DNA from: Candidatus Omnitrophota bacterium
GTDB lineage: Bacteria; Omnitrophota; Omnitrophia; Omnitrophales; Aquincolibacteriaceae
Reading direction: 5' to 3'
Assembly (NCBI GenBank): GCA_043718225.1
Contig: JAYSWD010000062.1
Coordinates: 1 to 52,071 of the forward strand
Length of the DNA stretch: 52,071 bases
Shown: positions 1 through 52,071 of the stretch, piece by piece
How the letters are laid out: every line of letters starts with the position of its first letter
Numbering within the stretch: the stretch's first letter is position 1
The notes under the pieces: model-generated
Told to the model about the DNA's origin: nothing
Databases searched by the model: none
Seen by the model: the letters and a program-made list of their open reading frames with translations, nothing else
Position numbers and translations under genes: made by a program

Positions 1-15
1 TTCGTTCCGAAACTC

Positions 16-88
16 AGCTGAAGATGGGAATCGAACCCACGACCTCGTCCTTACCAAGGACGTGCTCTACCAACTGAGCTACTTCAGC
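16..88 (-). tRNA. tRNA-Thr (anticodon GGU)
   Basis: The reverse complement folds as a 73-nt cloverleaf. Acceptor GCTGAAG/CTTCAGC; D arm GCTC-AGTTGGTA-GAGC; anticodon stem CGTCC/GGACG with loop TTGGTAA (anticodon GGT); T arm GTGGG-TTCGATT-CCCAT. CCA is not encoded. Confidence 0.9.
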
Positions 89-401
89 ACCAGCTGAAGG
101 CAAAAAATCTCTCTCAACCTTTTTGGGGTAGAGAATACCCATAGGGACTCTGGTCCTGAGGATAAAAGAGCAGACATTCTATCCTCGGTTTTTCGCATGT
201 CAATTCTTTTCTAGGAATTTTTTTAAGTTTTTTTTGGAATATTCCAAACGCCAAAAAAACTCTGTTTTTAACTTCCAAAAGCCAAAATTATGCCCAAAAA
301 TGCACTGATAGTTAATTTTATTAATTATTATTATAAATTTAAATAACTATATTCTGATATTAAAAGATATGAATTGATAGTTTTGGTGGGTTTTCAAAAC
401 C

Positions 402-429
402 TTGACCGAATATTTTTACTGTATATAAT
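402..429 (+). promoter_or_regulatory. candidate sigma70-type promoter for gpmA
   Basis: TTGACC (402-407), 16-nt spacer, TATAAT (424-429), about 48 nt upstream of the gpmA ATG in an AT-rich spacer. Confidence 0.45.
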
Positions 430-476
430 GCCGCTTCTTTCAAGCGAACATGACTCAATATACTTAGGGAGCAAGC

Positions 477-1115
477 ATGCCGACTTTAATTCTTATCCGC
501 CATGGTGAATCACAATGGAATCTTGAAAACCGGTTTACCGGGTGGGTGGATGTTGAACTCTCGCCGAAAGGGATCACGGAAGCAAGCGAAGCCGGCAAAA
601 AACTCGTCAGCTATAAAATTGACAAGGGCTATACTTCGACTCTTAAAAGAGCGATCAATACCTTGGATTTAGCTTTAAAGTCGGCCGCAAAAACAAGTCT
701 TCCGATTGTCCGCGACGCAGCTTTAAACGAACGCCATTACGGCGCTTTGCAAGGCTTAAACAAAGGCGAAACCGCAAAAAAATACAGTGACGAGCAGGTG
801 CATATTTGGCGCCGCAGTTACGATGTTCCGCCGCCTACGGACAAAACAGATTTTAATCCCGAGGGCATCAGTGAAAGCTTGAAAGATACGGCGGCGCGCG
901 CATTGCCGTGCTTTGATAAAACAATTGCTGTCGATTTAAAAAACGGAAAGAATATTATCGTGGCGGCGCATGGAAACAGCCTTCGCGCGATTGTGATGCA
1001 TTTGGAAAAAATGACCAAGGAACAAGTGCTGGATCTCAATATTCCGACAGCAACACCGCTCGTTTATGAGCTGGATAACAATCTGAAAATCATTTCGAAA
1101 AAAATTCTGAAGTAA
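477..1115 (+). CDS. gpmA: 2,3-bisphosphoglycerate-dependent phosphoglycerate mutase (short form)
   Basis: 212-aa ORF. N-terminal LIRHGESQWN..RFTGW catalytic-His motif and later AAHGNSLRA motif of the histidine-phosphatase/dPGM family. GGGAG RBS upstream. Confidence 0.9.
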   Translation: MPTLILIRHGESQWNLENRFTGWVDVELSPKGITEASEAGKKLVSYKIDKGYTSTLKRAINTLDLALKSAAKTSLPIVRDAALNERHYGALQGLNKGETAKKYSDEQVHIWRRSYDVPPPTDKTDFNPEGISESLKDTAARALPCFDKTIAVDLKNGKNIIVAAHGNSLRAIVMHLEKMTKEQVLDLNIPTATPLVYELDNNLKIISKKILK

Positions 1116-1149
1116 CATTTTCACTTAGCTTACGCGGCAGTGATATCTT

Positions 1150-1171
1150 CATTTACGCTTACGCGTAAATG
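1150..1171. terminator. hairpin between convergent genes (possible bidirectional terminator)
   Basis: Perfect 9-bp stem CATTTACGC/GCGTAAATG with loop TTAC, between the gpmA stop and the stop of the 1184-1963 gene. No U tract, so the terminator function is inferred. Confidence 0.35.
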
Positions 1172-1183
1172 GGGACAACCCAC

Positions 1184-1963
1184 CTAGCGCGGGGGCGAAA
1201 TAGAAGCGTTTTCCGCTTCTTTGGATAAGACTTCAAATTCGGCTTCGGCGGCTTCCTGTTTAGCTTCTTTCTCGGCATGTTCGCGGATTTCCTGCTCTAC
1301 CGCGGCGGCAATTCCATGATATTGAGGCGCCGAAAGCACGGGCATATCCCCCTCTTCGCTTAAACCAATTCGCAGAAAAAGCTGCTTCACAAAAATTTGC
1401 GCCAAAACTCTCGAATTTGATTTTTCATCCATCAAAAAAGTTTTTTCCTGAAGATTAAATATTTGTTTTTTTAAAATGGGCGAAGAGGAATCAACTTCGC
1501 TGATTTCTTCGACCGAAATGCGTGTTTGAAGCGGCGATAAACCCAGCCCTTGTTTCTTTTTGCGAACGGTTTCGGGGCGCGCAAACAAATGCAAATTGAG
1601 GTGTCCGCTGACGCGCCGCATAAGCGCGATTTTTTGAATGTCAATTTCCAATAAATCCGGTTTCAAGGCTCCCCCGCTTAAAAAAGCCTGCCCCCCTTTA
1701 AACCGCATCGCGAGACGGTTAATCTCCAGCATGTTGCCGCGCGGAAAACCATACGGATTTCCCACTCTCACATCATTCAAAACGAGTTCGGGTAAAGTCC
1801 AGTCAATGGCAGCGCGGCGAATCGAGACATCGGTGTCCCAATAAAGCCCGAAAGATGAAGAGAGCAGTATTTTTAAAATAAATCCGTTGAACAAAAAAAA
1901 GACCAGAGCGCTCAAACAAATCCACTGCGCCAAAAAGACCAAAAACCGGGCGATTTTTTTCAT
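1184..1963 (-). CDS. hypothetical membrane-anchored protein
   Basis: 259-aa ORF with one N-terminal TM helix (FLVFLAQWICLSALVFFLF) and an acidic Ala/Glu-rich C-terminus. No family recognised. Confidence 0.6.
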   Translation of the reverse strand: MKKIARFLVFLAQWICLSALVFFLFNGFILKILLSSSFGLYWDTDVSIRRAAIDWTLPELVLNDVRVGNPYGFPRGNMLEINRLAMRFKGGQAFLSGGALKPDLLEIDIQKIALMRRVSGHLNLHLFARPETVRKKKQGLGLSPLQTRISVEEISEVDSSSPILKKQIFNLQEKTFLMDEKSNSRVLAQIFVKQLFLRIGLSEEGDMPVLSAPQYHGIAAAVEQEIREHAEKEAKQEAAEAEFEVLSKEAENASISPPR

Positions 1964-1970
1964 GTATTGC

Positions 1971-1998
1971 TTGACAATTTATTTTTTTTCAGCATAAT
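1971..1998 (+). promoter_or_regulatory. candidate promoter of the atp operon
   Basis: TTGACA (1971-1976), 16-nt spacer, CATAAT (1993-1998), about 65 nt upstream of the first atp-cluster ORF. Confidence 0.45.
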
Positions 1999-2062
1999 GT
2001 TTGCGCTTGCATTTATTATTGTAACTAATTGAAAGCATTGGGGTTGTGACAATTATAACGTT

Positions 2063-2317
2063 TTGGCACACCGTTCGTGTTTGGCCGCCAAGGATCAGCA
2101 AATTCTTAAAGATTTAAAAACTTTCGGGCTCGCACTTACCATTCCTTCGGTTTTGGTTTGCGGTCCCTTGCTGGGATACGGCATCGCCGATGCTTTAATC
2201 AAAAAGGGCGCTCCCCTTTTGATTATGCCCCTCCTGGTTGGTGCGGGTTCTATTTTAGCATTAGTCCAAACTTTACGAACGGTTAAATTACTTTCGGAAC
2301 CTGAAAAAAAACCATGA
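2063..2317 (+). CDS. AtpI/AtpZ-like small membrane protein of the ATP synthase operon
   Basis: 84-aa ORF (TTG start in the track) with two hydrophobic helices. Its stop overlaps the atpB start (ATGA). The assignment rests on size and position, not on motifs. Confidence 0.5.
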   Translation: MAHRSCLAAKDQQILKDLKTFGLALTIPSVLVCGPLLGYGIADALIKKGAPLLIMPLLVGAGSILALVQTLRTVKLLSEPEKKP

Positions 2318-3162
2318 TCGAGAAAGTTGAGACAGTTGAACATCTGGGCGCTGAAATGGTTCATGCTGCGGTTGAACATCATCCCGCGGCGGAACATACT
2401 CCGCATGAAATCCATAATATCCTCACGCTGATTTCTCAAAAGTTTCACGGCGAGCCCTGGGCTCATTTTATTCATCAGCATGAAGCTCTTATTTTTTCTC
2501 TCACTATCCTCGCGCTACTTTCATTCGCTTTTTTATTCGCGGCGCGTCCCCGTAAAAGCTGGGTTCCTGCCGCCGGCCTTCAGAACTTAATGGAAAGCAT
2601 TGTGGAAGGTCTCGAGCAATATGTTTTGTCAATTACTGGCCCCAAAGGCCGCAAGCATGTGCCTTTTGTTGGAACTTGCTTTCTTTATATTTTGCTCATG
2701 AATTGGAGCGGTTTAATTCCATTTTCAAAATCCCCCACAGCCACCTGGAGTGTCACTCTCGCGCTGGCTTTAATCGCCGTGGCTTACGTTCACATCAATG
2801 GCTTACGTGAATTAGGCCTTCGCAATTATGTGCTTCATCTTGCCGGCAACCCCACATCAACCATTTCATGGGTTATCGGTATAGTTTTAATGCTTCCGCT
2901 TGGTATTGTTTTAGAATACGGCGCTTTTACATTCAGCCTTTCATTGCGCCTTTTCGCCAACATTTCAAGTGAGGACCGGCTTTTATACAGCATCGCGCAT
3001 TTAGGCTGGTTCGCCTGGCCGCTTTTTATTTTTGCGTACGGGCTTTCAATTCTTTTCAGCCTTATTCAGGCGCTTGTTTTCAGTTTGCTTACGACGGTTT
3101 TTATCAACAATTTCAGTTCCCATGAACATGATGAACATGCTCATGGGGCCGCCACTCACTGA
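2314..3162 (+). CDS. atpB: F0F1 ATP synthase subunit a
   Basis: 282-aa polytopic protein with the conserved subunit-a motif LSLRLFANI (essential Arg). Operon position before subunit c. His-rich N- and C-terminal tails. Confidence 0.9.
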   Translation: MIEKVETVEHLGAEMVHAAVEHHPAAEHTPHEIHNILTLISQKFHGEPWAHFIHQHEALIFSLTILALLSFAFLFAARPRKSWVPAAGLQNLMESIVEGLEQYVLSITGPKGRKHVPFVGTCFLYILLMNWSGLIPFSKSPTATWSVTLALALIAVAYVHINGLRELGLRNYVLHLAGNPTSTISWVIGIVLMLPLGIVLEYGAFTFSLSLRLFANISSEDRLLYSIAHLGWFAWPLFIFAYGLSILFSLIQALVFSLLTTVFINNFSSHEHDEHAHGAATH

Positions 3163-3208
3163 TTAATTGAGCGACGGTTTTTAACATCAAAATAAAGGAG
3201 CTACTCCC

Positions 3209-3442
3209 ATGACCTATCAAACTCTTCTCGCTTTCGGTATCCCCATTATGTTCGGCTTAAGCACGCTCGGCGGCGCTCTCGGCCTCGGCCATGCCGTTGC
3301 CGCGGCACTCGAAGCGACCGGGCGCCAGCCGGAAGCATCTTCGAAAATCCAGCAGACTATGCTTCTTGGCTGTGCTTTCATCGAAGCGTTGTCGCTTTTC
3401 TCTTTCGTTGTAATGATTATCCTTCAGGGAAAACTTTCATAA
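3209..3442 (+). CDS. atpE: F0F1 ATP synthase subunit c
   Basis: 77-aa two-helix hairpin with a Gly/Ala-rich helix 1 (GGALGLGHAVAAA), a polar loop (RQPE) and a carboxylate in helix 2 (AFIEALSLF). AAGGAG RBS. Confidence 0.9.
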   Translation: MTYQTLLAFGIPIMFGLSTLGGALGLGHAVAAALEATGRQPEASSKIQQTMLLGCAFIEALSLFSFVVMIILQGKLS

Positions 3443-3463
3443 GCGAAGAAAAAAGAAAACATT

Positions 3464-3964
3464 ATGGATTTTTTTAAAGAAAACATCGTTCCGTTGGAAG
3501 TTCTGATTCAACTTTCGGCTTTTCTGCTGGTTTTTTTTACATTGCGAAAAGCGGCCTGGGGCCCCATTCAGAAATCGCTTGCCGACCGTCGCGCGCATAT
3601 TAAAAAAAGCATCGACGACGCGGAAGAAGCGAAACGTGAAATGGAAAAACTCAAAGCTGAATATCAGATTCAACTGAAAACAATCGAAGACGCGGCGCGC
3701 GCGAAAATGGCCGAAACTGTCGAGGCGGGACGATTGATCGCTAAAGACATTCAGGACAAGGCGCGCGAAGAAGCGCAGCGCACTTTCGATAAAACGAAAG
3801 CCGCTCTCGATTTGGAAGTTGCGAAAGCCCGCGTAACCATGCGCCAGGAAATAGCGAACATTTCCATTCATGTGGCCGAAAAAATTCTGGGCGATCATTT
3901 GAATGACAGCAAGCAGCGCGAGAAAGCTTCTCAGCTCGTAGACCAACTCGAAAAAACATTATGA
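3464..3964 (+). CDS. atpF: F0F1 ATP synthase subunit b
   Basis: 166 aa: one N-terminal TM helix followed by a long charged Ala/Glu/Lys-rich helix. Operon position. Confidence 0.85.
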   Translation: MDFFKENIVPLEVLIQLSAFLLVFFTLRKAAWGPIQKSLADRRAHIKKSIDDAEEAKREMEKLKAEYQIQLKTIEDAARAKMAETVEAGRLIAKDIQDKAREEAQRTFDKTKAALDLEVAKARVTMRQEIANISIHVAEKILGDHLNDSKQREKASQLVDQLEKTL

Positions 3965-4124
3965 GCCAGCCCAAATATTATCTTTCAGCTGCAAGTTCCG
4001 CTTATGGCCTGCGCCTTCTCATCTCTCGGCTTACAGGCTTCTGCGAGCATGCTCGCCTCGCGCTGCTTTGGCTCGGCTCAAAATCAAAACTTTCGCTTAG
4101 AAACATAATATCTGGACAGGCTCT
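3962..4124. repeat. structured spacer bounded by a stop-to-start inverted repeat (atpF-atpH)
   Basis: Left arm 3962-3986 (TGAGCCAGCCCAAATATTATCTTTC, starting at the atpF TGA) is complementary at 20/25 positions to right arm 4100-4124 (GAAACATAATATCTGGACAGGCTCT, ending 1 nt before the atpH ATG). Confidence 0.6.
4000..4090 (+). repeat. dispersed spacer module, copy 1
   Basis: GCTTATGGCCTGCGCCTT... and ...CTCGGCTCAAAATCAA blocks match the nuoJ-nuoK spacer at 10109-10197 (17/19 and 15/17 nt) and, more weakly, 9488-9530. Confidence 0.5.
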
Positions 4125-4697
4125 ATGAAAGACGCCGGAATTCTTGCTAAGCAATATGCTAACGCGCTTTTAAACCTCAGCCGGAATGAAAAAAATCTGG
4201 CTGAGGTGGAAAAGTCTTTTGACGCGTTTGTTGATTCGGCTTACAAGGATCCGCGCTTCGCCGCTTTCATGAACAGCCCAGTCATTCCGCGGAATAAAAA
4301 AGAAGAACTTTTAAGCCAGATTCTTCCAAAAGGAACTCCGCCATTGCTGGGGCTTTTTTTGCGCCTTGTTTTGACCAAAAAGCGTTTTCAGATATTACCT
4401 TTAATCGAAAGTACGTTTCAGTCTTTGTCAGAAAAAAGCCGCGGAATTCACCGCGCGGAATATATCGGCGCCGCGCCGATCGAACCGGCTACCGAAAAAA
4501 AATTAATCGCTATTTTAGAGCGGTCTTCCGTGGTCTCCGGAGCTTCCGCCAAGCCGGCAACGATTAAGCTTGTAACAAAAGTCGACCCAAAAATTATCGG
4601 CGGATTTATTTTAAAATTGGATGAACGCGTGGTTGACGCGAGTTATCAAACTAAATTACGGGAAATGAAGCAGAAGCTTTACGCGGCTGCGATCTGA
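4125..4697 (+). CDS. atpH: F0F1 ATP synthase subunit delta (OSCP)
   Basis: 190-aa ORF between subunits b and alpha. Typical delta/OSCP length and C-terminal IIGGFILKLDERVVDAS motif. Confidence 0.85.
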   Translation: MKDAGILAKQYANALLNLSRNEKNLAEVEKSFDAFVDSAYKDPRFAAFMNSPVIPRNKKEELLSQILPKGTPPLLGLFLRLVLTKKRFQILPLIESTFQSLSEKSRGIHRAEYIGAAPIEPATEKKLIAILERSSVVSGASAKPATIKLVTKVDPKIIGGFILKLDERVVDASYQTKLREMKQKLYAAAI

Positions 4698-4703
4698 ATG
4701 AGA

Positions 4704-4804
4704 ACGCAAGTTACGAAGCGTAACTTGCGTGTTCGAATTCATCTCCGAAAAACGCATAGCGTTTTATCGGAGATCTAGAACTGGATCCCCGCCTTCGCGG
4801 GGAT
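4704..4804 (+). other. three consecutive stem-loops in the atpH-atpA spacer
   Basis: 4704-4730: 11-bp stem ACGCAAGTTAC/GTAACTTGCGT. 4741-4774: ATCTCCGAAAAACGC..GCGTTTTATCGGAGAT. 4785-4804: ATCCCCGC-CTTC-GCGGGGAT. Confidence 0.6.
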
Positions 4805-4841
4805 GACGGAACCATTTTTAAAAAGAGTTATAGGAGTTCCT

Positions 4842-6347
4842 ATGTTAAAGGCTGATGAAGTAACACAAGCATTAGAAAAAGAAATCGCGAAATATCAATC
4901 TAAACTCGAGGTCGAGTCGGTTGGTTATGTTTTACAGGTCGGCGACGGTATCGCACGGGTTTACGGCCTTGACGCCGTGATGGCCGGCGAACTTGTAACC
5001 TTCGAAGACGGCACAGCCGGATTAGTTTTGAACCTGGAACCGAATCAAGTCGGCGTGGTTATTTTGGGCGATGACCGCAAGATTAAAGAAGGCGGCATGG
5101 TCAAACGCACGGGCAAGATCGCGGAAGTTCCGGTCGGCCCGGCTTTGATGGGGCGCGTCGTTAATCCGCTCGGAGAACCGATGGACGGAAAAGGCCCGAT
5201 TGTTACCAATCTCCGCCGTCCGATTGAAGCTTTGCCGCCTTCCGTTATTCAGCGCCAGCCCGTTAAGGAACCTTTGCAGACCGGAATTAAAGCCATCGAT
5301 GGCATGATTCCGATCGGACGCGGCCAACGCGAATTAATTATCGGCGACCGTCAAACCGGAAAAACCGCCATTATTCTTGATACGATTATTAATCAAAAAG
5401 GAACAGGCATTCACTGTATTTATGTCGCTATCGGACAAAAGCTTTCGAGTGTCGTAGGTATCGCCAAAACTCTCGAAGAAAACGGCGCGATGGAATACAC
5501 CACGATCGTTTCCGCTTCCGCGGATGATCCGGCCCCTCTCCAATTTTTGGCGCCATACGCCGGCTGCGCCATTGGTGAGGAAGACTTATATAATGGCCGC
5601 CACGCGCTTGTCGCTTATGACGATTTGTCGAAACACGCTGTCGCTTATCGCCAGCTTTCGCTTCTGTTACAGCGCCCGCCGGGACGCGAAGCTTATCCGG
5701 GAGACGTTTTCTATCTTCATTCACGCCTGCTCGAACGCGCCGCGAAAATCCGCCAGGATTTGGGCGGAGGTTCTTTGACGGCTTTGCCTGTTATTGAAAC
5801 CCAGCTGGGCGACGTTTCGGCTTACATTCCGACCAACGTCATTTCGATCACGGACGGCCAAATTTATCTGGAAACAGATTTGTTTTATGCGGGCGTACGC
5901 CCTGCGATCAACGTCGGTTTGTCGGTTTCACGCGTGGGCGGCAATGCTCAAACCAAAGCAATGAAGCAGGTCGCGGGAACTTTGCGCCTTGTTTTGGCTC
6001 AATACCGTGAATTAGCCGCTTTCGCACAGCTCTCAACCGACTTAGATAAATCCACAAAAGACCAGCTGACGCGCGGTGAACGCATGGTAGAACTTTTAAA
6101 ACAAAATGTTTTTCAGCCCATGCCGTTTGAAAAACAAGTTGTGATGATTTTAGCCGCCAATGAAGGCGCTCTGGATGACTTACAGTTGAAGCGCCTGAAA
6201 GATTTTGAACGCGAGTACCTTGTGTATTTGGATAAAAATTACGCCGACGCGATGCGCGATATTCAAACAACCAAAGCTTTGTCGAATGAAACCAAAGAAA
6301 AACTTAAAAAAGCGGTTGTTAGCTTCAAAGAAACATTCAAGCGGTAA
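4842..6347 (+). CDS. atpA: F0F1 ATP synthase subunit alpha
   Basis: Walker A GDRQTGKT and strong alpha-subunit similarity throughout. ATG at 4842 is preceded by a TAGGAG RBS. The track ORF opens at 4803, but that extension looks non-native. Confidence 0.95.
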
Positions 6348-6353
6348 CATTTT

Positions 6354-6428
6354 GGCGATTTTATCAAAACAAAATCGCCGGAGATTGCAGCACACAATAT
6401 GTACCGCGGTTGCGGTGTAACCGCAGAG
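6354..6428. other. two hairpins in the atpA-atpG spacer
   Basis: 6354-6379: GGCGATTTT..AAAATCGCC, 9-bp stem. 6404-6428: reverse-oriented relative of the CTCTG-stem-TTNN-stem-CAACCG element (reverse complement CTCTGCGGTTACACCGCAACCGCGG). Confidence 0.55.
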
Positions 6429-6435
6429 CAACAAT

Positions 6436-7326
6436 ATGTCAGGGCAATTAAGAACATTAAAAAACAGAATCCGCAGCATTTCCAACACGAAAAAAATTAC
6501 TCGTGCCATGGAAATGGTTTCGGCGGCTAAGCTCAAGCGCTATCAAAAAATGGTGCTCGAAGGGGCGCCTTATGCCGAGGGACTGCTTCAGCTTCTCAAG
6601 CGCGTGAGCGCAAGCGGTGTTTCGGCGGAGCATCCTCTTCTTGGCGGCGCGGCATCTGCAAAGCGCGCGGAAAAGAAAAAAGCGCTCTTTGTTTTCACAT
6701 CTGACACGGGTCTTTGCGGGTCTTTGAATCTCGACTTAATTGCTTCGGCTCAAAATTTTTTAAAAAATGAGAAGGAACCCGCGGTCATTGTGGGTGTCGG
6801 GAAAATGGGTGTTCTTGCGCTTAAAAAATCCGGTTATGCTCTTGAAAAGACATTTATTGAAATCAAATCTACCGAGATCGAACGTGCGATTGTTGAAATT
6901 AGAAACCTGGCTTCCGATCTTTATCTTTCAGGCCGCGTCGACAGTGTTTATACGACCTACAGCCGCTTTATCAGCGCGACACGTTTTAAGCCGGTGACCG
7001 AAAAGCTGCTTCCATTCACTTTGGACGCGGCCGCCTTACCGGAAAATCAGTCCGCGGTAGCGGAAGTGAATTATTTAATGGAGCCGGACGCGGACGCGCT
7101 TTTTAACCGGTTGGTTCCGGCCGTTTTCAGCATGCGTGTAAGACAAATTTTTCTTGAGTCTTTTGTAAGCGAACAAATGGCGCGCATGAACGCGATGCAC
7201 CAGGCGACGGAAAACGCGTCCGAGTTAATTGATGAACTTGTCTTGGCCCGCAACAAGGCCCGGCAAGCGGCAATTACTAAAGAACTTATAGAGATTATTT
7301 CGGGATCTCAAGCTTTGAAAGCTTGA
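6436..7326 (+). CDS. atpG: F0F1 ATP synthase subunit gamma
   Basis: 296 aa. N-terminal LKNRIRSISNTKKITRAMEMVSAAKL and C-terminal ITKELIEIISG motifs typical of gamma. Confidence 0.92.
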   Translation: MSGQLRTLKNRIRSISNTKKITRAMEMVSAAKLKRYQKMVLEGAPYAEGLLQLLKRVSASGVSAEHPLLGGAASAKRAEKKKALFVFTSDTGLCGSLNLDLIASAQNFLKNEKEPAVIVGVGKMGVLALKKSGYALEKTFIEIKSTEIERAIVEIRNLASDLYLSGRVDSVYTTYSRFISATRFKPVTEKLLPFTLDAAALPENQSAVAEVNYLMEPDADALFNRLVPAVFSMRVRQIFLESFVSEQMARMNAMHQATENASELIDELVLARNKARQAAITKELIEIISGSQALKA

Positions 7327-7350
7327 GATCCTTGGGACTGTTTTGTTTTA

Positions 7351-7444
7351 CCGAAAAACATAAATGTTTTTCGGCGCTTGAGCCTTAAAGGCTTGAAATT
7401 CGCAAGTTTGTTTTGATTTTGTCGGGAAACATAAAGTTCCCGAC
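7351..7444 (+). repeat. duplicated hairpin pair in the atpG-atpD spacer
   Basis: CCGAAAAACATAAATGTTTTTCGG (7351-7374) followed by GAGCCTTAAAGGCTT, then GTCGGGAAACATAAAGTTCCCGAC (7421-7444) followed by GGGCTTTAAAGGCC. The first hairpin resembles 4741-4774. Confidence 0.55.
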
Positions 7445-7468
7445 GTTGGGCTTTAAAGGCCTGATTAA

Positions 7469-8920
<1,452 letters not shown>

Positions 8921-8928
8921 TATTTTGG

Positions 8929-9013
8929 CTCTGAGCTCCGTTCAACCGCTAGATCGGTGCTGCGAGCGAAATAGTAAAAAGCGGAAATAATCCCGGTTGC
9001 GCGAAGCGCAGAG
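8929..9013. repeat. inverted pair of the CTCTG..CAACCG element in the atpD-atpC spacer
   Basis: 8929-8948: CTCTGAGCTCCGTTCAACCG (forward, degenerate). 8992-9013: CCCGGTTGCGCGAAGCGCAGAG, the reverse complement of CTCTGCGCTTCGCGCAACCGGG. Confidence 0.65.
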
Positions 9014-9027
9014 AAAAAGGAATACCG

Positions 9028-9291
9028 ATGAGCTATCAGTTACAAATCATTACGCCGCATGGTAAAGCCTACGAAGGCGAAATCGAACACGCGGAAGTAC
9101 CCGCGGAATACGGTTTCACAGGCGTGCTTTCCAATCATGCCCCCTTTTTAATGGCTTCCGCGGGCGGCAGGCTTTCGATCCGTGAAAAAGGCGGCAAAAC
9201 GCGCGTGTTTATAATTGGTTCCGGTTTTTTTGAAACCCGAAAAAATCAGGCTGTCTTTTTGGCTGAATCTTTTTCAGAGCGCGCAGCTTAA
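9028..9291 (+). CDS. atpC: F0F1 ATP synthase subunit epsilon (beta-sandwich domain only)
   Basis: 87-aa ORF after atpD. The N-terminal beta-sandwich sequence is present, but the C-terminal helical hairpin is absent. Confidence 0.8.
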   Translation: MSYQLQIITPHGKAYEGEIEHAEVPAEYGFTGVLSNHAPFLMASAGGRLSIREKGGKTRVFIIGSGFFETRKNQAVFLAESFSERAA

Positions 9292-9563
9292 ACTGACAAT
9301 TCACCCATAAATGGATACATTGAAAGCCCTAATTTGGATTGGATGCAAGAATCAACGACGACGGCTTGTTCTCTGCAACAAGTCAAGAAGGAGCGACGCA
9401 GCAGACGGCCAAATTCGGGCTTCCCGAAGGGCCGGGCAATTTTGGGCTGCGACCGCATCGTTCGTCTTTGACGTCGTACTGCAACGAAGCCTGCATCATC
9501 TCTCTTTGTCTCGCTCCAAAATCTCTCCGGCCAGTGTATCTATTTATGGGTGAATCGTCAGTT
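9291..9563. repeat. 273-nt element closed by a 28-bp stem joining the atpC stop to the nuoJ start
   Basis: 9291-9318 (AACTGACAATTCACCCATAAATGGATAC) pairs with 9536-9563 (GTATCTATTTATGGGTGAATCGTCAGTT): 26/28 Watson-Crick, one G.U, one A.C. The left arm starts at the last base of the atpC TAA. The right arm ends 1 nt before the nuoJ ATG. Confidence 0.7.
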
Positions 9564-10064
9564 ATGGAATCCCTTTTTTTTTGGATCTTTTCGGTTATTT
9601 CCGTCGCAGGCGCCCTGAGTATCTTATTTGTAACCCGGCCCACCCGCGCGCTTCTTGGCTTGCTTCTATGCATGCTTTCTTTAAGTGTGCTTTATACCTT
9701 ATTACACGCTTACTTTGTCGCCATCGTGCATTTAATCGTCTATGCCGGCGCGGTCATGGTTCTTTTTTTATTCGTAATCATGCTCCAAGGCTTGGGAGCA
9801 ACCACCCTTCCGCTTCTGCAAAGATTCAATAAAAGTCATTTGGCATTGACCCTTCTTTCCGGCGTTATTTTTACAGTTATTTTGACGGCTATTTTTTCCA
9901 ATTCCAAGCTTCCCGCCTTGCAAAATCCGCAGGGCACCGTCGAAAATTTAGGCCGTGTTCTTTTCAGCCGCTATTTACTGCCTTTTGAACTTATTTCTGT
10001 CTTAGTTTTACTCGGTATTTTTGCAGCTGTGACTCTGGCTAAAAACGAAAAGGCTTCGGCATGA
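9564..10064 (+). CDS. nuoJ: NADH-quinone oxidoreductase subunit J
   Basis: MESLFFWIFSVISVAGALSILF... aligns with NuoJ N-termini, and the VYAGAVMVLFLFVIM motif is present. The track ORF (9339) extends upstream through the repeat element. Confidence 0.85.
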   Translation: MESLFFWIFSVISVAGALSILFVTRPTRALLGLLLCMLSLSVLYTLLHAYFVAIVHLIVYAGAVMVLFLFVIMLQGLGATTLPLLQRFNKSHLALTLLSGVIFTVILTAIFSNSKLPALQNPQGTVENLGRVLFSRYLLPFELISVLVLLGIFAAVTLAKNEKASA

Positions 10065-10108
10065 TCTTAAGGAACCAATCCGAAACCATACTTGGAAAGT
10101 GGTCGCTT

Positions 10109-10197
10109 GCTAATGGCCTACGCCTTTGTCATGCTCGTCGTCCATACTTAGCGCAGTATGAACTCCTCGCCTTTCTTGTCTCGGCTCATTATCAATC
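10109..10197 (+). repeat. dispersed spacer module, copy 2 (nuoJ-nuoK spacer)
   Basis: GCTAATGGCCTACGCCTTT... and ...TGTCTCGGCTCATTATCAA match 4000-4090. Confidence 0.5.
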
Positions 10198-10224
10198 CAA
10201 CCCTTTCTCAAGGATGGTCTCAGA

Positions 10225-10536
10225 ATGATTCCTACCCTTTCAGCCGAACACTACTTAGTTTTAGCCGGAATTCTTTTTTCCATCGGGCTTTTCGGGATTT
10301 TACTGCGCCGCAATATTCTTATTATTCTTTTGTGCCTGGAATTGATGCTGAATGCCGCTAATCTGGTTTTGATCACCGCTTCTTCCGTTCACGGTCATAC
10401 AGACGGGCAGATTTTGGCGTTCTTCGTCATGGTCATTGCCGCAGTCGAAGTTACGATCGGGTTGGCAATCGCTGTTTTGCTATTTAAAGAAAAAAACTCC
10501 GTCGATACGGAAGTTATGACAACCCTTAAGGGTTAA
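10225..10536 (+). CDS. nuoK: NADH-quinone oxidoreductase subunit K
   Basis: 103 aa, three TM helices, with the NuoK/ND4L-type sequence LCLELMLNAANL. Confidence 0.88.
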   Translation: MIPTLSAEHYLVLAGILFSIGLFGILLRRNILIILLCLELMLNAANLVLITASSVHGHTDGQILAFFVMVIAAVEVTIGLAIAVLLFKEKNSVDTEVMTTLKG

Positions 10537-10539
10537 AAT

Positions 10540-10638
10540 TTAAAGCTCAAAGCAAAAACCGTAACTTATAGCCTTAAGGCTTTCAGAAAGTTTTAAGTTT
10601 TGAGCTGTGGTTTTGACCTTTGAGTTATAAGCTTTGAG
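10540..10638. repeat. CTCAAAG-word palindromic element
   Basis: Left arm TTTAAAGCTCAAAGCAAAAACCGTAACTTATAGCC. Right arm GTTTTGAGCTGTGGTTTTGACCTTTGAGTTATAAGCTTTGAG, whose reverse complement (CTCAAAGGTCAAAACCACAGCTCAAAAC) nearly matches 19010-19037. Confidence 0.65.
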
Positions 10639-10645
10639 TTATTTT

Positions 10646-12562
10646 ATGTTGAATCTTTGTTGGTATATTTTGGGATTACCGCTCGCGGCCGCGGCAATTA
10701 TTTTTCTGCTCATTATTCCCGCGGAAAAAGCGTCCCACGTAAATAAAAACTTCTTCCGCCTGGCTTCGGCCTGGTTGTCGATTCTTTCGATTGTTTCCGC
10801 TTTTGCTCTCAGTTTAATTCTGCTGCAGAATTTCCGCAGCGCTGAAAATCACAGCGCTGTCTTTGAAACTTCCTTAACATGGATGACTTTGCCGCAGTTT
10901 CGAATTGAGATCGGCTTGCTGTTTAATAACTTGTCCCTTTTGATGCTTCTAATCGTAACGGGCGTTTCATCCGTCGTCGCGATCTTTTCATCCCGGTACA
11001 TGCAGGGCGAAGAAGGCTATTCCCGTTATTTCGCGGCGCTTTCTTTTTTTGCCTTTTCGATGCTGGGCATCGTGCTTTCAAATAATTTGATTCAGCTTTT
11101 CATTTTCTGGGAATTGGTCGGCGTTGCTTCTTATCTTTTGATCGGGTTCTGGTTTGAAAAGCCGTCCGCGAGCCTTGCCTCCAAAAAAGCTTTTTTAACG
11201 ACGCGCATCGGCGATGTCGGCATGATGCTCGGCATATTGCTTTTATTCGGACTGCTAATCAAAAACGACATGGGCACTTTTAATTTTCTTGAACTGGAAA
11301 CCAAACTAAATCAAACCTCATTGCCCGCGGGGTTGTTAACGCTTGCTTGCATCGGTATCTTTTTCGGAGCCATAGGCAAATCAGCGCAGGTGCCTTTGCA
11401 TGTTTGGCTTCCTGACGCGATGGAAGGCCCGACTCCCGCAAGCGCGTTGATTCACGCCGCAACCATGGTCGCGGCGGGCATTTTTATGATCGCTCGGCTT
11501 TTCTTTTTATTTGAAATGAGCCCCGTAACCCTGCAATTGATCGCCTGGACCGGCATTACTACGGCTTTTATCGCCGCGTCGATTGCCGTGGTTCAAAACG
11601 ATATTAAAAAGGTGCTCGCCTACTCCACGCTTTCCCAATTGGGATATATGGTCATGGCATTAGGACTTGGAAGCCCCGAAGCGGGCATGTTTCACTTAAC
11701 AACGCATGCTTTCTTTAAGGCTCTGCTCTTTCTTGGCGCCGGAAGCTTGATTCACGCTTTACATACTCAAGATATATGGGCAATGTCCACACAGTCACAA
11801 CGCAGCGGACTTTTTAGAATCATGCCTATTACCGCGCTTACTTTCCTAATCGGCACCGCGGCGCTGGCGGGCATACCTTATACAAGCGGATTTTTTAGCA
11901 AAGAAGAAATCCTGAGCGCGGCTTCTGCCGGTCCCAAAATCATGTTTGGAATGGCGCTTGCGGTTATTCTGCTTACAGCTTTTTATATGGGCCGTGTGGT
12001 GACAGTGGTTTTCTTTTCGGCGGTTGGGTCGAAGACCCAGAGGCATGACGATACACCGCATGAAGATAATCTGCTTGTGACTTTGCCGCTTATTATCCTG
12101 GCTGTTTTTTCTTTGATCGCGGGGTATCTTCCCTTTAAATCATTTTTAGAAAACCACGCCACTCATTCCGCAGGCCATCCGTCCTGGCTCGCTGCTGTTT
12201 CGGTGGGATTGGCCTGCTTCGGACTCCTTTTAAGTTTTATTTTTTACCGTAAGAAAACCACGGAAACGCATTTGCCGGTTATGTTGGGTTTTGTGAAGCT
12301 GCTCAAAGAAAAATATTTCTTTGACCGTTTTTATGACTGGCTGATTATTCATATTCAGGAGAACATCGCCCGCGCGGCGGATACTTTTGACCGTGTCGTT
12401 ATTGACCGGGGCGGAAATCAAGGGCTGGGCAGCCTCACGCAAGTCCTCGGTAAAACCGCGCGCAAACTGCAAAACGGTTGGATTCAAAGTTATGCGCTTG
12501 TTTTTGTGATCGGTTTTACGGCGCTTGTTATTTATCTTATTTTCAATGGTGCGCGCGTATGA
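10646..12562 (+). CDS. nuoL: NADH-quinone oxidoreductase subunit L
   Basis: About 638 aa, antiporter-like subunit (FWELVGVASYLLIGFW, SAQVPLHVWLPDAMEGPTP). First ATG at 10646. The track ORF opens at a TTG at 10634, inside the repeat. Confidence 0.92.
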   Translation: MLNLCWYILGLPLAAAAIIFLLIIPAEKASHVNKNFFRLASAWLSILSIVSAFALSLILLQNFRSAENHSAVFETSLTWMTLPQFRIEIGLLFNNLSLLMLLIVTGVSSVVAIFSSRYMQGEEGYSRYFAALSFFAFSMLGIVLSNNLIQLFIFWELVGVASYLLIGFWFEKPSASLASKKAFLTTRIGDVGMMLGILLLFGLLIKNDMGTFNFLELETKLNQTSLPAGLLTLACIGIFFGAIGKSAQVPLHVWLPDAMEGPTPASALIHAATMVAAGIFMIARLFFLFEMSPVTLQLIAWTGITTAFIAASIAVVQNDIKKVLAYSTLSQLGYMVMALGLGSPEAGMFHLTTHAFFKALLFLGAGSLIHALHTQDIWAMSTQSQRSGLFRIMPITALTFLIGTAALAGIPYTSGFFSKEEILSAASAGPKIMFGMALAVILLTAFYMGRVVTVVFFSAVGSKTQRHDDTPHEDNLLVTLPLIILAVFSLIAGYLPFKSFLENHATHSAGHPSWLAAVSVGLACFGLLLSFIFYRKKTTETHLPVMLGFVKLLKEKYFFDRFYDWLIIHIQENIARAADTFDRVVIDRGGNQGLGSLTQVLGKTARKLQNGWIQSYALVFVIGFTALVIYLIFNGARV

Positions 12563-14073
12563 TTCTCGCATTACCTTTCATTCCTTATTTGGCGGCATTG
12601 CTAATTCTTTTTATGCCCGCAGCTCATGGAAAATGGCTGCGCCCGCTTGCGATCGGCGCAACCGGCTTGTGTTTATTAATCGTGCTTTTTCTGACTCAAA
12701 ATTTTGATCGCGCGTTTCAAGGCTTTCAATTTGTTCATAGCTGGGATTGCTTCGCTGAAATGGGCATTCGCTATCAAGTCGGGCTTGACGGCATTAATCT
12801 CATTTTTTGTTTATTGCTCGCGTTTGTGGCTTTCGCCGGCGCTTTTATCGCGGGAAAAACTAAAGACCGCCTTAAAGAATACCTTTTCTATTATCTGCTT
12901 TTGACCGGCAGCATGTTCGCCGTTTTCACCGTGCTGAATGTTTTTTTTCTGTATGTTTTTTATGAAATGACTTTGATTCCGGTTTTCGCGATGATTGGGC
13001 TGCATCGTTTTGCCTCTGAGCCTTCGGCTCAACCGGGCGGTCTTCCTTCCAAGCAAGAGGCAGGGGCAATGAAGCTCGCACTTTATATGACCGCGGGCGC
13101 GATGCTAGGACTTTTCGCAATATTCACTCTCTATAATATGCTCGGGCCCGATTTTCTGGATCTTACAAAATCAAAAGCTCTCGCGGCTTCTCACGCGGCA
13201 TTGTTGACGCCTGAAACTCAGAAATGGCTGGCCGCGCTTTTGATCGTAGGCTTTGGCATCATGACATCACTTTGGCCTTTCCACAGCTGGTCGCCTTCCG
13301 CTTATTCAGCCGCTCCCGCTTCGCTTTCGATGGTGCATGCCGGCGTTAAAATAGGTCCCTATTTTTTGATTCGCATCGCACTTGTCTATTTACCGTTAGG
13401 GTTTCAGTTTTGGGCGCCGACGCTGGCAATACTTGCAACCATCGGCCTCATCTATGCCGGCTTCGCTGCCATTCGCCAAAAGAATCTCAATACCATGGCG
13501 GCTTTTTCAAGCATCAGCCATATGGGCTATGTTTTTCTGGCTTTCGCCGCCATGAATCCAACCGCGCTTTCAGCCGGAATTTTGCTTATTTTCGCACATG
13601 GCATCATGACCGCCTGCTTGTTTGGATTGATCGGACATTTAACCGCACAGACCGGCACCGACGGCATTCATGATTTCGGCGGCCTCGGAAAAACGCTGCC
13701 TTTCTTTTCGGTTTGTTTCATGCTGACTTGCATGGCTTCAGCGGGAATTCCCGGTTTCGCTAATTTTCCGGCCGAACTTTTGGTTTTTATCAGTGCCTGG
13801 AAAACTTTTCCTGCCGCGGTTATTTTTGGAGTCTTGGGAGTTTTGATTACCGCCATTTATATGATTCGCGCGGTACAAGCGCTCTGTTTTGGCGTGGCGA
13901 CTCGTTTATCCTCTGCGCCTTCGGCGCAACCGGGAAAAGAATTACGCGACATGATTGGCTTATGGGATAAAGCGCCTTTTCTGGTTCTTTTAGCGATACT
14001 TTTCTTCTTCGGATTTTTTCCATCCGCGCTTTTGTCCATTATTCAACCGGCAGTCGCGAGGCTTTTCATATGA
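12559..14073 (+). CDS. nuoM: NADH-quinone oxidoreductase subunit M
   Basis: Antiporter-like subunit. The ATG at 12559 overlaps the nuoL stop (ATGA). The track ORF extension from 12478 overlaps nuoL. Confidence 0.9.
   Translation: MILALPFIPYLAALLILFMPAAHGKWLRPLAIGATGLCLLIVLFLTQNFDRAFQGFQFVHSWDCFAEMGIRYQVGLDGINLIFCLLLAFVAFAGAFIAGKTKDRLKEYLFYYLLLTGSMFAVFTVLNVFFLYVFYEMTLIPVFAMIGLHRFASEPSAQPGGLPSKQEAGAMKLALYMTAGAMLGLFAIFTLYNMLGPDFLDLTKSKALAASHAALLTPETQKWLAALLIVGFGIMTSLWPFHSWSPSAYSAAPASLSMVHAGVKIGPYFLIRIALVYLPLGFQFWAPTLAILATIGLIYAGFAAIRQKNLNTMAAFSSISHMGYVFLAFAAMNPTALSAGILLIFAHGIMTACLFGLIGHLTAQTGTDGIHDFGGLGKTLPFFSVCFMLTCMASAGIPGFANFPAELLVFISAWKTFPAAVIFGVLGVLITAIYMIRAVQALCFGVATRLSSAPSAQPGKELRDMIGLWDKAPFLVLLAILFFFGFFPSALLSIIQPAVARLFI
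13014..13037 (+). repeat. 24-nt hairpin element in frame in nuoM (copy 1)
   Basis: CTCTGAGCCTTCGGCTCAACCGGG, translated SEPSAQPG. The stem GAGCC/GGCTC shows compensatory changes relative to GCGCC/GGCGC at 13911. Confidence 0.7.
13911..13934 (+). repeat. 24-nt hairpin element in frame in nuoM (copy 2)
   Basis: CTCTGCGCCTTCGGCGCAACCGGG, translated SAPSAQPG. Confidence 0.7.
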
Positions 14074-15509
14074 ACTTAGGCCTCTCTTATTTTATTCCGG
14101 ACTTAATCAGCGTTGGACTGCTGGCTTATTTTCTCTTTGAGGCGGTTTTAACCGCCAAGAAAGACCGCCCTATTTTTAATCAATTAGCGGTCGGCACCGT
14201 GATTTTGGCCGCCGCGCTTTTCTTTTGCTCGCAAAAGTTCGGTACGGGCTTCGGCGGCATGGTTTCCGCCGACCCATTTGCTTTTTATTTCAAAGTTTTT
14301 TTCACGGCTGTTTTCTTTGTTATTACTTTTATGTGCCGCGAGCTGTTTGCGAAAACTTCCGCAAAGCAGCAGGAGTTCGGCCTTATTCTTTGGTGTCCGT
14401 TGGTTGGGCTTTACTTTTTAGCTTCCGCTTCGCATTTGCTGGTGCTCTTTATCGCACTTGAAATACTGACTATGGCACTGTATATGATGGCGACCTACGG
14501 CCGACACTTCTCAGCGGCCCACACCCCGGGCATGTCCTCTGTCGAAGCCGGCCTTAAATATTTACTGCTGGGCTCGATTGCTTCCGGATTTACGATTTTC
14601 GGAATCGCCTTGCTTTACATGCAAACCGGCGCGCTTTCGTTTACGGAAATCGCGGCCGCTAAACAAGTTTTATTCGGCAGCCGGCTGGGGCTGCTTGCTC
14701 TGCTTTTTATTTTCGCGGGTCTGGGATTCAAAATCGCCGTTTTCCCTTTTCAACTTTGGGTTCCGGATGTTTATCAGGGCGCTCCCGCTCCCGTTTCCGC
14801 ATTCATGTCGGTGGCTTCCAAAGCCGCGGGATTTTTACTGATCATCCGTTTTTTCAACCTTCTTTTGGGGCCGTTGGACGAACACTGGAAAATGGCCTTA
14901 GCCGTCATGTCGATCTTAAGTTTGCTTTACGGAAACCTCGGCGCTCTCGCGCAAACTAGTTTTAAACGTCTTATGGGTTACTCAAGCATCGGCCACGCGG
15001 GTTATCTTTTGCTCGCTGTCGCGTCGGGAACCGACATGAGCGGCGCGGCTATTCTTTATTATTTTACGGGTTACGCGGCAAGCACTTTGGCTGTCTTCTA
15101 CGTTATTACTTTGGTGGAGAAAGCCGCCGGCTCAGATTCGACTCAAAACTTTGAAGGCCTTTCGAAAACATCCCCTTTCCTTTCAACGGTGCTTTTCATC
15201 GCCCTGCTGTCTCTGGCGGGAATTCCGCCGCTGGCCGGTTTTATGGGTAAATTTTGGATTTTATTTTTTGGTTTGCAGGCCGGGCTGAATTGGCTCGTCA
15301 TAGCCGGCTTGGCCATGGTAGTTGTGGGGCTTTATTATTATCTTTCGATTGCGGTTAAAATGATTTTCCGCGAACCCCGTTTTAAAACAGAAATTCCGGT
15401 TTCGATTTCATCCCGGCTGATTCTTATCGCACTCACATTTCTATCGCTGAGCATCGGGTTGCTGCAGGCTCCGCTTATGCGCATTGCCGCAACGGCCATT
15501 CGCTCTTAA
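14070..15509 (+). CDS. nuoN: NADH-quinone oxidoreductase subunit N
   Basis: 479 aa, antiporter-like subunit. Its start overlaps the nuoM stop (ATGA). It follows nuoM as in canonical nuo operons. Confidence 0.88.
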   Translation: MNLGLSYFIPDLISVGLLAYFLFEAVLTAKKDRPIFNQLAVGTVILAAALFFCSQKFGTGFGGMVSADPFAFYFKVFFTAVFFVITFMCRELFAKTSAKQQEFGLILWCPLVGLYFLASASHLLVLFIALEILTMALYMMATYGRHFSAAHTPGMSSVEAGLKYLLLGSIASGFTIFGIALLYMQTGALSFTEIAAAKQVLFGSRLGLLALLFIFAGLGFKIAVFPFQLWVPDVYQGAPAPVSAFMSVASKAAGFLLIIRFFNLLLGPLDEHWKMALAVMSILSLLYGNLGALAQTSFKRLMGYSSIGHAGYLLLAVASGTDMSGAAILYYFTGYAASTLAVFYVITLVEKAAGSDSTQNFEGLSKTSPFLSTVLFIALLSLAGIPPLAGFMGKFWILFFGLQAGLNWLVIAGLAMVVVGLYYYLSIAVKMIFREPRFKTEIPVSISSRLILIALTFLSLSIGLLQAPLMRIAATAIRS

Positions 15510-15934
15510 GCCTGCTTCAAAACTTCGAGCAATTTATCCGCTGAAACATAGCCGCTTATTTTTGCGCGTACTTTTCCGTCAGTTTCATAAATTATTAATG
15601 TAGGCAATGCCCAAACATTAAAAGTATTTGTGCGGGCAAGTGTTGTTTTGTCTTCGCGGAAAGACATATCCGCTTTCAAACGATTCCATTTTGCGAGAGC
15701 GCTTATCACGCGTTCATCACGAAATGTGGAAGACCGTAATTGCTGGCATGGACGGCACCATGCGGCATAAAAATAAACAAGTGTCGGCCGGCCGGATTCC
15801 AAGGCGCGTTGCAAGGCGGACTCCTCGAATTTTTCCCAATCAACCTGGGGTCCGGAATCACAACTTGAAAAAGCAAGGACAATGACAAGTCCGGTCAAAA
15901 CTTTTTTGAAGGCGGAATAAATTCGAGGTAGCAT
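15506..15934 (-). CDS. thioredoxin-fold lipoprotein (thiol:disulfide oxidoreductase-like)
   Basis: 142 aa with a lipobox-like signal (LAFSSC) and the FYAAWCRPCQ CxxC motif. Confidence 0.75.
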   Translation of the reverse strand: MLPRIYSAFKKVLTGLVIVLAFSSCDSGPQVDWEKFEESALQRALESGRPTLVYFYAAWCRPCQQLRSSTFRDERVISALAKWNRLKADMSFREDKTTLARTNTFNVWALPTLIIYETDGKVRAKISGYVSADKLLEVLKQA

Positions 15935-16308
15935 CAGCGGTCTTGGTTATTCCAAAACTGTGCGTCACGGACAACGCCGGCTGAATATAAATTTCCGAGC
16001 AGTTCCTGGGAATTTTTAGGAAGAGCCATTACACGCCCGTTCTTAAAAATTATAATCGCGGTTTCAGCGTGCAGAAAATTTCCGACACGGTATTCCCAAA
16101 CTTCATAAGTGTTCATCCCCTCGTTTAAAGCGGTTACATACGTCGGCGGGCCGGACAGAAGATAAACGACCTGCTCCGGGGTATTGCCGGGCTGTACACG
16201 CCGCATTTTCTCATATACATAAACTTGCGTGCCTGCGTCAGGAATCATCGCGCAGCCGAAAAAAACAAAACTTGCGAGTAACACGGCTAAAATAAATTGT
16301 TTTTTCAT
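15934..16308 (-). CDS. lipoprotein, possibly BamE/SmpA-OmlA-like
   Basis: 124 aa with signal plus lipobox (FVFFGC). GNTPEQVVYLLSGPP resembles the BamE fold motif; the functional call is weak. Confidence 0.55.
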   Translation of the reverse strand: MKKQFILAVLLASFVFFGCAMIPDAGTQVYVYEKMRRVQPGNTPEQVVYLLSGPPTYVTALNEGMNTYEVWEYRVGNFLHAETAIIIFKNGRVMALPKNSQELLGNLYSAGVVRDAQFWNNQDR

Positions 16309-16697
16309 GCAATAAGCCGCGAAATAAAAAGCATAAATGCGCCCAGCGTCGTCCCGCAGACCAGGATAATCACAAAACTAACGCGCCTGTCCCAAAGATA
16401 AATAAACGCCCTGCGCCATTGCGGATAAGAAATATAAAAGAAAACAAACTTAGCGGCGCTTAGAGTTAAAATTCCGACGGCGGCATAAGCCACCGGAACA
16501 CCCGTTTGAAAAAAGCAAGTCCAGGCCAGAAAAGCGAGCGTTAGATAAGCCCAGCAAAAAAAAGTCAGCCAAACCGGGCGGTTTTCTGGAAACACTTTTT
16601 CGCCCACCGTTCTTCCCAGCAAAAGAAAACCCGACACGGGCCAGGCAAGAGTAAGGATTCCGGCGGTGAAGATCAGGGCTGACAAAGTCATCTTCAT
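16305..16697 (-). CDS. hypothetical 4-TM membrane protein
   Basis: 130-aa hydrophobic ORF, translationally coupled (4-nt overlap) to the downstream gene. Confidence 0.6.
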   Translation of the reverse strand: MKMTLSALIFTAGILTLAWPVSGFLLLGRTVGEKVFPENRPVWLTFFCWAYLTLAFLAWTCFFQTGVPVAYAAVGILTLSAAKFVFFYISYPQWRRAFIYLWDRRVSFVIILVCGTTLGAFMLFISRLIA

Positions 16698-16761
16698 TTG
16701 AGCATCCCTTCAATGAAAAAGAGGGCCGAGTTAAACCCGGCCCTCTTTTTTTGAATCGAAA

Positions 16762-17256
16762 CTAGGATTGAGCCGGCGTCACCGAGGTGAGCGCGTCCGC
16801 GCTGAGTTCATCCGCGGCTGCATTTTCAGCGGCAACGGCAGCATCCTGTTCAGCAGCGTGCGTGGGTTGCGCGGCAACCGCTTTTTTCTTCGCGCGTCTT
16901 TTCGCTGTTTTTCTCTTAACGCTTTTTTTCTTTACGCTTGTTTTTTTCTTGAGCGATTTTTTAGCTTTTTTCTTAGAGCGGGCTTTTTTCTTGCTGCTCT
17001 TTTTTTTCGGCTTTTTTACTTCGGAAGAGGTGGTGGTTGTCGTGTCGGTCGAGGACACAGCCGGAGTTTCAGTCGTTGTCGTGGTTGTTGTTGTTTCGAT
17101 AGGCGCGGGAGTCGCGTAAGGATCGTTTGAATCGGCCGTTACCGTCGTCAATACGGTGGTGTCGGTGGTCGTGTCCTGCGCGAAAACGGGCGCAGGAACC
17201 GCTAAGGCAAGTACGCCCAAAATAACTGCAAAATTTTTCCAGAACTCACTCTTCAT
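16762..17256 (-). CDS. secreted Thr-rich / Lys-rich low-complexity protein
   Basis: 164 aa. Signal peptide ending PVFAQD, then poly-Thr tracts, then an extremely basic KKPKKKSSKKKARSKKKAKK... block. Confidence 0.6.
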   Translation of the reverse strand: MKSEFWKNFAVILGVLALAVPAPVFAQDTTTDTTVLTTVTADSNDPYATPAPIETTTTTTTTETPAVSSTDTTTTTSSEVKKPKKKSSKKKARSKKKAKKSLKKKTSVKKKSVKRKTAKRRAKKKAVAAQPTHAAEQDAAVAAENAAADELSADALTSVTPAQS

Positions 17257-17304
17257 AATCTCTCCTCAATAAAACGTTGATAATTACAATGGCGGAAGCA
17301 GATA

Positions 17305-17484
17305 GGTCGCATCCGATTTATTTCGAGGCGCGGCACAGCCCTAAGCATTATTTGAAATAACGAGCTCGTTATTTCAATCTTAATGAAGCGCTAGGCCTCG
17401 CCCGATTTTTTTTGAGGCGAGGCACAGCGCAGCGTAATATTTTGAAATAATGAACTCATTATTTCAATTTCACCGAAGCGCTAG
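17305..17484. repeat. tandem duplication of a 90-nt structured unit
   Basis: Unit 1 is 17305-17394; unit 2 is 17395-17484. Both end in ..GAAGCGCTAG. Each carries a long palindrome: TTGAAATAACGAGCTCGTTATTTCAA versus TTGAAATAATGAACTCATTATTTCAA, with a paired C>T / G>A change. Unit 2 also has GCCTCGCC..GGCGAGGC. Confidence 0.7.
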
Positions 17485-17505
17485 TATAAAGATTCAGGAA
17501 ACAAA

Positions 17506-17703
17506 TTAAAGATTTTTTTCGGTTTTTTTGCAGTTTTTGAGCTTTTTCCCGCCTTCTATAATTAAAGATACGGCAATCAGAAAAGCTCCCAAAAAGCCGG
17601 TAAGCGCAAAAATCATCGTCTTCTGAACTCCGCACCAAAGTGCGGCTCCAAAAAGCGCAATTGCCGGAATAAGATACTGCCAAAAATACCGCGAAAAAGT
17701 CAT
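17506..17703 (-). CDS. small 2-TM membrane protein
   Basis: 65-aa hydrophobic ORF that directly abuts the stop of the upstream gene (17704). Confidence 0.5.
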   Translation of the reverse strand: MTFSRYFWQYLIPAIALFGAALWCGVQKTMIFALTGFLGAFLIAVSLIIEGGKKLKNCKKTEKNL

Positions 17704-18069
17704 TCAGGCTGTCGCTTTACGGCAATGCGGGCATTCCAGCATAACTTTGAGAACAGGCTTACGACAATGAGGGCATCGGCGATGGCCCGCGGGCGCGGGG
17801 CCGATATATTTCCAAATCCATTTCGATATAACCCACAAAAGCGAAATCGCTAATGTTCCTAGAATGAAAAGTTTCCAAAAGTTAAGATATCTTTCATCGA
17901 TTTGCAGATGAAATAATTTCTGTGCCAATGTCGGCAAAAACCACGCAACAAATGCCGCCGAAATCCATTTGACGATACGCAGTAAGGGGCGCGTGCTTAA
18001 ATCAATCCAGCCCGCCGCATCAGCGACAAGTAACATCAGCCCCGCAACTAAAAAAGGCATCCACAACAT
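17704..18069 (-). CDS. membrane protein with C-terminal zinc ribbon
   Basis: 121 aa, three hydrophobic helices, C-terminal CPHCRK-x8-CPHCRK. Confidence 0.6.
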   Translation of the reverse strand: MLWMPFLVAGLMLLVADAAGWIDLSTRPLLRIVKWISAAFVAWFLPTLAQKLFHLQIDERYLNFWKLFILGTLAISLLWVISKWIWKYIGPAPAGHRRCPHCRKPVLKVMLECPHCRKATA

Positions 18070-18074
18070 AAAAC

Positions 18075-18123
18075 CTCATCTCAAAGGTTAAAACTCAAAG
18101 ATCAAAGCCATAGATCAAAACCC
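18075..18123 (+). repeat. CTCAAAG-word element (single arm)
   Basis: AAAGGTTAAAACTCAAAGATCAAAGCCATAGATCAAAAC closely parallels 18999-19037 (AAAGGTTAAAGCTCAAAAGTCAAAACCATAACTCAAAAC). Confidence 0.65.
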
Positions 18124-18155
18124 ACAAGCTGCCCCGAATATTGCTCCACTTCAAA

Positions 18156-18548
18156 TTATGCTTTCGCTTTTTTTGAGCTATCTATGCCGACACGAATTAA
18201 TTTTTCGATTATCCAAAGTAAGTAAAGACCTAAAAGGACAAAAAGAGCTGTTTTATGCTTTTCATTATCATAACTGAGCCTCAAATAAACAGGCAAAACT
18301 CCGAGTGCTGTAGTTGCTAATAACCTGTAAAGCATTGGATGTTTCGCTATAAATTTAAAAAACAAGTGCATAACAGCCCCTCTCCCGCCTCCACGAAACA
18401 TAAATCCCTGTGGAATAAATTCATACGCGTCTACGTCGGGACCAACCTCTAACCAGGCAATCAAATTTAAAAAAAGCGCCAATATAAATCCGCCAAATAA
18501 AAGCGCAACAGGATATGTTTCTTTAAAAAATTCAGAATCCATTTGCAA
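18156..18548 (-). CDS. hypothetical membrane protein
   Basis: 130-aa ORF with three or four hydrophobic segments. Overlaps the upstream EVE gene by 17 nt. Confidence 0.55.
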   Translation of the reverse strand: MQMDSEFFKETYPVALLFGGFILALFLNLIAWLEVGPDVDAYEFIPQGFMFRGGGRGAVMHLFFKFIAKHPMLYRLLATTALGVLPVYLRLSYDNEKHKTALFVLLGLYLLWIIEKLIRVGIDSSKKAKA

Positions 18549-18990
18549 CCTCTAAAATTAATTTCCAATGTTTTTCAGAAACAGGCTGAACGGAAAGGCG
18601 GCTGCCTTTTTGTAGAAGCAGCATTCCATCAAGCCCCGGCATTTTTTTCAGTTCGTCCAACGATATAAGCCGTTTGAACTTTTTTACAAAACTTAAATCC
18701 ACAAGATACCAAGTTGGGGTTTCCTGCTTACTCTTTGCATCGAAGTGCACATCTTTCTTATCAAATGCCGTCGCGTCAGGATAAGCTTTCCCGACGACTT
18801 TCGCGATTCCGGCAATGCCTGAGGGTTCGGCGTTCGAATAATAAAAGAAAACGAGATCGCCCGCCTGCATTTGATCACGCATAAAATTACGCGCCTGGTA
18901 ATTGCGCACGCCGTCCCACATGGTTTTGCCGTCGCGGGCAAGGTCATCAATCGAATAAACATCCGGTTCGGATTTCATCAGCCAATACAT
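18532..18990 (-). CDS. EVE (PUA-like) domain protein
   Basis: MYWLMKSEPDVYSIDDL...WDGVRNYQARNFMRD.M..GDLVFFYYS is the canonical EVE/thymocyte-nuclear-protein-1-like N-terminus. 152 aa. Confidence 0.85.
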   Translation of the reverse strand: MYWLMKSEPDVYSIDDLARDGKTMWDGVRNYQARNFMRDQMQAGDLVFFYYSNAEPSGIAGIAKVVGKAYPDATAFDKKDVHFDAKSKQETPTWYLVDLSFVKKFKRLISLDELKKMPGLDGMLLLQKGSRLSVQPVSEKHWKLILEVANGF

Positions 18991-18995
18991 AATAA

Positions 18996-19096
18996 TTTAA
19001 AGGTTAAAGCTCAAAAGTCAAAACCATAACTCAAAACTAAAAATTGTCCGAGCAATTTTGGCCTTTAAGTTATAGTTTTAAGCTTTTACCTTTAAC
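18996..19096. repeat. CTCAAAG-word palindromic element
   Basis: Left arm 18996-19037. Right arm 19060-19096 (GGCCTTTAAGTTATAGTTTTAAGCTTTTACCTTTAAC) is its imperfect inverted complement. Confidence 0.65.
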
Positions 19097-19098
19097 TT

Positions 19099-19476
19099 CT
19101 AGCCTTTCTTAATTGCCCCTAAAATCATAAAAAGCCAACCCAGCATTAAAAGCAACCCGCCGATAGGCGTCATAGCACCAAATCCGCGAATACCCGTTAG
19201 CGCTAATATATAGAGACTCCCCGAAAAAATAATGATTCCGGCCGTGAAGCAAGTGCCTGCGCGGGAAATCCAAACCGGGTTAAAAATAGATACCGCCCAA
19301 GAGGCTGCAAGTAAAGCTAATGCGTGATAAGCCTGATAACGCACGCCGGTTTCAAAAATATGAAGCATTTCCGGAGTTAAGTGTGTTTTTAAAGCATGCG
19401 CGCCAAAAGCTCCCAATAGAACGCTCAAAAAGCCAAAGACCGCGCCTGTAATAAAAAGAGTTTTTTGCATGGCCAT
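19099..19476 (-). CDS. DUF423 (YgdD/TMEM256-like) membrane protein
   Basis: 125 aa, four TM helices, with the GAFGAHALK signature. Confidence 0.8.
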   Translation of the reverse strand: MAMQKTLFITGAVFGFLSVLLGAFGAHALKTHLTPEMLHIFETGVRYQAYHALALLAASWAVSIFNPVWISRAGTCFTAGIIIFSGSLYILALTGIRGFGAMTPIGGLLLMLGWLFMILGAIKKG

Positions 19477-19570
19477 ATTATACAGAAAAAGGGAAACCCT
19501 GATAGACGGCTTCTCTTTTTTTCGCTTACACTTATCTGTTTTCTTTAACCATTACTTGAGGGGAGACTCC

Positions 19571-19936
19571 ATGAAAAATTCACCTATTCTTAAACTTTCA
19601 GCGCTTATGCTCGCTTTCGGCGTGGCATTATCGGGCTGCAGCACAACAAAAGTCGCCAAAGACTTTAACGGTGTTTCAACGACCGACGGCGCGCCGATAG
19701 CTCATGTTAGTACATCTAATATGGCGATTCATTTACTTCTGGGTAAAAATCCTGCTTGGGGCAATGCCAGTCTTCCGCAAACGGTTTCCGACTTTACATC
19801 CGCGGCCAAAGCTCAAGGCGCGACAAAAGTCCGCATCGTTCAATCGAACAGCACTTCATGGTGGTTTTTATTCTTCCCCTTCTCTTTGCTTGTTACACCG
19901 GTAACCAGCAATGTAGCCGGAGATGTGCTCGCGTAA
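19571..19936 (+). CDS. lipoprotein (architecture resembles Bor/Iss family)
   Basis: The ATG at 19571 gives MKNSPILKLSALMLAFGVALSGC (lipobox). GGGGAG RBS. The track ORF start at 19469 is an unlikely extension. Confidence 0.6.
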   Translation: MKNSPILKLSALMLAFGVALSGCSTTKVAKDFNGVSTTDGAPIAHVSTSNMAIHLLLGKNPAWGNASLPQTVSDFTSAAKAQGATKVRIVQSNSTSWWFLFFPFSLLVTPVTSNVAGDVLA

Positions 19937-19951
19937 AAAAACATCTGTAAC

Positions 19952-19988
19952 AAACGCGGAACTGTTTTTAAACGGTTCCGCGTTTTTC
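19952..19988 (+). terminator. rho-independent terminator
   Basis: AAACGCGGAAC-loop-GTTCCGCGTTT followed by TTT, 16 nt after the lipoprotein stop. Confidence 0.75.
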
Positions 19989-20007
19989 ATTTAAGCAATC
20001 CAGGGTG

Positions 20008-20043
20008 GAAAGACAGGAGACAAGAGACTGGGGACTAGAGACC
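20008..20043. repeat. GTCTC/GAGAC-word repeat arm (left flank of the four-helix-bundle gene)
   Basis: GAAAGACAGGAGACAAGAGACTGGGGACTAGAGACC. Contains the stop codon of the four-helix-bundle gene. Imperfect inverted partner at 20415-20459. Confidence 0.65.
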
Positions 20044-20409
20044 TTTGGCAATCTCTTCTTGCACGGCCGAGATAAGGCCCGATAAACAACGCGCACATTC
20101 TTCGAAAGATATCTCGATTTTTTTGAATTCTTCACCTTTTAAATATTTTAAGTCATGGGCAATACCCATTAAACATTCATATTCAGCTAATGATGCCTTA
20201 GAAATAAAAAGGAAATTTAAATAATCTTTTTTATGTTGTCTTGTTGCTCCTTCAGCAATATTTGCTACCGCTGAAATAATGGCACGTCGTATCTGAGATG
20301 TTAATCCGTAAATTTCGAAGGGTGGGAAAGTTTGTGTAAGACGATAAGTTTCTAAAGATAATTTACGAATAATCTGCCATGCTTTGATCTTTTTATAGTC
20401 TCTTCGCAT
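20035..20409 (-). CDS. four-helix-bundle protein (23S rRNA intervening-sequence protein family)
   Basis: From M42 of the track ORF: MRRDYKKIKAWQ..L..ETYRLTQTFP..E.YGLTSQIRRA.ISAVANIAEG...HKKDYLNFL.ISKASL.E.E, the typical signature of this family. Confidence 0.85.
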   Translation of the reverse strand: MRRDYKKIKAWQIIRKLSLETYRLTQTFPPFEIYGLTSQIRRAIISAVANIAEGATRQHKKDYLNFLFISKASLAEYECLMGIAHDLKYLKGEEFKKIEISFEECARCLSGLISAVQEEIAKGL

Positions 20410-20414
20410 TTCTT

Positions 20415-20459
20415 CTAGGTCTCCTGTCTCTAGTCTCTGGTCTTTAGTCTCCCGACAGG
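20415..20459. repeat. GTCTC-word repeat arm (right flank), overlapping the nuoI 3' end
   Basis: CTAGGTCTCCTGTCTCTAGTCTCTGGTCTTTAGTCTCCCGACAGG. Encodes the last residues (..LSGD) and the TAA stop (20444-20446) of nuoI. Confidence 0.65.
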
Positions 20460-21049
20460 ACTTTTTGAAGGTCTTTCTTGGCGGCAATCTGGGAATATAA
20501 AGGGTTGGGATTGAGTAATTCCACAATATCAAGCTTCATGCTTTCGCGCGTATATGACGCCATATCGAGAATCTGCGTATCCATACGAATCGCGTCTTCC
20601 GGACAGGCTTCAACGCAAAAGCCGCAGAAAACGCATTTCCCGAGATCAATATCAAAACTTTTGGGCCGCTTTTCAATATTTACATCGGGATGCTCTTCGG
20701 CCACGATTGTAATGCACTTTGCGGGGCAAACTGTTTCGCACATCATGCAGGCAACACAGCGCGGTGAATTGTCCGCGCGCTTGGTTAAGCGGTGGCGCGT
20801 ACGCAAACGCGAAGGCGGCTTGCGCTTTTCTTCGGGATACATAATCGTCACACCCGCACGGATCAATTTAAAAAGCCCGATTGCGTGCATACTGTGGAAA
20901 AAAAGATTTTTCCAGAAATGTCCGCCTGTAATCATCACTCCGCGAATGATTTCAGGAATATAAATCTGCTGCCAGAAGTTGAGTACAGGCCGGTCAACGA
21001 CCTTGGTTTTAATCGCCATAAGATTGGGAATTGTAGCACAACTCGCCAA
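20444..21049 (-). CDS. nuoI: NADH-quinone oxidoreductase subunit I (2x[4Fe-4S])
   Basis: CVACMMCETVCP and CVFCGFCVEACP ferredoxin motifs, plus the NuoI-type N-terminus (TIMYPEEKR.PPSRLR.RH.L). The start may be the ATG at 21019. Confidence 0.88.
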   Translation of the reverse strand: MASCATIPNLMAIKTKVVDRPVLNFWQQIYIPEIIRGVMITGGHFWKNLFFHSMHAIGLFKLIRAGVTIMYPEEKRKPPSRLRTRHRLTKRADNSPRCVACMMCETVCPAKCITIVAEEHPDVNIEKRPKSFDIDLGKCVFCGFCVEACPEDAIRMDTQILDMASYTRESMKLDIVELLNPNPLYSQIAAKKDLQKVLSGD

Positions 21050-21064
21050 ACCACCTCAATCCTC

Positions 21065-21092
21065 AACCGCGCAAGGTTCAACCTACGCGGTT
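21065..21092. repeat. palindromic element between the giant-ORF stop and nuoI
   Basis: AACCGCGCAAGGTTCAACCTACGCGGTT, a near copy of the perfect palindrome at 45207-45233 inside the giant ORF. Confidence 0.65.
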
Positions 21093-21101
21093 AAGGTGGG
21101 G

Positions 21102-24100
21102 TTAAGCGGCGCTGGAAGTGATGCGCGAGCTAAAAATGCGATCGACCAGCCAGGCTAGATCAAGATCAAGGTAAAATCTCTTAATCTGTGAATCCATTAG
21201 CCGCTGAGTGTCAGGCACAACTTTTTTAAGTTCGACAGCAACTTGAATGTCATCGTTCGAACTTAACCAGCCGCGCAAAGCCGTCGACTTATTCCCCCGC
21301 GCAAATTTAGCGGCGTCAACAACAGATAAAAACGCTTTTACGTTTTTAAGCCCAAGCAGATCCACTTGCCTTTGAATTTCAATGCGTTGCTTTTCGTTTT
21401 CCGCCAGCACAGCCACAAATTGACCCACATAATTATGTTTAACCGCTTGCAAAAACCCTTTATCAAGCGCCAATTTTTCGCCTAAAACAAGTCCATCCGT
21501 AATATATGCGGCCGAATTCAGTTTCTGCAAAGCACGATCCGTCTTTGCCATTTTCATTTGTTCCGTCAGTTCAGAAAAGGCTACCGCAAAAAACTCCCGA
21601 AACTCGCTTCTCGAAAAACCCCTAACGACTTTAACTGAAAAAACATCTTCTGCTACTTTTGCCGTTGCTTTCGCCGCATCCGACACCAACCGGTTTTCGG
21701 AGCGGTAAAAATCAACATTTTCCGATATTTTTTTCCATTGCGGCGGTTTCTTAACAATATCCGCTCCACGTATAAAAAAAGCCGCGATGCCCGTTGGATT
21801 ATTCCTTAAATGCGCTGAAAGCTGAGGCGGGTTTCCGGCCAGACCAAAACCATAAATTAATCCCGCATCTCCGTATGCAAATGGATAATCATAGTTATGA
21901 GCCATGTAAAATTTGAGTGTTATCTGCCTCCCCTGAAACTTAATTACAAGCTGTCTGGCCGTATCATCAAACTTTAATAATTGAATATTTTTAGAATTTA
22001 AAAAACCCCTTAAGTAGCCTTCGCCGGGATAAAAAAGGAAATCAAATCCCCTGTGATCGACATAACTAATTTCATCTGACATATCGCCTAATACAAAAAT
22101 GGGTGTAAGAATATCTAGCCCGGCACTGTAATAAACAGCTTTTCTACGGTTCGCCTCGGGAACCAGACGCCGCACGGCTTCTTTTTCAGCATGAGTAATC
22201 CAACCTGCCTTGCGCACCTCTCCTTCCTTTGCTCTTTCCCAAATGTATCGATACTCAGGCCAATTGGAATATTCCGGTAAAAGAGCGCGTATTTCAGCAG
22301 GCATGCTTCGCGCATAGCCCAACGCTAAATCGTACGGAATTTTTACTCGTTCACTCCCGGGAGTCTCGCTTACTACATCAAGTCGTCTGTTGTTTTGAAT
22401 GAGCTTGTTAATACGATATTCTTTCCTTTTTAAAACAAACTCAAAAATTTCAGCAATGCTCCTGCGATTCTTATCAAAGTCTCTTCCTAAAATTAGAATC
22501 GCTTCCGTTAAATGCTTTGTTTTTTGGCGCGTCATCAGCCAATAAAGCTCTTTTGAACCCGGCTTCAACGCTGTTGCTTTTTCAATAATTGTTTTTACGC
22601 GTGGATTAATTACACTTATTTTTTGACTCCGCATCTCGGAGCGCTTTACCGCACGGGTCGGCGATGAAGCTGAAGCTTTGGCGCCAGGGGAAGCGGGCGC
22701 GGCCTTCACCGCTTTTTCTATTTCAGGCGGCGCGATAAAGCCGTTTTTTGAGCTGTCGTCCGCCGGTATCACATGAATCCAAAATCCTTTAGGAAGTTCA
22801 ACGCCTGACAAATCCTTTTTCAATTGATCTCTCAATTTTTTTGTATCGCCGCGCCCCTGTTCAAATGCTACGGCGGGCAAGTCAACACTGCCGCGTTTGA
22901 TACGAACCATTCTCACATAATTGCCCGAATCAGGCGGTACTTCCATTGCGTCTTCCTCGAGTTCGGCGGTAAAAGAAACTTCCAATCGTACGGCTTGCGT
23001 GCGTACTCCCCGCGTGATTCCAAATTGATAAATACCGCTAATTACTACTCTAGTATTAAATAAATCTTCCGCTGACACATCCTCATATAACTTTTCATCC
23101 AGCGAATTGTCGGGGCGTCGAGTTATTACAATCCCCATTCTGTCCGGCGGCTCGCCTCTCGCTCCTTCTCCGTCCCGCGCTTCGGAGCGGATAGCGCCTT
23201 TTGCATCCGGAACAACATGGTTATCATCGTGGGTTACCGCAACCCCCCGTAACTCAGAACGTTCTGTTGCTTCCGCGCTATTCGGTTGCGCAACGGCTAA
23301 ATTATGTGAAACTCCGCTAATATCTTCAGTGGACAATCTCTCGTACCATGCTTTTTGCGCGCTAATAAATGAGCTCCCTTTTAATCTTTTGACATAGCCA
23401 CTATCTTTAAGCGCGCTAGGATGCCACTTGTAGTGCGTTTTCTGTGCTGCAAGATTCATTTCCCGCATGTGAACTCGGCTCCCATGATGAAAATAAACTT
23501 GAAAATTAATGTGCTCTACGGATTCTGCGGTACGACCTGCAATAAACATTTGATTTAAGAGTGTCAATATTTGAGCGCCTGAAGGATGGGCTTCAAATTG
23601 CAGTCTTTCAATCCTTGCGGGTGTTTCATCCCGCTTATTCAAAAGCTGCTGAGCAGGATCCCTTTCACCAAAAACATCCACAAACACAATCGCATTTCTT
23701 GAATCCCATTTCAATCTTTGCGCAAATTCACCGGCTGTTCCATTGCCATTGGCGGGACTGGCGATAATAACAGTCGGAATATTATTTGGAGCGGTGTGTT
23801 CTTGTAATGCCCGGTCATGACCACCGCGTGAAACCAGTATTACATTGGGGCCCGTTAGTTCTTCTGGAAATGTTGCTTGCCAATTGGCCGTATAAGTGCC
23901 TGCTTTCCCGTCGACAACAATTTTCATGCGGTTGCCAAACTTAGCCCTATTTTTAAGCAAAATATGAAGCACACGCTGCGCCATACCATTTGCGCTGACG
24001 GGTAATAAAATCTTGCCCTCTTGTTTGACGGTTGCTTGTACTAACGCGACCAGTTTTTCTTCTTCTTGCTTTTGGTCCGGAATAATTTCCATGCCGCGCG

Positions 24101-27100
24101 TTGATTCAGCAATCACCGTATGGATTGGAATATCAGGTGACCATTGCTTTAAACCCACAATAGGCCCCTGGTCATCAACGGATATATCCCCTAAAAACAC
24201 GGTGTTACCATAGGGCGTTGCCACCACCACCGGGGCCGCGCCACGCAAATGCCCAGCCTCAGGGTAAAACTGCACTTTCATCTCTGGGCTTACGGTATAC
24301 CATTTACCGGGTTCAAGCGTACGCACGTATTTTTTTTCTTTATCAAGAAATTCATTCACATCGTCAATGCTATAACCAGCCGAGCCACCAATCATACCTT
24401 TCAAAACTATCGGTAAAAGTGCGCGCGACCCCGGTGTCAAATAAACCGGCACCTCTTTTTTTAACTTCTTCCATAAGGTAAGCACATAGCCCACATGATC
24501 ACCATGAACATGGGTAATGAATATTGCTTTCGGCGGATTTTGCTCATTCAATTCAGAATAATCCGGAGCGCGCAATTCCTCTCCATGGGTGCTCGAGCCT
24601 GAATCAACAATGATTGTCGTTTCACCCAGCGTAAATCCAAGCGAGGTAGTGCCGGTCCTATTTCCTCCAAAAGAACTGATTTGCATAACATGCTTGGCTT
24701 GAACGCGAACTCGGCTCGCGGCTTCAGCTGCCGCATTTCTTTCTGCGGCGAGCCTAGCCGCAGCAGCCTCGGCTTCATTTTTTTCACGAAAATATTTTTT
24801 TACAAAATATTCCTGAATCTTTTCCGGAAATACGTCAGTGCCCAAACCATACTGTTTGGCATGCGCAACACTTGTCCATGTCCCTGTAATTTGATTGGCG
24901 TGATCTGGAAATTGGTCCATGTATTCTTTGATATGATCACGAATGCCTTCCAAATGTGTCACTAATTCCAAATAGGTGTCGGGATTTGTCAAATGCCAAA
25001 GCGTGAAATGAACTGCGGGCACCAAAACTTCATCCAAAAAGGGTTCGAAGGACTGCGCTTCGAAATCCATGCTTCCGTTGAGATTTGGGTCAAAAATCAG
25101 AGTGAGGTTTTGACGAATAACGCGCGCTTGTTCGAGCGTCAACTTGTTCGGCAAATCATTGATGCCTTGGATGCGAATATGTTCAAAAAGAATCTTCAGC
25201 ATAGCAAACTTAACCACCTCATTTCCGGAATACAATAATTCCGGCAAAATATCTTTCAAATGATTAAGGGCTTCGGCCTGTAGAGGCAAGTCATATGCAT
25301 CCAAAAAATGACTTAGTAATTCATTGAATCTTTGCTCGTTTTCAATCAGAGTGCCGCTTCTTTTGCGAGCAAGAGTTTGGATATGGTCAAACAGCTCTTT
25401 TTTAGCTATGGCCACTTTCGCTTGCAGCGAACGATATTCATGCTGAACTTTATCCAGTCTTTTCCCGGTATTATAATTAAAAATCAAAAGAACATATTTG
25501 GCTGGAGTTCCTCCCGCTACTGGACTTGTTTTTACTCGCAAAATTATGTGCGGCATCTCATCATGACTCATTCCTTCCCTTAAAATAAAATCTCCTGCGG
25601 AATCTAATTCAAAAAACTGCGGCGTCATCAGGCCCACTCCCTCCATCTCTTTAAAAATTGAGCCGTGTTTCATCGCCCCCGGAACCGAATAGGCGGTTTC
25701 CCGCCCCTTTGAAAAATAGAATGGCGAGCTAACTTTTCCGGCTAAATCATTTTGAGCCAATCTTTGCAGCATGGGTCGCAGCGTGCCTGGCTGTGCCATG
25801 TTTGCAAACTCATTGTTTGCCCCTCTTGTTTGTGCTGCCGCTTCGCGCGCTTTGTCGATTTTGCGAATAACGCGCAACCACCGCAAAGTTTTTTTCAAAC
25901 GGAAAAATATTTCTTCATATTCCTTTTTGCCTTGTGGCAGCCAAGCATCATCCGAATCCAGCTTTTCTAATCGGACCGCGTCTCGCAATATATTCCAGGT
26001 TCCAGACCCCCTGTCGAAAGGATTGTCATTTAAAAGAGTCTGTAGTTTATTTGAATGTTTTTTTACGATATAGACGGGATCTTTTTCCTCAAGCACTGCT
26101 TTCAACCGCTCCGGTATTTGAGCCAACGTTTCAGGTGCATTTACAAAAGCGGCAGGAATCGTTACGACTTTGTCACCAACTAGAATTTGAGTCCCTTCAC
26201 GCGCGAGTGCAATAGTTTCATAACCGGTGCCAGTTGCCATGAGCGGTGCTAATAAGCCCGCCAAATGATTCAGGTTCCGATATTCAACAACTGATTGAGG
26301 TTCAATCTTTTCCACAGCGGGATGCAGACCCGGAAGAATTTCGATCAAACCTGACGGATAAGAAGAAGGCTCCCCTCCGGATAAATCCACCTGTCCGAGA
26401 CATGCTTCTACATTCGCGGAATAAAAAATTAAATGGTTTTTTCTTACCTGAATTAAAACAGAACTTTGGCCGGTTGCCTGTGAAATATTGAGCCTGATTT
26501 TTTTGTCTTTATATATAAATGTAACTAAACCATCCGAATTGACAGGCAAAGGTAGCGAAAAAAAACCGCTGCCGGCGATTCGGCGCTCTGCGCCGACCGG
26601 TTGCGCTTTTTCCACTATTTCCGTGGAAGGAAGCTTTTGCCAGGTCCCCACGCGATTACCCTCTTCTCTTTTAAAACTTTCAAGCATCGTAATCAAAAGG
26701 ACTTCTGATTCCTCCGCGCCCATCGCCGTCGGCATAACGCGTGATATTTGCACCTGATTTTCAAAAACTGCAACTCTCAATATTTCGCCCGCTTTTACCT
26801 GATCAATGATGTATCTATAAGAAGAGCCCGGAATATGCAGCCCATCTTTTTGATAAATGCCTGTCCATACCGCCCGCACCTGACCGGACACTCCAAGCCA
26901 TACGGGATAACGCTCAGGATTAAGCAAGTCGGCCTCCGGAAATTCCTCGGGAGCAAATACAGAGGGCTGTGAAAAGCGCAACTGCGCTTTGCCGGCACCG
27001 GGTTTCAAATAAGGCCATTCACGGGACTGTGTCGGAATCGCATTGTCCTCGTCGTTAATTCCCTCGGGATAATCCGCCGCAAATTGTTTTTTCCATGATC

Positions 27101-30100
27101 TAAAATCCTCCCGCAAGGCCGTACTATTTTTTGCGGGAGCGCGAACATATTGAATCAAAAACTTTTTAAACTCATCGAGTGCCGGAATAGAAACTCCGCC
27201 CGGATGTAAACGCGCAAACTCAGAAAATTTCTTATAAAGAAAATGGTTGCCCGCTGACAAATCTTGCATCCCAAGGCTGCTCCATTGCACAGCCATGAAT
27301 ACATCCAGAAAATTCCGCGCTGCTTTATCAGTTAAACGATCCGTCCCTGCAATTGTTTCTAAATTTTCCGCCAACCAGGCGAAAAGCCCGTTGGGGCTAG
27401 TGAACATAGTGTAATGGCGGAACAAGTCCCGGTCGTTCCCTGGTTTTTTGTGTGCTTCCAACAAAGCGTGCGTCGAAGAATAATATTTCAAGGATTGCTC
27501 CCAAAGCGGCAATAAAACTTTCGCCTGAAGACGGCTAATCTGTGCGGCCCATGGGCCGACATCTATTCCGCTTGGCGCAAAATACCCCGGGCGTTTAGTG
27601 TGTTCGGTCAATTGCGCTCGAACCTTCATGAGTGAGATAAACAGGTTTTTCTCAGGTTCGTTCGCGCTCGTGAAATACGTCGCTTTTTCGGGTTGAAGCC
27701 AAGCCAATATATCAGACCATAAACTCTGCGCGTAAGTCTGAATCCGCACGGATTTGGTTGGGCCGTCAAAATGAAAAAATAACTTCGGTCGCGGCGCGTA
27801 AAATTGCGCGAAACGTGGATAAACCGTCACGACTTCCACTTTTCCGTCGGGCGTTCGCGAGCTTTGTTCTTCGTTAATCAAACTCAGTCCGGGCCAGTTT
27901 AAATTTTCCGCAGGAGAATCATCTCCCGCGACCATAAGTCCGCGCCGATGCCCGGATAAAATTTGAAGTATTTCCAAAATTTTTAAGGGTTTGATCGCGC
28001 CAAGAACCGGAACGGGAACAACATTGTCCGCCTGATTCCAAGTGTACATGCTTAATGTTTCTTGGCGCCATCCCTCGGGCATATCAAAGAAAAATAGCTT
28101 GTAGAGTTTTTCCTCTTGTTTAGTTTGAGCCTCAAAGGCTTCCGAGGATAGTCCAGAAAATACGGTATGATGAATGATCAGGGGCGGGGTAGGACTAAAA
28201 ACAAACTTTCTTTCTCTCAACGACCTTTCTACCTTCTGGGCAATGTCAGTCTCCGAAGGTTCACCTACAAGCCCTTGATGCCCAAGCGGTGTCTGGTCGT
28301 TTAATTCGTCTTTGACCATCGAAAGCATAGTTTTGTACGTCTCATTTTGGACACTGAGCAAATTATACCGGTAAACACAAAATATAAAAAGCGGCGCTAC
28401 AATTTTGAAAAGGCCTTCTAGCAAAACTTCACGCTGCTCTTTATTGCTCTGAGATATCCCAGACGGCAAAGCGGGGGTCAAAATATCCTTTTTCACCTCG
28501 ATGAGTGGCACAAGCTTCGCAGTGAGATAGCCGGCTTGCTGAAAAACAGGGTACGGTTTATCTTCTTTGTCGTAACGCATCCAGTTTTCCATTAAATACT
28601 CGGTGCTAAAATAGGGTGAGCCTTCCGTAAAGGCGTTAAATCTCGCGACGGCAGATTTTAAAAAGCGCGGCTCAGTTAAATCGACAAATTTTTGATAAAG
28701 TTCCAAATATTTCTCATTCTTAGAAGCGCCAAAAACACTTTTTGAAAGCTTTCCGATTAAGCCATCTTCTCTGGGCAAGCCTCCCCGATCAGTCTTTGAT
28801 AAAAGACTTTCTATGCCGGCTCGAAACAATGCCTCTGAAGTGAAATCTAAATATTCTTCTTTGTCCTTAAAGGCCGCACGGTCAAAAAAACCATTTCCAA
28901 GACTCATTTTATTTTTGCTTGTAAACCCAAGCAAATAAGAGTCCTTGCTCCACCGAAGCTCATCAAAACCATAAATTTCTGGCTCCGCCCCGCTATTTAC
29001 AATGGCCTGAAGATGTTGCAAAACCAGATTTACGTATTTCATTCGGGATCTTGATCCAATTTTCTCTTTAATTTTTTGAATAAGCGGATCTAAAGTTTCT
29101 CTTGAGAGCCGCGTCTGGACAACAATGGGATCCTGCGCAAATTGCGCGGCCTCGCCTTGGGCCAACCGCATTTCGGAGCGGGAATAAGTGTAGATAAACT
29201 GTAACTGGTGCTGCCTGTTTTCGTAGCCAAGAAAATGATAAAAAATCCAACCGTCGGCTAATTGCAAAATGCCCATAGGCTTCTTTTTGAGATCAAGCGA
29301 GGCTGTGCTCGCAACCCCCTCCGCGATGTCAGGATTGATCCAGGCATGCTTATTTCCCGACTTATTCGCAGCCACCTTAAATAATCCATGCCGGTTTTTA
29401 GAATGTAATTCCAAACGCAACCCGCTTGCCGATCGTTTAACAGTTGCGTCAATGAGTTCGTGAATATTAAACTTTTGATTTGTGCGGACTCTGCGTACTT
29501 CAGCTGAAGCAATCCTGATGTTGGGCGGCAATCGCTGAGCGATCTCTTTAAATTTAATCATGCTGCCGGGAGTCACAACCACTGTCATTTGAATGTCCTC
29601 ACCTCTTCTAACCAACTCAAGCATTTGAAATTCTGATGCCCTTATTTCCGCATGGACGTCTGGAGCAGCCGTCCCCGGCGAATAAGACAAATATCCTCCG
29701 CCATACTCCGGAATCCACCGGAGAGAAAATCGCTCTTTGCCTAAAGGGGTTTGCAAATCGTATCCGCCCAACACGGCGTCGATCAAAATTTTTGAATTTT
29801 TGGGCAAATAAGGCCTAGCCGCTAAAACAAATTCACGAAGAAATTGTGTCGCGTCATCAGCGGACCTCGCGGCGAAATCCGTCATTTGAAAAGCCGGGGG
29901 AAATACCACCTCCGCGGGCGATGGATTCCGCACCCTTAACGTAAACGCGTTATCAGGGGCACTTGTTTGGAGTTTGATCATTTCAAACTTTTGCACAAGC
30001 GGATCAAAGACCCACTCTTTGAAGCTTTTTTGAAAAGCGCCTACGTCCTTCAAACCCCCGTTATTATTTACACCGCCGGGCACGGGGCGAATAACCCCCT

Positions 30101-33100
30101 CAGGCAAACCTAAGGCGCGGCCTTTGATGATCGCGGCACCGGTTAAAAGCGTCGCGAGCGATCCGTGACGGGCCCTTTTATTTTTGCTTTGCGACATGAC
30201 GGCGGGTTGCAAACTTGTAAAGCCAGCGTATTCTTTCAAGTCAAATCCATACAGCGCCTCACCCGGCTGCGTTAGTTGCAAAACTTCTTTTAAATTTACA
30301 CCGCTCAACAATGGCAGAAATTTGAGAATTTGCTCTTCGCTCACCCCCCGAATTTCGGAGCGGGCTTTGGAGCGGGCAAGGCGCAATTTTTTTCCCTCAT
30401 CACGGACACCCGGCATCTTCCCTTCAATTTCTTCCGGCCCATGAATGCTAACGAAATGAACTTTTGTATCCAAAGTCAACTTCGCAGATCGATTTTTTGA
30501 AAACAACGCGACTGTACTGTCCCGGTTTTGACGCCGCCATTTTATAAACGCTTTCCAAGTATCAAATTTCAAAAAAGGAATGGTGGGAAACTGCCGGCCC
30601 AGCGCGGGGGTTAACAAACTTCTTTTTTTTTCGTCAGGTCCGATCACCGCCATGTATTGAAAACCCGGAGCGGCTTCGGGGCCTTCAATAAAAAGGGCTT
30701 TCCTATCATCCGGTTTTAACATTTCGCGGAAATCAAGCCAGCGAATATCGCCTGTTTTTTCGAAATCTTGTAAGACATAGGTGAGGTTTTCGTCATATTT
30801 CCCTTTTTTGAAAGCCGCTTGAGAAATGGCCTCTAAAATACTTTTCTTAAAAAAGCCCACGCCAGAATGGACATGCGCCGCAACCGGAGATTTTTTATTT
30901 TGACTATCAACAATTTTTCCGACTGCGCTTCCTGGTTCGCTTTCATGATCCGGTTGAACCGCCTCGTCCAGCTCCAAATGCATGTAAATGGTCATCGGAA
31001 CATAGACTTCCCCGTCAATTTCAACCTCCCCCTGGTGAAAATAAACGACCGACTGAGCCATGTTATCCCTAAAAATCCAATGCACTTTACCTTTGCCAAA
31101 GAGGGCCGGTACTGTGGTATCAATTGGAACGGGCCGGCGATTGCCCTGCCTGTCTTGCAAATAGACGACATCTGTCGAAGTATGCCAATGTCCGTTGTAA
31201 GATTTTCTGCGCGTTTTTAAGTCACCCCAAAATGTTTTTTCATCTCCATATCCCGTTCCGGGGCCAATCACGATTTGTTCATCGCGGCCCAAGCTGGCCA
31301 GCATTTGACGTAAGCCTGCCGCCAGTGTCTCCGCATCAAAAGCGCTGTTGTTTAACTGCGGCAAAACTTTCGCATGTTCTTCCGCTGTGAGTAAATATTT
31401 AGTCGTTTCCAATTGGGGGTCGGCGGGCTCATGCCAGCCTCCGTCATGCCATTCAAATCCATGGCGCGCCGCGGCGCGATACAAACCGGTATTTTCTTTT
31501 GCTAAAATTGCCGGGTCATTTTTAAATTTGTACTTTTTGCGGTTCTCAAGTGCATAAGAGACATCTTTAATTGATTCAAAAAAGTCCGGGTTTAAAACGC
31601 TGTTAGCCGCAAGAAAGTCGCCTATTTCTTTCGCTTCCAATCGGCGGTATAAGCCGCTTGATATCACGGCCCGGCGTTTCTTATTAATGCTTTTGGTTAA
31701 ATCGTTAAGCGAGCCTGATTTCTTCGTTTTCTTTTTAAAATCTAATAGGGCTCTGCGAATCGAGTTTCCGAAATAGGGGTGGTTCAAAAGAGACTGCTTT
31801 GCTTGCGACTCCTCGGAAGCGGGTCGCTGAAAAAGATCATCAATAGCGGCTATCGCTTTAGGCGGATTGCGTTTCGCCAATGCTTTTGTAAGCCGGGAAC
31901 CATATCCGACTTCAATGGCAAGACCGCTTGATTGACGCACAACATCCAACGCCCGCTCCGATGCGAGTGTTTCGTAAAAGCCATTGCCAAGTTCACGGCG
32001 AATTTTGTCCGCGTCATCTAAAACTTCCGTTGAGTTAATCGAAAACGGAATCAGCGGAATTTTAGGATTTTCTATTTTAAGTCCGTGCGTCGCCTCAAGA
32101 ATCGCGGCATGAATTTTTTCATTATAAGAATGATGCGGATTTTGATAGGCTGACGGATCAAGCTGAATGGCGCTTAATCGTACGCCGGCAGGAATACCTT
32201 CGGCTCTGAGTTCTTTCCCCAGCCCCTTAATCATTGCGCTAAAAGAATCTTCTTTCCCCTGCGCAACACGCACCACAATTTGAAAATACTCGTCGCCTTC
32301 GTCCACAGTTATTTGCGGCTCATCGCCTGAATAAGCCTTGAGTTTTTCGATTATTTTTTTACGAATTGACGGTTCGCCCAAACCACTGCCAATGACGCGC
32401 ACATACCGCAATTGTTTTCCATATCTCCTTTGAGATAAATAAAACAACCTTGATATACGCAAAACATACTGCGCCATATCTTCAAAGGAAACCGCATCCG
32501 AAGCGGCCAAAGCGGCAAATTGCCCCATGCTTTTTCCGTAAAAATGCGCCGTCTTAAATCGTTTGCCCAGTTTATTCTTCAAAACCAAATAAAGCGCGTA
32601 TTCATACACGAAACCCGAATAAGTCAATTGAACCGTATTCGGGTGAGCCGGATCAAATCCTTCCAAATAAAGATAGCTCATATTTTTTGCGCCTGAAATT
32701 TTTCCTAAAATTTTAAGAGCCTGTTCGTAAATGGGCTTCGCGATAGGATGCTGCGCGAGTATTTTGGATTTTTCTTGAAAAGCATCCGGTTTTGTCAAAT
32801 TTTCATAGGTATCAGAAAACATAACCGTTGTAGGTTTATTGAGCTGTCTCTGAAGCTCGGCAATATTACTCACCCGCATTTCGGAGCGGATGTCGGGGCG
32901 GATAACTTGACCACCTTGAGGGCGGGTGCTAAACTTGCCTGCATGGACACTTTGATTCAAACTCATATCACGAGCGACCCCGAAATCTGCCATGGCAAGC
33001 CCTGTTTCCGTGGAACCCGCATTTTGGTTTCGGAGACGTTGGAAATTCTCGAGGCCGGAGAAACTCCCGAGGCTATTTTGAAAAGCTTCCCCTCTTTGTC

Positions 33101-36100
33101 GATGGATTCGATTAGGGCTGCGCTTCATTTCGCGGCGCAGTTGACGAATCGCGGAGACTCTTTGAGCCTTGCCTCCTAAATTTCGTTTTCTCGCCGACGA
33201 AAATATCCGAATTGAAGTCATCCGCGCGCTTTCCATAACCCACGATGTCATCACTGTTCCCAAAGGAATTAAAAATGGTGCCGTTGTCCAGCTTGCTAAA
33301 TTAGAAGGCCGCATTCTCATCACTCGCGACCGTGATTTCTCGGAAGGCAACCGATATAATTTCTTTAATACACCCGGCTTCGTATGGCTCAAAGTCCATC
33401 CACCCACTGTCAGCGCTTTGCTCCAAGCAATGGACCTACTCATTGGCCAACTCACCCCTGAAAAGGTCGCGAACAAATTGGTTACATTGGAAGTTGATAA
33501 ATTCGTAATTATTCCCGACTCAGACTGAACATGATCAGCTGAAGACTGCTGACTCTGTTCGCTGTCGTTAGTCATTAGTCGTTGGGCATTAGTCTGTATC
33601 TGTCTCCGCATTTCGGAGCGTCGCGAAGACAATCGGGTAAGTTGCATTTGATGCGGCGAAAGCCTGCCCCAAAGCGACGCAGTCACTACGGTAAATAACT
33701 CTGTAACCCCTGTAGCAAATGCGGAAATGTTTCCAGCAAATCCAAAATACGTTGCCGTGACATACAAGCCACTCCACAATGACGTGCCCCAGAAGCCAAA
33801 ATCATTAAATGTTAATTTATAAATAGACACGCACACAACCGCCCCAAAAAATCCTGTTAAAATAAAATCCCGGGCGATTTTTTTGAGAGAAACTTCGCTT
33901 TTGTTATAGCGATCATGAAATAAAGCCGGCGCATAGGCAAAATTTAGAAAATCACGGGTTTCACTTTCTAATTTCGCGACACTTTTTTTCGACAACTTTC
34001 TGCTCAAAACTCCCGCCGAACCGGCAAAATAAACAAAGCTGACGCCCTGTTTATGATGAATATAGACGCCATAGGGCTCGCCCGGAATAGCAGCATAGGT
34101 CGAAGCATGCATACCAATGACATTATAAAAACGGTGGTTTTGGACGATCACATCTGTGTTTTTAGATTCAAATTTCAAGTGCAGTCGGCCAAAACGATTT
34201 AGCCATGCGACCTTTTTAGATAATTTTTCAGGCGTGCTGAGCTGTATGATCGGCCTGGCGGCATTGATGAGGGTGTTTAACCTCCATTCAAAATTATCAC
34301 CAAACTTTTCATTGATCCGAACCGCTACCGCCAAAAGAGCGACATATCCTAAAATATTGCCCATCAGTGAAAATAAATTGGAATACGCGAACCAAGCCAT
34401 CGCATAAAAGACACCTACAAAAACAACATTTTTAAAAAATAATCGAATACCTTTCGCATAATTCAGCCGCATTTCGGAGCGGGCATAGATGTTTTGGACG
34501 CGCGTAAAAAGTTTGGCGACAAATCCACGCTGCGCGACGTTACCCTCGACAACATCGGTCTCTCCGCTTAGCACCCAGTTCGTCTCTCGTCTCGAGTCTC
34601 CGGTCTCAGATTCTTCTTTTACCCGCGTTTCGGAGCGTGACGGGTTAAGAATATGAGAAATTTTTCGGCCTAGCTCCGCATCCTGGCCTTCAAGCTGGCC
34701 GATCACAAACCAATTGGATAAAAAAGCTTGATCAGGGGGCAGGTCACTGTGGGCGGTAATCCCGGCCCCCAAATAAATTGCGGGCGTTAACAGGGGCGCC
34801 ATTAACATATTTCCTAATACATCACTTGGTTCATCAGCATACATGGATGTTAGCAAACCATTCTCTAAAAAATTAATTTTTGATAATGCCGCATGCACCG
34901 ACGCGTCACTATAAATTATTTCGGGCTCAGGCTGCCAATCTTCTCTGCCCGCCAATTGCTCACCGGTAAATCCATCCCAAATCTTTGGCTGATCTTCAAT
35001 ATGCATTCCATCAGGCCCTTCAACAATCGGAGACGCAAAAAGCGGATTTTGAGATTGTTTGCTTTTAACGAGTATATAAATAAATTTGCCGGGGTTTTGG
35101 CGCGACCTGGCAAGCAAAATACCCAACGGTCCATAGCCATCAAAGGGGCGAATGGCATCTCGGATTTCCTTTTTTTGCTTTTCAGTCAAAGGTGGCTTCG
35201 AAAGAGGTTCATACCATTTTTGAGAAGGCACTTTGCGTAAAGCGGATAGACTTAAAATCATTAAAAATAAACTCAGCCCCGTAATTAAAAATGTTGCATA
35301 CGAATAAGTCCCACGCAAGTAAGCAATGCCAGTGAGTAAAAGCATTGCTAAAGAAATTATGAGTGAGCCAAAGGGAGAATAGATCCCTTGCTTCCGGAAT
35401 TCTGATCGCGTCTCAGACGCAGGAAGAATGAGAGCCGCGGGTTCTGCCTGCTGCAATAAATCAAATTGCTGCAGGGCATTCATTAACCCTTGGAATAAGC
35501 TTGCTTCTTTTTTTTCTTCGGCGCTTAACGCTTCTATTTGCTGCCGCAAAGCACGGATTTTTTCTTCAACCTGGCGCTGAGCTTCTAAATCAGCTTTATA
35601 ATCTTCATAATCGACGCGGCCATGCAAATTTTCGATCATTTGATTTTGATAATAATCCCACCACCATTGCTGTTCGGAAATCGAAGCTTTGTCGAGCGAC
35701 TGCTTTGCCTCAACCTCGTTTTTTTGTTCAGCAATATGTTCACGTGTTGCAACCTCCAGCGCTCTCTGGTTATTGTTATTTGAGCTAAGACCAATTGCCT
35801 CAAGATTCGCATGACGGCGTATGTGATCTAACTGTTTTACGGTTTCATCAGACAAGGACCCTACCCAACTCTCGATTCGTGCTAACCTTGGAAGAGCTGC
35901 TTGTAATAAGTGATCAAACGAACTGATTTGAAAGACTCCGCGATCAGCAAATGGGGTAGCAAAAAGGGTGGGCAGGCCTTCGGTTGTTTTTCCGAAAAAC
36001 AAATCTTTAAAATAAACTGGCCAAGCGCGCAGCGGCATTTGACTGCGAAGCCATGCTGCCGCGCTGTGGATTGCCGTACCGTTCTTTCTCAACCAAGCTT

Positions 36101-39100
36101 CATGCAAATATTCTTCATTGGGCCCCAAATCATTTGCCAGAAAACTAACTAGCGCATTGCGTTCATATTGAAGGGGGGCAGCTGCCGCGCTTAACCTTGG
36201 GCGGGTTTTTGAAACCGCATCCCACAACACGTGTGACAATATTTTCAGGGTCTCTTTATCCAATTCTTTTACCGCAAGATTGTGAAATGCCTCTAATGCG
36301 GGATTGGCTGCAACCGCGACAAGCGCGCCAAATAAATTTTGAAGAAAAAGCCGCCGTGTTTGCGAACGCTCCAAGTAGCCCGCTGTGTGTAAAAGCAAAT
36401 CTTCCGCAAGCACCGGAATACTTTCGATGAAGTGCTGCGCCGGCATAATTCGCAGCGCAGGCTCGTGGCCATTCTCAGCTTTTATTTTTTCAAAAACAGG
36501 CTGCCAATATCCAAGCGCAAAGGCCTGTTTCGAAAGAAACTCTGAAAATTCTTCCGCGAGAGTGTCATTTACTTCAAGCCGGGGCCTTTTGAAACGGAGC
36601 CATTTCACTAAAAACTTATTTTCTTCGCTTTGAATTTTTTCACGAATAAACTTTTCAGCGAGCCTAAGCAATGCCTGTTTATTCCCGGCATCATCGCCCC
36701 CAACAATCAGCTCATCGCGCATTTCGGAGCGGGCGGGTTTAAGGTTCCACCGGGCTATCGATTTTTTAATTTCTCCGGAATTTTTCAGAATGCCGGCTAT
36801 CTGAGAAACAGTTTTCGCTTTCCGAGCAAACATACCTTCCAAAGTTTTTGTGGTCACAACCAGCAGTTTTAATCGTGACTGAACTTGGCGGTAATTCGGG
36901 TCGGAAACAACAAATTTAAAATAAGTTGCTTCTATTTCTTCGAGTTTTTCGCGGGCGGAAGCAACATTTTCCGCGTTTGGCCGGGCACTTTGAATGCTTT
37001 TCTCCAACTGAATCACAGCTGACTTCAGTGCTTGTTTTCGCAGTTTATGATAAAGAAAAGGTATTTTTCTTTCGCCGAGCTCTTTTTTGCGAATGACATC
37101 GTCTAGACGGGTTTGAACCCAGGTATCAGCTTGTTCGAGGTGAAAAGCGGCATCGCCCCACCTTTGGGCTTTGATGTCGCTTAACGCCATTGACACCGAA
37201 TCCTTCGGGCGCGGCAATGCGCGGCCCTCTTTTTGTACAATCGCAATTTTGCGGTTCAGCCCTCCCTTGCCTTCGGCTATCAGCGCGAGGCGCTTTTCCC
37301 AATCTTCGGCTGAACCTGCTTTGTCGATTTCAGGATCACGCAGCTCCTCAATGATTTGTGCTAATTCAAGATGCCTTTCAAGCAATTCCGCGTGATCTTT
37401 TTCCTGGCTTTTAATCACCTTCGTACGTCCGCGATAAGCCGTTTCTAAATCTTGAAAGTGAAACGGCGTGACGGCGGGGACCAAAATTCTTGGCCCGTTA
37501 GCCTGTGAAACATATTTCCAAACTACCTGATGGACCACGATTTTTCCGTCGGGCGCCGTCCAAATTCGAAAAACAGGATGGCCTTCATAATTCAAAGTAT
37601 GAATGCGCGTTCCCTGCTCGGAAACAACGCTCACTTTAGGTGCGGCAGTTTTCGCTTGTACTTGATACGCGTCGTGAACCTTGCCAATTTGGCGATACGT
37701 GGAAGAAATAGCCAGGCTTAAGGTGCCGAGGGTTGATTGATTGTGGTATGCATCGGATAAATAAAAACCAAGCAAACGGATTTGGGCTTTCAGACGCTGC
37801 TTGTATGAAAACAACAGGTCTTTTAAGAAAACATCGGGCGGGCCGGCGGTTAAATATTTTTGGCGCCATATTTTTTCTTTGGCATAAACTTCTTTCTTTA
37901 CGCGATTTAAAAATTCACGCGCCGCAATTTCATCCATCGCAGTAATGGTTTTAAAAACCGCATTTTCCGTGTCATCTCCAGAACGGATTTCTCTAAAATA
38001 GGGTGTTAACCCCTCGGCATAGGCTTCGATTTTATTTTCAACTTCATCCGTATTTCCGGATTGATCCAAAGCCGCGCGATAAGCATCCTGTAAATGTCGC
38101 AGCTCAACATGCATCCGGTAAAATTCCTGTGAACGGAATGCCGCCGCGTCCGCCGGATCAATCCGCATTTCGGAGCGGCGAGGAGACAAATCAATTTCCG
38201 GCAGATAAAAATAGATCCCTCGGAAATTATAAACTGGGCCTGTTTTAGATACGGTTGGCATCCGCCCCTCTCTCTTCCAGATCGCAACCACTTGATCGAG
38301 CCAAGTGCTGCGCTTTTCTTTGCTTAATCCCAGCGTATTTTTCCATAATTCTGACCCCCGAAAGCCACGGCGCTGCAGCCAATATTGCATCCCGCGAAAC
38401 ATCTCCAGGGAAGTTAGGCTTGGCGAAGGCACACCGGCGATGATTTTTTCGAAATTAATAAACGGGTCCGCTCCGGAACGTGCGAGCGCAAATTCAGCGA
38501 TTTTTTCAGCCCCTAATCCTTTTCCTTTAATTTTTATCGGTTCTCCAAGTCCGCCATCAGGCAATTTATGATAAAAAACGACATGGAACTTGCTAGGGCT
38601 GTTAATCGACACTCCTTTGTCATCACGCTTGAAGCGCATCGTTACATCGGCGGGCAGCCAATCATGCCATTCTTCTTCTAACGCGTGAATTTGTTCGTCT
38701 TCCGTTTTTCCGAACACTTCCAATGAAATTAAATTTTTTGACCAAATTGCTCCGGTGCCTACCGGGGTGAAACCGGTTGGGATAAGAACATGTGCCGGAT
38801 TGCGTTGATTTTTGATTTGGATTTCATGAAAACCCATGCGCCGCGCAGCAGGAAATAAATGATATTGCAGCCAATATCGTAAAACACTTGAGTAGTAATT
38901 CCCGAACTCGTTCGTTGCTTGTTTGAATTTGGGCAAATCCCCTTCTGTTTCGATAGTAAGAACATCATTTTTTGCGCGCAGAATAATTTCAAACGAATTC
39001 ACGGTCGTGGCTTGCGGAAGAATTTTAAAAAACTCAAGCGCAAGGTCAGCATGCTCCGTGCCAACCGCTTGAGTAAGTTCAATCACTTGCGCGCGCGGGC

Positions 39101-42100
39101 GTAGACCCGCGGCCTCGCCGGCTACTGCTATTTCTTCTCCAATGCCATATTCATCTCTTAATGGCTTGGGAAATATTTGTAAATAAATTTCTCGGACTTC
39201 AGGCGAAATTTCAGCGCCATTTTGATATTTTGTAAAAAAAGCTTTCCGGCGCAATGCAGCTTCCGGCGATTCATTCGTCCGCATTTCGGAGCGCTGGGTA
39301 GTAAATAAATGCTCAGGTTGCAGCAAAAAAACCCGGCGCTGCCGCTGCCAGCGGCTGAGTGTTTCTAAATCAAGCGCTTTTCCCAGATCGCGCGGATTAG
39401 GAATCCAAAAAAATTGAATTTTCGCGGGTTTGCCCGATAAAACATTTCCAATTGTTGCTCCGGCATTGAAATATTTTCCAATGTGAACGTCTTCCGAAAG
39501 CTTTAACCCGCGATATACCGTTACAAGGTGATGCCCTTCAATCAAAACCGCTTTCTCATCTGAATCATTCCAAACAGAGAGAATTTTCCCCTCAATCAAA
39601 GCAGGCAGAGCCGCGCCGGAAGCAGCCGTCACCCCCAACTCTCCGCCTTTCGTTGCCCAAGTCATCCCATTGCTTTGCCGTGACTTTTCAATCACGCGGT
39701 TGGCCAGGCGAGAAAAACGCTGATGGACCTGGTCTTCTATTCCGACCACTAACTCTTTCTCATCATTTAAACTCCACCGCCACAAATTCCATTCCCCACC
39801 CAGACCCATCTTTGCGATTTTATAATCCAAGACATCTTGGTTGTTTCTTTCGTTAACTTCAGTCCAGGTGTGGAATACGGAACGATATGAAATCAATTTT
39901 CGCGGAAGCCATCCCTTAAAAGGCCTTAAATAAAAGCGTAAGTCTTGATCATAAACAATCCCCGGATTTTGTATTTTGGATAAATCATCCGGAGTAACAT
40001 AAACGGCATCGATGTCCGCAGTGTCTGTAGAAGCAGAAAAAACTTCCATTAAAATCTCATGGACCCATTCGTCAAGATGCCGTTCGAGAACTTTTTTGCG
40101 CGCCTCGTCATAACCTAAAAACGAAAGATTACCTTCTTTAAAAATATGTCGAAAAGCAACGCCGGGATGAATTTCCCGAATCAAAAACGCTCTTTTTTCT
40201 TCTAAGTTTTCACCTCCCGTTAAAACGGGCATTAACGCGACCCTACCAATCTCACCGTTATAAAACGAGACATTATCAAGTTGGAGCTGCGCATCAATTC
40301 GGCTAAACTCTTTTTGCAAGCCTTCATCTGCGGGAACCAAATAAATAAAAATCCCGTCCTGAAGAGAATTTGAAACTCTCATTTTGATACCTGTGTGCTT
40401 TTCAAAATTTGCAGAACGCGATTTTAGATTTTCTTCAAAAGCTTTCACCCAGTCCGGAATTTCATTAGTATTGCTGCGCATTTCGGAGCGGTCAGAATTA
40501 AATTCACTATCGTGGTAAGCAGCCGCATTCCACGCGTCACCTTTGATTCTTCCTCCGTCCAGGAGGCTAATAAATTCCAAATCCCCCCATTTTCTTGTGT
40601 GCAAAAGTATTTTTGCTCTGCCTCTGTCTCCCTGCTTTAGAATAAGCGCGTTTTCGAGGTATGGATAAAGCGCGGGTGCGTGAATTTTTAAATATCGCTT
40701 TATTATCTTAAAAAAATACTCCGGCCAATTTTTTATGCTTTTTGTATCTCTATTTCGCTGTTTTTTAAATTCTTTATAGGCTTTTGCCGACTGCGTTCTG
40801 ATTGCCAGTTTAAAAATAGTTTCCCACTCCGTCTGATTAACACCCGGCATTTTTTCTTCGTATTCTTCTAACTTTTGATCATACATTTCTTTTAATGCGG
40901 ACATGTATTCATCGAAAGTTTGCGGCTCAAAAGCTGCGTACGCCGCATAAAAATCAGCGATATAGGGGCCGTACAAAGTCGGGTCACCGAGAGACATTCG
41001 ATCCAATAATCCTTTTAGCGACCAGGGCCTCATATCGCGCAGCTGACGCAAATGATCGCTGGAAGCGTTGGACCAGTCGCGCGCGGCATGCGCAAGCATC
41101 TGTTCTGCTTGATGGACCCTTTCCTTTTGCAGGAAAGGCGCCTCGGGTTCAAACCAGGCAATGCCTCCGCCGGTATCGAACTCATGCCTCTCAGGGTTTA
41201 GTTTTTCTTTGGTTTCATATGCCGCGCGCCATTTCTGAACACGCTCAAGCAATCTGCTTGCTGAATGTTTTAATGCTGTAACAGCGCGCGGTTTCCAAAC
41301 CGGGGGGGCTTGATCCGCAATAAAATGAATTTGATCGCCACGCATTTCGGAGCGTGCGGAAGTATACCTGCGAACTATAACAGTGCTGATCGTGGTAACC
41401 GCGATGATGGAAAATGCGCTTATAATGGCCGTATTCGTACCGCCTAAAAGAGCAAAGCCTGAAACAGCAAGAATGTTGACTTTAAAATAACCAGGCAGGC
41501 TTATTCGTGGATTTTGGGAGTTCGCCATTAAATTCCTGAAAAGCTGCAAGAAAAACCCAACGATAAAAACAACTGGAATCCGCAAATCCGGCACGACATT
41601 TTGCGCAAAATCATGCATCGCCACAACGATCGGCAGCCGGCCCAACACGCCCTTCCCGTCTTTCTTCCATTGTTTAAGTGAGCTGTAATTCGAAATATTC
41701 TCATGCGCTTCGCCTGCCCGCTCCATGGCGCGAATCCCTTTCCGATTCCAATAGCCGTTGAAATAAACTCCCGCCAAGCTGCTGAAAAAAACTCCTATGC
41801 TCGCCGACAAAATAAAACGCGCCGCGTGATTTTTAAACAAGTCGATCAAATAATAATTTGAGATAAAGGTAATTAACCCAAGCGCAAACCGCATCAACAT
41901 AAAATAAAAGAATCGTTCTTTGACATGATGCTTATAAGCGGGATAATCACTGATAATTTGCGTGTAATAGTCCGTCAAAGCGCCGGTGGCCGCGGCAATA
42001 ACTAACGATACACATAACTCTCCGACAGCCACCCCGCCCCAATGAAAACTTTTAACAAAGAGATAAAAATCCGACAAAAACGGGAAGTGCCAATACCGCG

Positions 42101-45100
42101 CTGCGGCTTCTCCCGCGGCAACGATCAGAATCCCCAAAAAAACGGTTTTGTGGAATTTTTCTTTTAACCTATTTTTTTCGTCGCTTGTATTTATATCTCT
42201 CATTTCGGAACGGGGGCTCGTAAACTCCGGATCATTCGCGCGGTTAGGAATGAAATTTTTAATTCTGTGCAGCAATTGGCCATATTCTTTGCGCGCATGA
42301 TCATCGTAAGAATATTCAAGGTCCATTTGGTGATACATATCCGCAAGTCCTGTTTCAGTTAAACCGGGCACGAGCAGCAACATTTCTTCAAAAGTTGTCT
42401 TCCTTACAAAAAAATCAATGAACCATGCGCGGTTTTCTGCGGCAAATGCATTCAATAAAATTCGGTCCCAAGCCGCGGGCATTGCCTGTCCGTTGCTTTC
42501 AAGCGGGTGTAGCAAGTTCTCAAAAACCCAGGGAATACTTGGTCTAATATAGTTAACATTTTCTGTCCGGCTGGCCGTTTCAATTTCACGAACAGCCTTA
42601 AGAAGAGCCGGACGGTGCTCAACAACAAAATTCTGCAATGGATATAATGATCGAAAGGATTTAAGAGACGGCTCATTTCGCCCATAGGGCCCGACAACGA
42701 TTCCGTCATGCCAGCCCGGATGGGCCCAGTAATACAGAGAGCCCGCTAAGTAACTGGTTAAGCCAACTTTCAAACTGACAAGCAATTCTTCTTGGTCTTT
42801 CTGCGGAACATTCGAATCAAACTTGCCCGTTTCAAGCGTGCGGATAGCCAATGTCAAACTGCGGCGCGGGAAAAAATCGGCCCATTCTTCCTTATACGGG
42901 CCTTCCATCGTCAAACTCTGCACGTGCATGCCAAGTAAAAAAAGCGTAAATGCGGCCATGCGGTATTGATATTCACCGGGCAATTGAATGCCGCGTCCCG
43001 CGAGACGCATTTCTGTTTTTAACTCTGCACCTGTTACAGCCTGATTCGTCGCCAGCTGCATCAGAAGCGTCAACGATAAACCCCATTTTCTTTGCGAAAA
43101 ACGTTGATTAAATTGCGCTACTATTGTTTCGATTTTCTTTAAATCCTGCAAATCGGGATTTGCGCTCGCAAGTACAGCGGTTGCAATCGCCATAAAAAAA
43201 TTCATCCATGCGCGCTCAGCAACAGTCGATGTCTCCCCTTTTATTCCTGATTCCATCTTGTGTTTAAAGGCGGACCAATGCTTGTCAAAAAAGCTCAATT
43301 CGTCTTGATGAAACTTGCCGCGAATTTGGTCGACAATACCATTCAATGCCTGGGCGTCAACTTGACCAATCGCCATTTGGCGTTCCGCCTGTTCAGCCCA
43401 TCTTTGCAAATCTGCAGAAAATATTTTTGCTTCCCGCATTTCGGAGCGGGCAAGACGCAATGCTCGGCCGGTCTGACGCACAGTTTTTATCACATTTTTT
43501 TCAATGGGCGGGCGGCCGGTTTTTTCCTTAGACTCGAGATTTAAAGAAAAGCGGTAGACATTTTCTGCAAAACCAACAATGGCGGCGGTCGAAAAAAGCG
43601 CAACGGGACCGTGTATATTTTTTTCATGCCACTCTAGGAATTTCTCCGGAGTTAAAAATCGATAAACATTAATCCCGGGAAAACGGCGCCCCAGCCTGAC
43701 AAGCGTATCCTTAGCGATATCTTCATCAGGATGTACCACCACCAAATGTTCAAAGCCGGGCACGGCCGCATCGCCTTCAATGAACATGGCCTGCCTATTC
43801 GCTTTGCTTAAAAGTTCGCGAAAATCAAACCAGCGAATGTTCCCTGTCTTTTCAAATGGCTGTAATTCTTTAAAAAAATCACCGTTTCTCTTGGCCGCTG
43901 GAAGCGTTTTGATAATGCTTTTCTCAACTAACCCAACCGCAAAATGCACATGCGCCGCGACGGGTGATTTTGGATTCCGGCTTTTTGCGATTTTCCCAAC
44001 CATACTTCCCGCTTGAATTTTACGGCCTATTTTGATTTGCTGATCCAAGTCCAAATGCATATAGAAAGTCATGGGAACGTACGTTTTTCCTCCAAAACTA
44101 ATTTCTGCCGGATGCAAAAATGCGGCTGTTTGGCGCATGTTGTCATCGAAAATCCAATAAGCTACGCCTTCACCAAAAAATGCGGGAACGGACGTGCCGA
44201 TCAAAATATTGCGCCGATTCGCATGTGTATCCTGTAAATAAACGAGATCGGTCGCTTCATGCCGGTTGCCGCCAAAAGATTCTTGGCGTAGTTTCCCCTG
44301 CCCCCAATGTGTCCTGAGATCGGCATAACCCATGCCGCGGCCAATTACGAATTTTTCATTTCGACCCAGACGATTCAGCATTTGCCGCAGCCTCTCCGCA
44401 AATCTCGCCGGTTCAAACCCCTGGCTTATTAATTGCTGCTTAATTTTGGAATGCTCAGCCGGTGTCAATAAATACGCGGGCCATGACTCCGAACCATCAG
44501 CGCGGGCAACAGATGGTTGATCCCGCATTTCGGAGTGATTATTTTCAACTTCCCAAAAAATATTTTCTGAATGATTCCTGTCATAATCACCTTGGAACCG
44601 GCGACCGCTATAAGCATCCTTCCGGATTGGGAAAAATTTATCGATGTGATGAAGAATCGTTTTTTCTTCCATGTAAGGGCGCATATCGGCAAGTAAATAA
44701 GCTCGACCTTCTTGCAGCAATTCTTTTGATTTAGCCAGCCATTCGCGCGGATTGCCAAGCGGGTCTGTGCTTAAATCAATCATCGTCACAAGATCAAATG
44801 AATGCGGCGCAAGATTGTTTTGTGTTAAATCAAGCTTCCCAATTTCAGCGTGAATAACGGGGTAGAGCAAAGGAGCAATTCCTTTGGCTTCTAATTGGTC
44901 ATTTAAATTTTTTCTGGCCATGCTTATGGAACGCGTTAAGGCTGCATCGCCATCAACAAAAACTACATCTTTCCCCATTAAATATAAAAAATGGGGCAGC
45001 CATTTTGAGCCGTTACCGGCCACCAGCACTCGCTGAACAGGCCGCTGTGAAATTTCTTCCGCAATGATTTTTGTCCGGTCAAGTTCATCTCTAAGCTGAT

Positions 45101-48100
45101 CCAGATTTAGCCGGTTGACTGACCTAATTTCTGAAAATAAATCGTAAACTTCCTGCGGTGTTAAATCTCTGCGCAGTTCGGAGCGTTGAAACAACTGACC
45201 CTTCCCAACCGCGTAGGTTGAACCTACGCGGTTATTCGAGGTAGCAAGCGCCCGCATTTCGGAGCGTGCAAGCTTTTCCAGCGAGGGACGAAGCCATACG
45301 AGTCCACGTTCCAGCGTTGTTCGAACTGCGTGAATTTCCTGGTAATAATTTTCAAAAGCGGCGCGAACCTCGGGCGTAAATGCTTCACGACTTATCGCGG
45401 AGTACTTTTCCTGTTCCTTGGCGATTCGTTGTAAGAAGAAATCAATTTGATCGGTTCCAGTAGAAGGTGGCCGCAGCTTTTCTACCCAGCCTTCAACCAT
45501 TTTAATTTCTGTAATTGTCGGCTGCTCCCCATCGTCACTCTTCCCATCTAACATCTGTAATACGGTCGTTGCCATTTTTTGTCTGCTCGATTGACTTTCC
45601 AACGCTAACACCTTCGCCGCAACGTAAGCTAAGGTTTGATTGCTGTGAGTACGAAAAAATTGTTCCAAACTGCTTCTGAAGTCTGCTGATTGAGCACTAA
45701 GTGCTCGCATCAAAACCTCAAATGCTTTTGACATATGGCTACTTAAAGACGGTACAAACATTTGCCAAAGCTTAACGGTTAAATCGTCCGAAAGAATTTG
45801 CGTGCGCTCGGCTGATTTCAAGGCGCTTTCAAAAATTTGGATGTCGCCTGAAAAATAGGGGCGTAAGAATCCTTTAGGCTTTTCATAGAATCGTTTTTTG
45901 AATAATTTCTGCGCCACCTCACCCGTCACCTCCGGGACCAACAACTCAGAAAGTTCCTTTTCAAGCTCTCTCTGTATTTCGAAATCATGAAACCACTTCT
46001 TGACTGCCCCAACCCATTCCCACACCCTTTCCCACCCCCGCATTTCGGAGCGAACCTTAACCAAAGGCGGTGTCTGAATATTGGGATCTCCCTCCAGCTC
46101 AATCGTATTGCTGTCCAGCCATAAAACACGTCCGATTTCCTGCATAGGCTCCATTTTAAAAATCTTTCCATCATCGGTTATTCTTAATGTCATACCCAAA
46201 TTAAGATTCTGCGGAATGGCAGTCTCCGGAGCCGTTTCGCTGATTTTTTCGACCTGATATAAACCGTCTCTCTGATTTAAAACCCGCAGGCTAATATATG
46301 CCTGCGCGCTCCTGTCAGGAGTCACCATTAAAACCGAGCCCTGTTCTGGTTTACGGGGATCCAAAAATGGTCCCCGTGCAGACCATTCTTCAAATGGCTG
46401 CTTAACCGCTTTGAGAGAAGAGCCGACTTTTAAATCTGAAAGCCATCGGGACAGAGCTCTAATCAATGAAAAATTTCCGGTCTCACCGACAAAAAACCGT
46501 GCATGCTCGGTTTGCGCCTCCCATATCAGCCAATTTAAAATGGTTAATCCAACCGCTTGCCCCTGATATGTTTTAAAACTTTCTTCTGATGCGCCGCCAA
46601 GCGGATGAAAACCATGAACAATTTGGTAGCCTTTTTTACCGTCTGGAAAAATATTCCTTATAAAAGCAACGGACCCCGTTTTTTTATTTTCGATAAAAAC
46701 ATCAGCGTGATAAAAATCATAGGTCCCGTATTTCTCGTCCATCCCCTTTTCTGAAAATTCGACCGCGAGCCGAACAGATGGGCCGCCGTTTTTTAAGTTT
46801 TTTAATTCGATTTGACGCACTTTAACTTTTTTGGGCCATTTTTTAAAAAAACCTTTCCGAGATTCGGAACGAGCTTTCACGAATGAATTGCGAATAGCCG
46901 CTGGTGGCTTGCGAGAAACCATTGGGGACAGTGCTGAAACAGCTTGGTACCCTTTGATTTCAGCACGCCAAGACTGTGGCTCAAACGGATGCGGTTCAGC
47001 GGGACTCATCGCTCGCAAATGCGACGTCGCGGTCATGAGCTTCAAATAATTCTCGCGCCCTTTGATTTGGGCAATTCGAGGCTGGATACGGACGTAGGAA
47101 ATATTATTCTGTTTGAGCAGTTCGCCCAAACCCGCAGAGTGAAAACCTCCGGTGATGATCGCCGCCTTTTCGATTTTTTCTTTTTTAATCCAGGCGAGCG
47201 TGTTATTAAACATCATCTCATCTCGTTCTTCAGCTGTTGTGTAAAATTCAACCGCCTTCTCGCAGACAACCTTAACGCTCGCGGGCCACGAACCACGAGC
47301 CACGTTAACGTCCATGCTCTGCCGTGGCCCGTGGTCCGTGGTCCGTGGAACGAGCTGTTGCCACTCATCCTTAGAAAGTTCAAGACGCAACAATTTCCGG
47401 AGCAAAAGATATTCGCGGTATTTTTGAATGAGTTTTTTCTCATCCGGAGTTTGCGCCAATTTTTCAATCAGCTTGTCTTCGAGGTTTTTAATTTCTTTGA
47501 TCAAAGCGGGGGCGTCCAATTCCTGTGTAAGAATCTGCTTCCCCCACTCCTTGGAAAGCACGGGATAATCTTTGAACTTAAAACCTTTCGGCGATGCCCG
47601 CTCATAAAAATTTTCAAAAAACTGACGGACATCTCCGCGTTCCACGGGCCACGGACCACGAGCCACGGAGAGAACGTCTTTGGACAATCCTTTTTGACCC
47701 AACCATTCGCCCAACCGCTTTGTTTCTATTTCTATATTCGTGTTTCGTGGCTCGTGGCCCGTGGCTCGATCGTAAGATTTCAACTTTTGAAATCTGACGA
47801 GCATGGGCCAATCGTATTGTTCGCGTGCATCGCCCAAGTCTAGATTTAAAGATTTGCGCGCATGGCTTGCGAGCGACTCGATATGACGGGCATAATCTGT
47901 TTGAACTTCTTCCTGAAAACTCCATTGCCGAAAATAAGCGGCAAGCTCTGGATTTAAAACCTGCGAAGCTTTCGTCAAAAGCCCGGACTTCATTTCATTC
48001 AAGAAAGCGTTGGATTTTTCCTTCGCGCTTATCACAGCACGAAATTGTTCGAGATTTTTTTTGTAAAGATCGAGATCTTCGATTCCATAGCCCTCAACGC

Positions 48101-48674
48101 GTGAAGCGTGAAGCGCATTTCGCATCTCGCCCGCTTCACGTTTCACGAGATACGCTTCACTGCTTTTTTGAGCATTAGCTAAAAAAAGCTCAGGTCCCCC
48201 GACAATGCCTTTTTCGGTCAGCTCAGAAAGAATCTTTTCATTCTCACTTGAATCCTTTGAAAATCGCAGCAAGGCCGGGTCGAGCTTGCTCCAGGCGCCT
48301 TCGAGAAAAAAAGTTTGAATTCCATATTCTTTCTGCAAATGTTCGAGAATCGCCTGTGTATTTTTCTGAGCTTCGGGTTCACCGTGCGCATCTTCGATAT
48401 GGATAAGTTCCACGGGCCACGAGCCACGAGCCACGTCAAAACTCGAAATTTCTTGGATGGATCCAAGCGATGATGGAATTTGAATTTTATTCACCAGCGA
48501 TTCAACTTTTATCCCATCGCTGACGACTGACCTCTGATCACTGATCACTTCGGAAAATGGAGCCGGCGCGGCCCATGCGGCCGTTTCCAAAAGAAAAAGC
48601 GCCGCCATGCTGACAGCGACGGCTTTTTTCCAAACTGTGCGGGCTTGTAATTTAGGCATTAAAATTGTACGCAA
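21102..48674 (-). CDS. giant multidomain secreted/membrane protein (9,190 aa in the track; about 9,185 aa from the first ATG)
   Basis: One stop-free frame of 27,573 nt. The first ATG (48659) gives MPKLQARTVWKKAVAVSMAALFLLETAAWA|AP, a Sec-type signal. Several recognisable enzyme folds lie in the same frame (see sub-features). The track start at 48674 is TTG. Confidence 0.85.
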   Translation of the reverse strand: MRTILMPKLQARTVWKKAVAVSMAALFLLETAAWAAPAPFSEVISDQRSVVSDGIKVESLVNKIQIPSSLGSIQEISSFDVARGSWPVELIHIEDAHGEPEAQKNTQAILEHLQKEYGIQTFFLEGAWSKLDPALLRFSKDSSENEKILSELTEKGIVGGPELFLANAQKSSEAYLVKREAGEMRNALHASRVEGYGIEDLDLYKKNLEQFRAVISAKEKSNAFLNEMKSGLLTKASQVLNPELAAYFRQWSFQEEVQTDYARHIESLASHARKSLNLDLGDAREQYDWPMLVRFQKLKSYDRATGHEPRNTNIEIETKRLGEWLGQKGLSKDVLSVARGPWPVERGDVRQFFENFYERASPKGFKFKDYPVLSKEWGKQILTQELDAPALIKEIKNLEDKLIEKLAQTPDEKKLIQKYREYLLLRKLLRLELSKDEWQQLVPRTTDHGPRQSMDVNVARGSWPASVKVVCEKAVEFYTTAEERDEMMFNNTLAWIKKEKIEKAAIITGGFHSAGLGELLKQNNISYVRIQPRIAQIKGRENYLKLMTATSHLRAMSPAEPHPFEPQSWRAEIKGYQAVSALSPMVSRKPPAAIRNSFVKARSESRKGFFKKWPKKVKVRQIELKNLKNGGPSVRLAVEFSEKGMDEKYGTYDFYHADVFIENKKTGSVAFIRNIFPDGKKGYQIVHGFHPLGGASEESFKTYQGQAVGLTILNWLIWEAQTEHARFFVGETGNFSLIRALSRWLSDLKVGSSLKAVKQPFEEWSARGPFLDPRKPEQGSVLMVTPDRSAQAYISLRVLNQRDGLYQVEKISETAPETAIPQNLNLGMTLRITDDGKIFKMEPMQEIGRVLWLDSNTIELEGDPNIQTPPLVKVRSEMRGWERVWEWVGAVKKWFHDFEIQRELEKELSELLVPEVTGEVAQKLFKKRFYEKPKGFLRPYFSGDIQIFESALKSAERTQILSDDLTVKLWQMFVPSLSSHMSKAFEVLMRALSAQSADFRSSLEQFFRTHSNQTLAYVAAKVLALESQSSRQKMATTVLQMLDGKSDDGEQPTITEIKMVEGWVEKLRPPSTGTDQIDFFLQRIAKEQEKYSAISREAFTPEVRAAFENYYQEIHAVRTTLERGLVWLRPSLEKLARSEMRALATSNNRVGSTYAVGKGQLFQRSELRRDLTPQEVYDLFSEIRSVNRLNLDQLRDELDRTKIIAEEISQRPVQRVLVAGNGSKWLPHFLYLMGKDVVFVDGDAALTRSISMARKNLNDQLEAKGIAPLLYPVIHAEIGKLDLTQNNLAPHSFDLVTMIDLSTDPLGNPREWLAKSKELLQEGRAYLLADMRPYMEEKTILHHIDKFFPIRKDAYSGRRFQGDYDRNHSENIFWEVENNHSEMRDQPSVARADGSESWPAYLLTPAEHSKIKQQLISQGFEPARFAERLRQMLNRLGRNEKFVIGRGMGYADLRTHWGQGKLRQESFGGNRHEATDLVYLQDTHANRRNILIGTSVPAFFGEGVAYWIFDDNMRQTAAFLHPAEISFGGKTYVPMTFYMHLDLDQQIKIGRKIQAGSMVGKIAKSRNPKSPVAAHVHFAVGLVEKSIIKTLPAAKRNGDFFKELQPFEKTGNIRWFDFRELLSKANRQAMFIEGDAAVPGFEHLVVVHPDEDIAKDTLVRLGRRFPGINVYRFLTPEKFLEWHEKNIHGPVALFSTAAIVGFAENVYRFSLNLESKEKTGRPPIEKNVIKTVRQTGRALRLARSEMREAKIFSADLQRWAEQAERQMAIGQVDAQALNGIVDQIRGKFHQDELSFFDKHWSAFKHKMESGIKGETSTVAERAWMNFFMAIATAVLASANPDLQDLKKIETIVAQFNQRFSQRKWGLSLTLLMQLATNQAVTGAELKTEMRLAGRGIQLPGEYQYRMAAFTLFLLGMHVQSLTMEGPYKEEWADFFPRRSLTLAIRTLETGKFDSNVPQKDQEELLVSLKVGLTSYLAGSLYYWAHPGWHDGIVVGPYGRNEPSLKSFRSLYPLQNFVVEHRPALLKAVREIETASRTENVNYIRPSIPWVFENLLHPLESNGQAMPAAWDRILLNAFAAENRAWFIDFFVRKTTFEEMLLLVPGLTETGLADMYHQMDLEYSYDDHARKEYGQLLHRIKNFIPNRANDPEFTSPRSEMRDINTSDEKNRLKEKFHKTVFLGILIVAAGEAAARYWHFPFLSDFYLFVKSFHWGGVAVGELCVSLVIAAATGALTDYYTQIISDYPAYKHHVKERFFYFMLMRFALGLITFISNYYLIDLFKNHAARFILSASIGVFFSSLAGVYFNGYWNRKGIRAMERAGEAHENISNYSSLKQWKKDGKGVLGRLPIVVAMHDFAQNVVPDLRIPVVFIVGFFLQLFRNLMANSQNPRISLPGYFKVNILAVSGFALLGGTNTAIISAFSIIAVTTISTVIVRRYTSARSEMRGDQIHFIADQAPPVWKPRAVTALKHSASRLLERVQKWRAAYETKEKLNPERHEFDTGGGIAWFEPEAPFLQKERVHQAEQMLAHAARDWSNASSDHLRQLRDMRPWSLKGLLDRMSLGDPTLYGPYIADFYAAYAAFEPQTFDEYMSALKEMYDQKLEEYEEKMPGVNQTEWETIFKLAIRTQSAKAYKEFKKQRNRDTKSIKNWPEYFFKIIKRYLKIHAPALYPYLENALILKQGDRGRAKILLHTRKWGDLEFISLLDGGRIKGDAWNAAAYHDSEFNSDRSEMRSNTNEIPDWVKAFEENLKSRSANFEKHTGIKMRVSNSLQDGIFIYLVPADEGLQKEFSRIDAQLQLDNVSFYNGEIGRVALMPVLTGGENLEEKRAFLIREIHPGVAFRHIFKEGNLSFLGYDEARKKVLERHLDEWVHEILMEVFSASTDTADIDAVYVTPDDLSKIQNPGIVYDQDLRFYLRPFKGWLPRKLISYRSVFHTWTEVNERNNQDVLDYKIAKMGLGGEWNLWRWSLNDEKELVVGIEDQVHQRFSRLANRVIEKSRQSNGMTWATKGGELGVTAASGAALPALIEGKILSVWNDSDEKAVLIEGHHLVTVYRGLKLSEDVHIGKYFNAGATIGNVLSGKPAKIQFFWIPNPRDLGKALDLETLSRWQRQRRVFLLQPEHLFTTQRSEMRTNESPEAALRRKAFFTKYQNGAEISPEVREIYLQIFPKPLRDEYGIGEEIAVAGEAAGLRPRAQVIELTQAVGTEHADLALEFFKILPQATTVNSFEIILRAKNDVLTIETEGDLPKFKQATNEFGNYYSSVLRYWLQYHLFPAARRMGFHEIQIKNQRNPAHVLIPTGFTPVGTGAIWSKNLISLEVFGKTEDEQIHALEEEWHDWLPADVTMRFKRDDKGVSINSPSKFHVVFYHKLPDGGLGEPIKIKGKGLGAEKIAEFALARSGADPFINFEKIIAGVPSPSLTSLEMFRGMQYWLQRRGFRGSELWKNTLGLSKEKRSTWLDQVVAIWKREGRMPTVSKTGPVYNFRGIYFYLPEIDLSPRRSEMRIDPADAAAFRSQEFYRMHVELRHLQDAYRAALDQSGNTDEVENKIEAYAEGLTPYFREIRSGDDTENAVFKTITAMDEIAAREFLNRVKKEVYAKEKIWRQKYLTAGPPDVFLKDLLFSYKQRLKAQIRLLGFYLSDAYHNQSTLGTLSLAISSTYRQIGKVHDAYQVQAKTAAPKVSVVSEQGTRIHTLNYEGHPVFRIWTAPDGKIVVHQVVWKYVSQANGPRILVPAVTPFHFQDLETAYRGRTKVIKSQEKDHAELLERHLELAQIIEELRDPEIDKAGSAEDWEKRLALIAEGKGGLNRKIAIVQKEGRALPRPKDSVSMALSDIKAQRWGDAAFHLEQADTWVQTRLDDVIRKKELGERKIPFLYHKLRKQALKSAVIQLEKSIQSARPNAENVASAREKLEEIEATYFKFVVSDPNYRQVQSRLKLLVVTTKTLEGMFARKAKTVSQIAGILKNSGEIKKSIARWNLKPARSEMRDELIVGGDDAGNKQALLRLAEKFIREKIQSEENKFLVKWLRFKRPRLEVNDTLAEEFSEFLSKQAFALGYWQPVFEKIKAENGHEPALRIMPAQHFIESIPVLAEDLLLHTAGYLERSQTRRLFLQNLFGALVAVAANPALEAFHNLAVKELDKETLKILSHVLWDAVSKTRPRLSAAAAPLQYERNALVSFLANDLGPNEEYLHEAWLRKNGTAIHSAAAWLRSQMPLRAWPVYFKDLFFGKTTEGLPTLFATPFADRGVFQISSFDHLLQAALPRLARIESWVGSLSDETVKQLDHIRRHANLEAIGLSSNNNNQRALEVATREHIAEQKNEVEAKQSLDKASISEQQWWWDYYQNQMIENLHGRVDYEDYKADLEAQRQVEEKIRALRQQIEALSAEEKKEASLFQGLMNALQQFDLLQQAEPAALILPASETRSEFRKQGIYSPFGSLIISLAMLLLTGIAYLRGTYSYATFLITGLSLFLMILSLSALRKVPSQKWYEPLSKPPLTEKQKKEIRDAIRPFDGYGPLGILLARSRQNPGKFIYILVKSKQSQNPLFASPIVEGPDGMHIEDQPKIWDGFTGEQLAGREDWQPEPEIIYSDASVHAALSKINFLENGLLTSMYADEPSDVLGNMLMAPLLTPAIYLGAGITAHSDLPPDQAFLSNWFVIGQLEGQDAELGRKISHILNPSRSETRVKEESETGDSRRETNWVLSGETDVVEGNVAQRGFVAKLFTRVQNIYARSEMRLNYAKGIRLFFKNVVFVGVFYAMAWFAYSNLFSLMGNILGYVALLAVAVRINEKFGDNFEWRLNTLINAARPIIQLSTPEKLSKKVAWLNRFGRLHLKFESKNTDVIVQNHRFYNVIGMHASTYAAIPGEPYGVYIHHKQGVSFVYFAGSAGVLSRKLSKKSVAKLESETRDFLNFAYAPALFHDRYNKSEVSLKKIARDFILTGFFGAVVCVSIYKLTFNDFGFWGTSLWSGLYVTATYFGFAGNISAFATGVTELFTVVTASLWGRLSPHQMQLTRLSSRRSEMRRQIQTNAQRLMTNDSEQSQQSSADHVQSESGIITNLSTSNVTNLFATFSGVSWPMSRSIAWSKALTVGGWTLSHTKPGVLKKLYRLPSEKSRSRVMRMRPSNLASWTTAPFLIPLGTVMTSWVMESARMTSIRIFSSARKRNLGGKAQRVSAIRQLRREMKRSPNRIHRQRGEAFQNSLGSFSGLENFQRLRNQNAGSTETGLAMADFGVARDMSLNQSVHAGKFSTRPQGGQVIRPDIRSEMRVSNIAELQRQLNKPTTVMFSDTYENLTKPDAFQEKSKILAQHPIAKPIYEQALKILGKISGAKNMSYLYLEGFDPAHPNTVQLTYSGFVYEYALYLVLKNKLGKRFKTAHFYGKSMGQFAALAASDAVSFEDMAQYVLRISRLFYLSQRRYGKQLRYVRVIGSGLGEPSIRKKIIEKLKAYSGDEPQITVDEGDEYFQIVVRVAQGKEDSFSAMIKGLGKELRAEGIPAGVRLSAIQLDPSAYQNPHHSYNEKIHAAILEATHGLKIENPKIPLIPFSINSTEVLDDADKIRRELGNGFYETLASERALDVVRQSSGLAIEVGYGSRLTKALAKRNPPKAIAAIDDLFQRPASEESQAKQSLLNHPYFGNSIRRALLDFKKKTKKSGSLNDLTKSINKKRRAVISSGLYRRLEAKEIGDFLAANSVLNPDFFESIKDVSYALENRKKYKFKNDPAILAKENTGLYRAAARHGFEWHDGGWHEPADPQLETTKYLLTAEEHAKVLPQLNNSAFDAETLAAGLRQMLASLGRDEQIVIGPGTGYGDEKTFWGDLKTRRKSYNGHWHTSTDVVYLQDRQGNRRPVPIDTTVPALFGKGKVHWIFRDNMAQSVVYFHQGEVEIDGEVYVPMTIYMHLELDEAVQPDHESEPGSAVGKIVDSQNKKSPVAAHVHSGVGFFKKSILEAISQAAFKKGKYDENLTYVLQDFEKTGDIRWLDFREMLKPDDRKALFIEGPEAAPGFQYMAVIGPDEKKRSLLTPALGRQFPTIPFLKFDTWKAFIKWRRQNRDSTVALFSKNRSAKLTLDTKVHFVSIHGPEEIEGKMPGVRDEGKKLRLARSKARSEIRGVSEEQILKFLPLLSGVNLKEVLQLTQPGEALYGFDLKEYAGFTSLQPAVMSQSKNKRARHGSLATLLTGAAIIKGRALGLPEGVIRPVPGGVNNNGGLKDVGAFQKSFKEWVFDPLVQKFEMIKLQTSAPDNAFTLRVRNPSPAEVVFPPAFQMTDFAARSADDATQFLREFVLAARPYLPKNSKILIDAVLGGYDLQTPLGKERFSLRWIPEYGGGYLSYSPGTAAPDVHAEIRASEFQMLELVRRGEDIQMTVVVTPGSMIKFKEIAQRLPPNIRIASAEVRRVRTNQKFNIHELIDATVKRSASGLRLELHSKNRHGLFKVAANKSGNKHAWINPDIAEGVASTASLDLKKKPMGILQLADGWIFYHFLGYENRQHQLQFIYTYSRSEMRLAQGEAAQFAQDPIVVQTRLSRETLDPLIQKIKEKIGSRSRMKYVNLVLQHLQAIVNSGAEPEIYGFDELRWSKDSYLLGFTSKNKMSLGNGFFDRAAFKDKEEYLDFTSEALFRAGIESLLSKTDRGGLPREDGLIGKLSKSVFGASKNEKYLELYQKFVDLTEPRFLKSAVARFNAFTEGSPYFSTEYLMENWMRYDKEDKPYPVFQQAGYLTAKLVPLIEVKKDILTPALPSGISQSNKEQREVLLEGLFKIVAPLFIFCVYRYNLLSVQNETYKTMLSMVKDELNDQTPLGHQGLVGEPSETDIAQKVERSLRERKFVFSPTPPLIIHHTVFSGLSSEAFEAQTKQEEKLYKLFFFDMPEGWRQETLSMYTWNQADNVVPVPVLGAIKPLKILEILQILSGHRRGLMVAGDDSPAENLNWPGLSLINEEQSSRTPDGKVEVVTVYPRFAQFYAPRPKLFFHFDGPTKSVRIQTYAQSLWSDILAWLQPEKATYFTSANEPEKNLFISLMKVRAQLTEHTKRPGYFAPSGIDVGPWAAQISRLQAKVLLPLWEQSLKYYSSTHALLEAHKKPGNDRDLFRHYTMFTSPNGLFAWLAENLETIAGTDRLTDKAARNFLDVFMAVQWSSLGMQDLSAGNHFLYKKFSEFARLHPGGVSIPALDEFKKFLIQYVRAPAKNSTALREDFRSWKKQFAADYPEGINDEDNAIPTQSREWPYLKPGAGKAQLRFSQPSVFAPEEFPEADLLNPERYPVWLGVSGQVRAVWTGIYQKDGLHIPGSSYRYIIDQVKAGEILRVAVFENQVQISRVMPTAMGAEESEVLLITMLESFKREEGNRVGTWQKLPSTEIVEKAQPVGAERRIAGSGFFSLPLPVNSDGLVTFIYKDKKIRLNISQATGQSSVLIQVRKNHLIFYSANVEACLGQVDLSGGEPSSYPSGLIEILPGLHPAVEKIEPQSVVEYRNLNHLAGLLAPLMATGTGYETIALAREGTQILVGDKVVTIPAAFVNAPETLAQIPERLKAVLEEKDPVYIVKKHSNKLQTLLNDNPFDRGSGTWNILRDAVRLEKLDSDDAWLPQGKKEYEEIFFRLKKTLRWLRVIRKIDKAREAAAQTRGANNEFANMAQPGTLRPMLQRLAQNDLAGKVSSPFYFSKGRETAYSVPGAMKHGSIFKEMEGVGLMTPQFFELDSAGDFILREGMSHDEMPHIILRVKTSPVAGGTPAKYVLLIFNYNTGKRLDKVQHEYRSLQAKVAIAKKELFDHIQTLARKRSGTLIENEQRFNELLSHFLDAYDLPLQAEALNHLKDILPELLYSGNEVVKFAMLKILFEHIRIQGINDLPNKLTLEQARVIRQNLTLIFDPNLNGSMDFEAQSFEPFLDEVLVPAVHFTLWHLTNPDTYLELVTHLEGIRDHIKEYMDQFPDHANQITGTWTSVAHAKQYGLGTDVFPEKIQEYFVKKYFREKNEAEAAAARLAAERNAAAEAASRVRVQAKHVMQISSFGGNRTGTTSLGFTLGETTIIVDSGSSTHGEELRAPDYSELNEQNPPKAIFITHVHGDHVGYVLTLWKKLKKEVPVYLTPGSRALLPIVLKGMIGGSAGYSIDDVNEFLDKEKKYVRTLEPGKWYTVSPEMKVQFYPEAGHLRGAAPVVVATPYGNTVFLGDISVDDQGPIVGLKQWSPDIPIHTVIAESTRGMEIIPDQKQEEEKLVALVQATVKQEGKILLPVSANGMAQRVLHILLKNRAKFGNRMKIVVDGKAGTYTANWQATFPEELTGPNVILVSRGGHDRALQEHTAPNNIPTVIIASPANGNGTAGEFAQRLKWDSRNAIVFVDVFGERDPAQQLLNKRDETPARIERLQFEAHPSGAQILTLLNQMFIAGRTAESVEHINFQVYFHHGSRVHMREMNLAAQKTHYKWHPSALKDSGYVKRLKGSSFISAQKAWYERLSTEDISGVSHNLAVAQPNSAEATERSELRGVAVTHDDNHVVPDAKGAIRSEARDGEGARGEPPDRMGIVITRRPDNSLDEKLYEDVSAEDLFNTRVVISGIYQFGITRGVRTQAVRLEVSFTAELEEDAMEVPPDSGNYVRMVRIKRGSVDLPAVAFEQGRGDTKKLRDQLKKDLSGVELPKGFWIHVIPADDSSKNGFIAPPEIEKAVKAAPASPGAKASASSPTRAVKRSEMRSQKISVINPRVKTIIEKATALKPGSKELYWLMTRQKTKHLTEAILILGRDFDKNRRSIAEIFEFVLKRKEYRINKLIQNNRRLDVVSETPGSERVKIPYDLALGYARSMPAEIRALLPEYSNWPEYRYIWERAKEGEVRKAGWITHAEKEAVRRLVPEANRRKAVYYSAGLDILTPIFVLGDMSDEISYVDHRGFDFLFYPGEGYLRGFLNSKNIQLLKFDDTARQLVIKFQGRQITLKFYMAHNYDYPFAYGDAGLIYGFGLAGNPPQLSAHLRNNPTGIAAFFIRGADIVKKPPQWKKISENVDFYRSENRLVSDAAKATAKVAEDVFSVKVVRGFSRSEFREFFAVAFSELTEQMKMAKTDRALQKLNSAAYITDGLVLGEKLALDKGFLQAVKHNYVGQFVAVLAENEKQRIEIQRQVDLLGLKNVKAFLSVVDAAKFARGNKSTALRGWLSSNDDIQVAVELKKVVPDTQRLMDSQIKRFYLDLDLAWLVDRIFSSRITSSAA
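22630..22643 (-). repeat. 14-nt junction motif, 1 mismatch
   Basis: CGCATCTCGGAGCG. Still RSEMR (GAG for Glu). Confidence 0.8.
23176..23189 (-). repeat. 14-nt junction motif, 2 mismatches
   Basis: CGCGCTTCGGAGCG, translated RSEAR. Confidence 0.7.
23461..24700 (-). other. giant ORF: metallo-beta-lactamase fold, beta-CASP-type (RNase J/CPSF-like) domain
   Basis: HVHGDH (24495-24512), then EAGHLRGAA, VIAESTRG, EGKILLPVSANGMAQRVL, IIASPANGNGTAGE, FEAHPSG and YFHHGS, in the order of MBL motifs 2-4 and beta-CASP motifs A-C. Confidence 0.7.
29167..29180 (-). repeat. 14-nt junction motif, exact copy
   Basis: + strand CGCATTTCGGAGCG, which reads CGC TCC GAA ATG CG (RSEMR) in the giant-ORF frame. 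Confidence 0.9.
30349..30362 (-). repeat. 14-nt junction motif, 1 mismatch, with local partial duplication
   Basis: CGAATTTCGGAGCG, translated RSEIR. Followed by GGCTTTGGAGCGGGC, which repeats the 3' half (peptide ARSKARSEIR). Confidence 0.8.
30363..31410 (-). other. giant ORF: M23 metallopeptidase, copy 2 (paralogue of 43449-44480)
   Basis: HTSTD (31170-31184) and HVH (30867-30875). Collinear with copy 1 over about 350 aa, from LLT.EEH.K to RLARS. Confidence 0.7.
31870..32874 (-). other. giant ORF module: FabD-like (malonyl-CoA:ACP transacylase fold) acyltransferase
   Basis: Nucleophile elbow GKSMG (32523-32537) within FYGKSMGQFAALAASDAVSFEDM. Later NPHHSYNEKIHAAILEA (His region) and LAIEVGYGSRLTKALAKR. 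These are collinear with the FabD motifs GHSLGEY.AL / SH / IEVGPG..L. The N-terminal GQGSQ motif is not conserved (FSDTYEN). Confidence 0.55.
32875..32888 (-). repeat. 14-nt junction motif, exact copy
   Basis: CGCATTTCGGAGCG, in-frame RSEMR. Borders the antisense-TA module. Confidence 0.9.
32943..33179 (+). CDS. DUF433 domain protein (putative antitoxin), antisense to and inside the giant ORF
   Basis: 78 aa: ITSDPEICHGKPCFRGTRILVSETLEILEAGETPEAILKSFPSLSMDSIRAALHFAA is the canonical DUF433 sequence. ATG at 32943; the track ORF opens at 32748. Confidence 0.75.
   Translation: MDTLIQTHITSDPEICHGKPCFRGTRILVSETLEILEAGETPEAILKSFPSLSMDSIRAALHFAAQLTNRGDSLSLAS
33169..33528 (+). CDS. DUF5615 (PIN-like / Mut7-C-like) protein (putative toxin), antisense to and inside the giant ORF
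   Basis: 119 aa: FLADENI....IRAL....DV..V......NGAVVQLAKLEGRILITRDRDF matches the DUF5615 pattern. 11-nt overlap with the DUF433 gene, as in type II TA pairs. TTG start in the track. Confidence 0.7.
   Translation: MPPKFRFLADENIRIEVIRALSITHDVITVPKGIKNGAVVQLAKLEGRILITRDRDFSEGNRYNFFNTPGFVWLKVHPPTVSALLQAMDLLIGQLTPEKVANKLVTLEVDKFVIIPDSD
33564..33606. repeat. TAGTC/GTCTC-word low-complexity element next to the TA pair, in frame in the giant ORF
   Basis: GTCGTTAGTCATTAGTCGTTGGGCATTAGTCTGTATCTGTCTC, directly abutting the motif copy at 33607. Confidence 0.55.
33607..33620 (-). repeat. 14-nt junction motif, exact copy
   Basis: CGCATTTCGGAGCG, in-frame RSEMR. Borders the antisense-TA module. Confidence 0.9.
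33621..34467 (-). other. giant ORF module: membrane module (2 N-terminal and about 3 C-terminal helices)
   Basis: FFKNVVFVGVFYAMAWFAY, ILGYVALLAVAV, FILTGFFGAVVCVSIY, LWSGLYVTATYFGFAG, ATGVTELFTVVTASLWG. Confidence 0.55.
34468..34481 (-). repeat. 14-nt junction motif, exact copy
   Basis: CGCATTTCGGAGCG, in-frame RSEMR. Confidence 0.9.
34581..34606. repeat. GTCTC-word element in frame in the giant ORF
   Basis: GTCTCTCGTCTCGAGTCTCCGGTCTC. Same word family as 20415-20459. Translated ETGDSRRET. Confidence 0.6.
34624..34637 (-). repeat. 14-nt junction motif, 1 mismatch
   Basis: CGCGTTTCGGAGCG, translated RSETR. Confidence 0.8.
35240..35393 (-). other. giant ORF: two-helix transmembrane hairpin
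   Basis: FGSLIISLAMLLLTGIAYL and ATFLITGLSLFLMILSLSAL, directly after the RSEFR junction. Confidence 0.55.
36718..36731 (-). repeat. 14-nt junction motif, exact copy
   Basis: CGCATTTCGGAGCG, in-frame RSEMR. Confidence 0.9.
38164..38177 (-). repeat. 14-nt junction motif, exact copy
   Basis: CGCATTTCGGAGCG, in-frame RSEMR. Confidence 0.9.
39280..39293 (-). repeat. 14-nt junction motif, exact copy
   Basis: CGCATTTCGGAGCG, in-frame RSEMR. Confidence 0.9.
40477..40490 (-). repeat. 14-nt junction motif, exact copy
   Basis: CGCATTTCGGAGCG, in-frame RSEMR. Confidence 0.9.
41341..41354 (-). repeat. 14-nt junction motif, exact copy
   Basis: CGCATTTCGGAGCG, in-frame RSEMR. Confidence 0.9.
41355..42198 (-). 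other. giant ORF module: polytopic membrane segment (about 7 hydrophobic helices)
   Basis: TVFLGILIVAAGEAAA, GGVAVGELCVSLVIAAATGAL, FMLMRFALGLITFISNYYLI, FILSASIGVFFSSLAGVYF, IPVVFIVGFFLQLF, ILAVSGFALLGG, IISAFSIIAVTTISTVIV. Confidence 0.6.
42199..42212 (-). repeat. 14-nt junction motif, 3 mismatches
   Basis: CTCATTTCGGAACG. The peptide is still RSEMR, but with CGT/AGA Arg codons. Confidence 0.7.
43435..43448 (-). repeat. 14-nt junction motif, exact copy
   Basis: CGCATTTCGGAGCG, in-frame RSEMR. Confidence 0.9.
43449..44523 (-). other. giant ORF module: M23 (LytM-type) metallopeptidase, copy 1, plus C-terminal extension
   Basis: HxxxD as HEATD (44247-44261) and HxH as HVH (43944-43952), separated by the usual beta-rich segment. 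Confidence 0.7.
44524..44537 (-). repeat. 14-nt junction motif, 1 mismatch
   Basis: CGCATTTCGGAGTG, translated HSEMR. Confidence 0.8.
44538..45171 (-). other. giant ORF module: class I SAM-methyltransferase-like Rossmann fold
   Basis: VLVAGNGSKW (motif I-like, 45000-45029), VVFVDGDAALTRSISMARKN (motif II-like acidic residue) and FDLVTMIDL (motif IV-like). Confidence 0.45.
45172..45185 (-). repeat. 14-nt junction motif, 1 mismatch
   Basis: CGCAGTTCGGAGCG, translated RSELR. Confidence 0.8.
45207..45233. repeat. perfect 27-nt palindrome in frame in the giant ORF
   Basis: AACCGCGTAGGTT-G-AACCTACGCGGTT, lying between two junction-motif copies 67 nt apart. Confidence 0.75.
45253..45266 (-). repeat. 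14-nt junction motif, exact copy
   Basis: CGCATTTCGGAGCG, in-frame RSEMR. Confidence 0.9.
46039..46052 (-). repeat. 14-nt junction motif, exact copy
   Basis: CGCATTTCGGAGCG, in-frame RSEMR. Confidence 0.9.
47284..47348. repeat. CCACG-word palindromic element in frame in the giant ORF
   Basis: GGCCACGAACCACGAGCCACG, 18-nt loop, CGTGGCCCGTGGTCCGTGGTCCGTGG. Translated PRTTDHGPRQSMDVNVARGSWPA. Confidence 0.75.
47642..47768. repeat. CCACG-word palindromic element (long loop) in frame in the giant ORF
   Basis: Arm CCACGGGCCACGGACCACGAGCCACGG (47642-47668) and inverted arm CGTGGCTCGTGGCCCGTGGCTCG (47746-47768). Confidence 0.7.
48099..48160. repeat. GTGAAGC-word palindromic element in frame in the giant ORF
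   Basis: GCGTGAAGCGTGAAGCGC ... CGCTTCACGTTTCACGAGATACGCTTCAC. Confidence 0.65.
48410..48435. repeat. CCACG-word half element in frame in the giant ORF
   Basis: CCACGGGCCACGAGCCACGAGCCACG, translated VARGSWPVE. Confidence 0.65.
48520..48548. repeat. TGATCAC-word low-complexity tract in frame in the giant ORF
   Basis: CTGACGACTGACCTCTGATCACTGATCAC, translated VISDQRSVVSD. Confidence 0.45.
48558..48659 (-). other. giant ORF: predicted signal peptide
   Basis: Basic n-region (KLQARTVWKK), hydrophobic core (AVAVSMAALFLL) and an AWA-like cleavage motif. Confidence 0.6.
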
Positions 48675-48837
48675 CTGATTGATTTATAAGATGTTCGAAA
48701 AAAGGTACATGGTGTCTTTGCCTCTTACAAGACACTCCTTCAAAACTCATAAATTCTTTTAATCTTTGAGTGCCAATGCTAGTTTTTGATAGCTTGCCGG
48801 CGTAGTATTTTCCCTTCTTTTTTGGCCAAGACGACCA

Positions 48838-48846
48838 TGCTATAAT
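48838..48846 (+). promoter_or_regulatory. candidate extended -10 promoter for ahpC
   Basis: TGCTATAAT (TGn + TATAAT), about 110 nt upstream of the ahpC ATG. No good -35. Confidence 0.35.
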
Positions 48847-48856
48847 TCCCCCCTCG

Positions 48857-48919
48857 TCCCCCGACTTGATCGGGGGATCTAGTCATAAATAAGTTCCCTG
48901 TTCCCCGCTTTTGCGGGGA
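48857..48919 (+). other. two G/C-clamp hairpins in the ahpC leader
   Basis: TCCCCCGA-CTTGA-TCGGGGGA (48857-48877) and TCCCCGC-TTTT-GCGGGGA (48902-48919). The second resembles 4785-4804, upstream of atpA. Confidence 0.55.
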
Positions 48920-48955
48920 CAAAGCTTCGCAGCGCAGGGATAAAAGGAGTTAATC

Positions 48956-49519
48956 ATGGTCCGAATCGGAGAAAAAGTAGAAGATTTTAAAGTCGATGTT
49001 TATCAAAATGAAGCTTTCAAAGAGCTGAAATTATCCGAATTAAAGGGTAAATGGGTCGCGATGTTTTTTTATCCGGCTGACTTCACTTTTGTTTGTCCGA
49101 CAGAATTAGAAGACGCAGCTGCGCTTTATGAGCAATTCAAGAAGGAAGGCGCGGAGTTGATTTCTTTTTCAACCGATACCAAGTTCGTGCATAAGGCATG
49201 GCATGACGTATCTCCCGCGATCAAAAAAGTAAGCTATCCGATGGCGGCTGACGCTTCCGGAAAAGTCTCGCGCCAATTTGGCGTTTACATGGAAGAAATC
49301 GGCCTCGCGTTACGCGGTAGTTTCGTGATTGATCCGGACGGTGTTTTGCAATGCATCGAGGTCAACAATCTTCCCATCGGACGCTCGATGGCTGAATTGC
49401 TCCGTAAAGTTCAAGCGGCTAAATTCGTACGCGACAACGGCGGCGAAGTTTGCCCAGCAAACTGGAAACCAGGCTCCAAAACTTTGAAGCCCGGTATCAA
49501 TCTCGTAGGAAAAATTTAA
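48956..49519 (+). CDS. ahpC: peroxiredoxin, typical 2-Cys (AhpC/Prx1 subfamily)
   Basis: FYPADFTFVCPTE peroxidatic Cys and C-terminal EVCPANW resolving Cys. AGGAG RBS. Confidence 0.92.
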   Translation: MVRIGEKVEDFKVDVYQNEAFKELKLSELKGKWVAMFFYPADFTFVCPTELEDAAALYEQFKKEGAELISFSTDTKFVHKAWHDVSPAIKKVSYPMAADASGKVSRQFGVYMEEIGLALRGSFVIDPDGVLQCIEVNNLPIGRSMAELLRKVQAAKFVRDNGGEVCPANWKPGSKTLKPGINLVGKI

Positions 49520-49642
49520 ATGAGCACAGCACTTGCGAAACATAGTTTCGCAAGTGCTCAGTGCGAATTTATCCTGAGCAAAGCGAAGGATCTTGTTTGA
49601 GATTGCTTCGCTACGCTCGCAATGACCACTTTAAGAACCGTT

Positions 49643-49701
49643 CCACGCTCCACGAACCATGAACCACGTTAAACCCGTGGCTCGTGGAACTTGGCGCGTG
49701 G
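49643..49701. repeat. CCACG-word palindromic element, intergenic copy (ahpC-sodB)
   Basis: CCACGCTCCACGAACCATGAACCACG-TTAAACC-CGTGGCTCGTGGAACTTGGCGCGTGG. Same family, and the same TTAA-centred loop start, as 47284-47348. Confidence 0.75.
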
Positions 49702-49723
49702 CACAGTAAACCGGAGGTTTACA

Positions 49724-50302
49724 ATGCCCTTCACTCTTCCCCCGTTGCCTTACGCGCATGACGCATTGGCGCCGCATTTATCGAAAGAAACTTTGGAATT
49801 TCATCATGACAAGCACCACAACGCCTATGTCGTGAAACTGAACGAGCTCACTGCCGGCAAACCAGAAGCAAATAAAACTTTGGAAGAATTAATTCTTACC
49901 GCAACCGGCCCTATTTTTAATCAGGCCGGACAAATTTGGAATCACACCTTCTATTGGAATTCACTTTCGCCGAAAGGCGGGGGCGAACCAAAGGGAAGAG
50001 TCGGCGATGCGATTAAAAAACAATGGGGCTCTTTCGACAAATTCAAGGAAGAGTTCTCCGCAAAAACCGTCGGTGTTTTTGGTTCCGGCTGGGGCTGGCT
50101 GGTTAAGAAAGAAGACGGCTCGCTTGAAATTGTGGCAACTTCGAATGCCGGCAATCCGATGACCGACAAGAAAAAACCCCTTTTGACCTGCGACGTTTGG
50201 GAGCATGCATATTACATTGATTATCGTAATCTGCGCCCGAAGTATGTCGAAACTTTTTGGAAGCTTGTGAATTGGGAATTTGCTGAAAAAAACTACAACT
50301 AA
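49724..50302 (+). CDS. sodB: superoxide dismutase (Fe type)
   Basis: MPFTLPPLPYAHDALAPH.S.ETLEFHHDKHH and AGQIWNHTFYWNSLSP (Fe-SOD-like), plus DVWEHAYYIDYRN. GGAGG RBS before the ATG at 49724. The track ORF opens at 49691. Confidence 0.92.
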   Translation: MPFTLPPLPYAHDALAPHLSKETLEFHHDKHHNAYVVKLNELTAGKPEANKTLEELILTATGPIFNQAGQIWNHTFYWNSLSPKGGGEPKGRVGDAIKKQWGSFDKFKEEFSAKTVGVFGSGWGWLVKKEDGSLEIVATSNAGNPMTDKKKPLLTCDVWEHAYYIDYRNLRPKYVETFWKLVNWEFAEKNYN

Positions 50303-50329
50303 ACTTCTACGAAATCATCGAATATCGAC

Positions 50330-50366
50330 AAAGCCCTAGAGCGCTAGCTTTAGGGCTTTTTTGTTT
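50330..50366 (+). terminator. rho-independent terminator after sodB
   Basis: AAAGCCCTA-loop-TAGGGCTTT followed by TTTGTTT. Confidence 0.8.
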
Positions 50367-50557
50367 GACCTTGTAATTCATTTTCAGAAGTCAACGTTTC
50401 TCCTCAAATAGAGCCACGCCAGTAAGGTTTCGCCTTGCTTGTTATTTATTATTTCCCCACAAAGAAATTCGCATCTCCCTTATTTTTTCCAGGGGAAACT
50501 TCAATTACCATAAGCATCGTTTAAGCAAGCTTTCACATTCAAGTAAGGAGAAAGGCG

Positions 50558-51241
50558 ATGAAAATATTCAACCGGTTTATGGCAACAGTTATTTCGGTTT
50601 TTATGGGCGCGAATGTACTCTATGCACAGGAAGCAGCGATCCTGGGTAGTGCAAACAGCCAGCCCACCATTAGTATTGAACAGGCCCTGCAACAATCCGT
50701 AACTCCGCCTTTGGACGAACAAATCCCTGGCGATTTTTTGAATCAAACATCACCGCTTAGTGCGGCAACCAGCTCCGCTGTCATCAATCCAGATGTCGCA
50801 CTATATGTACTCGGCATTCAAGAAGGTGCGACAGTTTCGGGCCTCGTTAGTATCCGGCCAAATCCGGCAACTTTGCCTAATATTAAAAAAGTGTCTTATT
50901 ACTTGAACGATTCGCAGTCAGGTAAAGTTTATAATCCGCCTTTCATTTGGGGCGGGCCTTCCGGAGACGGCACAGTTGGTTTTGACACACGTAATCTGCC
51001 TGACGGTAATTACACGCTTAATATGGCCTATACCAATTCAGCGGGAGACCAGCCCGGTGTTCATATTAACTTCAAAGTGAAGAATCAGACGACTACCCCG
51101 CCGCCGCCAATCTGTGAAAAATCTGATTATGAAAAATTGAAAAAAGAAAAGAAAGAACTCAAGGAAAAAGAGTATCAAGAAAAGAAAGAGAAAGAGGATA
51201 AAGAAAAGAAAGATAAGGGTTACTGCAAAAAGAAAAACTAA
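50558..51241 (+). CDS. secreted hypothetical protein with Ig-like beta domain and Lys/Glu-rich tail
   Basis: Signal peptide (VFMGANVLYAQEA), a beta-rich segment (VSGLVSIRP..YTLNMAYTNSAG..INFKVKN), a PPPP linker, then a KKEKKELKEKEYQEKKEKEDKEKKDK tail. Confidence 0.65.
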   Translation: MKIFNRFMATVISVFMGANVLYAQEAAILGSANSQPTISIEQALQQSVTPPLDEQIPGDFLNQTSPLSAATSSAVINPDVALYVLGIQEGATVSGLVSIRPNPATLPNIKKVSYYLNDSQSGKVYNPPFIWGGPSGDGTVGFDTRNLPDGNYTLNMAYTNSAGDQPGVHINFKVKNQTTTPPPPICEKSDYEKLKKEKKELKEKEYQEKKEKEDKEKKDKGYCKKKN

Positions 51242-51267
51242 CTTTTCAAACATTCAAAATATTCAGA

Positions 51268-51305
51268 GAAACGCCCTATGCAACAAGCATGGGGCGTTTT
51301 TTATT
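51268..51305 (+). terminator. rho-independent terminator
   Basis: AAACGCCCTATGC-loop-GCATGGGGCGTTT followed by TTTTATT. Confidence 0.8.
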
Positions 51306-51434
51306 GAGGCAATATTTTGAAACTGTTTATCAATGAATTTAAAAAGTATTTGCTCTGATGTTATACAATGATCATACAAGACAGTTTTTATTCTATAAAG
51401 ATTGTAAAAGATATTTATGTGAGCTCTATCTATT

Positions 51435-51953
51435 TTGAAAATTATGGCGTATGCTTCCAATATGAACAAACACACAATAATCTATATTACTTTTATCGCC
51501 GCCATTCTTATTTATACCGGCTCATTACCCTTGTATGGATCGCCTATTTTTCCCGCAAGCGACAATCAGCCCATCAATCAAATCGCAGAAAAATCCGACG
51601 CCACGGTAGAAACCACGCCGCAAAACACTTCCACAGAAACAGCGAATCTCCACAAAAGCACACCCTATGCTTTGGCGCAAATTGATGTCAAAATTTTGTT
51701 TGGTGTCAATCAGGACGGCGGGAAATCATACAAAACGACGTATCAACTTACCGAAGTTTCAGGAGACCAAAACGTTTCTCCTCAAGAGCCTCAAGTGCGA
51801 GTGACTTATAAAAATAAAGCGGACCAAGACAAATACGCCGTAGAAGAAGTGACTGTTAAAAAAGCGGCTAATAACGCTTATCAAATTACCGCCAACGTCG
51901 TTGAATCCAAACCCGGGCAAAAAATCACTCCGAAAGTGACTTGGATAAGCTAA
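51435..51953 (+). CDS. secreted/membrane-anchored hypothetical protein
   Basis: 172-aa ORF with an N-terminal hydrophobic segment (IIYITFIAAILIYTGSL). No family recognised. The start codon is uncertain. Confidence 0.5.
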   Translation: MKIMAYASNMNKHTIIYITFIAAILIYTGSLPLYGSPIFPASDNQPINQIAEKSDATVETTPQNTSTETANLHKSTPYALAQIDVKILFGVNQDGGKSYKTTYQLTEVSGDQNVSPQEPQVRVTYKNKADQDKYAVEEVTVKKAANNAYQITANVVESKPGQKITPKVTWIS

Positions 51954-52071
51954 AGAATTAGTGCACGCACGAAAGGCGCTCCCCCCATTTGTCCTACAGA
52001 TTGAAAGTAGAATTTTCTAGGGTTTGTTTGTTGTCTTGATCCTGAAATTGTTTGGCGAACGCTTGGGGAGT

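Follow-up and report, generated by a model that had tools for sequence, protein, structure and literature searches.

A giant Omnitrophota gene with a conserved leader domain and exchangeable cassettes bounded by a recurrent R-S-E-x-R junction

Giant proteins of Omnitrophota have been described as an "Archaeovorin" or multi-enzyme class (West-Roberts et al. 2023, 10.1101/2023.11.21.568195; Nielsen & Lui 2026, 10.64898/2026.06.07.730766). The former study expressly leaves open how these products are organized and whether and at which sites they are cleaved, and the cleavage points are stated there as unknown (10.1101/2023.11.21.568195). The open reading frame (ORF) analyzed here resembles this class in its Omnitrophota host, its signal peptide, its several transmembrane segments, and its divergent, enzyme-type mosaic, most of which cannot be annotated; in both cases, the N-terminal region is devoid of an identifiable domain and post-translational cleavage is suspected. 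It differs from the class in its length (9,190 aa, against catalogue cut-offs of >=10 kaa or >90 kb and of >30 kaa) and in that no SecA-DEAD, C39, S8 peptidase, or dockerin domain was matched by Pfam at E values up to 10. The terms "motif," "linker," and "junction" in the present sense are absent from both papers, and neither of them describes the leader domain, the R-[SAP]-E-x-R junction, or the exchange of cassettes reported below.

Viral polyproteins with a leader protease likewise combine a single ORF, an in-chain protease (a candidate in our case), short linker sites, and many products. They differ from our gene, which is cellular, lies among housekeeping genes for ATP synthase, complex I, and superoxide dismutase (SOD), would be cleaved according to our proposal, and carries exchangeable cassettes that are highly variable between orthologous loci. 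In polymorphic toxins, a conserved junction motif (VENN in CdiA, PxxxxDPxGL in Rhs) marks the border between the constant and exchangeable parts at both the peptide and nucleotide levels and acts as a recombination joint, and the Rhs motif is also a cleavage site. Such toxins possess one junction, one variable C-terminal toxin, and an immunity gene, whereas up to 30 junctions per protein occur in the family described here. MARTX toxins are comparable as huge secreted precursors with an array of unrelated effectors that varies between strains through recombination, and their effectors are freed by cleavage in the inter-effector linkers (PMC6254334), a step that remains putative for our protein. 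One MARTX effector, RRSP, is a sequence-specific endopeptidase of the TIKI superfamily (PMC6254334), and its His-28-Glu geometry is the same as that of our leader domain. The present locus has no glycine-rich RtxA repeats, cysteine protease domain, or type I secretion genes. MARTX processing occurs after Leu and is performed by an InsP6-activated CPD, whereas the candidate site here is a pentapeptide flanked by Arg, with the candidate enzyme located N-terminally. We regard MARTX as a functional analogy only, not as a class to which this gene belongs.

The window, that is, the whole 52,071-nt stretch of contig JAYSWD010000062.1 that was analyzed, contains one 27.6-kb ORF at 21102..48674 (9,190 codons plus stop) that fills 53% of it. 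The initial annotation had reported this ORF correctly but without its strand; the ORF and all features given below lie on the minus strand. It represents a real giant gene, and its host belongs to Omnitrophota. About 85% of its protein has no match to any known family, and no tandem repeats were found in it; the only repeats present are 15-nt junctions, along with one internal paralogous pair. The protein contains 5 Cys residues in 9,190 aa (0.05%), compared with 1.02% in the neighboring genes. Cys is nearly absent from almost 0.5 million residues of the family, which suggests a shared constraint, with export or translocation as the simplest one. Promoter and terminator scans near the ends of the gene gave results at chance level. 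The initial annotation rightly described a mosaic of unrelated modules but overlooked its organizing principle of a leader, junction-bounded cassettes, and a C-terminal cassette; it had likewise missed the repeated RSExR junction, the conservation of the leader domain, and the scarcity of Cys.

The earliest start codon of the ORF is TTG, although the ATG at codon 6 (48659) is the more likely start. From this ATG, the sequence MPKLQARTVWKKAVAVSMAALFLLETAAWA/AP displays the n-h-c arrangement of a classical signal peptide, in agreement with the Sec-type signal peptide proposed previously; the putative start and signal peptide (aa 6-36, AWA/AP) occupy 48567..48659. A hydrophobic N-terminal helix was also present in the AF2 models, and the homologues begin with one too. 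The signal peptide is followed by the leader domain (aa ~37-550; 47025..48566), which carries a conserved IHI(E/Q)DAH, an EG 28 residues further on, and a GGFH, and in which a small alpha/beta core accommodates a large helical insert in the AF2 model. A disordered linker (46872..47024; AF2 pLDDT 31-40) connects it to the first junction. The leader domain has no Pfam or NCBIfam model, yet it defines a very large family of at least 9,748 protein clusters (50% identity) in which it is located at the N-terminus. Across the family, the leader domains are only ~25-30% identical and precede unrelated cargo, and among the 187 that were examined, GG[FYWH]H was present in 187/187 and the AH-EG spacing was exactly 28 in 175 of the 178 in which an AH...EG pair was found.

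These residues recall the TIKI/TraB/ChaN/erythromycin-esterase superfamily. The invariant His of the leader follows the first two core strands with the Glu exactly 28 residues on, its second His lies in GGFH after a later strand, and the same 28-residue His-Glu spacing has been reported for Bcr135 and the MARTX endopeptidase RRSP (PMC6254334). Bcr135 (3b55) headed the Foldseek matches at prob 0.80, among which 2rad and EreC also appeared; the fold matches to 3b55, 2rad, and 6xcq were weak (prob 0.28-0.80, E >= 0.06). Pfam matches to ChaN and Tiki were recurrent but weak, ChaN reaching E 0.006 in 3/24 members. No Foldseek match was obtained at E 1e-3, no HMM scored above its curated threshold, and the leader profile gave no significant match among PDB sequences. 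The leader departs from the superfamily in that its core is split by a ~300-residue all-helical insertion and the position of the first Glu in the 2His/2Glu set is occupied by E or Q. The TIKI/erythromycin-esterase-like assignment is tentative. We saw no co-loss of the leader catalytic residues with junction arrays, because these residues are also kept in leader-domain proteins lacking such arrays.

The protein downstream of the leader is punctuated by 24 in-frame junctions, 23 of which are RSExR and one HSEMR. Their commonest form, the 15-mer CGCTCCGAAATGCGG, emerged as the top direct-repeat family in a search made without prior assumption; it has 19 matches against 0.27 expected, all on the same strand and in frame, and zero copies in the window outside the giant ORF. 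Junction 1, RSESR (aa 602; 46857..46871), is situated in the AF2-disordered tail and at the same place in homologues. RSEMR recurs at aa 875 (46038..46052), 1137 (45252..45266), 1743 (43434..43448), 2155 (42198..42212), 2441 (41340..41354), 2729 (40476..40490), 3128 (39279..39293), 3500 (38163..38177), 3982 (36717..36731), 4732 (34467..34481), 5019 (33606..33620), 5263 (32874..32888), 6499 (29166..29180), and 8678 (22629..22643). The other forms are RSELR at aa 1164 (45171..45185, the left edge of cassette M05), the variant HSEMR at aa 1380 (44523..44537, the M05/M06 border, where nucleotide homology blocks begin and end), RSEFR at aa 4423 (35394..35408), RSETR at aa 4680 (34623..34637), RSEIR at aa 6105 (30348..30362), RSELR at aa 8472 (23247..23261), RSEAR at aa 8496 (23175..23189), RSENR at aa 8991 (21690..21704), and RSEFR at aa 9022 (21597..21611). 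The junction spacing is irregular, and the flanks are small or polar. This junction rule permits the in silico division of such giants into units with a median of ~220 aa, tractable for structure prediction and annotation, and it provides a testable map of their possible cut points.

The same pattern extends throughout the family. We counted 945 junctions in 448,118 aa, compared with 35 after residue shuffling, and at least one copy of R-[S/A/P]-E-x-R was present in 126/135 leader-domain representatives longer than 1,000 aa. The median position of the first junction is aa 616, and the giant ORF fits this layout, with junction 1 inside the family range (~560-700) and 23 more after it. Junction arrays are confined to leader-domain genes. 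A metagenome scan with the exact 15-mer yielded 120 single chance matches and zero arrays, so that the 15-mer alone is not diagnostic. Several other roles for the repeat were considered and rejected. Internal translation starts at a junction ATG do not fit position 4, where most relatives have Leu, Ala, or Val and only ~40% of the codons are start-capable; an RNA hairpin would have a stem of <=3 bp that, by inspection, is not kept across dialects; and a CRISPR-like or tandem array does not agree with the irregular spacing and a repeat of just 15 nt.

The 24 junctions divide the giant protein into about 25 unrelated cassettes, whose matches in relatives run from end to end (216/216, 363/363, and 439/441 residues). 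Cassette M13 (35409..36716), for example, is homologous end to end to module 19 of P0019, the 7,377-aa product of the related locus L002, with 60% identity. P0016 and P0019 both end in a homologue of the C-terminal cassette (aa 9027-9190; 21105..21596), and the homologue in P0020 is near the C-terminus, at aa 4510-4617 of 4657. The window and L002 differ by a swap in cassette order, with nucleotide homology that begins and stops at the junctions; HSP ends fall <=5 aa from a junction in 20-26% of cases, compared with 2.8% at random. Within one gene pair, dS amounted to 2.4 for the leader, 0.86 for M05, and 0.41 for M06. A protein search with M05 and M06 together gave no matches. The end-to-end matches, permuted order, and unequal dS indicate that the cassettes are independently exchanged units, with gain, loss, reordering, and exchange taking place at the junctions. 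These genes evolve by such in-frame exchange, a bacterial counterpart of exon shuffling. We are highly confident in the description of this locus as a real giant gene comprising a leader and junction-bounded exchangeable cassettes that follow a family grammar.

The close relatives of the giant ORF are all from Omnitrophota MAGs, in line with the initial proposal of a candidate-phylum giant gene. The named homologous loci are mostly from Omnitrophota MAGs with a few from Elusimicrobia, Auribacterota, and Planctomycetales, and about 25 are labeled only "uncultured bacterium." A search for syntenic giant ORFs in related genomes, as the initial annotation had suggested, revealed that the locus shares upstream peroxiredoxin and SOD genes with L001-L003, in three other MAGs, where the ORFs are still open at about 3,800-3,900 aa, the limit of the DNA retrieved. 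The giant-gene neighbors are ATP synthase, nuo (complex I), SOD, and peroxiredoxin genes. No protease, recombinase, or secretion-system gene was found to be conserved beside the loci, no type I or two-partner secretion genes were present in the flanks, and no immunity-like genes were evident. Enzymes of cytoplasmic type, for example isocitrate lyase and a histidine kinase, are found among the cargo of the relatives.

How such a gene product might work can be outlined from the family grammar, which runs from a Sec signal peptide through a ~550-aa leader and a disordered linker to heterologous cassettes, each closed by R-[S/A/P]-E-x-R, followed among close relatives by a C-terminal cassette that they share. 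The precursor would be exported or inserted through Sec and may be anchored by its membrane cassettes, and a junction-specific endopeptidase could then cut it into separate effectors. These would include a beta-CASP RNase, two LytM/M23-like hydrolases, a GxSxG acyl-hydrolase-like unit, a Rossmann-like unit, and many unrecognized ones, potentially acting on or in a partner or prey cell. Among candidates for this endopeptidase, the foremost would be the protein's own leader domain with its His/Glu/His signature of TIKI/erythromycin-esterase hydrolases, and the 15-nt junction may offer the short in-frame homology for cassette swapping. Cutting of the precursor is suggested because the 24 conserved junctions sit in linkers, which makes the previously proposed "one polypeptide" apparatus doubtful. 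We consider the chances evenly balanced that the protein is an exported multi-effector precursor cut at its junctions in keeping with this grammar. The fuller proposal, a polyprotein system in which a TIKI-like leader peptidase frees exported effectors and the 15-nt junction doubles as the exchange joint, is put forward tentatively. If it is true, no fewer than 9,700 protein clusters would obey a polyprotein grammar, each precursor would free up to dozens of exported effectors devoid of cysteine, and the missing cleavage map for the giants of this family, and possibly for larger giants sharing the same junction, would be at hand. A defined peptide and a candidate enzyme are now available for bench testing.

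Several alternatives to cleavage deserve attention. The protein might persist as an uncut, membrane-anchored multi-enzyme giant in which R-S-E-x-R is a hinge, a cap, or a docking site for a chaperone, translocase, or partner. The small or polar, probably flexible linkers around the junctions and the several membrane cassettes, which could keep the entire chain at the envelope, would suit this reading, and published work has left the cleavage of Omnitrophota giants undecided (10.1101/2023.11.21.568195). Nevertheless, a mere spacer needs no near-invariant pentapeptide across such divergent leaders and unrelated cargo, some junction-to-junction segments of only 24-52 aa are implausible as hinge-joined domains, and the arrays are linked in cis to a domain bearing a conserved hydrolase signature; an uncut protein thus seems possible but rather unlikely. 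Less probable still is a junction that serves mainly at the DNA level, as a 15-nt in-frame recombination site for microhomology or an unidentified recombinase, with the peptide as a tolerated by-product. Homology blocks bounded exactly by the 15-mer, the permuted cassette order, and the dS differences between cassettes would agree with it, as would motif codons far more uniform than gene usage, since 13/23 copies read CGC-TCC-GAA-x-CGG where 0.4% would be expected (p 4e-26). Junction nucleotides are also more similar within than between genes (0/300 permutations), and each gene has its dialect, using S, A, or P as the second residue and M, A, V, or L as the fourth. Conversely, the peptide R-S-E-x-R survives codon changes to AGA, AGC, TCA, or GAG, in codings such as AGA-AGC-GAG..., CGA-TCA..., and CGT-TCT-GAG-TTA; the RSEFR at aa 4423, the RSELR at aa 8472, and the AGA-AGC-coded RSEFR at aa 9022 keep the peptide with differing codons, and the residue at position 4 remains hydrophobic or small across varying codons. 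This pattern suggests that selection on the junction acts at the peptide level. Moreover, the motif is not palindromic and occurs in direct orientation only, no recombinase or other conserved partner gene adjoins the loci, and a DNA-level role is compatible with cleavage rather than exclusive of it. Three observations speak against the cleavage model: the within-gene homogenization of junctions, which could also reflect gene conversion or a role at the DNA level alone; the cytoplasm-type cargo of the relatives, which is puzzling outside the cell; and the lack of co-loss between leader catalytic residues and junction arrays.

An artefact, in the form of an assembly chimera or of decayed or fused genes mimicking one ORF, could be imagined for a metagenomic-type sequence such as this one, but it is very improbable given 9,190 codons without a stop, a frame 1 that scored best in 60/60 sliding windows with the codon usage of neighboring housekeeping genes as the yardstick, an even GC content (0.44-0.47), and junction repeats of 15 nt that are too short to confuse an assembler. 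Long ORFs at the same locus in three other MAGs, the size of the L002 gene, and leader-domain family members of up to 7,823 aa in independent assemblies tell the same story. Membership in a known giant class, whether an RTX or Ig/cadherin adhesin, a PKS/NRPS, a MARTX, or a CdiA/Rhs polymorphic toxin, is hardly credible; the size, signal peptide, and mosaic content recall MARTX and polymorphic-toxin logic, but Pfam and NCBIfam searches with E values up to 10 detected no PKS/NRPS (KS, AT, ACP, C, A, T), RTX, Ig, cadherin, CPD, Rhs/YD, or haemagglutinin families, as the initial annotation had anticipated for tandem Ig/cadherin/RTX repeats and PKS/NRPS motifs, and neither tandem repeats in the ORF nor type I or two-partner secretion genes in its flanks accompany it.

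Among the cassettes of the favored multi-effector precursor, the beta-CASP metallo-beta-lactamase nuclease that closes the 1,973-aa cassette M20 on its C-terminal side (23355..24686; HVHGDH at aa 8055) is the predicted enzyme whose assignment is solid, confirming the earlier reading of this fold. The region matched Pfam Lactamase_B (9e-11; 42.5 bits against a cut-off of 22.7), NCBIfam aCPSF1 (2.9e-28), and the PDB entries for aCPSF1, FttA, TTHA0252, IntS11, and CPSF73 (down to 6e-19), and both HxHxDH and motifs A-C are intact (HVHGDH, GH, D, ES, H, and HH as read in the sequence). The Pfam Beta-Casp domain itself was sub-threshold (19.6 vs 27.7), and a protein search with the cassette returned two remote matches only. 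The two M23 modules reported previously correspond to paralogous cassettes at aa 1385-1747 and 5751-6109 (44% identical in module-vs-module BLAST), namely, M06 (43449..44522; HEATD at aa 1472, HVH at aa 1575) and the second half of M18 (30363..31424; HTSTD at aa 5831, HVH at aa 5934). Both copies carry HxxxD and HxH, but Pfam M23 was sub-threshold on both (E 0.0028-0.02; 17 bits against 28.7), and the M23-like profile of M06 found no match among PDB sequences, nor did the M23-like alignment in a metagenome scan. Similarly, the methyltransferase-like reading of M05 (44538..45170), where VLVAGNGS and VVFVDGD are found, is weak; Methyltransf_12 was sub-threshold yet recurred in 3/3 homologues (best E 0.0046), and the M05 profile matched no PDB sequence. 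The proposed FabD-like acyltransferase (32457..32765) is likewise weak, since TIGR00128 scored 22.5 bits against a cut-off of 260.9 (E 6.7e-5) and covered only its positions 20-115 with the GxSxG elbow (GKSMG), short of a full-length FabD match. Given how weak these M23, methyltransferase, and FabD assignments are, cell-wall degradation is linked to this protein by two sub-threshold M23-like cassettes. An exported role in attack or surface remodeling, as suggested initially, is compatible with the extreme Cys avoidance. The three transmembrane clusters noted earlier were recovered at about aa 2180-2434 (M08; 41373..42137; about 5-6 hydrophobic segments), 4435-4482 (M14; 35229..35372; 2 segments), and 4745-5000 (M16; 33675..34442), along with a single segment at 6750, and a K/R-bias count for the membrane side faced by the junctions favored neither side (18 vs 14).

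The giant ORF (21102..48674, minus strand) comprises 9,190 codons free of internal stops and occupies 53% of the window, in agreement with the single 27.6-kb reading frame of the initial annotation. Its earliest start is a TTG, and the ATG located five codons after it starts the sequence MPKLQARTVWKKAVAVSMAALFLLETAAWA/AP, which has the classic layout of a signal peptide and bears out the Sec-type signal peptide proposed at this end. GC content was even along the ORF (0.44-0.47), and with the codon usage of the neighboring ATP-synthase, nuo, SOD, and peroxiredoxin genes as reference, frame 1 scored best in 60 of 60 sliding windows. A search for tandem repeats in the ORF found none; the initial annotation had seen no tandem repeats of the Ig, cadherin, or RTX type. 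The open frame, even GC, uniform frame preference, and lack of tandem repeats establish that the giant ORF, as described, is real and coding over its whole length. Its sequence, judged by itself, exhibited no sign of assembly error, and an artefactual origin is effectively excluded.

The ORF is punctuated by 23 copies of R-S-E-x-R, 14 of which read RSEMR, plus one HSEMR, with a spacing of 24-1,973 aa. We refer to these motifs as junctions and to the segments between them as cassettes. Very short inter-junction segments of 24-52 aa were located at aa 1142-1168, 4685-4736, 8477-8500, and 8996-9026, and that at aa 4685-4736 is conserved in the family representative P0001; such segments may be what remains of lost cassettes, or small peptides that are released.

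The first ~550 aa are hereafter termed the leader domain; its profile matched at least 9,748 clusters, defined at 50% identity, in a collection of 1.84 billion representatives. The match was N-terminal in all of the best 150 listed of these 9,748 clusters, and the listed proteins reached 7,823 aa. Across the 151 best representatives (P0001-P0151; 448,118 aa), the generalized motif R-[S/A/P]-E-x-R occurred 945 times, compared with 35 times after residue shuffling, and 126 of the 135 proteins above 1,000 aa carried at least one junction. In the same set, the median position of the first junction was aa 616, immediately past the leader domain, and the median junction-to-junction distance was 220 aa. 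Each gene displayed its own junction dialect, with S, A, or P at position 2 and M, A, V, or L at position 4, and copies resembled each other more inside one gene than across genes.

A protein search with the first 1,195 aa retrieved Omnitrophota proteins only, and scanning genomes with the alignment of the N-terminal region identified 73 loci. The named loci were mostly Omnitrophota metagenome-assembled genomes (MAGs), often with several loci per genome; approximately 25 of the 73 were titled simply "uncultured bacterium," and a few belonged to Elusimicrobia, Auribacterota, or Planctomycetales. Junction arrays in the regions flanking these loci were confined almost entirely to other giant ORFs; two of the arrays were the tails of neighboring leader-domain genes on the same contig. 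Leader-domain giant genes stood in tandem on JBMONI010000007.1 (loci L060/L045) and JBAYGD010000013.1 (loci L055/L009), and several genomes carried three or more leader-domain paralogues, each with its own dialect (RAExR, RPExR, RSExR). A search of related genomes for syntenic giant ORFs, as the initial annotation had suggested, was fruitful: divergent peroxiredoxin, SOD, and secreted-protein genes lie upstream of the giant ORF and of the loci L001-L003, which were therefore regarded as the orthologous locus.

All proteins were cut at their junctions, and the resulting pieces were compared with each other. Three cassettes of the giant ORF aligned almost end to end with modules of the 7,377-aa protein P0019 encoded by L002: M05 with module 7 (216/216 residues, 73% identity), M06 with module 6 (363/363 residues, 91% identity), and M13 with module 19 (439/441 residues, 60% identity). 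The M06 and M05 homologues occur in reversed order in L002, and at the nucleotide level both ends of their homology blocks (89.6% and 76.3% identity, respectively) fall exactly in junctions, beyond which the giant ORF and L002 are unrelated. A 672-aa cassette common to L001 and L003 is likewise flanked by a junction at either end in each gene, at differing positions. Among 486 HSPs, 20-26% of the ends lay within 5 aa of a junction, compared with 2.8% at random. As compared in these alignments, junctions are shown to delimit cassettes, and cassettes to be the units of exchange. Synonymous divergence between the giant ORF and L002 was 2.4 for the leader, 0.86 for M05, and 0.41 for M06, and the entry or exchange of the cassettes therefore took place at different times. 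At the C-terminal end, the last cassette (aa 9027-9190; 21105-21596, minus strand) is homologous to the last cassettes of P0016 and P0019, and its homologue in P0020 lies near the C-terminus. Both ends, leader and tail, are thus common to close relatives, and the interior varies. P0016 (2,554 aa), which is ordered as leader, several cassettes (M06-like and M09-like ones among them), and C-terminal cassette, looks like a short version of the same architecture.

In Pfam and NCBIfam searches of ten overlapping 1,000-aa pieces, a single assignment was strong: a metallo-beta-lactamase/beta-CASP nuclease spanning aa ~7997-8440. The nuclease fold proposed initially was well substantiated by Lactamase_B in Pfam (9e-11, over the gathering score), aCPSF1 in NCBIfam (2.9e-28), PDB sequence matches down to 6e-19 (aCPSF1, FttA, TTHA0252, IntS11, CPSF73, and type VII Cas14), and HxHxDH with the other catalytic motifs in the translation. 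In both profile and structure comparisons, this cassette (23355-24686, minus strand) matched archaeal aCPSF1/FttA best, and not bacterial RNase J, and a set of 5.8 billion proteins contained only two remote relatives, at 27% identity. Three other proposed assignments were weaker. The two M23 modules are a paralogous pair of cassettes (aa 1385-1747 and 5751-6109; 44% identical), each with HxxxD and HxH, but Pfam M23 remained under threshold (E 0.0028-0.02) and their profile found no match among PDB sequences. The methyltransferase-like cassette (aa 1169-1384) matched Methyltransf_12 in all three available homologues, albeit always below threshold, and the FabD-like acyltransferase was reduced to a match of 100 residues surrounding a GKSMG elbow, scoring 22.5 bits where the cut-off is 260.9. 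The three separate transmembrane clusters were recovered as three hydrophobic clusters. The initial annotation had noted several kilobases of no recognizable family, and approximately 85% of the protein matched nothing in Pfam, NCBIfam, or PDB sequence searches. In relatives (P0081, P0006, P0008, and members of alignment A5), the cargo behind the leader domain included isocitrate lyase, a PAS/histidine-kinase unit, a MafB19-type deaminase, an RNase T exonuclease, and an RNA polymerase alpha CTD. These domains are of cytoplasmic or toxin type, and a signal peptide precedes them.

The leader domain had no Pfam, NCBIfam, or PDB sequence match, and its conserved residues comprise IHI(E/Q)DAH, EG, an RD pair, and GGFH. 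An AF2 model built from 24 sequences (pLDDT 80, pTM 0.73) displayed a small alpha/beta core interrupted by a helical insert of ~300 aa. Foldseek gave no match at E <= 1e-3; the best matches were Bcr135 (3b55, probability 0.80; 2rad) and the erythromycin esterase EreC (6xcq, 6xcs), and weak Pfam matches to ChaN "Tiki superfamily," DUF5682, and DUF5694 recurred among 24 members. The TIKI superfamily signature is His-85/Glu-113 in Bcr135, and that of the MARTX endopeptidase RRSP is His-3902/Glu-3930 plus His-4030 (PMC6254334). An AH...EG pair was found in 178 leader members, of which 175 had the 28-residue His-Glu spacing of the TIKI signature; a second His was present in all 187 members examined. 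We regard the leader domain as a likely, albeit tentative, member of the TIKI/erythromycin-esterase hydrolase superfamily. A 29-nt direct repeat with an internal 7-nt periodicity occurs three times within it (47276-47304, 47639-47667, and 48407-48435; copies 79-93% identical), encoding VARGSWP/VARGPWP in loops, and P0001, a 58%-identical homologue, lacks the second and third copies.

The giant protein contains only 5 Cys in 9,190 aa (0.05%), compared with 1.02% in the window's other genes, and the family contains 0.07% over 448,118 aa, enzyme-type cassettes included. From what is known of secreted proteins in general, this scarcity and the signal peptide together suggest that the protein is exported or translocated while unfolded. 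The leader-junction-cassette grammar, intact beta-CASP nuclease motifs, and membrane cassettes are all evident at the sequence level. We infer that the product would be a Sec-exported, membrane-tethered multi-effector precursor, which may be cut at the junctions, with the leader domain as the best candidate for the protease; the conserved junction nucleotides could double as an in-frame joint for cassette exchange.

Weighed against junction cleavage is the reading that the protein stays uncut and the motif acts as a linker or docking element, which we consider unlikely, albeit deserving some weight. The junction flanks are nearly uninformative, with small residues ahead and S/T and acidic residues behind, and the stretch before the first junction is disordered in the AF2 model. 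A role mainly as a DNA-level recombination signal appears more doubtful still. The junction DNA is nearly one 15-mer, CGCTCCGAAATGCGG, which formed the largest direct-repeat family in an unbiased repeat search and had 19 matches at <=2 mismatches (0.27 expected), all on the coding strand and in frame, none outside the giant ORF. CGC-TCC-GAA-x-CGG was used in 13 of the 23 copies, compared with 0.4% expected from the gene's codon usage (p 4e-26), and TCC is the rarest Ser codon elsewhere in the gene. Three copies written in quite different codons still read R-S-E-x-R, which indicates that the peptide itself is under selection.

Membership in a known adhesin, PKS, or MARTX class is effectively excluded. 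Polymorphic toxins, in which conserved junction peptides, VENN for example, mark recombination joints, MARTX toxins, whose effector arrays are released by cleavage, and viral polyproteins follow a similar logic, but membership tests placed the giant ORF outside all three. Giant genes of Omnitrophota have already been published (10.1101/2023.11.21.568195; 10.64898/2026.06.07.730766), and among their products ours is a shorter member, in which no SecA, C39, or S8 domain was found. Neither preprint mentions the junction motif, and a full-text literature search for the junction peptide strings returned nothing relevant. The leader-domain family and the iterated junction appear to be undescribed so far, as does the evidence that cassettes are exchanged in frame, and all three bear directly on whether and where Omnitrophota giant proteins are cleaved.

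By inspection, genes resembling nuoJ, K, L, M, and N are located at 9339-15509 (plus strand), and a lone 2x[4Fe-4S] nuoI-like gene lies directly downstream of the giant gene (20444-21049, minus strand); the window holds no further complex I genes. Incomplete respiratory chains have been reported for Omnitrophota, and this partial nuo set fits that pattern. At 16762-17256 (minus strand), a small, secreted-looking protein has a poly-Thr tract and, after it, a long tail rich in Lys (KKPKKKSSKKKARSKKKAKK...); the protein is highly basic and of low complexity, with a histone-H1-like composition.

What the first reader, a model, noticed from the sequence alone, without database searches (positions are those of the whole stretch)
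32875..33620. One motif-bounded module of the giant ORF is the stop-free antisense of a DUF433/DUF5615 toxin-antitoxin pair
Between two exact motif copies (32875 and 33607) the + strand carries a textbook type II-like pair: DUF433 (32943-33179) and a DUF5615 PIN-like protein (33169-33528), overlapping by 11 nt.

The giant ORF on the minus strand reads straight through their antisense for about 240 codons. It gives a Ser/Arg-rich, non-protein-like peptide (..SRSIAWSKALTVGGWTL..RMRPSNLASW..).

Evidence that the open antisense frame is maintained:
- The giant frame is codon-aligned with the DUF433 frame, so it stays open only if DUF433 never uses TTA, CTA or TCA.
- DUF433's 10 Leu codons are TTG x7, CTT x2 and CTC x1. 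Its Ser codons avoid TCA. TTA is common elsewhere in the window.
- In the DUF5615 frame, which is offset by one, every CAN codon (5 of 5) is preceded by C rather than T, and the single TAT is preceded by A. This again avoids antisense stops.

This suggests selection to keep the giant frame open across an inserted, opposite-strand cassette. A TAGTC/GTCTC-word repeat (33564-33606) abuts one junction.

The arrangement implies that motif-bounded slots can accept foreign cassettes. Alternatively, the TA pair may stabilise or regulate the giant gene, for example through antisense transcription.
Basis: partly seen in the sequence, partly recalled or inferred. Interest (0 to 1): 0.85.

Follow-up and report, generated by a model that had tools for sequence, protein, structure and literature searches.

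The report
Toxin-antitoxin pair nested backwards inside giant gene
A working-looking toxin-antitoxin gene pair sits backwards inside a 9,190-codon bacterial gene that is read straight through it without a stop, and the same backwards arrangement recurs in other giant genes and inside inteins, so it looks like a selfish gene cassette adapted to live inside other genes.

Summary
On the + strand, 32943-33179 is a full-length DUF433 and 33169-33528 a full-length DUF5615 PIN-like protein, both by Pfam. The 9,190-codon ORF on the - strand reads through their antisense with no stop.

- **Chance:** about 6-8 stops are expected. P(open) is 5e-5 to 1.4e-3, depending on the codon table and whether the flanks are included.
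- **Codon claims:** The motif coordinates are off by one base.
- **Recurrence:** the antisense peptide has 37 relatives among 1.84 billion proteins. In all eight distinct loci with DNA fetched, DUF433 and DUF5615 homologues lie opposite the host ORF.
- **Detailed loci:** in the five analysed, the same antisense frame is stop-free and a sigma-70-like promoter precedes DUF433.
- **Hosts:** some are giant ORFs, where the segment lies between two lineage-specific delimiter motifs. Others are canonical inteins, where it fills the homing-endonuclease slot.
- **Selection:** substitutions follow the TA frame. The host-frame peptide is a compositional outlier with no confident fold.
- **Controls:** six free-standing pairs have 3-15 stops in every antisense frame.

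Best reading: a TA cassette lineage living in host segments that are probably discarded after translation. Stabilisation is inferred. I found no report of this.

The parts
21102..48674 (-). Giant host ORF of 9,190 codons with a TTG start and a signal-peptide-like N-terminus. It carries 24 in-frame [RH]SExR delimiter motifs that cut it into about 25 modules.
   Evidence: The only Pfam hits are MBL and beta-CASP. A related ORF in an Omnitrophota MAG carries the same motif but a different module content and order.
33606..33620 (-). Delimiter motif CGCTCCGAAATGCGG (RSEMR, aa 5019-5023). It opens module 16 in the host's reading direction.
   Evidence: Exact copy, in frame.
32889..33620 (-). Module 16 of the giant ORF (aa 5019-5262). 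It is the stop-free antisense reading of the TA cassette: a Ser/Arg-rich peptide with no family match and no confident fold.
   Evidence: Composition is an outlier. AlphaFold2 with an 18-sequence alignment gives pLDDT 38 and pTM 0.15. It has 37 relatives among 1.84 billion representative proteins.
32874..32888 (-). Delimiter motif (RSEMR, aa 5263-5267). It closes module 16 and opens module 17.
   Evidence: Exact copy.
32907..32935 (+). Sigma-70-like promoter TTGACC-17 nt-(TG)TAAACT. It ends 7 nt before the DUF433 ATG and lies inside the module.
   Evidence: Found. An equivalent site lies upstream of DUF433 in all five nested loci: 7 nt before the ATG in the window and L003, further upstream in L004-L006. 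This is a consensus match; transcription is not shown.
32943..33179 (+). DUF433 antitoxin-type gene (78 aa), codon-aligned with the host frame.
   Evidence: Pfam E 8.5e-22, profile 1-56 of 56. PDB 2GA1 and VapBC49 match by sequence. Codon usage avoids TTA, CTA and TCA.
33169..33528 (+). DUF5615 PIN-like toxin-type gene (119 aa, TTG start, 11-nt overlap with DUF433), offset by one base from the host frame.
   Evidence: Pfam E 9.9e-14, profile 2-108 of 110. D10, D54, D56 and F57 are invariant across nested and free-standing relatives. All CAN codons are preceded by C.
33564..33594 (.). Weak 7-nt tandem repeat (GTCATTA, 4.4 copies) between the toxin stop codon and the delimiter.
   Evidence: It is not present in the closest relative, L003. 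Its function is unknown.

Best explanation
The segment is an intact, independently promoted type II toxin-antitoxin cassette: a DUF433 antitoxin followed by a DUF5615 PIN-like toxin. It is nested in reverse orientation inside a translated host ORF.

**Shown**
- The cassette belongs to a distinct sub-lineage of DUF433/DUF5615 pairs.
- Members of that sub-lineage keep one antisense frame free of stops: the frame codon-aligned with DUF433. A host ribosome can therefore read straight through.
- Purifying selection acts on the two TA proteins. The host-frame peptide is constrained mainly to stay open.
- The stop-avoiding codon choices in the window are the choices synonymous for the TA: TTG instead of TTA, and NNC|CAN instead of NNT|CAN. 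The second gives a host Trp where a TGA stop would be.
- The sub-lineage is found in two kinds of host segment. One is the homing-endonuclease slot of canonical inteins. The other is modules of giant Omnitrophota-type ORFs bounded on both sides by that lineage's delimiter motif (RSEMR here; [SK]ELR, gARLA and [ag]SPLA elsewhere).

**Inferred**
- Both host contexts are stretches that the mature host protein does not need. The intein splices itself out. The delimiter-bounded module is probably released by cleavage at the delimiters.
- A meaningless Ser/Arg-rich peptide is therefore tolerated, which makes the segment a safe harbour.
- Reverse orientation is the only way a separately expressed gene pair with its own stop codons can sit there without truncating the host.
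- The cassette most likely persists as an addiction module. Cells that delete it, together with the neighbouring modules or the intein, are poisoned. This also stabilises a recombination-prone mosaic gene.
For: **The TA pair is real and intact.** Pfam matches are full length in the window and in four other loci. The acidic residues D10, D54 and D56 are invariant.

**The host frame is open beyond chance.**
- In the window, P = 5e-5 to 3.5e-4 with flanks, or 1.4e-3 over the coding span, with 6-8 stops expected.
- The same frame has 0 stops in L003, L004, L005 and L006, with P = 0.023, 0.017, 0.097 and 0.00015. The other two antisense frames have 6-18 stops.
- Six free-standing plasmid pairs have 3-15 stops in each of 18 antisense frames.

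**The arrangement recurs.**
- 37 relatives of the antisense peptide were found.
- TA homologues lie on the strand opposite the host ORF in L003-L006, and in L015, L016 (L017 is a second contig carrying the same gene) and L018.

**Selection acts on the TA frame.**
- Differences per TA codon position 1/2/3 are 0.36/0.20/0.61 for DUF433 and 0.41/0.28/0.56 for DUF5615, window against L003. Four other locus pairs show the same order.
- TA identity is 53-59%, against 40% for the host-frame peptide.

**Stop-avoidance signature.** 25 of 25 CAN codons are preceded by C and 8 of 8 TAY codons by A or G in the five nested loci. In free-standing pairs the base before CAN is T 11, C 10, G 8, A 6.

**The cassette has its own promoter.** TTGAC[CA] or TTGAT[AT], then 17 nt, then a -10 hexamer (TAAACT, TAAGAT, TATGCT or TATATT), lies before DUF433 in all five loci. 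It is preceded by TG in at least three of them.

**The nested toxins form a distinct sub-lineage.** They score 68-132 bits to each other, against 14-43 bits to free-standing toxins.

**Host contexts.**
- Pfam Intein_splicing spans the insert in five of nine hits scanned; in a sixth, only the C-terminal intein part is matched next to it. Canonical blocks C..DTL, TxxH, THNF and AHN|T flank it.
- The insert lies between two consecutive delimiters in five giant ORFs.

**The host peptide looks like filler.**
- It has no Pfam hit, outlier composition, and AlphaFold2 pLDDT 38.
- Module 16 is the only window module with detectable similarity in L003's giant ORF.
Against: - No expression, proteomic or toxicity data exist for any of these loci.
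- Cleavage at RSEMR-type delimiters is not shown. No protease was identified.
- In P0026 (L006) there is a delimiter only downstream of the insert.
- In L015 and L016 the antisense ORF is a separate 223-aa or 725-aa call abutting a long ORF, rather than clearly internal to it.
- The 25 of 25 preference for C goes beyond what mere avoidance of stops requires. A and G would also avoid the stop. So the host peptide may carry some extra constraint.
- The set of relatives was found by searching called proteins. It can therefore only contain open frames, which is an ascertainment bias.
- The structural check of the toxin failed: pLDDT was 50 with two sequences, and the Foldseek hits were meaningless.
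Confidence: 0.6

Rival explanations
1. Chance. A TA pair was inserted, or lies there by accident, and the antisense frame simply happens to lack stops. No selection is involved.
For: - Long antisense open stretches do occur. A 301-codon stretch, codon-aligned with the giant frame, lies at 46938-47840 with no family match.
- P(open) rises with GC content, to 0.097 in L005.
Against: - P is 5e-5 to 1.4e-3 in the window.
- The same frame is open in four further diverged loci. It is open in none of 18 antisense frames of free-standing pairs.
- The codon signature is 25 of 25 C before CAN.
Confidence: 0.02
2. The host-frame peptide is the functional product, a real domain of giant proteins and inteins. 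The DUF433/DUF5615 reading on the other strand is a decaying relic or a by-product.
For: - The host-frame peptide has recognisable relatives with conserved positions such as GGW, KSLS, PFL.PLGT and FSSARNR.
- The exclusive use of C, giving a host Trp rather than Cys, hints at some host-frame constraint.
Against: - The substitution pattern follows the TA codon positions (3 > 1 > 2), which is the reverse of what host-frame selection predicts for the codon-aligned DUF433 part.
- TA proteins are more conserved than the host peptide.
- Pfam matches are full length and the catalytic residues are intact in all loci.
- A promoter-like site is conserved.
- The host peptide has no confident fold and odd composition.
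Confidence: 0.05
3. The pair is mainly a regulator of its host gene. Its promoter fires against the direction of the giant gene, and TA promoters are usually auto-repressed by the TA complex. Stress-induced de-repression would therefore throttle transcription of the distal part of the giant gene, or make an antisense RNA. This is compatible with the best explanation, as an added role.
For: - A conserved promoter-like site points against the host gene in all five loci.
- The cassette sits mid-gene in the giant ORFs.
Against: - There are no expression data.
- The same cassette sits in inteins of unrelated host proteins, where a gene-specific regulatory role is less obvious.
- Its position within the host gene varies widely, from aa 689 to aa 5019.
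Confidence: 0.15
4. The pair is a mobility device rather than an addiction module. The PIN-like nuclease, with the DUF433 DNA-binding partner, would cut empty alleles and drive copying of the intein or module. It would be a free-standing, opposite-strand replacement for a homing endonuclease.
For: - In inteins the cassette occupies exactly the slot normally held by the homing endonuclease.
- Module 16 is the only module shared between two otherwise unrelated RSEMR-type giant ORFs, which would fit horizontal movement.
Against: - DUF5615 and DUF433 pairs are annotated and classed as type II TA-like PIN systems, not as site-specific DNA endonucleases (Pfam; plasmid annotations).
- No target-site evidence was found.
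- The flanks of the cassette differ in length between loci.
Confidence: 0.1
5. Assembly artefact. The TA segment was joined into the giant ORF by a chimeric assembly at the repeated 15-nt motif.
For: - The segment is flanked by exact 15-nt repeats that also occur 7 more times in the window.
- No second assembly of this exact region was found.
Against: - A chimera would not be in frame and stop-free, nor carry the codon signature.
- The same nested arrangement is seen in independent assemblies from ENA, NCBI and Logan.
Confidence: 0.01

Closest known systems
Free-standing type II DUF433 (COG2442) / DUF5615 PIN-like (COG4634-type) toxin-antitoxin pairs, for example on cyanobacterial, Thermus and Leptospira plasmids
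   Same: - The two Pfam domains are the same, with the antitoxin first and the genes overlapping or abutting.
- The acidic residues of the PIN-like toxin are conserved.
   Different: - Free-standing pairs lie between genes and have 3-15 stops in every antisense frame.
- The nested toxins are a separate subgroup, scoring only 14-43 bits to the free-standing ones.
- The nested pairs use a +1 frame offset between the two genes, where most free-standing pairs have the 4-nt ATGA overlap.
Inteins carrying a homing endonuclease domain (a composite selfish element)
   Same: - A selfish genetic passenger occupies the slot between the N- and C-terminal splicing regions.
- It is removed from the host protein by splicing. 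In relatives P0006, P0028, P0038, P0014 and P0012 the cassette sits exactly there.
   Different: - The passenger is not an in-frame domain. It is two separate genes on the opposite strand with their own promoter.
- The window's module has no Hint or intein blocks at all.
Toxin-antitoxin cassettes in sedentary chromosomal integrons (PMC13108822)
   Same: - Both are an array of exchangeable units bounded by a short repeated site.
- TA units carry their own promoter and are thought to protect the array against loss. This is an analogy drawn from the abstract listed and from my own knowledge.
   Different: - Here the units are joined in one reading frame and translated together.
- The boundary motif is a 5-residue in-frame peptide, not an attC hairpin.
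- No integrase was seen in the window.
Omnitrophota giant 'multi-enzyme' proteins (bioRxiv 10.1101/2023.11.21.568195 and 10.64898/2026.06.07.730766)
   Same: - The host is a very long ORF of mixed content, and its closest relative found here lies in an Omnitrophota MAG.
- The first preprint proposes post-translational cleavage into several products.
   Different: - Word searches of the two texts found no occurrence of 'antisense', 'polyprotein' or 'toxin-antitoxin' ('linker' was searched in the second only), and none of the passages shown described short delimiter motifs.
- At 9,190 aa this ORF is below their 10-kaa and 30-kaa cut-offs.
- It has almost no Pfam content.

Membership tests
Type II toxin-antitoxin pair, DUF433 / DUF5615 (PIN-like) | Antitoxin-side protein with a complete DUF433 domain | tested here: met
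   Pfam PF04255, E 8.5e-22, 77.2 bits against a cut-off of 23.6, profile 1-56 of 56. PDB 2GA1 matches at E 5.5e-4.
Type II toxin-antitoxin pair, DUF433 / DUF5615 (PIN-like) | Toxin-side protein with a complete DUF5615 domain and the conserved acidic residues of PIN-like nucleases | tested here: met
   Pfam PF18480, E 9.9e-14, 51.6 bits against a cut-off of 23.8, profile 2-108 of 110. D10, D54, D56 and F57 are invariant in 12 aligned sequences.
Type II toxin-antitoxin pair, DUF433 / DUF5615 (PIN-like) | Two-gene unit on one strand, antitoxin first, genes overlapping or abutting, with its own promoter | tested here: met
   There is an 11-nt overlap. A promoter-like site at 32907-32935 has an equivalent in all five nested loci. 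This is sequence evidence only.
Type II toxin-antitoxin pair, DUF433 / DUF5615 (PIN-like) | PIN-like alpha/beta fold of the toxin | tested here: inconclusive
   AlphaFold2 with only two sequences gave pLDDT 50 and pTM 0.43. The order of secondary-structure elements is beta-alpha-beta-alpha-beta-beta-alpha. Foldseek found no hit with E <= 0.001.
Type II toxin-antitoxin pair, DUF433 / DUF5615 (PIN-like) | The toxin arrests growth and the antitoxin neutralises it | not testable with these tools
   Needs expression in a laboratory host.
Intein (Hint splicing domain) | N-terminal block A/B and C-terminal block F/G splicing motifs around the insert | tested here: not met
   The window's module 16 and the whole giant ORF have no Intein_splicing or Hint hit. 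The module has only about 25 and 18 host codons beyond the TA genes. Five relatives scanned do meet this feature around the insert (P0006, P0028, P0038, P0014, P0012), and a sixth (P0035) has only the C-terminal part.
Polyprotein cut at repeated short sites | A repeated short in-frame motif at the boundaries of evolutionary modules | tested here: met
   There are 24 [RH]SExR motifs. Modules 4 and 5 are swapped between the window and L002, with a motif at each junction. The paralogous modules end at the motif.
Polyprotein cut at repeated short sites | Proteolytic cleavage at the motif, and a protease that does it | not testable with these tools
   No protease family was found in the giant ORF at E < 0.01. 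Needs proteomics.
Integron cassette array | attC recombination sites and an IntI integrase | not tested
   No integrase turned up among the ten flanking ORFs scanned, but neither attC sites nor IntI were searched for. The boundary is a 15-nt in-frame motif with only a 3-bp inverted repeat (seen by reading the sequence). The resemblance is functional only.
Omnitrophota giant proteins | Encoded in an Omnitrophota genome, very long, with mixed module content | tested here: inconclusive
   The closest genome hit is a MAG labelled Candidatus Omnitrophota, with 91% identity in module 5. The ORF is 9,190 aa, below the 10-kaa and 30-kaa cut-offs used in the two preprints. The window's own taxonomy was not established directly.

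The most novel reading that the evidence does not exclude
A lineage of toxin-antitoxin cassettes has specialised in living inside translated genes. It keeps one antisense frame permanently free of stops, which lets it colonise protein segments that are thrown away after translation: intein cores, where it replaces the homing endonuclease, and delimiter-bounded modules of giant ORFs.

If so, its presence is a natural marker of discarded segments. It would then be the first sequence-level evidence that Omnitrophota-type giant ORFs are polyproteins cut at lineage-specific motifs (RSEMR, [SK]ELR, gARLA, [ag]SPLA). It would also suggest that addiction modules, and not only homing endonucleases, can maintain inteins.
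Probability: 0.4. Interest if true: 0.9.

Novelty: new variant of a known kind. Interest (0 to 1): 0.85.

Why it matters
1. It is a clean, repeated natural case of long dual coding. About 190 codons are read on both strands and have been maintained across deep divergence. Which strand carries the protein constraint, and which only has to stay open, is clear.
2. It suggests a new niche for selfish TA modules and a new kind of intein passenger.
3. It offers a handle on an open question about giant bacterial genes: whether they are made as one protein or processed. A tolerated nonsense module bounded by delimiter motifs predicts cleavage there, and that can be tested by proteomics.
4. It warns annotators that gene callers hide real genes under giant ORFs. 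Neither TA protein of the window is on record as a called gene.

Tried and rejected
**Searches that found nothing**
- Word-indexed protein search with host modules 15-17.
- The same search with an 18-sequence alignment of antisense peptides.
- Metagenome scan with the toxin, and with a module-5 alignment.
- tblastn of the toxin against plasmids. The antitoxin did give hits, which I used as controls.
- Look-ups of the window's TA proteins and of P0001 as called genes.
- Rfam over the whole window: only a tRNA.
- Literature searches for RSEMR, intein plus DUF433, and intein plus antitoxin plus opposite or complementary strand.

**Checks with negative or unusable results**
- Pfam on 20 other antisense ORFs inside the giant ORFs of the window and L002 gave no hit. 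The TA module is therefore the only recognisable antisense passenger.
The two-sequence model was weak and its Foldseek matches were meaningless.

**Not possible**
- I could not fetch more of contig JAYTHE010000029.1. Whether that MAG's giant gene has the module beyond codon 5922 is unknown.
- No DNA was available for P0020.
- P0003, P0011, P0017 and P0027 exceed the 5,000-residue look-up limit.

**Ideas considered and dropped**
- The motif's ATG as an internal start codon. Other lineages' delimiters (gARLA, SPLA, [SK]ELR) lack Met, and there is no ribosome-binding site.
- The motif acting purely at the DNA level. L003 shows free synonymous variation in RSEMR.

Full report
**1. What is at the coordinates**

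The window holds one enormous ORF on the - strand, 21102-48674: 9,190 codons, a TTG start, and a hydrophobic signal-like N-terminus.
- It contains 24 in-frame [RH]SExR motifs.
- 19 of them match the + strand 15-mer CCGCATTTCGGAGCG with at most 2 mismatches. Chance expects 0.35.
- Two exact copies, at 32874-32888 and 33606-33620, bound 'module 16' (aa 5019-5262).

Between those two copies, the + strand carries two ORFs.
- 32943-33179 is 78 aa and matches Pfam DUF433 at E 8.5e-22 over the whole profile.
- 33169-33528 is 119 aa with a TTG start. It matches DUF5615 at E 9.9e-14 over positions 2-108 of 110.
- The two overlap by 11 nt.
- DUF433 also matches the solved DUF433 protein 2GA1 and the M. 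tuberculosis protein VapBC49.

The giant frame crosses the segment with no stop. The other two antisense frames have 20 and 10 stops.

**2. Is it more than chance?**

It keeps both protein sequences, redraws synonymous codons from local usage, and shuffles the two non-coding flanks.
- About 7-8 stops are expected in the giant frame.
- The frame is open in 3.5e-4 of trials with flanking-gene codon usage, and in 5e-5 with giant-ORF usage.
- Over the coding span alone the figure is 1.4e-3.

The way the stops are avoided is informative.
- In the codon-aligned DUF433 part, 7 of 10 Leu codons are TTG, one transition away from TTA (antisense TAA).
- In the offset DUF5615 part, all five CAN codons follow a C. 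The host therefore reads TGG (Trp) exactly where T would give TGA.
- In other genes of the window, the base before CAN is T in 39% of cases and C in 14%.
- Both solutions are silent for the TA proteins.

**3. The arrangement recurs**

An exhaustive HMMER search with the host-frame peptide, against 1.84 billion representative proteins, found 37 relatives.
- Several lie deep inside very long proteins: P0002 (4,276 aa), P0003 (7,742), P0011 (5,930), P0017 (5,093), P0020 (4,870), P0027 (6,089) and P0026 (3,387).
- Of nine hits scanned with Pfam, five have an Intein_splicing match that spans the hit. A sixth (P0035) has only the C-terminal intein part matched next to it.
- The flanks of those hits show the canonical intein blocks: Cys..DTL, TxxH, THNF and AHN followed by Thr. 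The segment therefore sits in the slot normally filled by a homing endonuclease.

I fetched DNA for eight distinct loci carrying these hits. L017 is a second contig carrying the same gene as L016.
- In every one, DUF433 and DUF5615 homologues lie on the strand opposite the called host ORF.
- For L003-L006, Pfam confirms full-length domains above the curated cut-offs.
- In all five loci studied in detail, the stop-free frame is the same one, codon-aligned with DUF433. The other two antisense frames have 6-18 stops.
- Resampling gives P(open) of 0.0014, 0.023, 0.097, 0.00015 and 0.017.
- As a control, six free-standing DUF433/DUF5615 pairs from plasmids (GC 0.34-0.67) have 3-15 stops in each of their 18 antisense frames.

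An open antisense frame is therefore not a property of the family. It is a property of the nested members.

**4. Which strand is under protein-level selection?**

Between the window and its closest relative, L003, differences per TA codon position 1/2/3 are:
- 0.36/0.20/0.61 for DUF433;
- 0.41/0.28/0.56 for DUF5615.

Four other pairs of loci show the same order.

For the codon-aligned DUF433 part, host-frame selection would predict the opposite pattern, with TA position 1 (host position 3) the most variable. Other evidence agrees:
- TA proteins are 53-59% identical, against 40% for the host-frame peptide.
- The acidic residues D10, D54 and D56, and F57, are invariant across nested and free-standing toxins.
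- The host-frame peptide has no Pfam hit.
- It is the compositional outlier of all modules: Ser+Arg 25% against 12-16%, and net charge +22.
- It gets no confident fold even with an 18-sequence alignment: pLDDT 38, pTM 0.15.

So the TA proteins are conserved as proteins, and the host frame is chiefly kept open.

One oddity remains. In the five nested loci, 25 of 25 CAN codons follow C, never A or G. The host therefore always has Trp rather than Cys at these sites. That is more than stop avoidance needs, and I cannot explain it.

**5. The cassette looks independently expressed**

- A sigma-70-like site, TTGACC-17 nt-(TG)TAAACT, ends 7 nt before the DUF433 ATG.
- Equivalent sites lie before DUF433 in all five loci: TTGATA-17-TAAGAT, TTGACA-17-TAAACT, TTGACA-17-TATGCT and TTGATT-17-TATATT.
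- The window and L003 share the same 7-nt spacing to the ATG and the same GTGCTAA core.
- These are consensus matches, not proof of transcription.

**6. The nested cassettes are a lineage**

- Nested toxins score 68-132 bits to each other, whether the host is an intein or a giant ORF. They score only 14-43 bits to the free-standing plasmid toxins.
- The toxin found no plasmid match at all by tblastn.
- The window and L003 share the same junction (..CCTTGCCTCCTAA.., 11-nt overlap).

**7. The host gene and its delimiters**

The only genome relative found is a MAG labelled Candidatus Omnitrophota (L002), with 91% identity in module 5.
- Its giant ORF has 17 RSExR motifs.
- It shares only modules 0, 4 and 5 with the window. 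Modules 4 and 5 are in swapped order, with a motif at each junction.
- The part of it that I could fetch, 5,922 codons, has no TA module.

Other giant hosts have their own delimiter. The antisense-TA segment lies between two consecutive delimiters in five giant ORFs: the window, and the first four in this table. P0026 has a delimiter only on the downstream side.

| Host | Delimiter | Hit (aa) | Flanking delimiters (aa) |
|---|---|---|---|
| P0002 | RSEMR | 2278-2472 | 2261 and 2491 |
| P0003 | [SK]ELR | 3709-3898 | 3692 and 3929 |
| P0020 | gARLA | 747-921 | 728 and 962 |
| P0017 | [ag]SPLA | 2183-2330 | 2124 and 2386 |
| P0026 | [ag]ARLA | 689-900 | none upstream; 909 downstream |

The motif shows different levels of conservation in different genomes.
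- In the window it is conserved at the nucleotide level. TCC is used in 21 of 24 motifs, although TCC is only 16% of Ser codons, and CGC in 19 of 24 against 28%.
- In L003, RSEMR shows free synonymous variation.
- The peptide is therefore selected. The DNA identity in the window more likely reflects recombination among junctions.

Module 16 is the only window module with detectable similarity in L003's giant ORF.

**8. Mechanism**

Shown:
- A real, intact TA pair lies on the opposite strand.
- The host frame is open through it, beyond chance and repeatedly.
- Selection acts on the TA frame.
- The cassette has its own promoter-like site.
- The nested toxins form a distinct lineage.
- There are two host contexts: the endonuclease slot of inteins, and delimiter-bounded modules of giant ORFs.

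Inferred:
- Both contexts are parts of the polypeptide that the mature host product does not need. Splicing removes the intein. Cleavage at the delimiters would release the module. A nonsense peptide is therefore harmless there.
- Reverse orientation is the only way for a gene pair with its own stop codons to sit there without ending the host ORF. In antisense, the pair's stop codons read as Leu or Ser.
- The cassette most likely persists by addiction, and in doing so stabilises a deletion-prone mosaic. This resembles the role proposed for TA cassettes in chromosomal integrons (PMC13108822).
- Regulation by head-on transcription, and a homing-like nuclease role, are weaker alternatives.

**9. 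Comparison with what is known, and novelty**

- The pair passes every sequence-level membership test for DUF433/DUF5615 type II TA systems. Toxicity is untested.
- The window's module is not an intein: it has no Hint blocks.
- The host resembles the Omnitrophota giant 'multi-enzyme' proteins, for which cleavage has been proposed. Word searches of those two preprints found no occurrence of 'antisense', 'polyprotein' or 'toxin-antitoxin', and none of the passages shown described delimiter motifs.
- My literature searches found no report of TA pairs nested antisense in inteins or giant genes. The library does not cover subscription journals, so absence is not proof.

I rate it a new variant of known kinds: a TA module and an intein passenger, in an unreported arrangement.

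**10. Limits**

- There is no expression or protein evidence.
- Ascertainment runs through called proteins, so only open frames could be found.
- Taxonomy is known only through one related MAG.
- The structural check of the toxin failed for lack of permitted alignment depth.
- The rest of the related MAG's giant gene could not be fetched.

Noticed in passing
window 21102-48674 (-); L002:3287-21052: The giant ORF is a mosaic of modules joined by RSEMR. A related Omnitrophota MAG shares only modules 0 (57% identity), 4 (73%) and 5 (91%). Modules 4 and 5 are in swapped order, with a motif at each junction. In the window the motif is conserved at the nucleotide level, far beyond codon bias: TCC in 21 of 24 motifs against 16% usage.
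   Followed up: partly
proteins P0003, P0017, P0020, P0026 (L006:4001-14164): Other very long proteins each have their own short recurring delimiter: [SK]ELR x11, [ag]SPLA x10, gARLA x12 and [ag]ARLA x9. Spacing ranges from tens to several hundred residues. This suggests a general, lineage-specific junction signal in this class of giant ORFs.
   Followed up: partly
window 9339-15509 (+) and 20444-21049 (-); L003:13907-15894; contig of P0020: The giant gene lies next to NADH dehydrogenase (complex I) genes in three different genomes. In the window these are nuoJ/L/M/N-like genes and a 4Fe-4S nuoI-like gene directly downstream. L003 has nuoB/C/D-like genes downstream, and the P0020 contig has nuoA/B/C-like genes on both sides.
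   Followed up: no
window 43449-44537 (-) and 30363-31424 (-): Module 5 and the C-terminal part of module 17 are paralogues: 44% identity over 358 aa, both ending at the delimiter. They have no Pfam hit here, but show weak similarity to a region of L006's giant ORF, whose product carries a precomputed Peptidase_M23 hit.
   Followed up: partly
window 46938-47840 (+): A 301-codon stop-free antisense stretch, codon-aligned with the giant frame, lies inside module 0. It has no Pfam hit and is not open in the related L002, so it is probably chance or composition. It is unusually long for this GC content.
   Followed up: partly
window 33017-33035 (+), inside DUF433: CCGCATTT-TGG-TTTCGGAG looks like the delimiter 15-mer split by a 6-nt insertion. 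It encodes the conserved R-I-L-V-S-E of DUF433 and is out of register with the RSEMR reading. It is absent from L003's DUF433. This is either a coincidence or a trace of recombination with the motif.
   Followed up: partly
five nested loci: window 33169-33528, L003, L004, L005, L006: All 25 CAN codons of the nested toxins are preceded by C, never by A or G. The host frame therefore always reads Trp and never Cys at these sites. Stop avoidance alone does not require this.
   Followed up: partly
window 47300-48450 (-), module 0 of the giant ORF: A short peptide, VARG[SP]WP, recurs three times near the N-terminus (VARGSWPVE, VARGPWPVE, VARGSWPAS). A looser copy lies at the start of module 5 (VARADGSESWPAY).
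   Followed up: no
L015:3001-3672 and L016:3001-5178: In two further loci the antisense-TA ORF is called as a separate 223-aa or 725-aa gene that overlaps the start of a long ORF (over 1,280 aa) by 8-11 nt. Other TA-like pairs lie just upstream: HepT with a nucleotidyltransferase, DUF3368 with UPF0175, and a NYN-domain gene. P0009 (L016) appears to hold two DUF433 copies.
   Followed up: partly
window 33564-33594: A weak 7-nt tandem repeat (GTCATTA, 4.4 copies) lies between the toxin stop codon and the delimiter. It is not shared with L003.
   Followed up: partly

Follow-up and report, generated by a model that had tools for sequence, protein, structure and literature searches.

Rickettsia palindromic elements (RPEs), as reportedly described by Ogata and co-workers in 2000, are said to be palindromic repeats that lie in frame within open reading frames (ORFs), including those of housekeeping genes, where they form extra surface segments, and that also occur in intergenic DNA. 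They are about 100-150 bp long and share a long family consensus. REP, BIME and REPIN sequences are short, dispersed, imperfect palindromes that are extragenic, often located in operon spacers, and linked to a RAYT gene. Genes of the PF05635 family are numerous in bacteria and, to our knowledge, have no known function.

One setting of a PF05635-type gene is the 23S rRNA intervening sequence (IVS). In Coxiella, RNase III cuts the IVS in its terminal stem of 28 bp, and the 5' region contains tandem GACAGAT heptamers that vary in number among strains and adjoin the start of the S23p gene, with RNase III cutting at the first repeat; the IVS is regarded as a selfish element (PMC4990558). Heptanucleotide SSR or STRR arrays repeat a 7-nt unit in tandem and recur at many dispersed places, and slippage of the polymerase is given as their origin (Mazel 1990; Mrazek 2007; both as cited in PMC4679880 and PMC4692102). 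In Xanthomonas, 70-75 cases are described of two convergent GGGAATC arrays that could form stem-loops or cruciforms and for which no function is known (PMC4692102). At the hmw1A gene of Haemophilus influenzae, an (ATCTTTC)n array forms part of a 5'-UTR hairpin whose processing by RNase III sets expression (PMC12721329).

Here we examine a window, the whole 52,071-nucleotide stretch of a Candidatus Omnitrophota contig, in the light of these systems. Five palindromic elements that an earlier note had reported within its giant ORF are all present at the positions given there, and the features on which the analysis turns are as follows.

21102-48659, minus strand: giant ORF of 9,186 codons, counted from the ATG at 48659
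N-terminus of the giant ORF, minus strand: signal/TM segment, then a conserved domain of about 560 aa that hosts all in-ORF elements
47284-47348, no strand assigned: site E hairpin; arm 47286-47304 of three CCACGRR words, arm 47322-47348 of four YYCGTGG words, loop 47305-47321 (17 nt, with 18 nt separating the CCACG and CGTGG cores)
47642-47768, no strand assigned: site D pair; arms 47642-47668 (four CCACGRR words) and 47746-47768 (three YYCGTGG words)
48099-48160, no strand assigned: site C hairpin of GTGAAGC and GCTTCAC words
48410-48435, no strand assigned: site B, a solo array (CCACGGG CCACGAG CCACGAG CCACG) that lacks an inverted partner in its vicinity
48520-48549, no strand assigned: site A weak array of TGATCAC-type words, 3.4 copies with 82% matches
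49643-49704, no strand assigned: intergenic hairpin whose words belong to the CCACG/CGTGG family seen in the giant ORF
18993-19095, no strand assigned: further word-built hairpin of AAAACTN-type words, in the spacer between an EVE-domain gene and a DUF423 gene
33564-33594, no strand assigned: solo array of GTCRTTA words, unstructured, the sole other period-7 array within the giant ORF

The ATG at 48659 is the likely start codon, giving a protein of 9,186 aa. A signal/TM segment is read in its translation, and the element tracts fall in the first 1.4 kb, the 5' part of the gene. The N-terminal 620-2,000 aa have no match in Pfam or NCBIfam, and homologues show only weak ChaN/Tiki matches. An independent Logan assembly matches positions 42852-51503 of the window at 100% identity.

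The tandem build from 7-nt words is borne out statistically. The CCACG-type unit has a fixed CCACG core and two variable purines, and is arranged in arrays of three to four tandem heptamers. The window contains 15 matches to the pattern CCACGNNCCACG where 0.06 would be expected, a count reached in 0 of 100 shuffles, and all 15 are confined to 47286-49687. TRF identifies period-7 arrays at 47286-47304, 47322-47348, 47642-47668, 47745-47768, 48099-48115, 48410-48435, 48526-48549, 49650-49668 and 49676-49704; seven arrays lie inside the ORF, with words that are degenerate at two positions and mostly form inverted pairs. Under a single criterion applied over the window, period 7 is the dominant short tandem repeat, with eight arrays as against zero to four for every other period from 4 to 12, and six of the eight fall within 1.15 kb of the 52-kb window (binomial P = 3e-9). 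The census of this genome covers these 52 kb.

Folding supports the description of most elements as hairpins for three of the five. Sites E (47275-47358; -52 kcal/mol, z -7.3) and D (47632-47778; -62 kcal/mol, z -4.8) fold stably, and site C (48085-48170) is marginal, with a z of -1.9 and 7 of 200 shuffles equally good, but the solo array of site B (z -0.9) and the weak TGATCAC tract of site A (z -1.4) have no significant fold. Outside the ORF, the intergenic copy of the CCACG family (49630-49715; -33.7 kcal/mol, z -4.1) and the hairpin at 18993-19095 (-35.6 kcal/mol, z -6.5) are also stable, and the array at 33564-33594 gives no structure. The intergenic copy, which the earlier note had correctly recognised, is located in the spacer between co-directional genes for a peroxiredoxin (48956-49519) and an Fe/Mn-SOD. 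At gathering thresholds, Rfam detects one tRNA in the window, no rRNA, and no RNA family over the elements.

The elements are translated as passenger peptides, since none of their words contains a stop in the frame in which it is read, and the peptides quoted previously agree with the translation. Site E encodes PRTTDHGPRQSMDVNVARGSWP within a variable loop of the homologue alignment, site B encodes VARGSWPV, and site A encodes VISDQR. Site C adds 23 aa compared with the closest homologue in the alignment; the only word there whose in-frame reading would be G-TGA-AGC has the degenerate form GTATCTC, and the stop, as read from the sequence, is avoided. The peptides of site D, RATGHEPRNT and VARGPWPVERG, flank a native 24-aa segment that is conserved in homologues. 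The notion of palindromic insertions does not hold for every element: site B is a solo array, and the arms of site D bracket native coding sequence and do not constitute a single inserted palindrome.

Comparison with homologues demonstrates that only certain lineages have gained the elements, which occupy five loops of the N-terminal domain where indels are tolerated. The closest homologue (protein P0001, DNA L122; 58% identity) has no period-7 arrays, and neither does a second one (P0004, L166); because the elements are lost or absent in both, they are dispensable for the protein. This absence upholds the view that they are nucleic-acid-level repeats read through by the ORF and not protein repeats. 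The earlier note had held that homologues conserving the same peptides would speak against that view, and one homologue (P0003, DNA L121), 41% identical, formally provides this, with similar peptides at matching sites; however, its DNA at those sites likewise consists of heptamer arrays. L121 and a third lineage, L123, have arrays at the five variable loops used in the window, often with other words: CGTGGCY, AGTCTCC or GTCCCGA at site B, depending on the lineage, and CCACGRR, CCACGAA or AAAGRAC pairs around one native segment at site D. Since L121 carries heptamer arrays and L123 carries different words at the same positions, it is the site that is conserved and not the peptide.

Hairpins of this type are found well beyond this gene. 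A complete metagenome scan returned 28 loci against about 0 expected. In a MiaB gene of a metagenomic organism, an in-frame hairpin produces a 12-aa net loop insertion relative to PDB 7MJZ; in a DnaE2-like gene, also metagenomic, an in-frame hairpin splits the PHP domain; and a single gene exceeding 2,300 codons contains three hairpins built from three different words. Other loci occupy 5'-UTR or intergenic positions. Stop-free stretches that flank hairpins in L124, L128 and L142 were left out as coding sequence, having no Pfam support and an odd composition. In a genome collection, the CCACGNN x4 arrays among the matches listed, which serve as examples and not as a census, come mainly from high-GC genomes and are solo and of one orientation in 108 of 125 cases; the array rather than the hairpin may be the primary unit.

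The window also contains a gene of the family associated with IVSs, enclosed by arms of similar construction.

20009-20455, minus strand: PF05635 cassette, with the gene for a 23S rRNA intervening-sequence protein (four-helix bundle) at 20038-20409
20009-20044 and 20414-20455: cassette arms, inverted heptamer arrays of AGACARG words and GTCTCYR words, respectively

The gene is recognised by Pfam (E = 4e-30), matches TIGR02436 and has a homologue in PDB 2GSC. Arms of this kind are frequent among the genes of the family that were examined: 7-periodic inverted arms bracket 16 of 19 PF05635 genes, 16 of the 19 having been collected by protein homology alone and three (window, L126 and L140) from loci known for arrays, as compared with 2 of 73 control ORFs. 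A further cassette lies between cysD and cysN of a cultured Haloferula. In each of the seven cases that could be judged, from gene calls and for some frames by eye, the cassette and the gene upstream of it run in the same direction. In the literature, the Coxiella report alone was found to bear on heptamer arms around PF05635 genes in general. At L126 and L140, the cassette arms share their word with gene-less hairpins of the same contig. The cassette of the window uses AGACARG and not CCACGRR, which leaves a direct parent-offspring link in this genome hypothetical. Words and proteins may co-vary among cassettes: the window and L167 proteins (56% identity) are both associated with GAC-type words, and those of L159 and L161 (75% identity) with purine-rich words, a suggestive pattern only.

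These data establish an architectural match between the elements and the stems on either side of PF05635/S23p genes in different phyla, the cassette of the window and the classical 23S rRNA IVSs among them. IVSs of Coxiella and Leptospira resemble the cassette and the elements in their terminal inverted repeat and in a stem of about 20-28 bp, and the GACAGAT words of the Coxiella IVS, which occupy the corresponding position, closely resemble the GACAGGA and GACAAGA words of the cassette arms. Stems of about 20 bp or more are predicted at 47275-47358, 47632-47778 and 49630-49715, and not at 48410-48435 or 48520-48549. The differences lie in content, place and fate. IVSs enclose an ORF, which is optional in the known examples, whereas the window elements enclose 17-77 nt only, with no PF05635 ORF inside; IVSs reside in helix 9, 25 or 45 of 23S rRNA, whereas the elements are in frame in a protein gene or in an mRNA spacer; and excision by RNase III is known for IVSs, whereas the elements are candidate substrates by analogy.

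Other systems share part of this design. Likeness to RPEs, proposed in the earlier note, holds for in-frame palindromes that are read through and also occur intergenically, but not for the long consensus: the window elements have arms of about 17-30 nt made of degenerate heptamers, with unrelated loops, and elements of this type occur in unrelated phyla. REPs likewise have a family consensus and are extragenic, in contrast to the word-array build and partly intragenic location seen here, and no Y1 transposase (RAYT) gene was found among the ORFs scanned in the 52-kb window. As tandem, dispersed 7-nt units of at least three copies, the window arrays conform to the SSR/STRR description; cyanobacterial STRRs and long SSRs, as summarised in the secondary accounts cited above, are intergenic direct repeats of fixed words, whereas these arrays are degenerate, mostly in inverted pairs, and translated within an ORF. 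Xanthomonas GGGAATC and Nostoc GGGGAYT repeats (PMC4692102) are also tandem heptamer arrays, but their words are G-rich, G-quadruplex candidates and intergenic, as opposed to a CCACG core inside an ORF. The hmw1A tract is comparable in that a heptamer array supplies one arm of a long RNA hairpin, at the 5' end of a transcript that encodes a very large surface protein; it differs in being long and perfect (at least 11 units), paired with a non-repeat G-rich arm, located in a UTR and proven in phase variation, whereas the window elements are translated. The architecture, which the earlier note could match to no described family, has precedents in the convergent Xanthomonas pairs, in the hairpin of the Haemophilus hmw 5'-UTR and in the Coxiella IVS.

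The explanation to which we give slightly better than even weight is that the elements are heptamer repeats acting at the nucleic-acid level, gene-less members of the PF05635 stem class, which may affect mRNA processing or half-life. Such gene-less members would be tolerated in permissive loops. Slipped-strand replication and template switching would create and homogenise the arrays, and both arms could thereby lengthen by 7 nt at a time without losing the ability to pair, if in a slipped register. Once transcribed, paired arrays would form stems of 19-25 bp, of the kind cut by RNase III in the hmw leader of Haemophilus and in IVSs; for this reason the likeliest effect would be on the processing or half-life of the 27.5-kb mRNA and not on the protein. 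At mismatched arm positions read on the sense strand, the elements in ORFs show 13 G:U against 34 A.C mismatches (18 of these 34 from one single gene) and the cassettes 38 G:U against 41 A.C. Neither set has a G:U excess, so that a role at the DNA level is as plausible as selection at the RNA level. In several elements, such as that of MiaB, pairing is limited to the 5-nt cores, with 2x2 internal loops at the NN positions, which would make poorer RNase III substrates.

An unlikely though still serious alternative is that the arrays are neutral by-products of heptanucleotide slippage, SSRs tolerated in loops, with no function and no relation to PF05635, their inverted pairs arising by quasipalindrome template switching. 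Heptanucleotides are reported to be the most abundant class of long SSR in most prokaryotic genomes (Mrazek 2007, as cited in PMC4679880 and PMC4692102), and the mostly solo CCACGNN arrays among the genome-scan matches listed, the close homologues without elements and the missing RNA wobble signature are all in keeping with this proposal. However, an origin in situ predicts site-specific words, and the occurrence of one word family at at least five sites in 2.4 kb, and in other genes and organisms, thus counts against it. The inverted pairing of like words is also too regular for chance, and the association with PF05635 genes ties the architecture to that family.

It is improbable that the 7-nt tracts serve as a phase-variation (contingency) switch, slipping to shift the frame and toggle the giant gene. 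The unit length is no multiple of three, the tracts fall early in an ORF with a signal/TM segment and a probably surface-exposed product, and control of the large HMW1A adhesin by a heptamer SSR (PMC12721329) provides a precedent. Yet the tracts are imperfect and have at most four units, a switch has no need of inverted pairing, the same elements are found between genes and within the housekeeping genes for MiaB and DnaE2, and no difference in copy number was seen between independent assemblies (window and L001, L131 and L151, L142 and L149).

There is still less reason to believe that the peptides (VARGSWP, PRTTDHGPR and others) are functional motifs or linkers of which the nucleotide repeats are a mere reflection. 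The similar peptides of P0003 would agree with such a role, but the two arms of an element are complementary as nucleotides and encode unrelated peptides, the heptamer arrays make use of all three reading frames, the words recur outside coding DNA at 49643-49704, and at the sites in the giant ORF the third lineage has other words and peptides and the closest homologue none. The least credible alternative, that the arms are recombination sites of intragenic invertons that flip the enclosed coding segment, draws on the 77 nt of coding DNA between the site D arms, which stays open when inverted in the window, and was rejected because inversion would bring in stop codons in L121 (sites A/B and D) and L123 (site D), two of the three lineages compared; no invertase gene was found among the ORFs scanned.

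Beyond the gene-less, stem-class reading favoured here, a wider proposal is possible and is advanced tentatively: that heptamer-array inverted repeats form one cross-phylum class, whose full form is the cassette of PF05635 (an Avd-like four-helix bundle), until now recognised only as the 23S rRNA IVS, and whose gene-less derivatives colonise operon spacers and, in frame, protein genes, including the giant gene, MiaB and DnaE2, with a PF05635 pentamer recognising its own arrays and governing their processing or spread. If true, such a class would account for where IVSs come from and also for the unexplained heptanucleotide-repeat excess of bacterial genomes.

We know of no textbook example of in-frame palindromic “selfish DNA” in genes other than that of Rickettsia. 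If the favoured reading holds, this in-frame tolerance would extend, with a different build, to Omnitrophota and other uncultured lineages, and to housekeeping enzymes as well as giant genes. For annotators, the arrays yield odd low-complexity peptides and frameshift-prone tracts in conserved proteins. PF05635 function would become testable, in that the protein may act on its own flanking arrays or RNase III may free its mRNA from operon transcripts, and IVSs, the heptanucleotide-repeat excess and RNase III hairpins of the hmw type would become linked.

The window is chromosomal DNA of an Omnitrophota bacterium, with ATP synthase and Nuo genes, and CCACGNNCCACG occurs in it 15 times versus 0.06 expected, always within 47286-49687. 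Word-built elements had been described in the earlier note within the 5' part of the giant ORF and intergenically, and Tandem Repeats Finder recovers a period-7 array at every coordinate named there. A single uniform criterion yields eight arrays of period 7, as against 0-4 for periods 4-12, and six of the eight lie inside 1.15 kb (P = 3e-9).

Giant ORF and strongly folding elements (RNA fold, z versus shuffles)
48659 (ATG) to 21102, minus strand: giant ORF, 9,186 codons
47275-47358: hairpin at site E, -52 kcal/mol, z -7.3
47632-47778: inverted pair at site D, -62 kcal/mol, z -4.8
49630-49715: intergenic hairpin, -33.7 kcal/mol, z -4.1

As RNA, these three elements far outfold shuffled sequence. 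Of the others, the GTGAAGC element folds marginally (z -1.9), 48410-48435 is an unpartnered array, and the TGATCAC tract is a weak array. The region is identical in an independent assembly, so the elements are not an assembly artefact. Elsewhere in the window, a hairpin of AAAACTN-type words (18993-19095; -35.6 kcal/mol, z -6.5) occupies the spacer between EVE-domain and DUF423 genes, both on the minus strand, and the non-coding stretch 17313-17484, between small minus-strand ORFs that lack a Pfam match, holds 1.9 copies of a 90-nt unit (79% matches). Simple hairpins, none word-built, are found where the giant ORF and a peroxiredoxin gene diverge, in their promoter region (two, GC-rich, CCCCCGA...TCGGGGG and TCCCCGC...GCGGGGA, 48856-48935), and directly past the peroxiredoxin stop (perfect, 14 bp, 49528-49558).

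The N-terminal 620 residues of the giant protein were aligned with 14 homologues, which are Omnitrophota proteins, and DNA was obtained for four (loci L121, L122, L123 and L166). The arrays sit at five sites (A to E), each of them a loop in which the family varies by indels. No period-7 array occurs in L122 (58% identity, the closest homologue) or in L166; L121 (41% identity) has them at all five sites, and L123 (58% identity) at sites B and D, with another near site E in a frameshifted part of the gene. Words at the same site often differ between lineages. The site B words are CGTGGCY (window), AGTCTCC (L121) and GTCCCGA (L123), and the site C hairpin is built of GTGAAGC in the window and CCACG in L121. 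At site D, an inverted pair, made in L123 of AAAGRAC/GTTCCTT in place of CCACG/CGTGG, surrounds one shared native segment (about 24 residues) in all three lineages, and this segment is conserved also in homologues without arrays. Given these differences in wording and the absence of arrays from L122 and L166, the element peptides are not conserved protein features; the recurring feature is the placing of a heptamer array in a loop that tolerates it. The earlier proposal that the elements are genomic repeats and not protein repeats is thereby borne out. CCACGRR has no stop codon in any of its six frames, and the sole word of the GTGAAGC element that would read G-TGA-AGC is degenerate (GTATCTC), which is consistent with selection subsequent to the origin of the array.

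Other features of this gene family were noted. The domain at the N-terminus of the giant protein (46800-48659, minus strand) has invariant DAH, EAQKN, EG(G) and GGFH motifs, exists also as stand-alone proteins of about 500 residues, and has no Pfam match; the ChaN/Tiki superfamily is matched weakly by three homologues (best E = 0.003). Two contigs have a broken homologous gene: L123 shows an apparent frameshift (~1773-1828), which follows an array at a distance of about 40 nt downstream, and L122 a run of N at about 1700. Just upstream of the gene in L121, on another Omnitrophota contig, is a strong ATAAGTG/ACTTACC word hairpin (86-170; -37.5 kcal/mol, z -8.1).

Rickettsia palindromic elements (RPEs) are an already known kind of in-frame element, and the likeness to them that had been suggested extends to other genomes. 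Among the matches listed, a genome scan with four CCACGNN words found many phyla, solo arrays being the majority, and hairpins resembling those of the window in MAGs of Patescibacteria, Clostridia, Methylomirabilota, Gemmatimonadota and Verrucomicrobiota. When metagenomes were scanned completely for three words followed by a loop of 5-35 nt and three inverted words, 28 loci were recovered versus none expected, several of the hairpins being in 5'-UTRs or intergenic. Two concern housekeeping genes of other organisms. A hairpin in a MiaB gene (L145 1653-1707) makes an in-frame net loop insertion of 12 residues relative to PDB 7MJZ, after LLGQNVNSY; another (L140 4205-4395), in frame in a DnaE2-like polymerase gene, lies within the PHP domain and splits its Pfam match in two. 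An ORF of >2,300 codons from an organism of GC 0.50 (L131, the same locus as L151) holds three in-frame hairpins of three different words.

In-frame hairpins of L131
2177-2246: TAGGGGA words
4046-4107: CAACGST words
6119-6186: CCACGGG words

From these reading frames, RPE-like in-frame tolerance is real beyond the giant gene. On a metagenomic contig of GC 0.66 (L144), kilobase-scale CCACGAC/CGACGAC heptamer blocks followed by their inverse (82-1260 and 4052-4490) make very large word-built palindromes.

The same build is common to the stems of PF05635/IVS genes. One such gene lies directly downstream of a 4Fe-4S ferredoxin-domain gene (20444-21049), itself next after the giant ORF, and encodes a protein related to DGR Avd and PDB 2GSC.

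PF05635 cassette of the window (minus strand)
20038-20409: PF05635/TIGR02436 gene, four-helix-bundle protein, '23S rRNA intervening-sequence protein'
20009-20044: arm of AGACARG words, abutting the gene
20414-20455: inverted arm of GTCTCYR words, abutting the other side

PF05635 genes encountered by chance in CCACG-array loci (L126, L140, L058) are bracketed likewise, and in L126 and L140 the arms share their word with gene-less hairpins of the same contig. By protein homology alone, PF05635 genes were taken from 14 loci on viral and five on cellular contigs; together with the cassettes of the window, L126 and L140, which had been selected for their arrays, and minus duplicate loci, 19 cassettes were compared. 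Inverted flanking repeats of 7-nt periodicity bracket 16 of the 19, versus 2 of 73 control ORFs from the same loci, in varied words (TCGGCNN, AGGAGGC, GGCTGTT, GGACTGC, TAGTCYG, GACNATW, GGTGAYN). An HMM search of the DNA collected for the analysis added one cassette, in the cysD-cysN spacer of cultured Haloferula sargassicola; a pheS-pheT spacer of a Patescibacterium holds another. The cassette is co-directional behind its host gene in all seven judgeable cases (gene calls or frames read by eye).

Co-directional cassette insertions in operon spacers
L168 1944-2420 and L007 1775-2345: pheS-pheT (Patescibacterium) and cysD-cysN (Haloferula sargassicola) spacers
L167 9944-10400: behind a radical-SAM gene, Omnitrophota MAG
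L170 1813-2420: between HAD-hydrolase and Lar_N-domain genes

The arrangement is that of the Coxiella IVS, in which an S23p ORF is enclosed by a 28-bp terminal stem cleaved by RNase III and three tandem GACAGAT heptamers, strain-variable in number, lie beside the start codon (PMC4990558). The window PF05635 start, 4-5 nt from the 5' arm, is preceded by an AGAAGA motif resembling one described for that IVS. An excess of heptanucleotide SSRs (PMC4679880), convergent GGGAATC pairs in Xanthomonas (PMC4692102) and the heptamers of the Coxiella IVS (PMC4990558) are already known; in the literature searched, neither heptamer-array hairpins in frame nor a general rule of heptamer arms at PF05635 genes was found described.

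The elements are lineage-specific, occupy permissive loops, and act as nucleic acid, DNA or RNA. Against an RNA-only view, G:U is not in excess over A.C at mismatched arm positions on the sense strand: ORF elements of the window, L121, L123, L131, L140, L142 and L145 give 34 A.C versus 13 G:U, the opposite of an RNA-stem signature, with 18 of the 34 from L121 (5' arms CCACGAA, 3' arms CGTGGCC). Pairing of some elements through 5-nt cores only also counts against it. Inversion of the flanked segment was rejected, as stop codons arise in two of three lineages. The heptamer tracts could in principle serve as a phase-variation switch, but they are short, imperfect and invariant between assemblies. 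Slippage and template switching would expand the arrays, and arms built of words would still pair after indels of whole words. Stems in the transcript may be RNase III substrates and so alter mRNA processing or stability, a step with a precedent in the H. influenzae hmw leader (PMC12721329).
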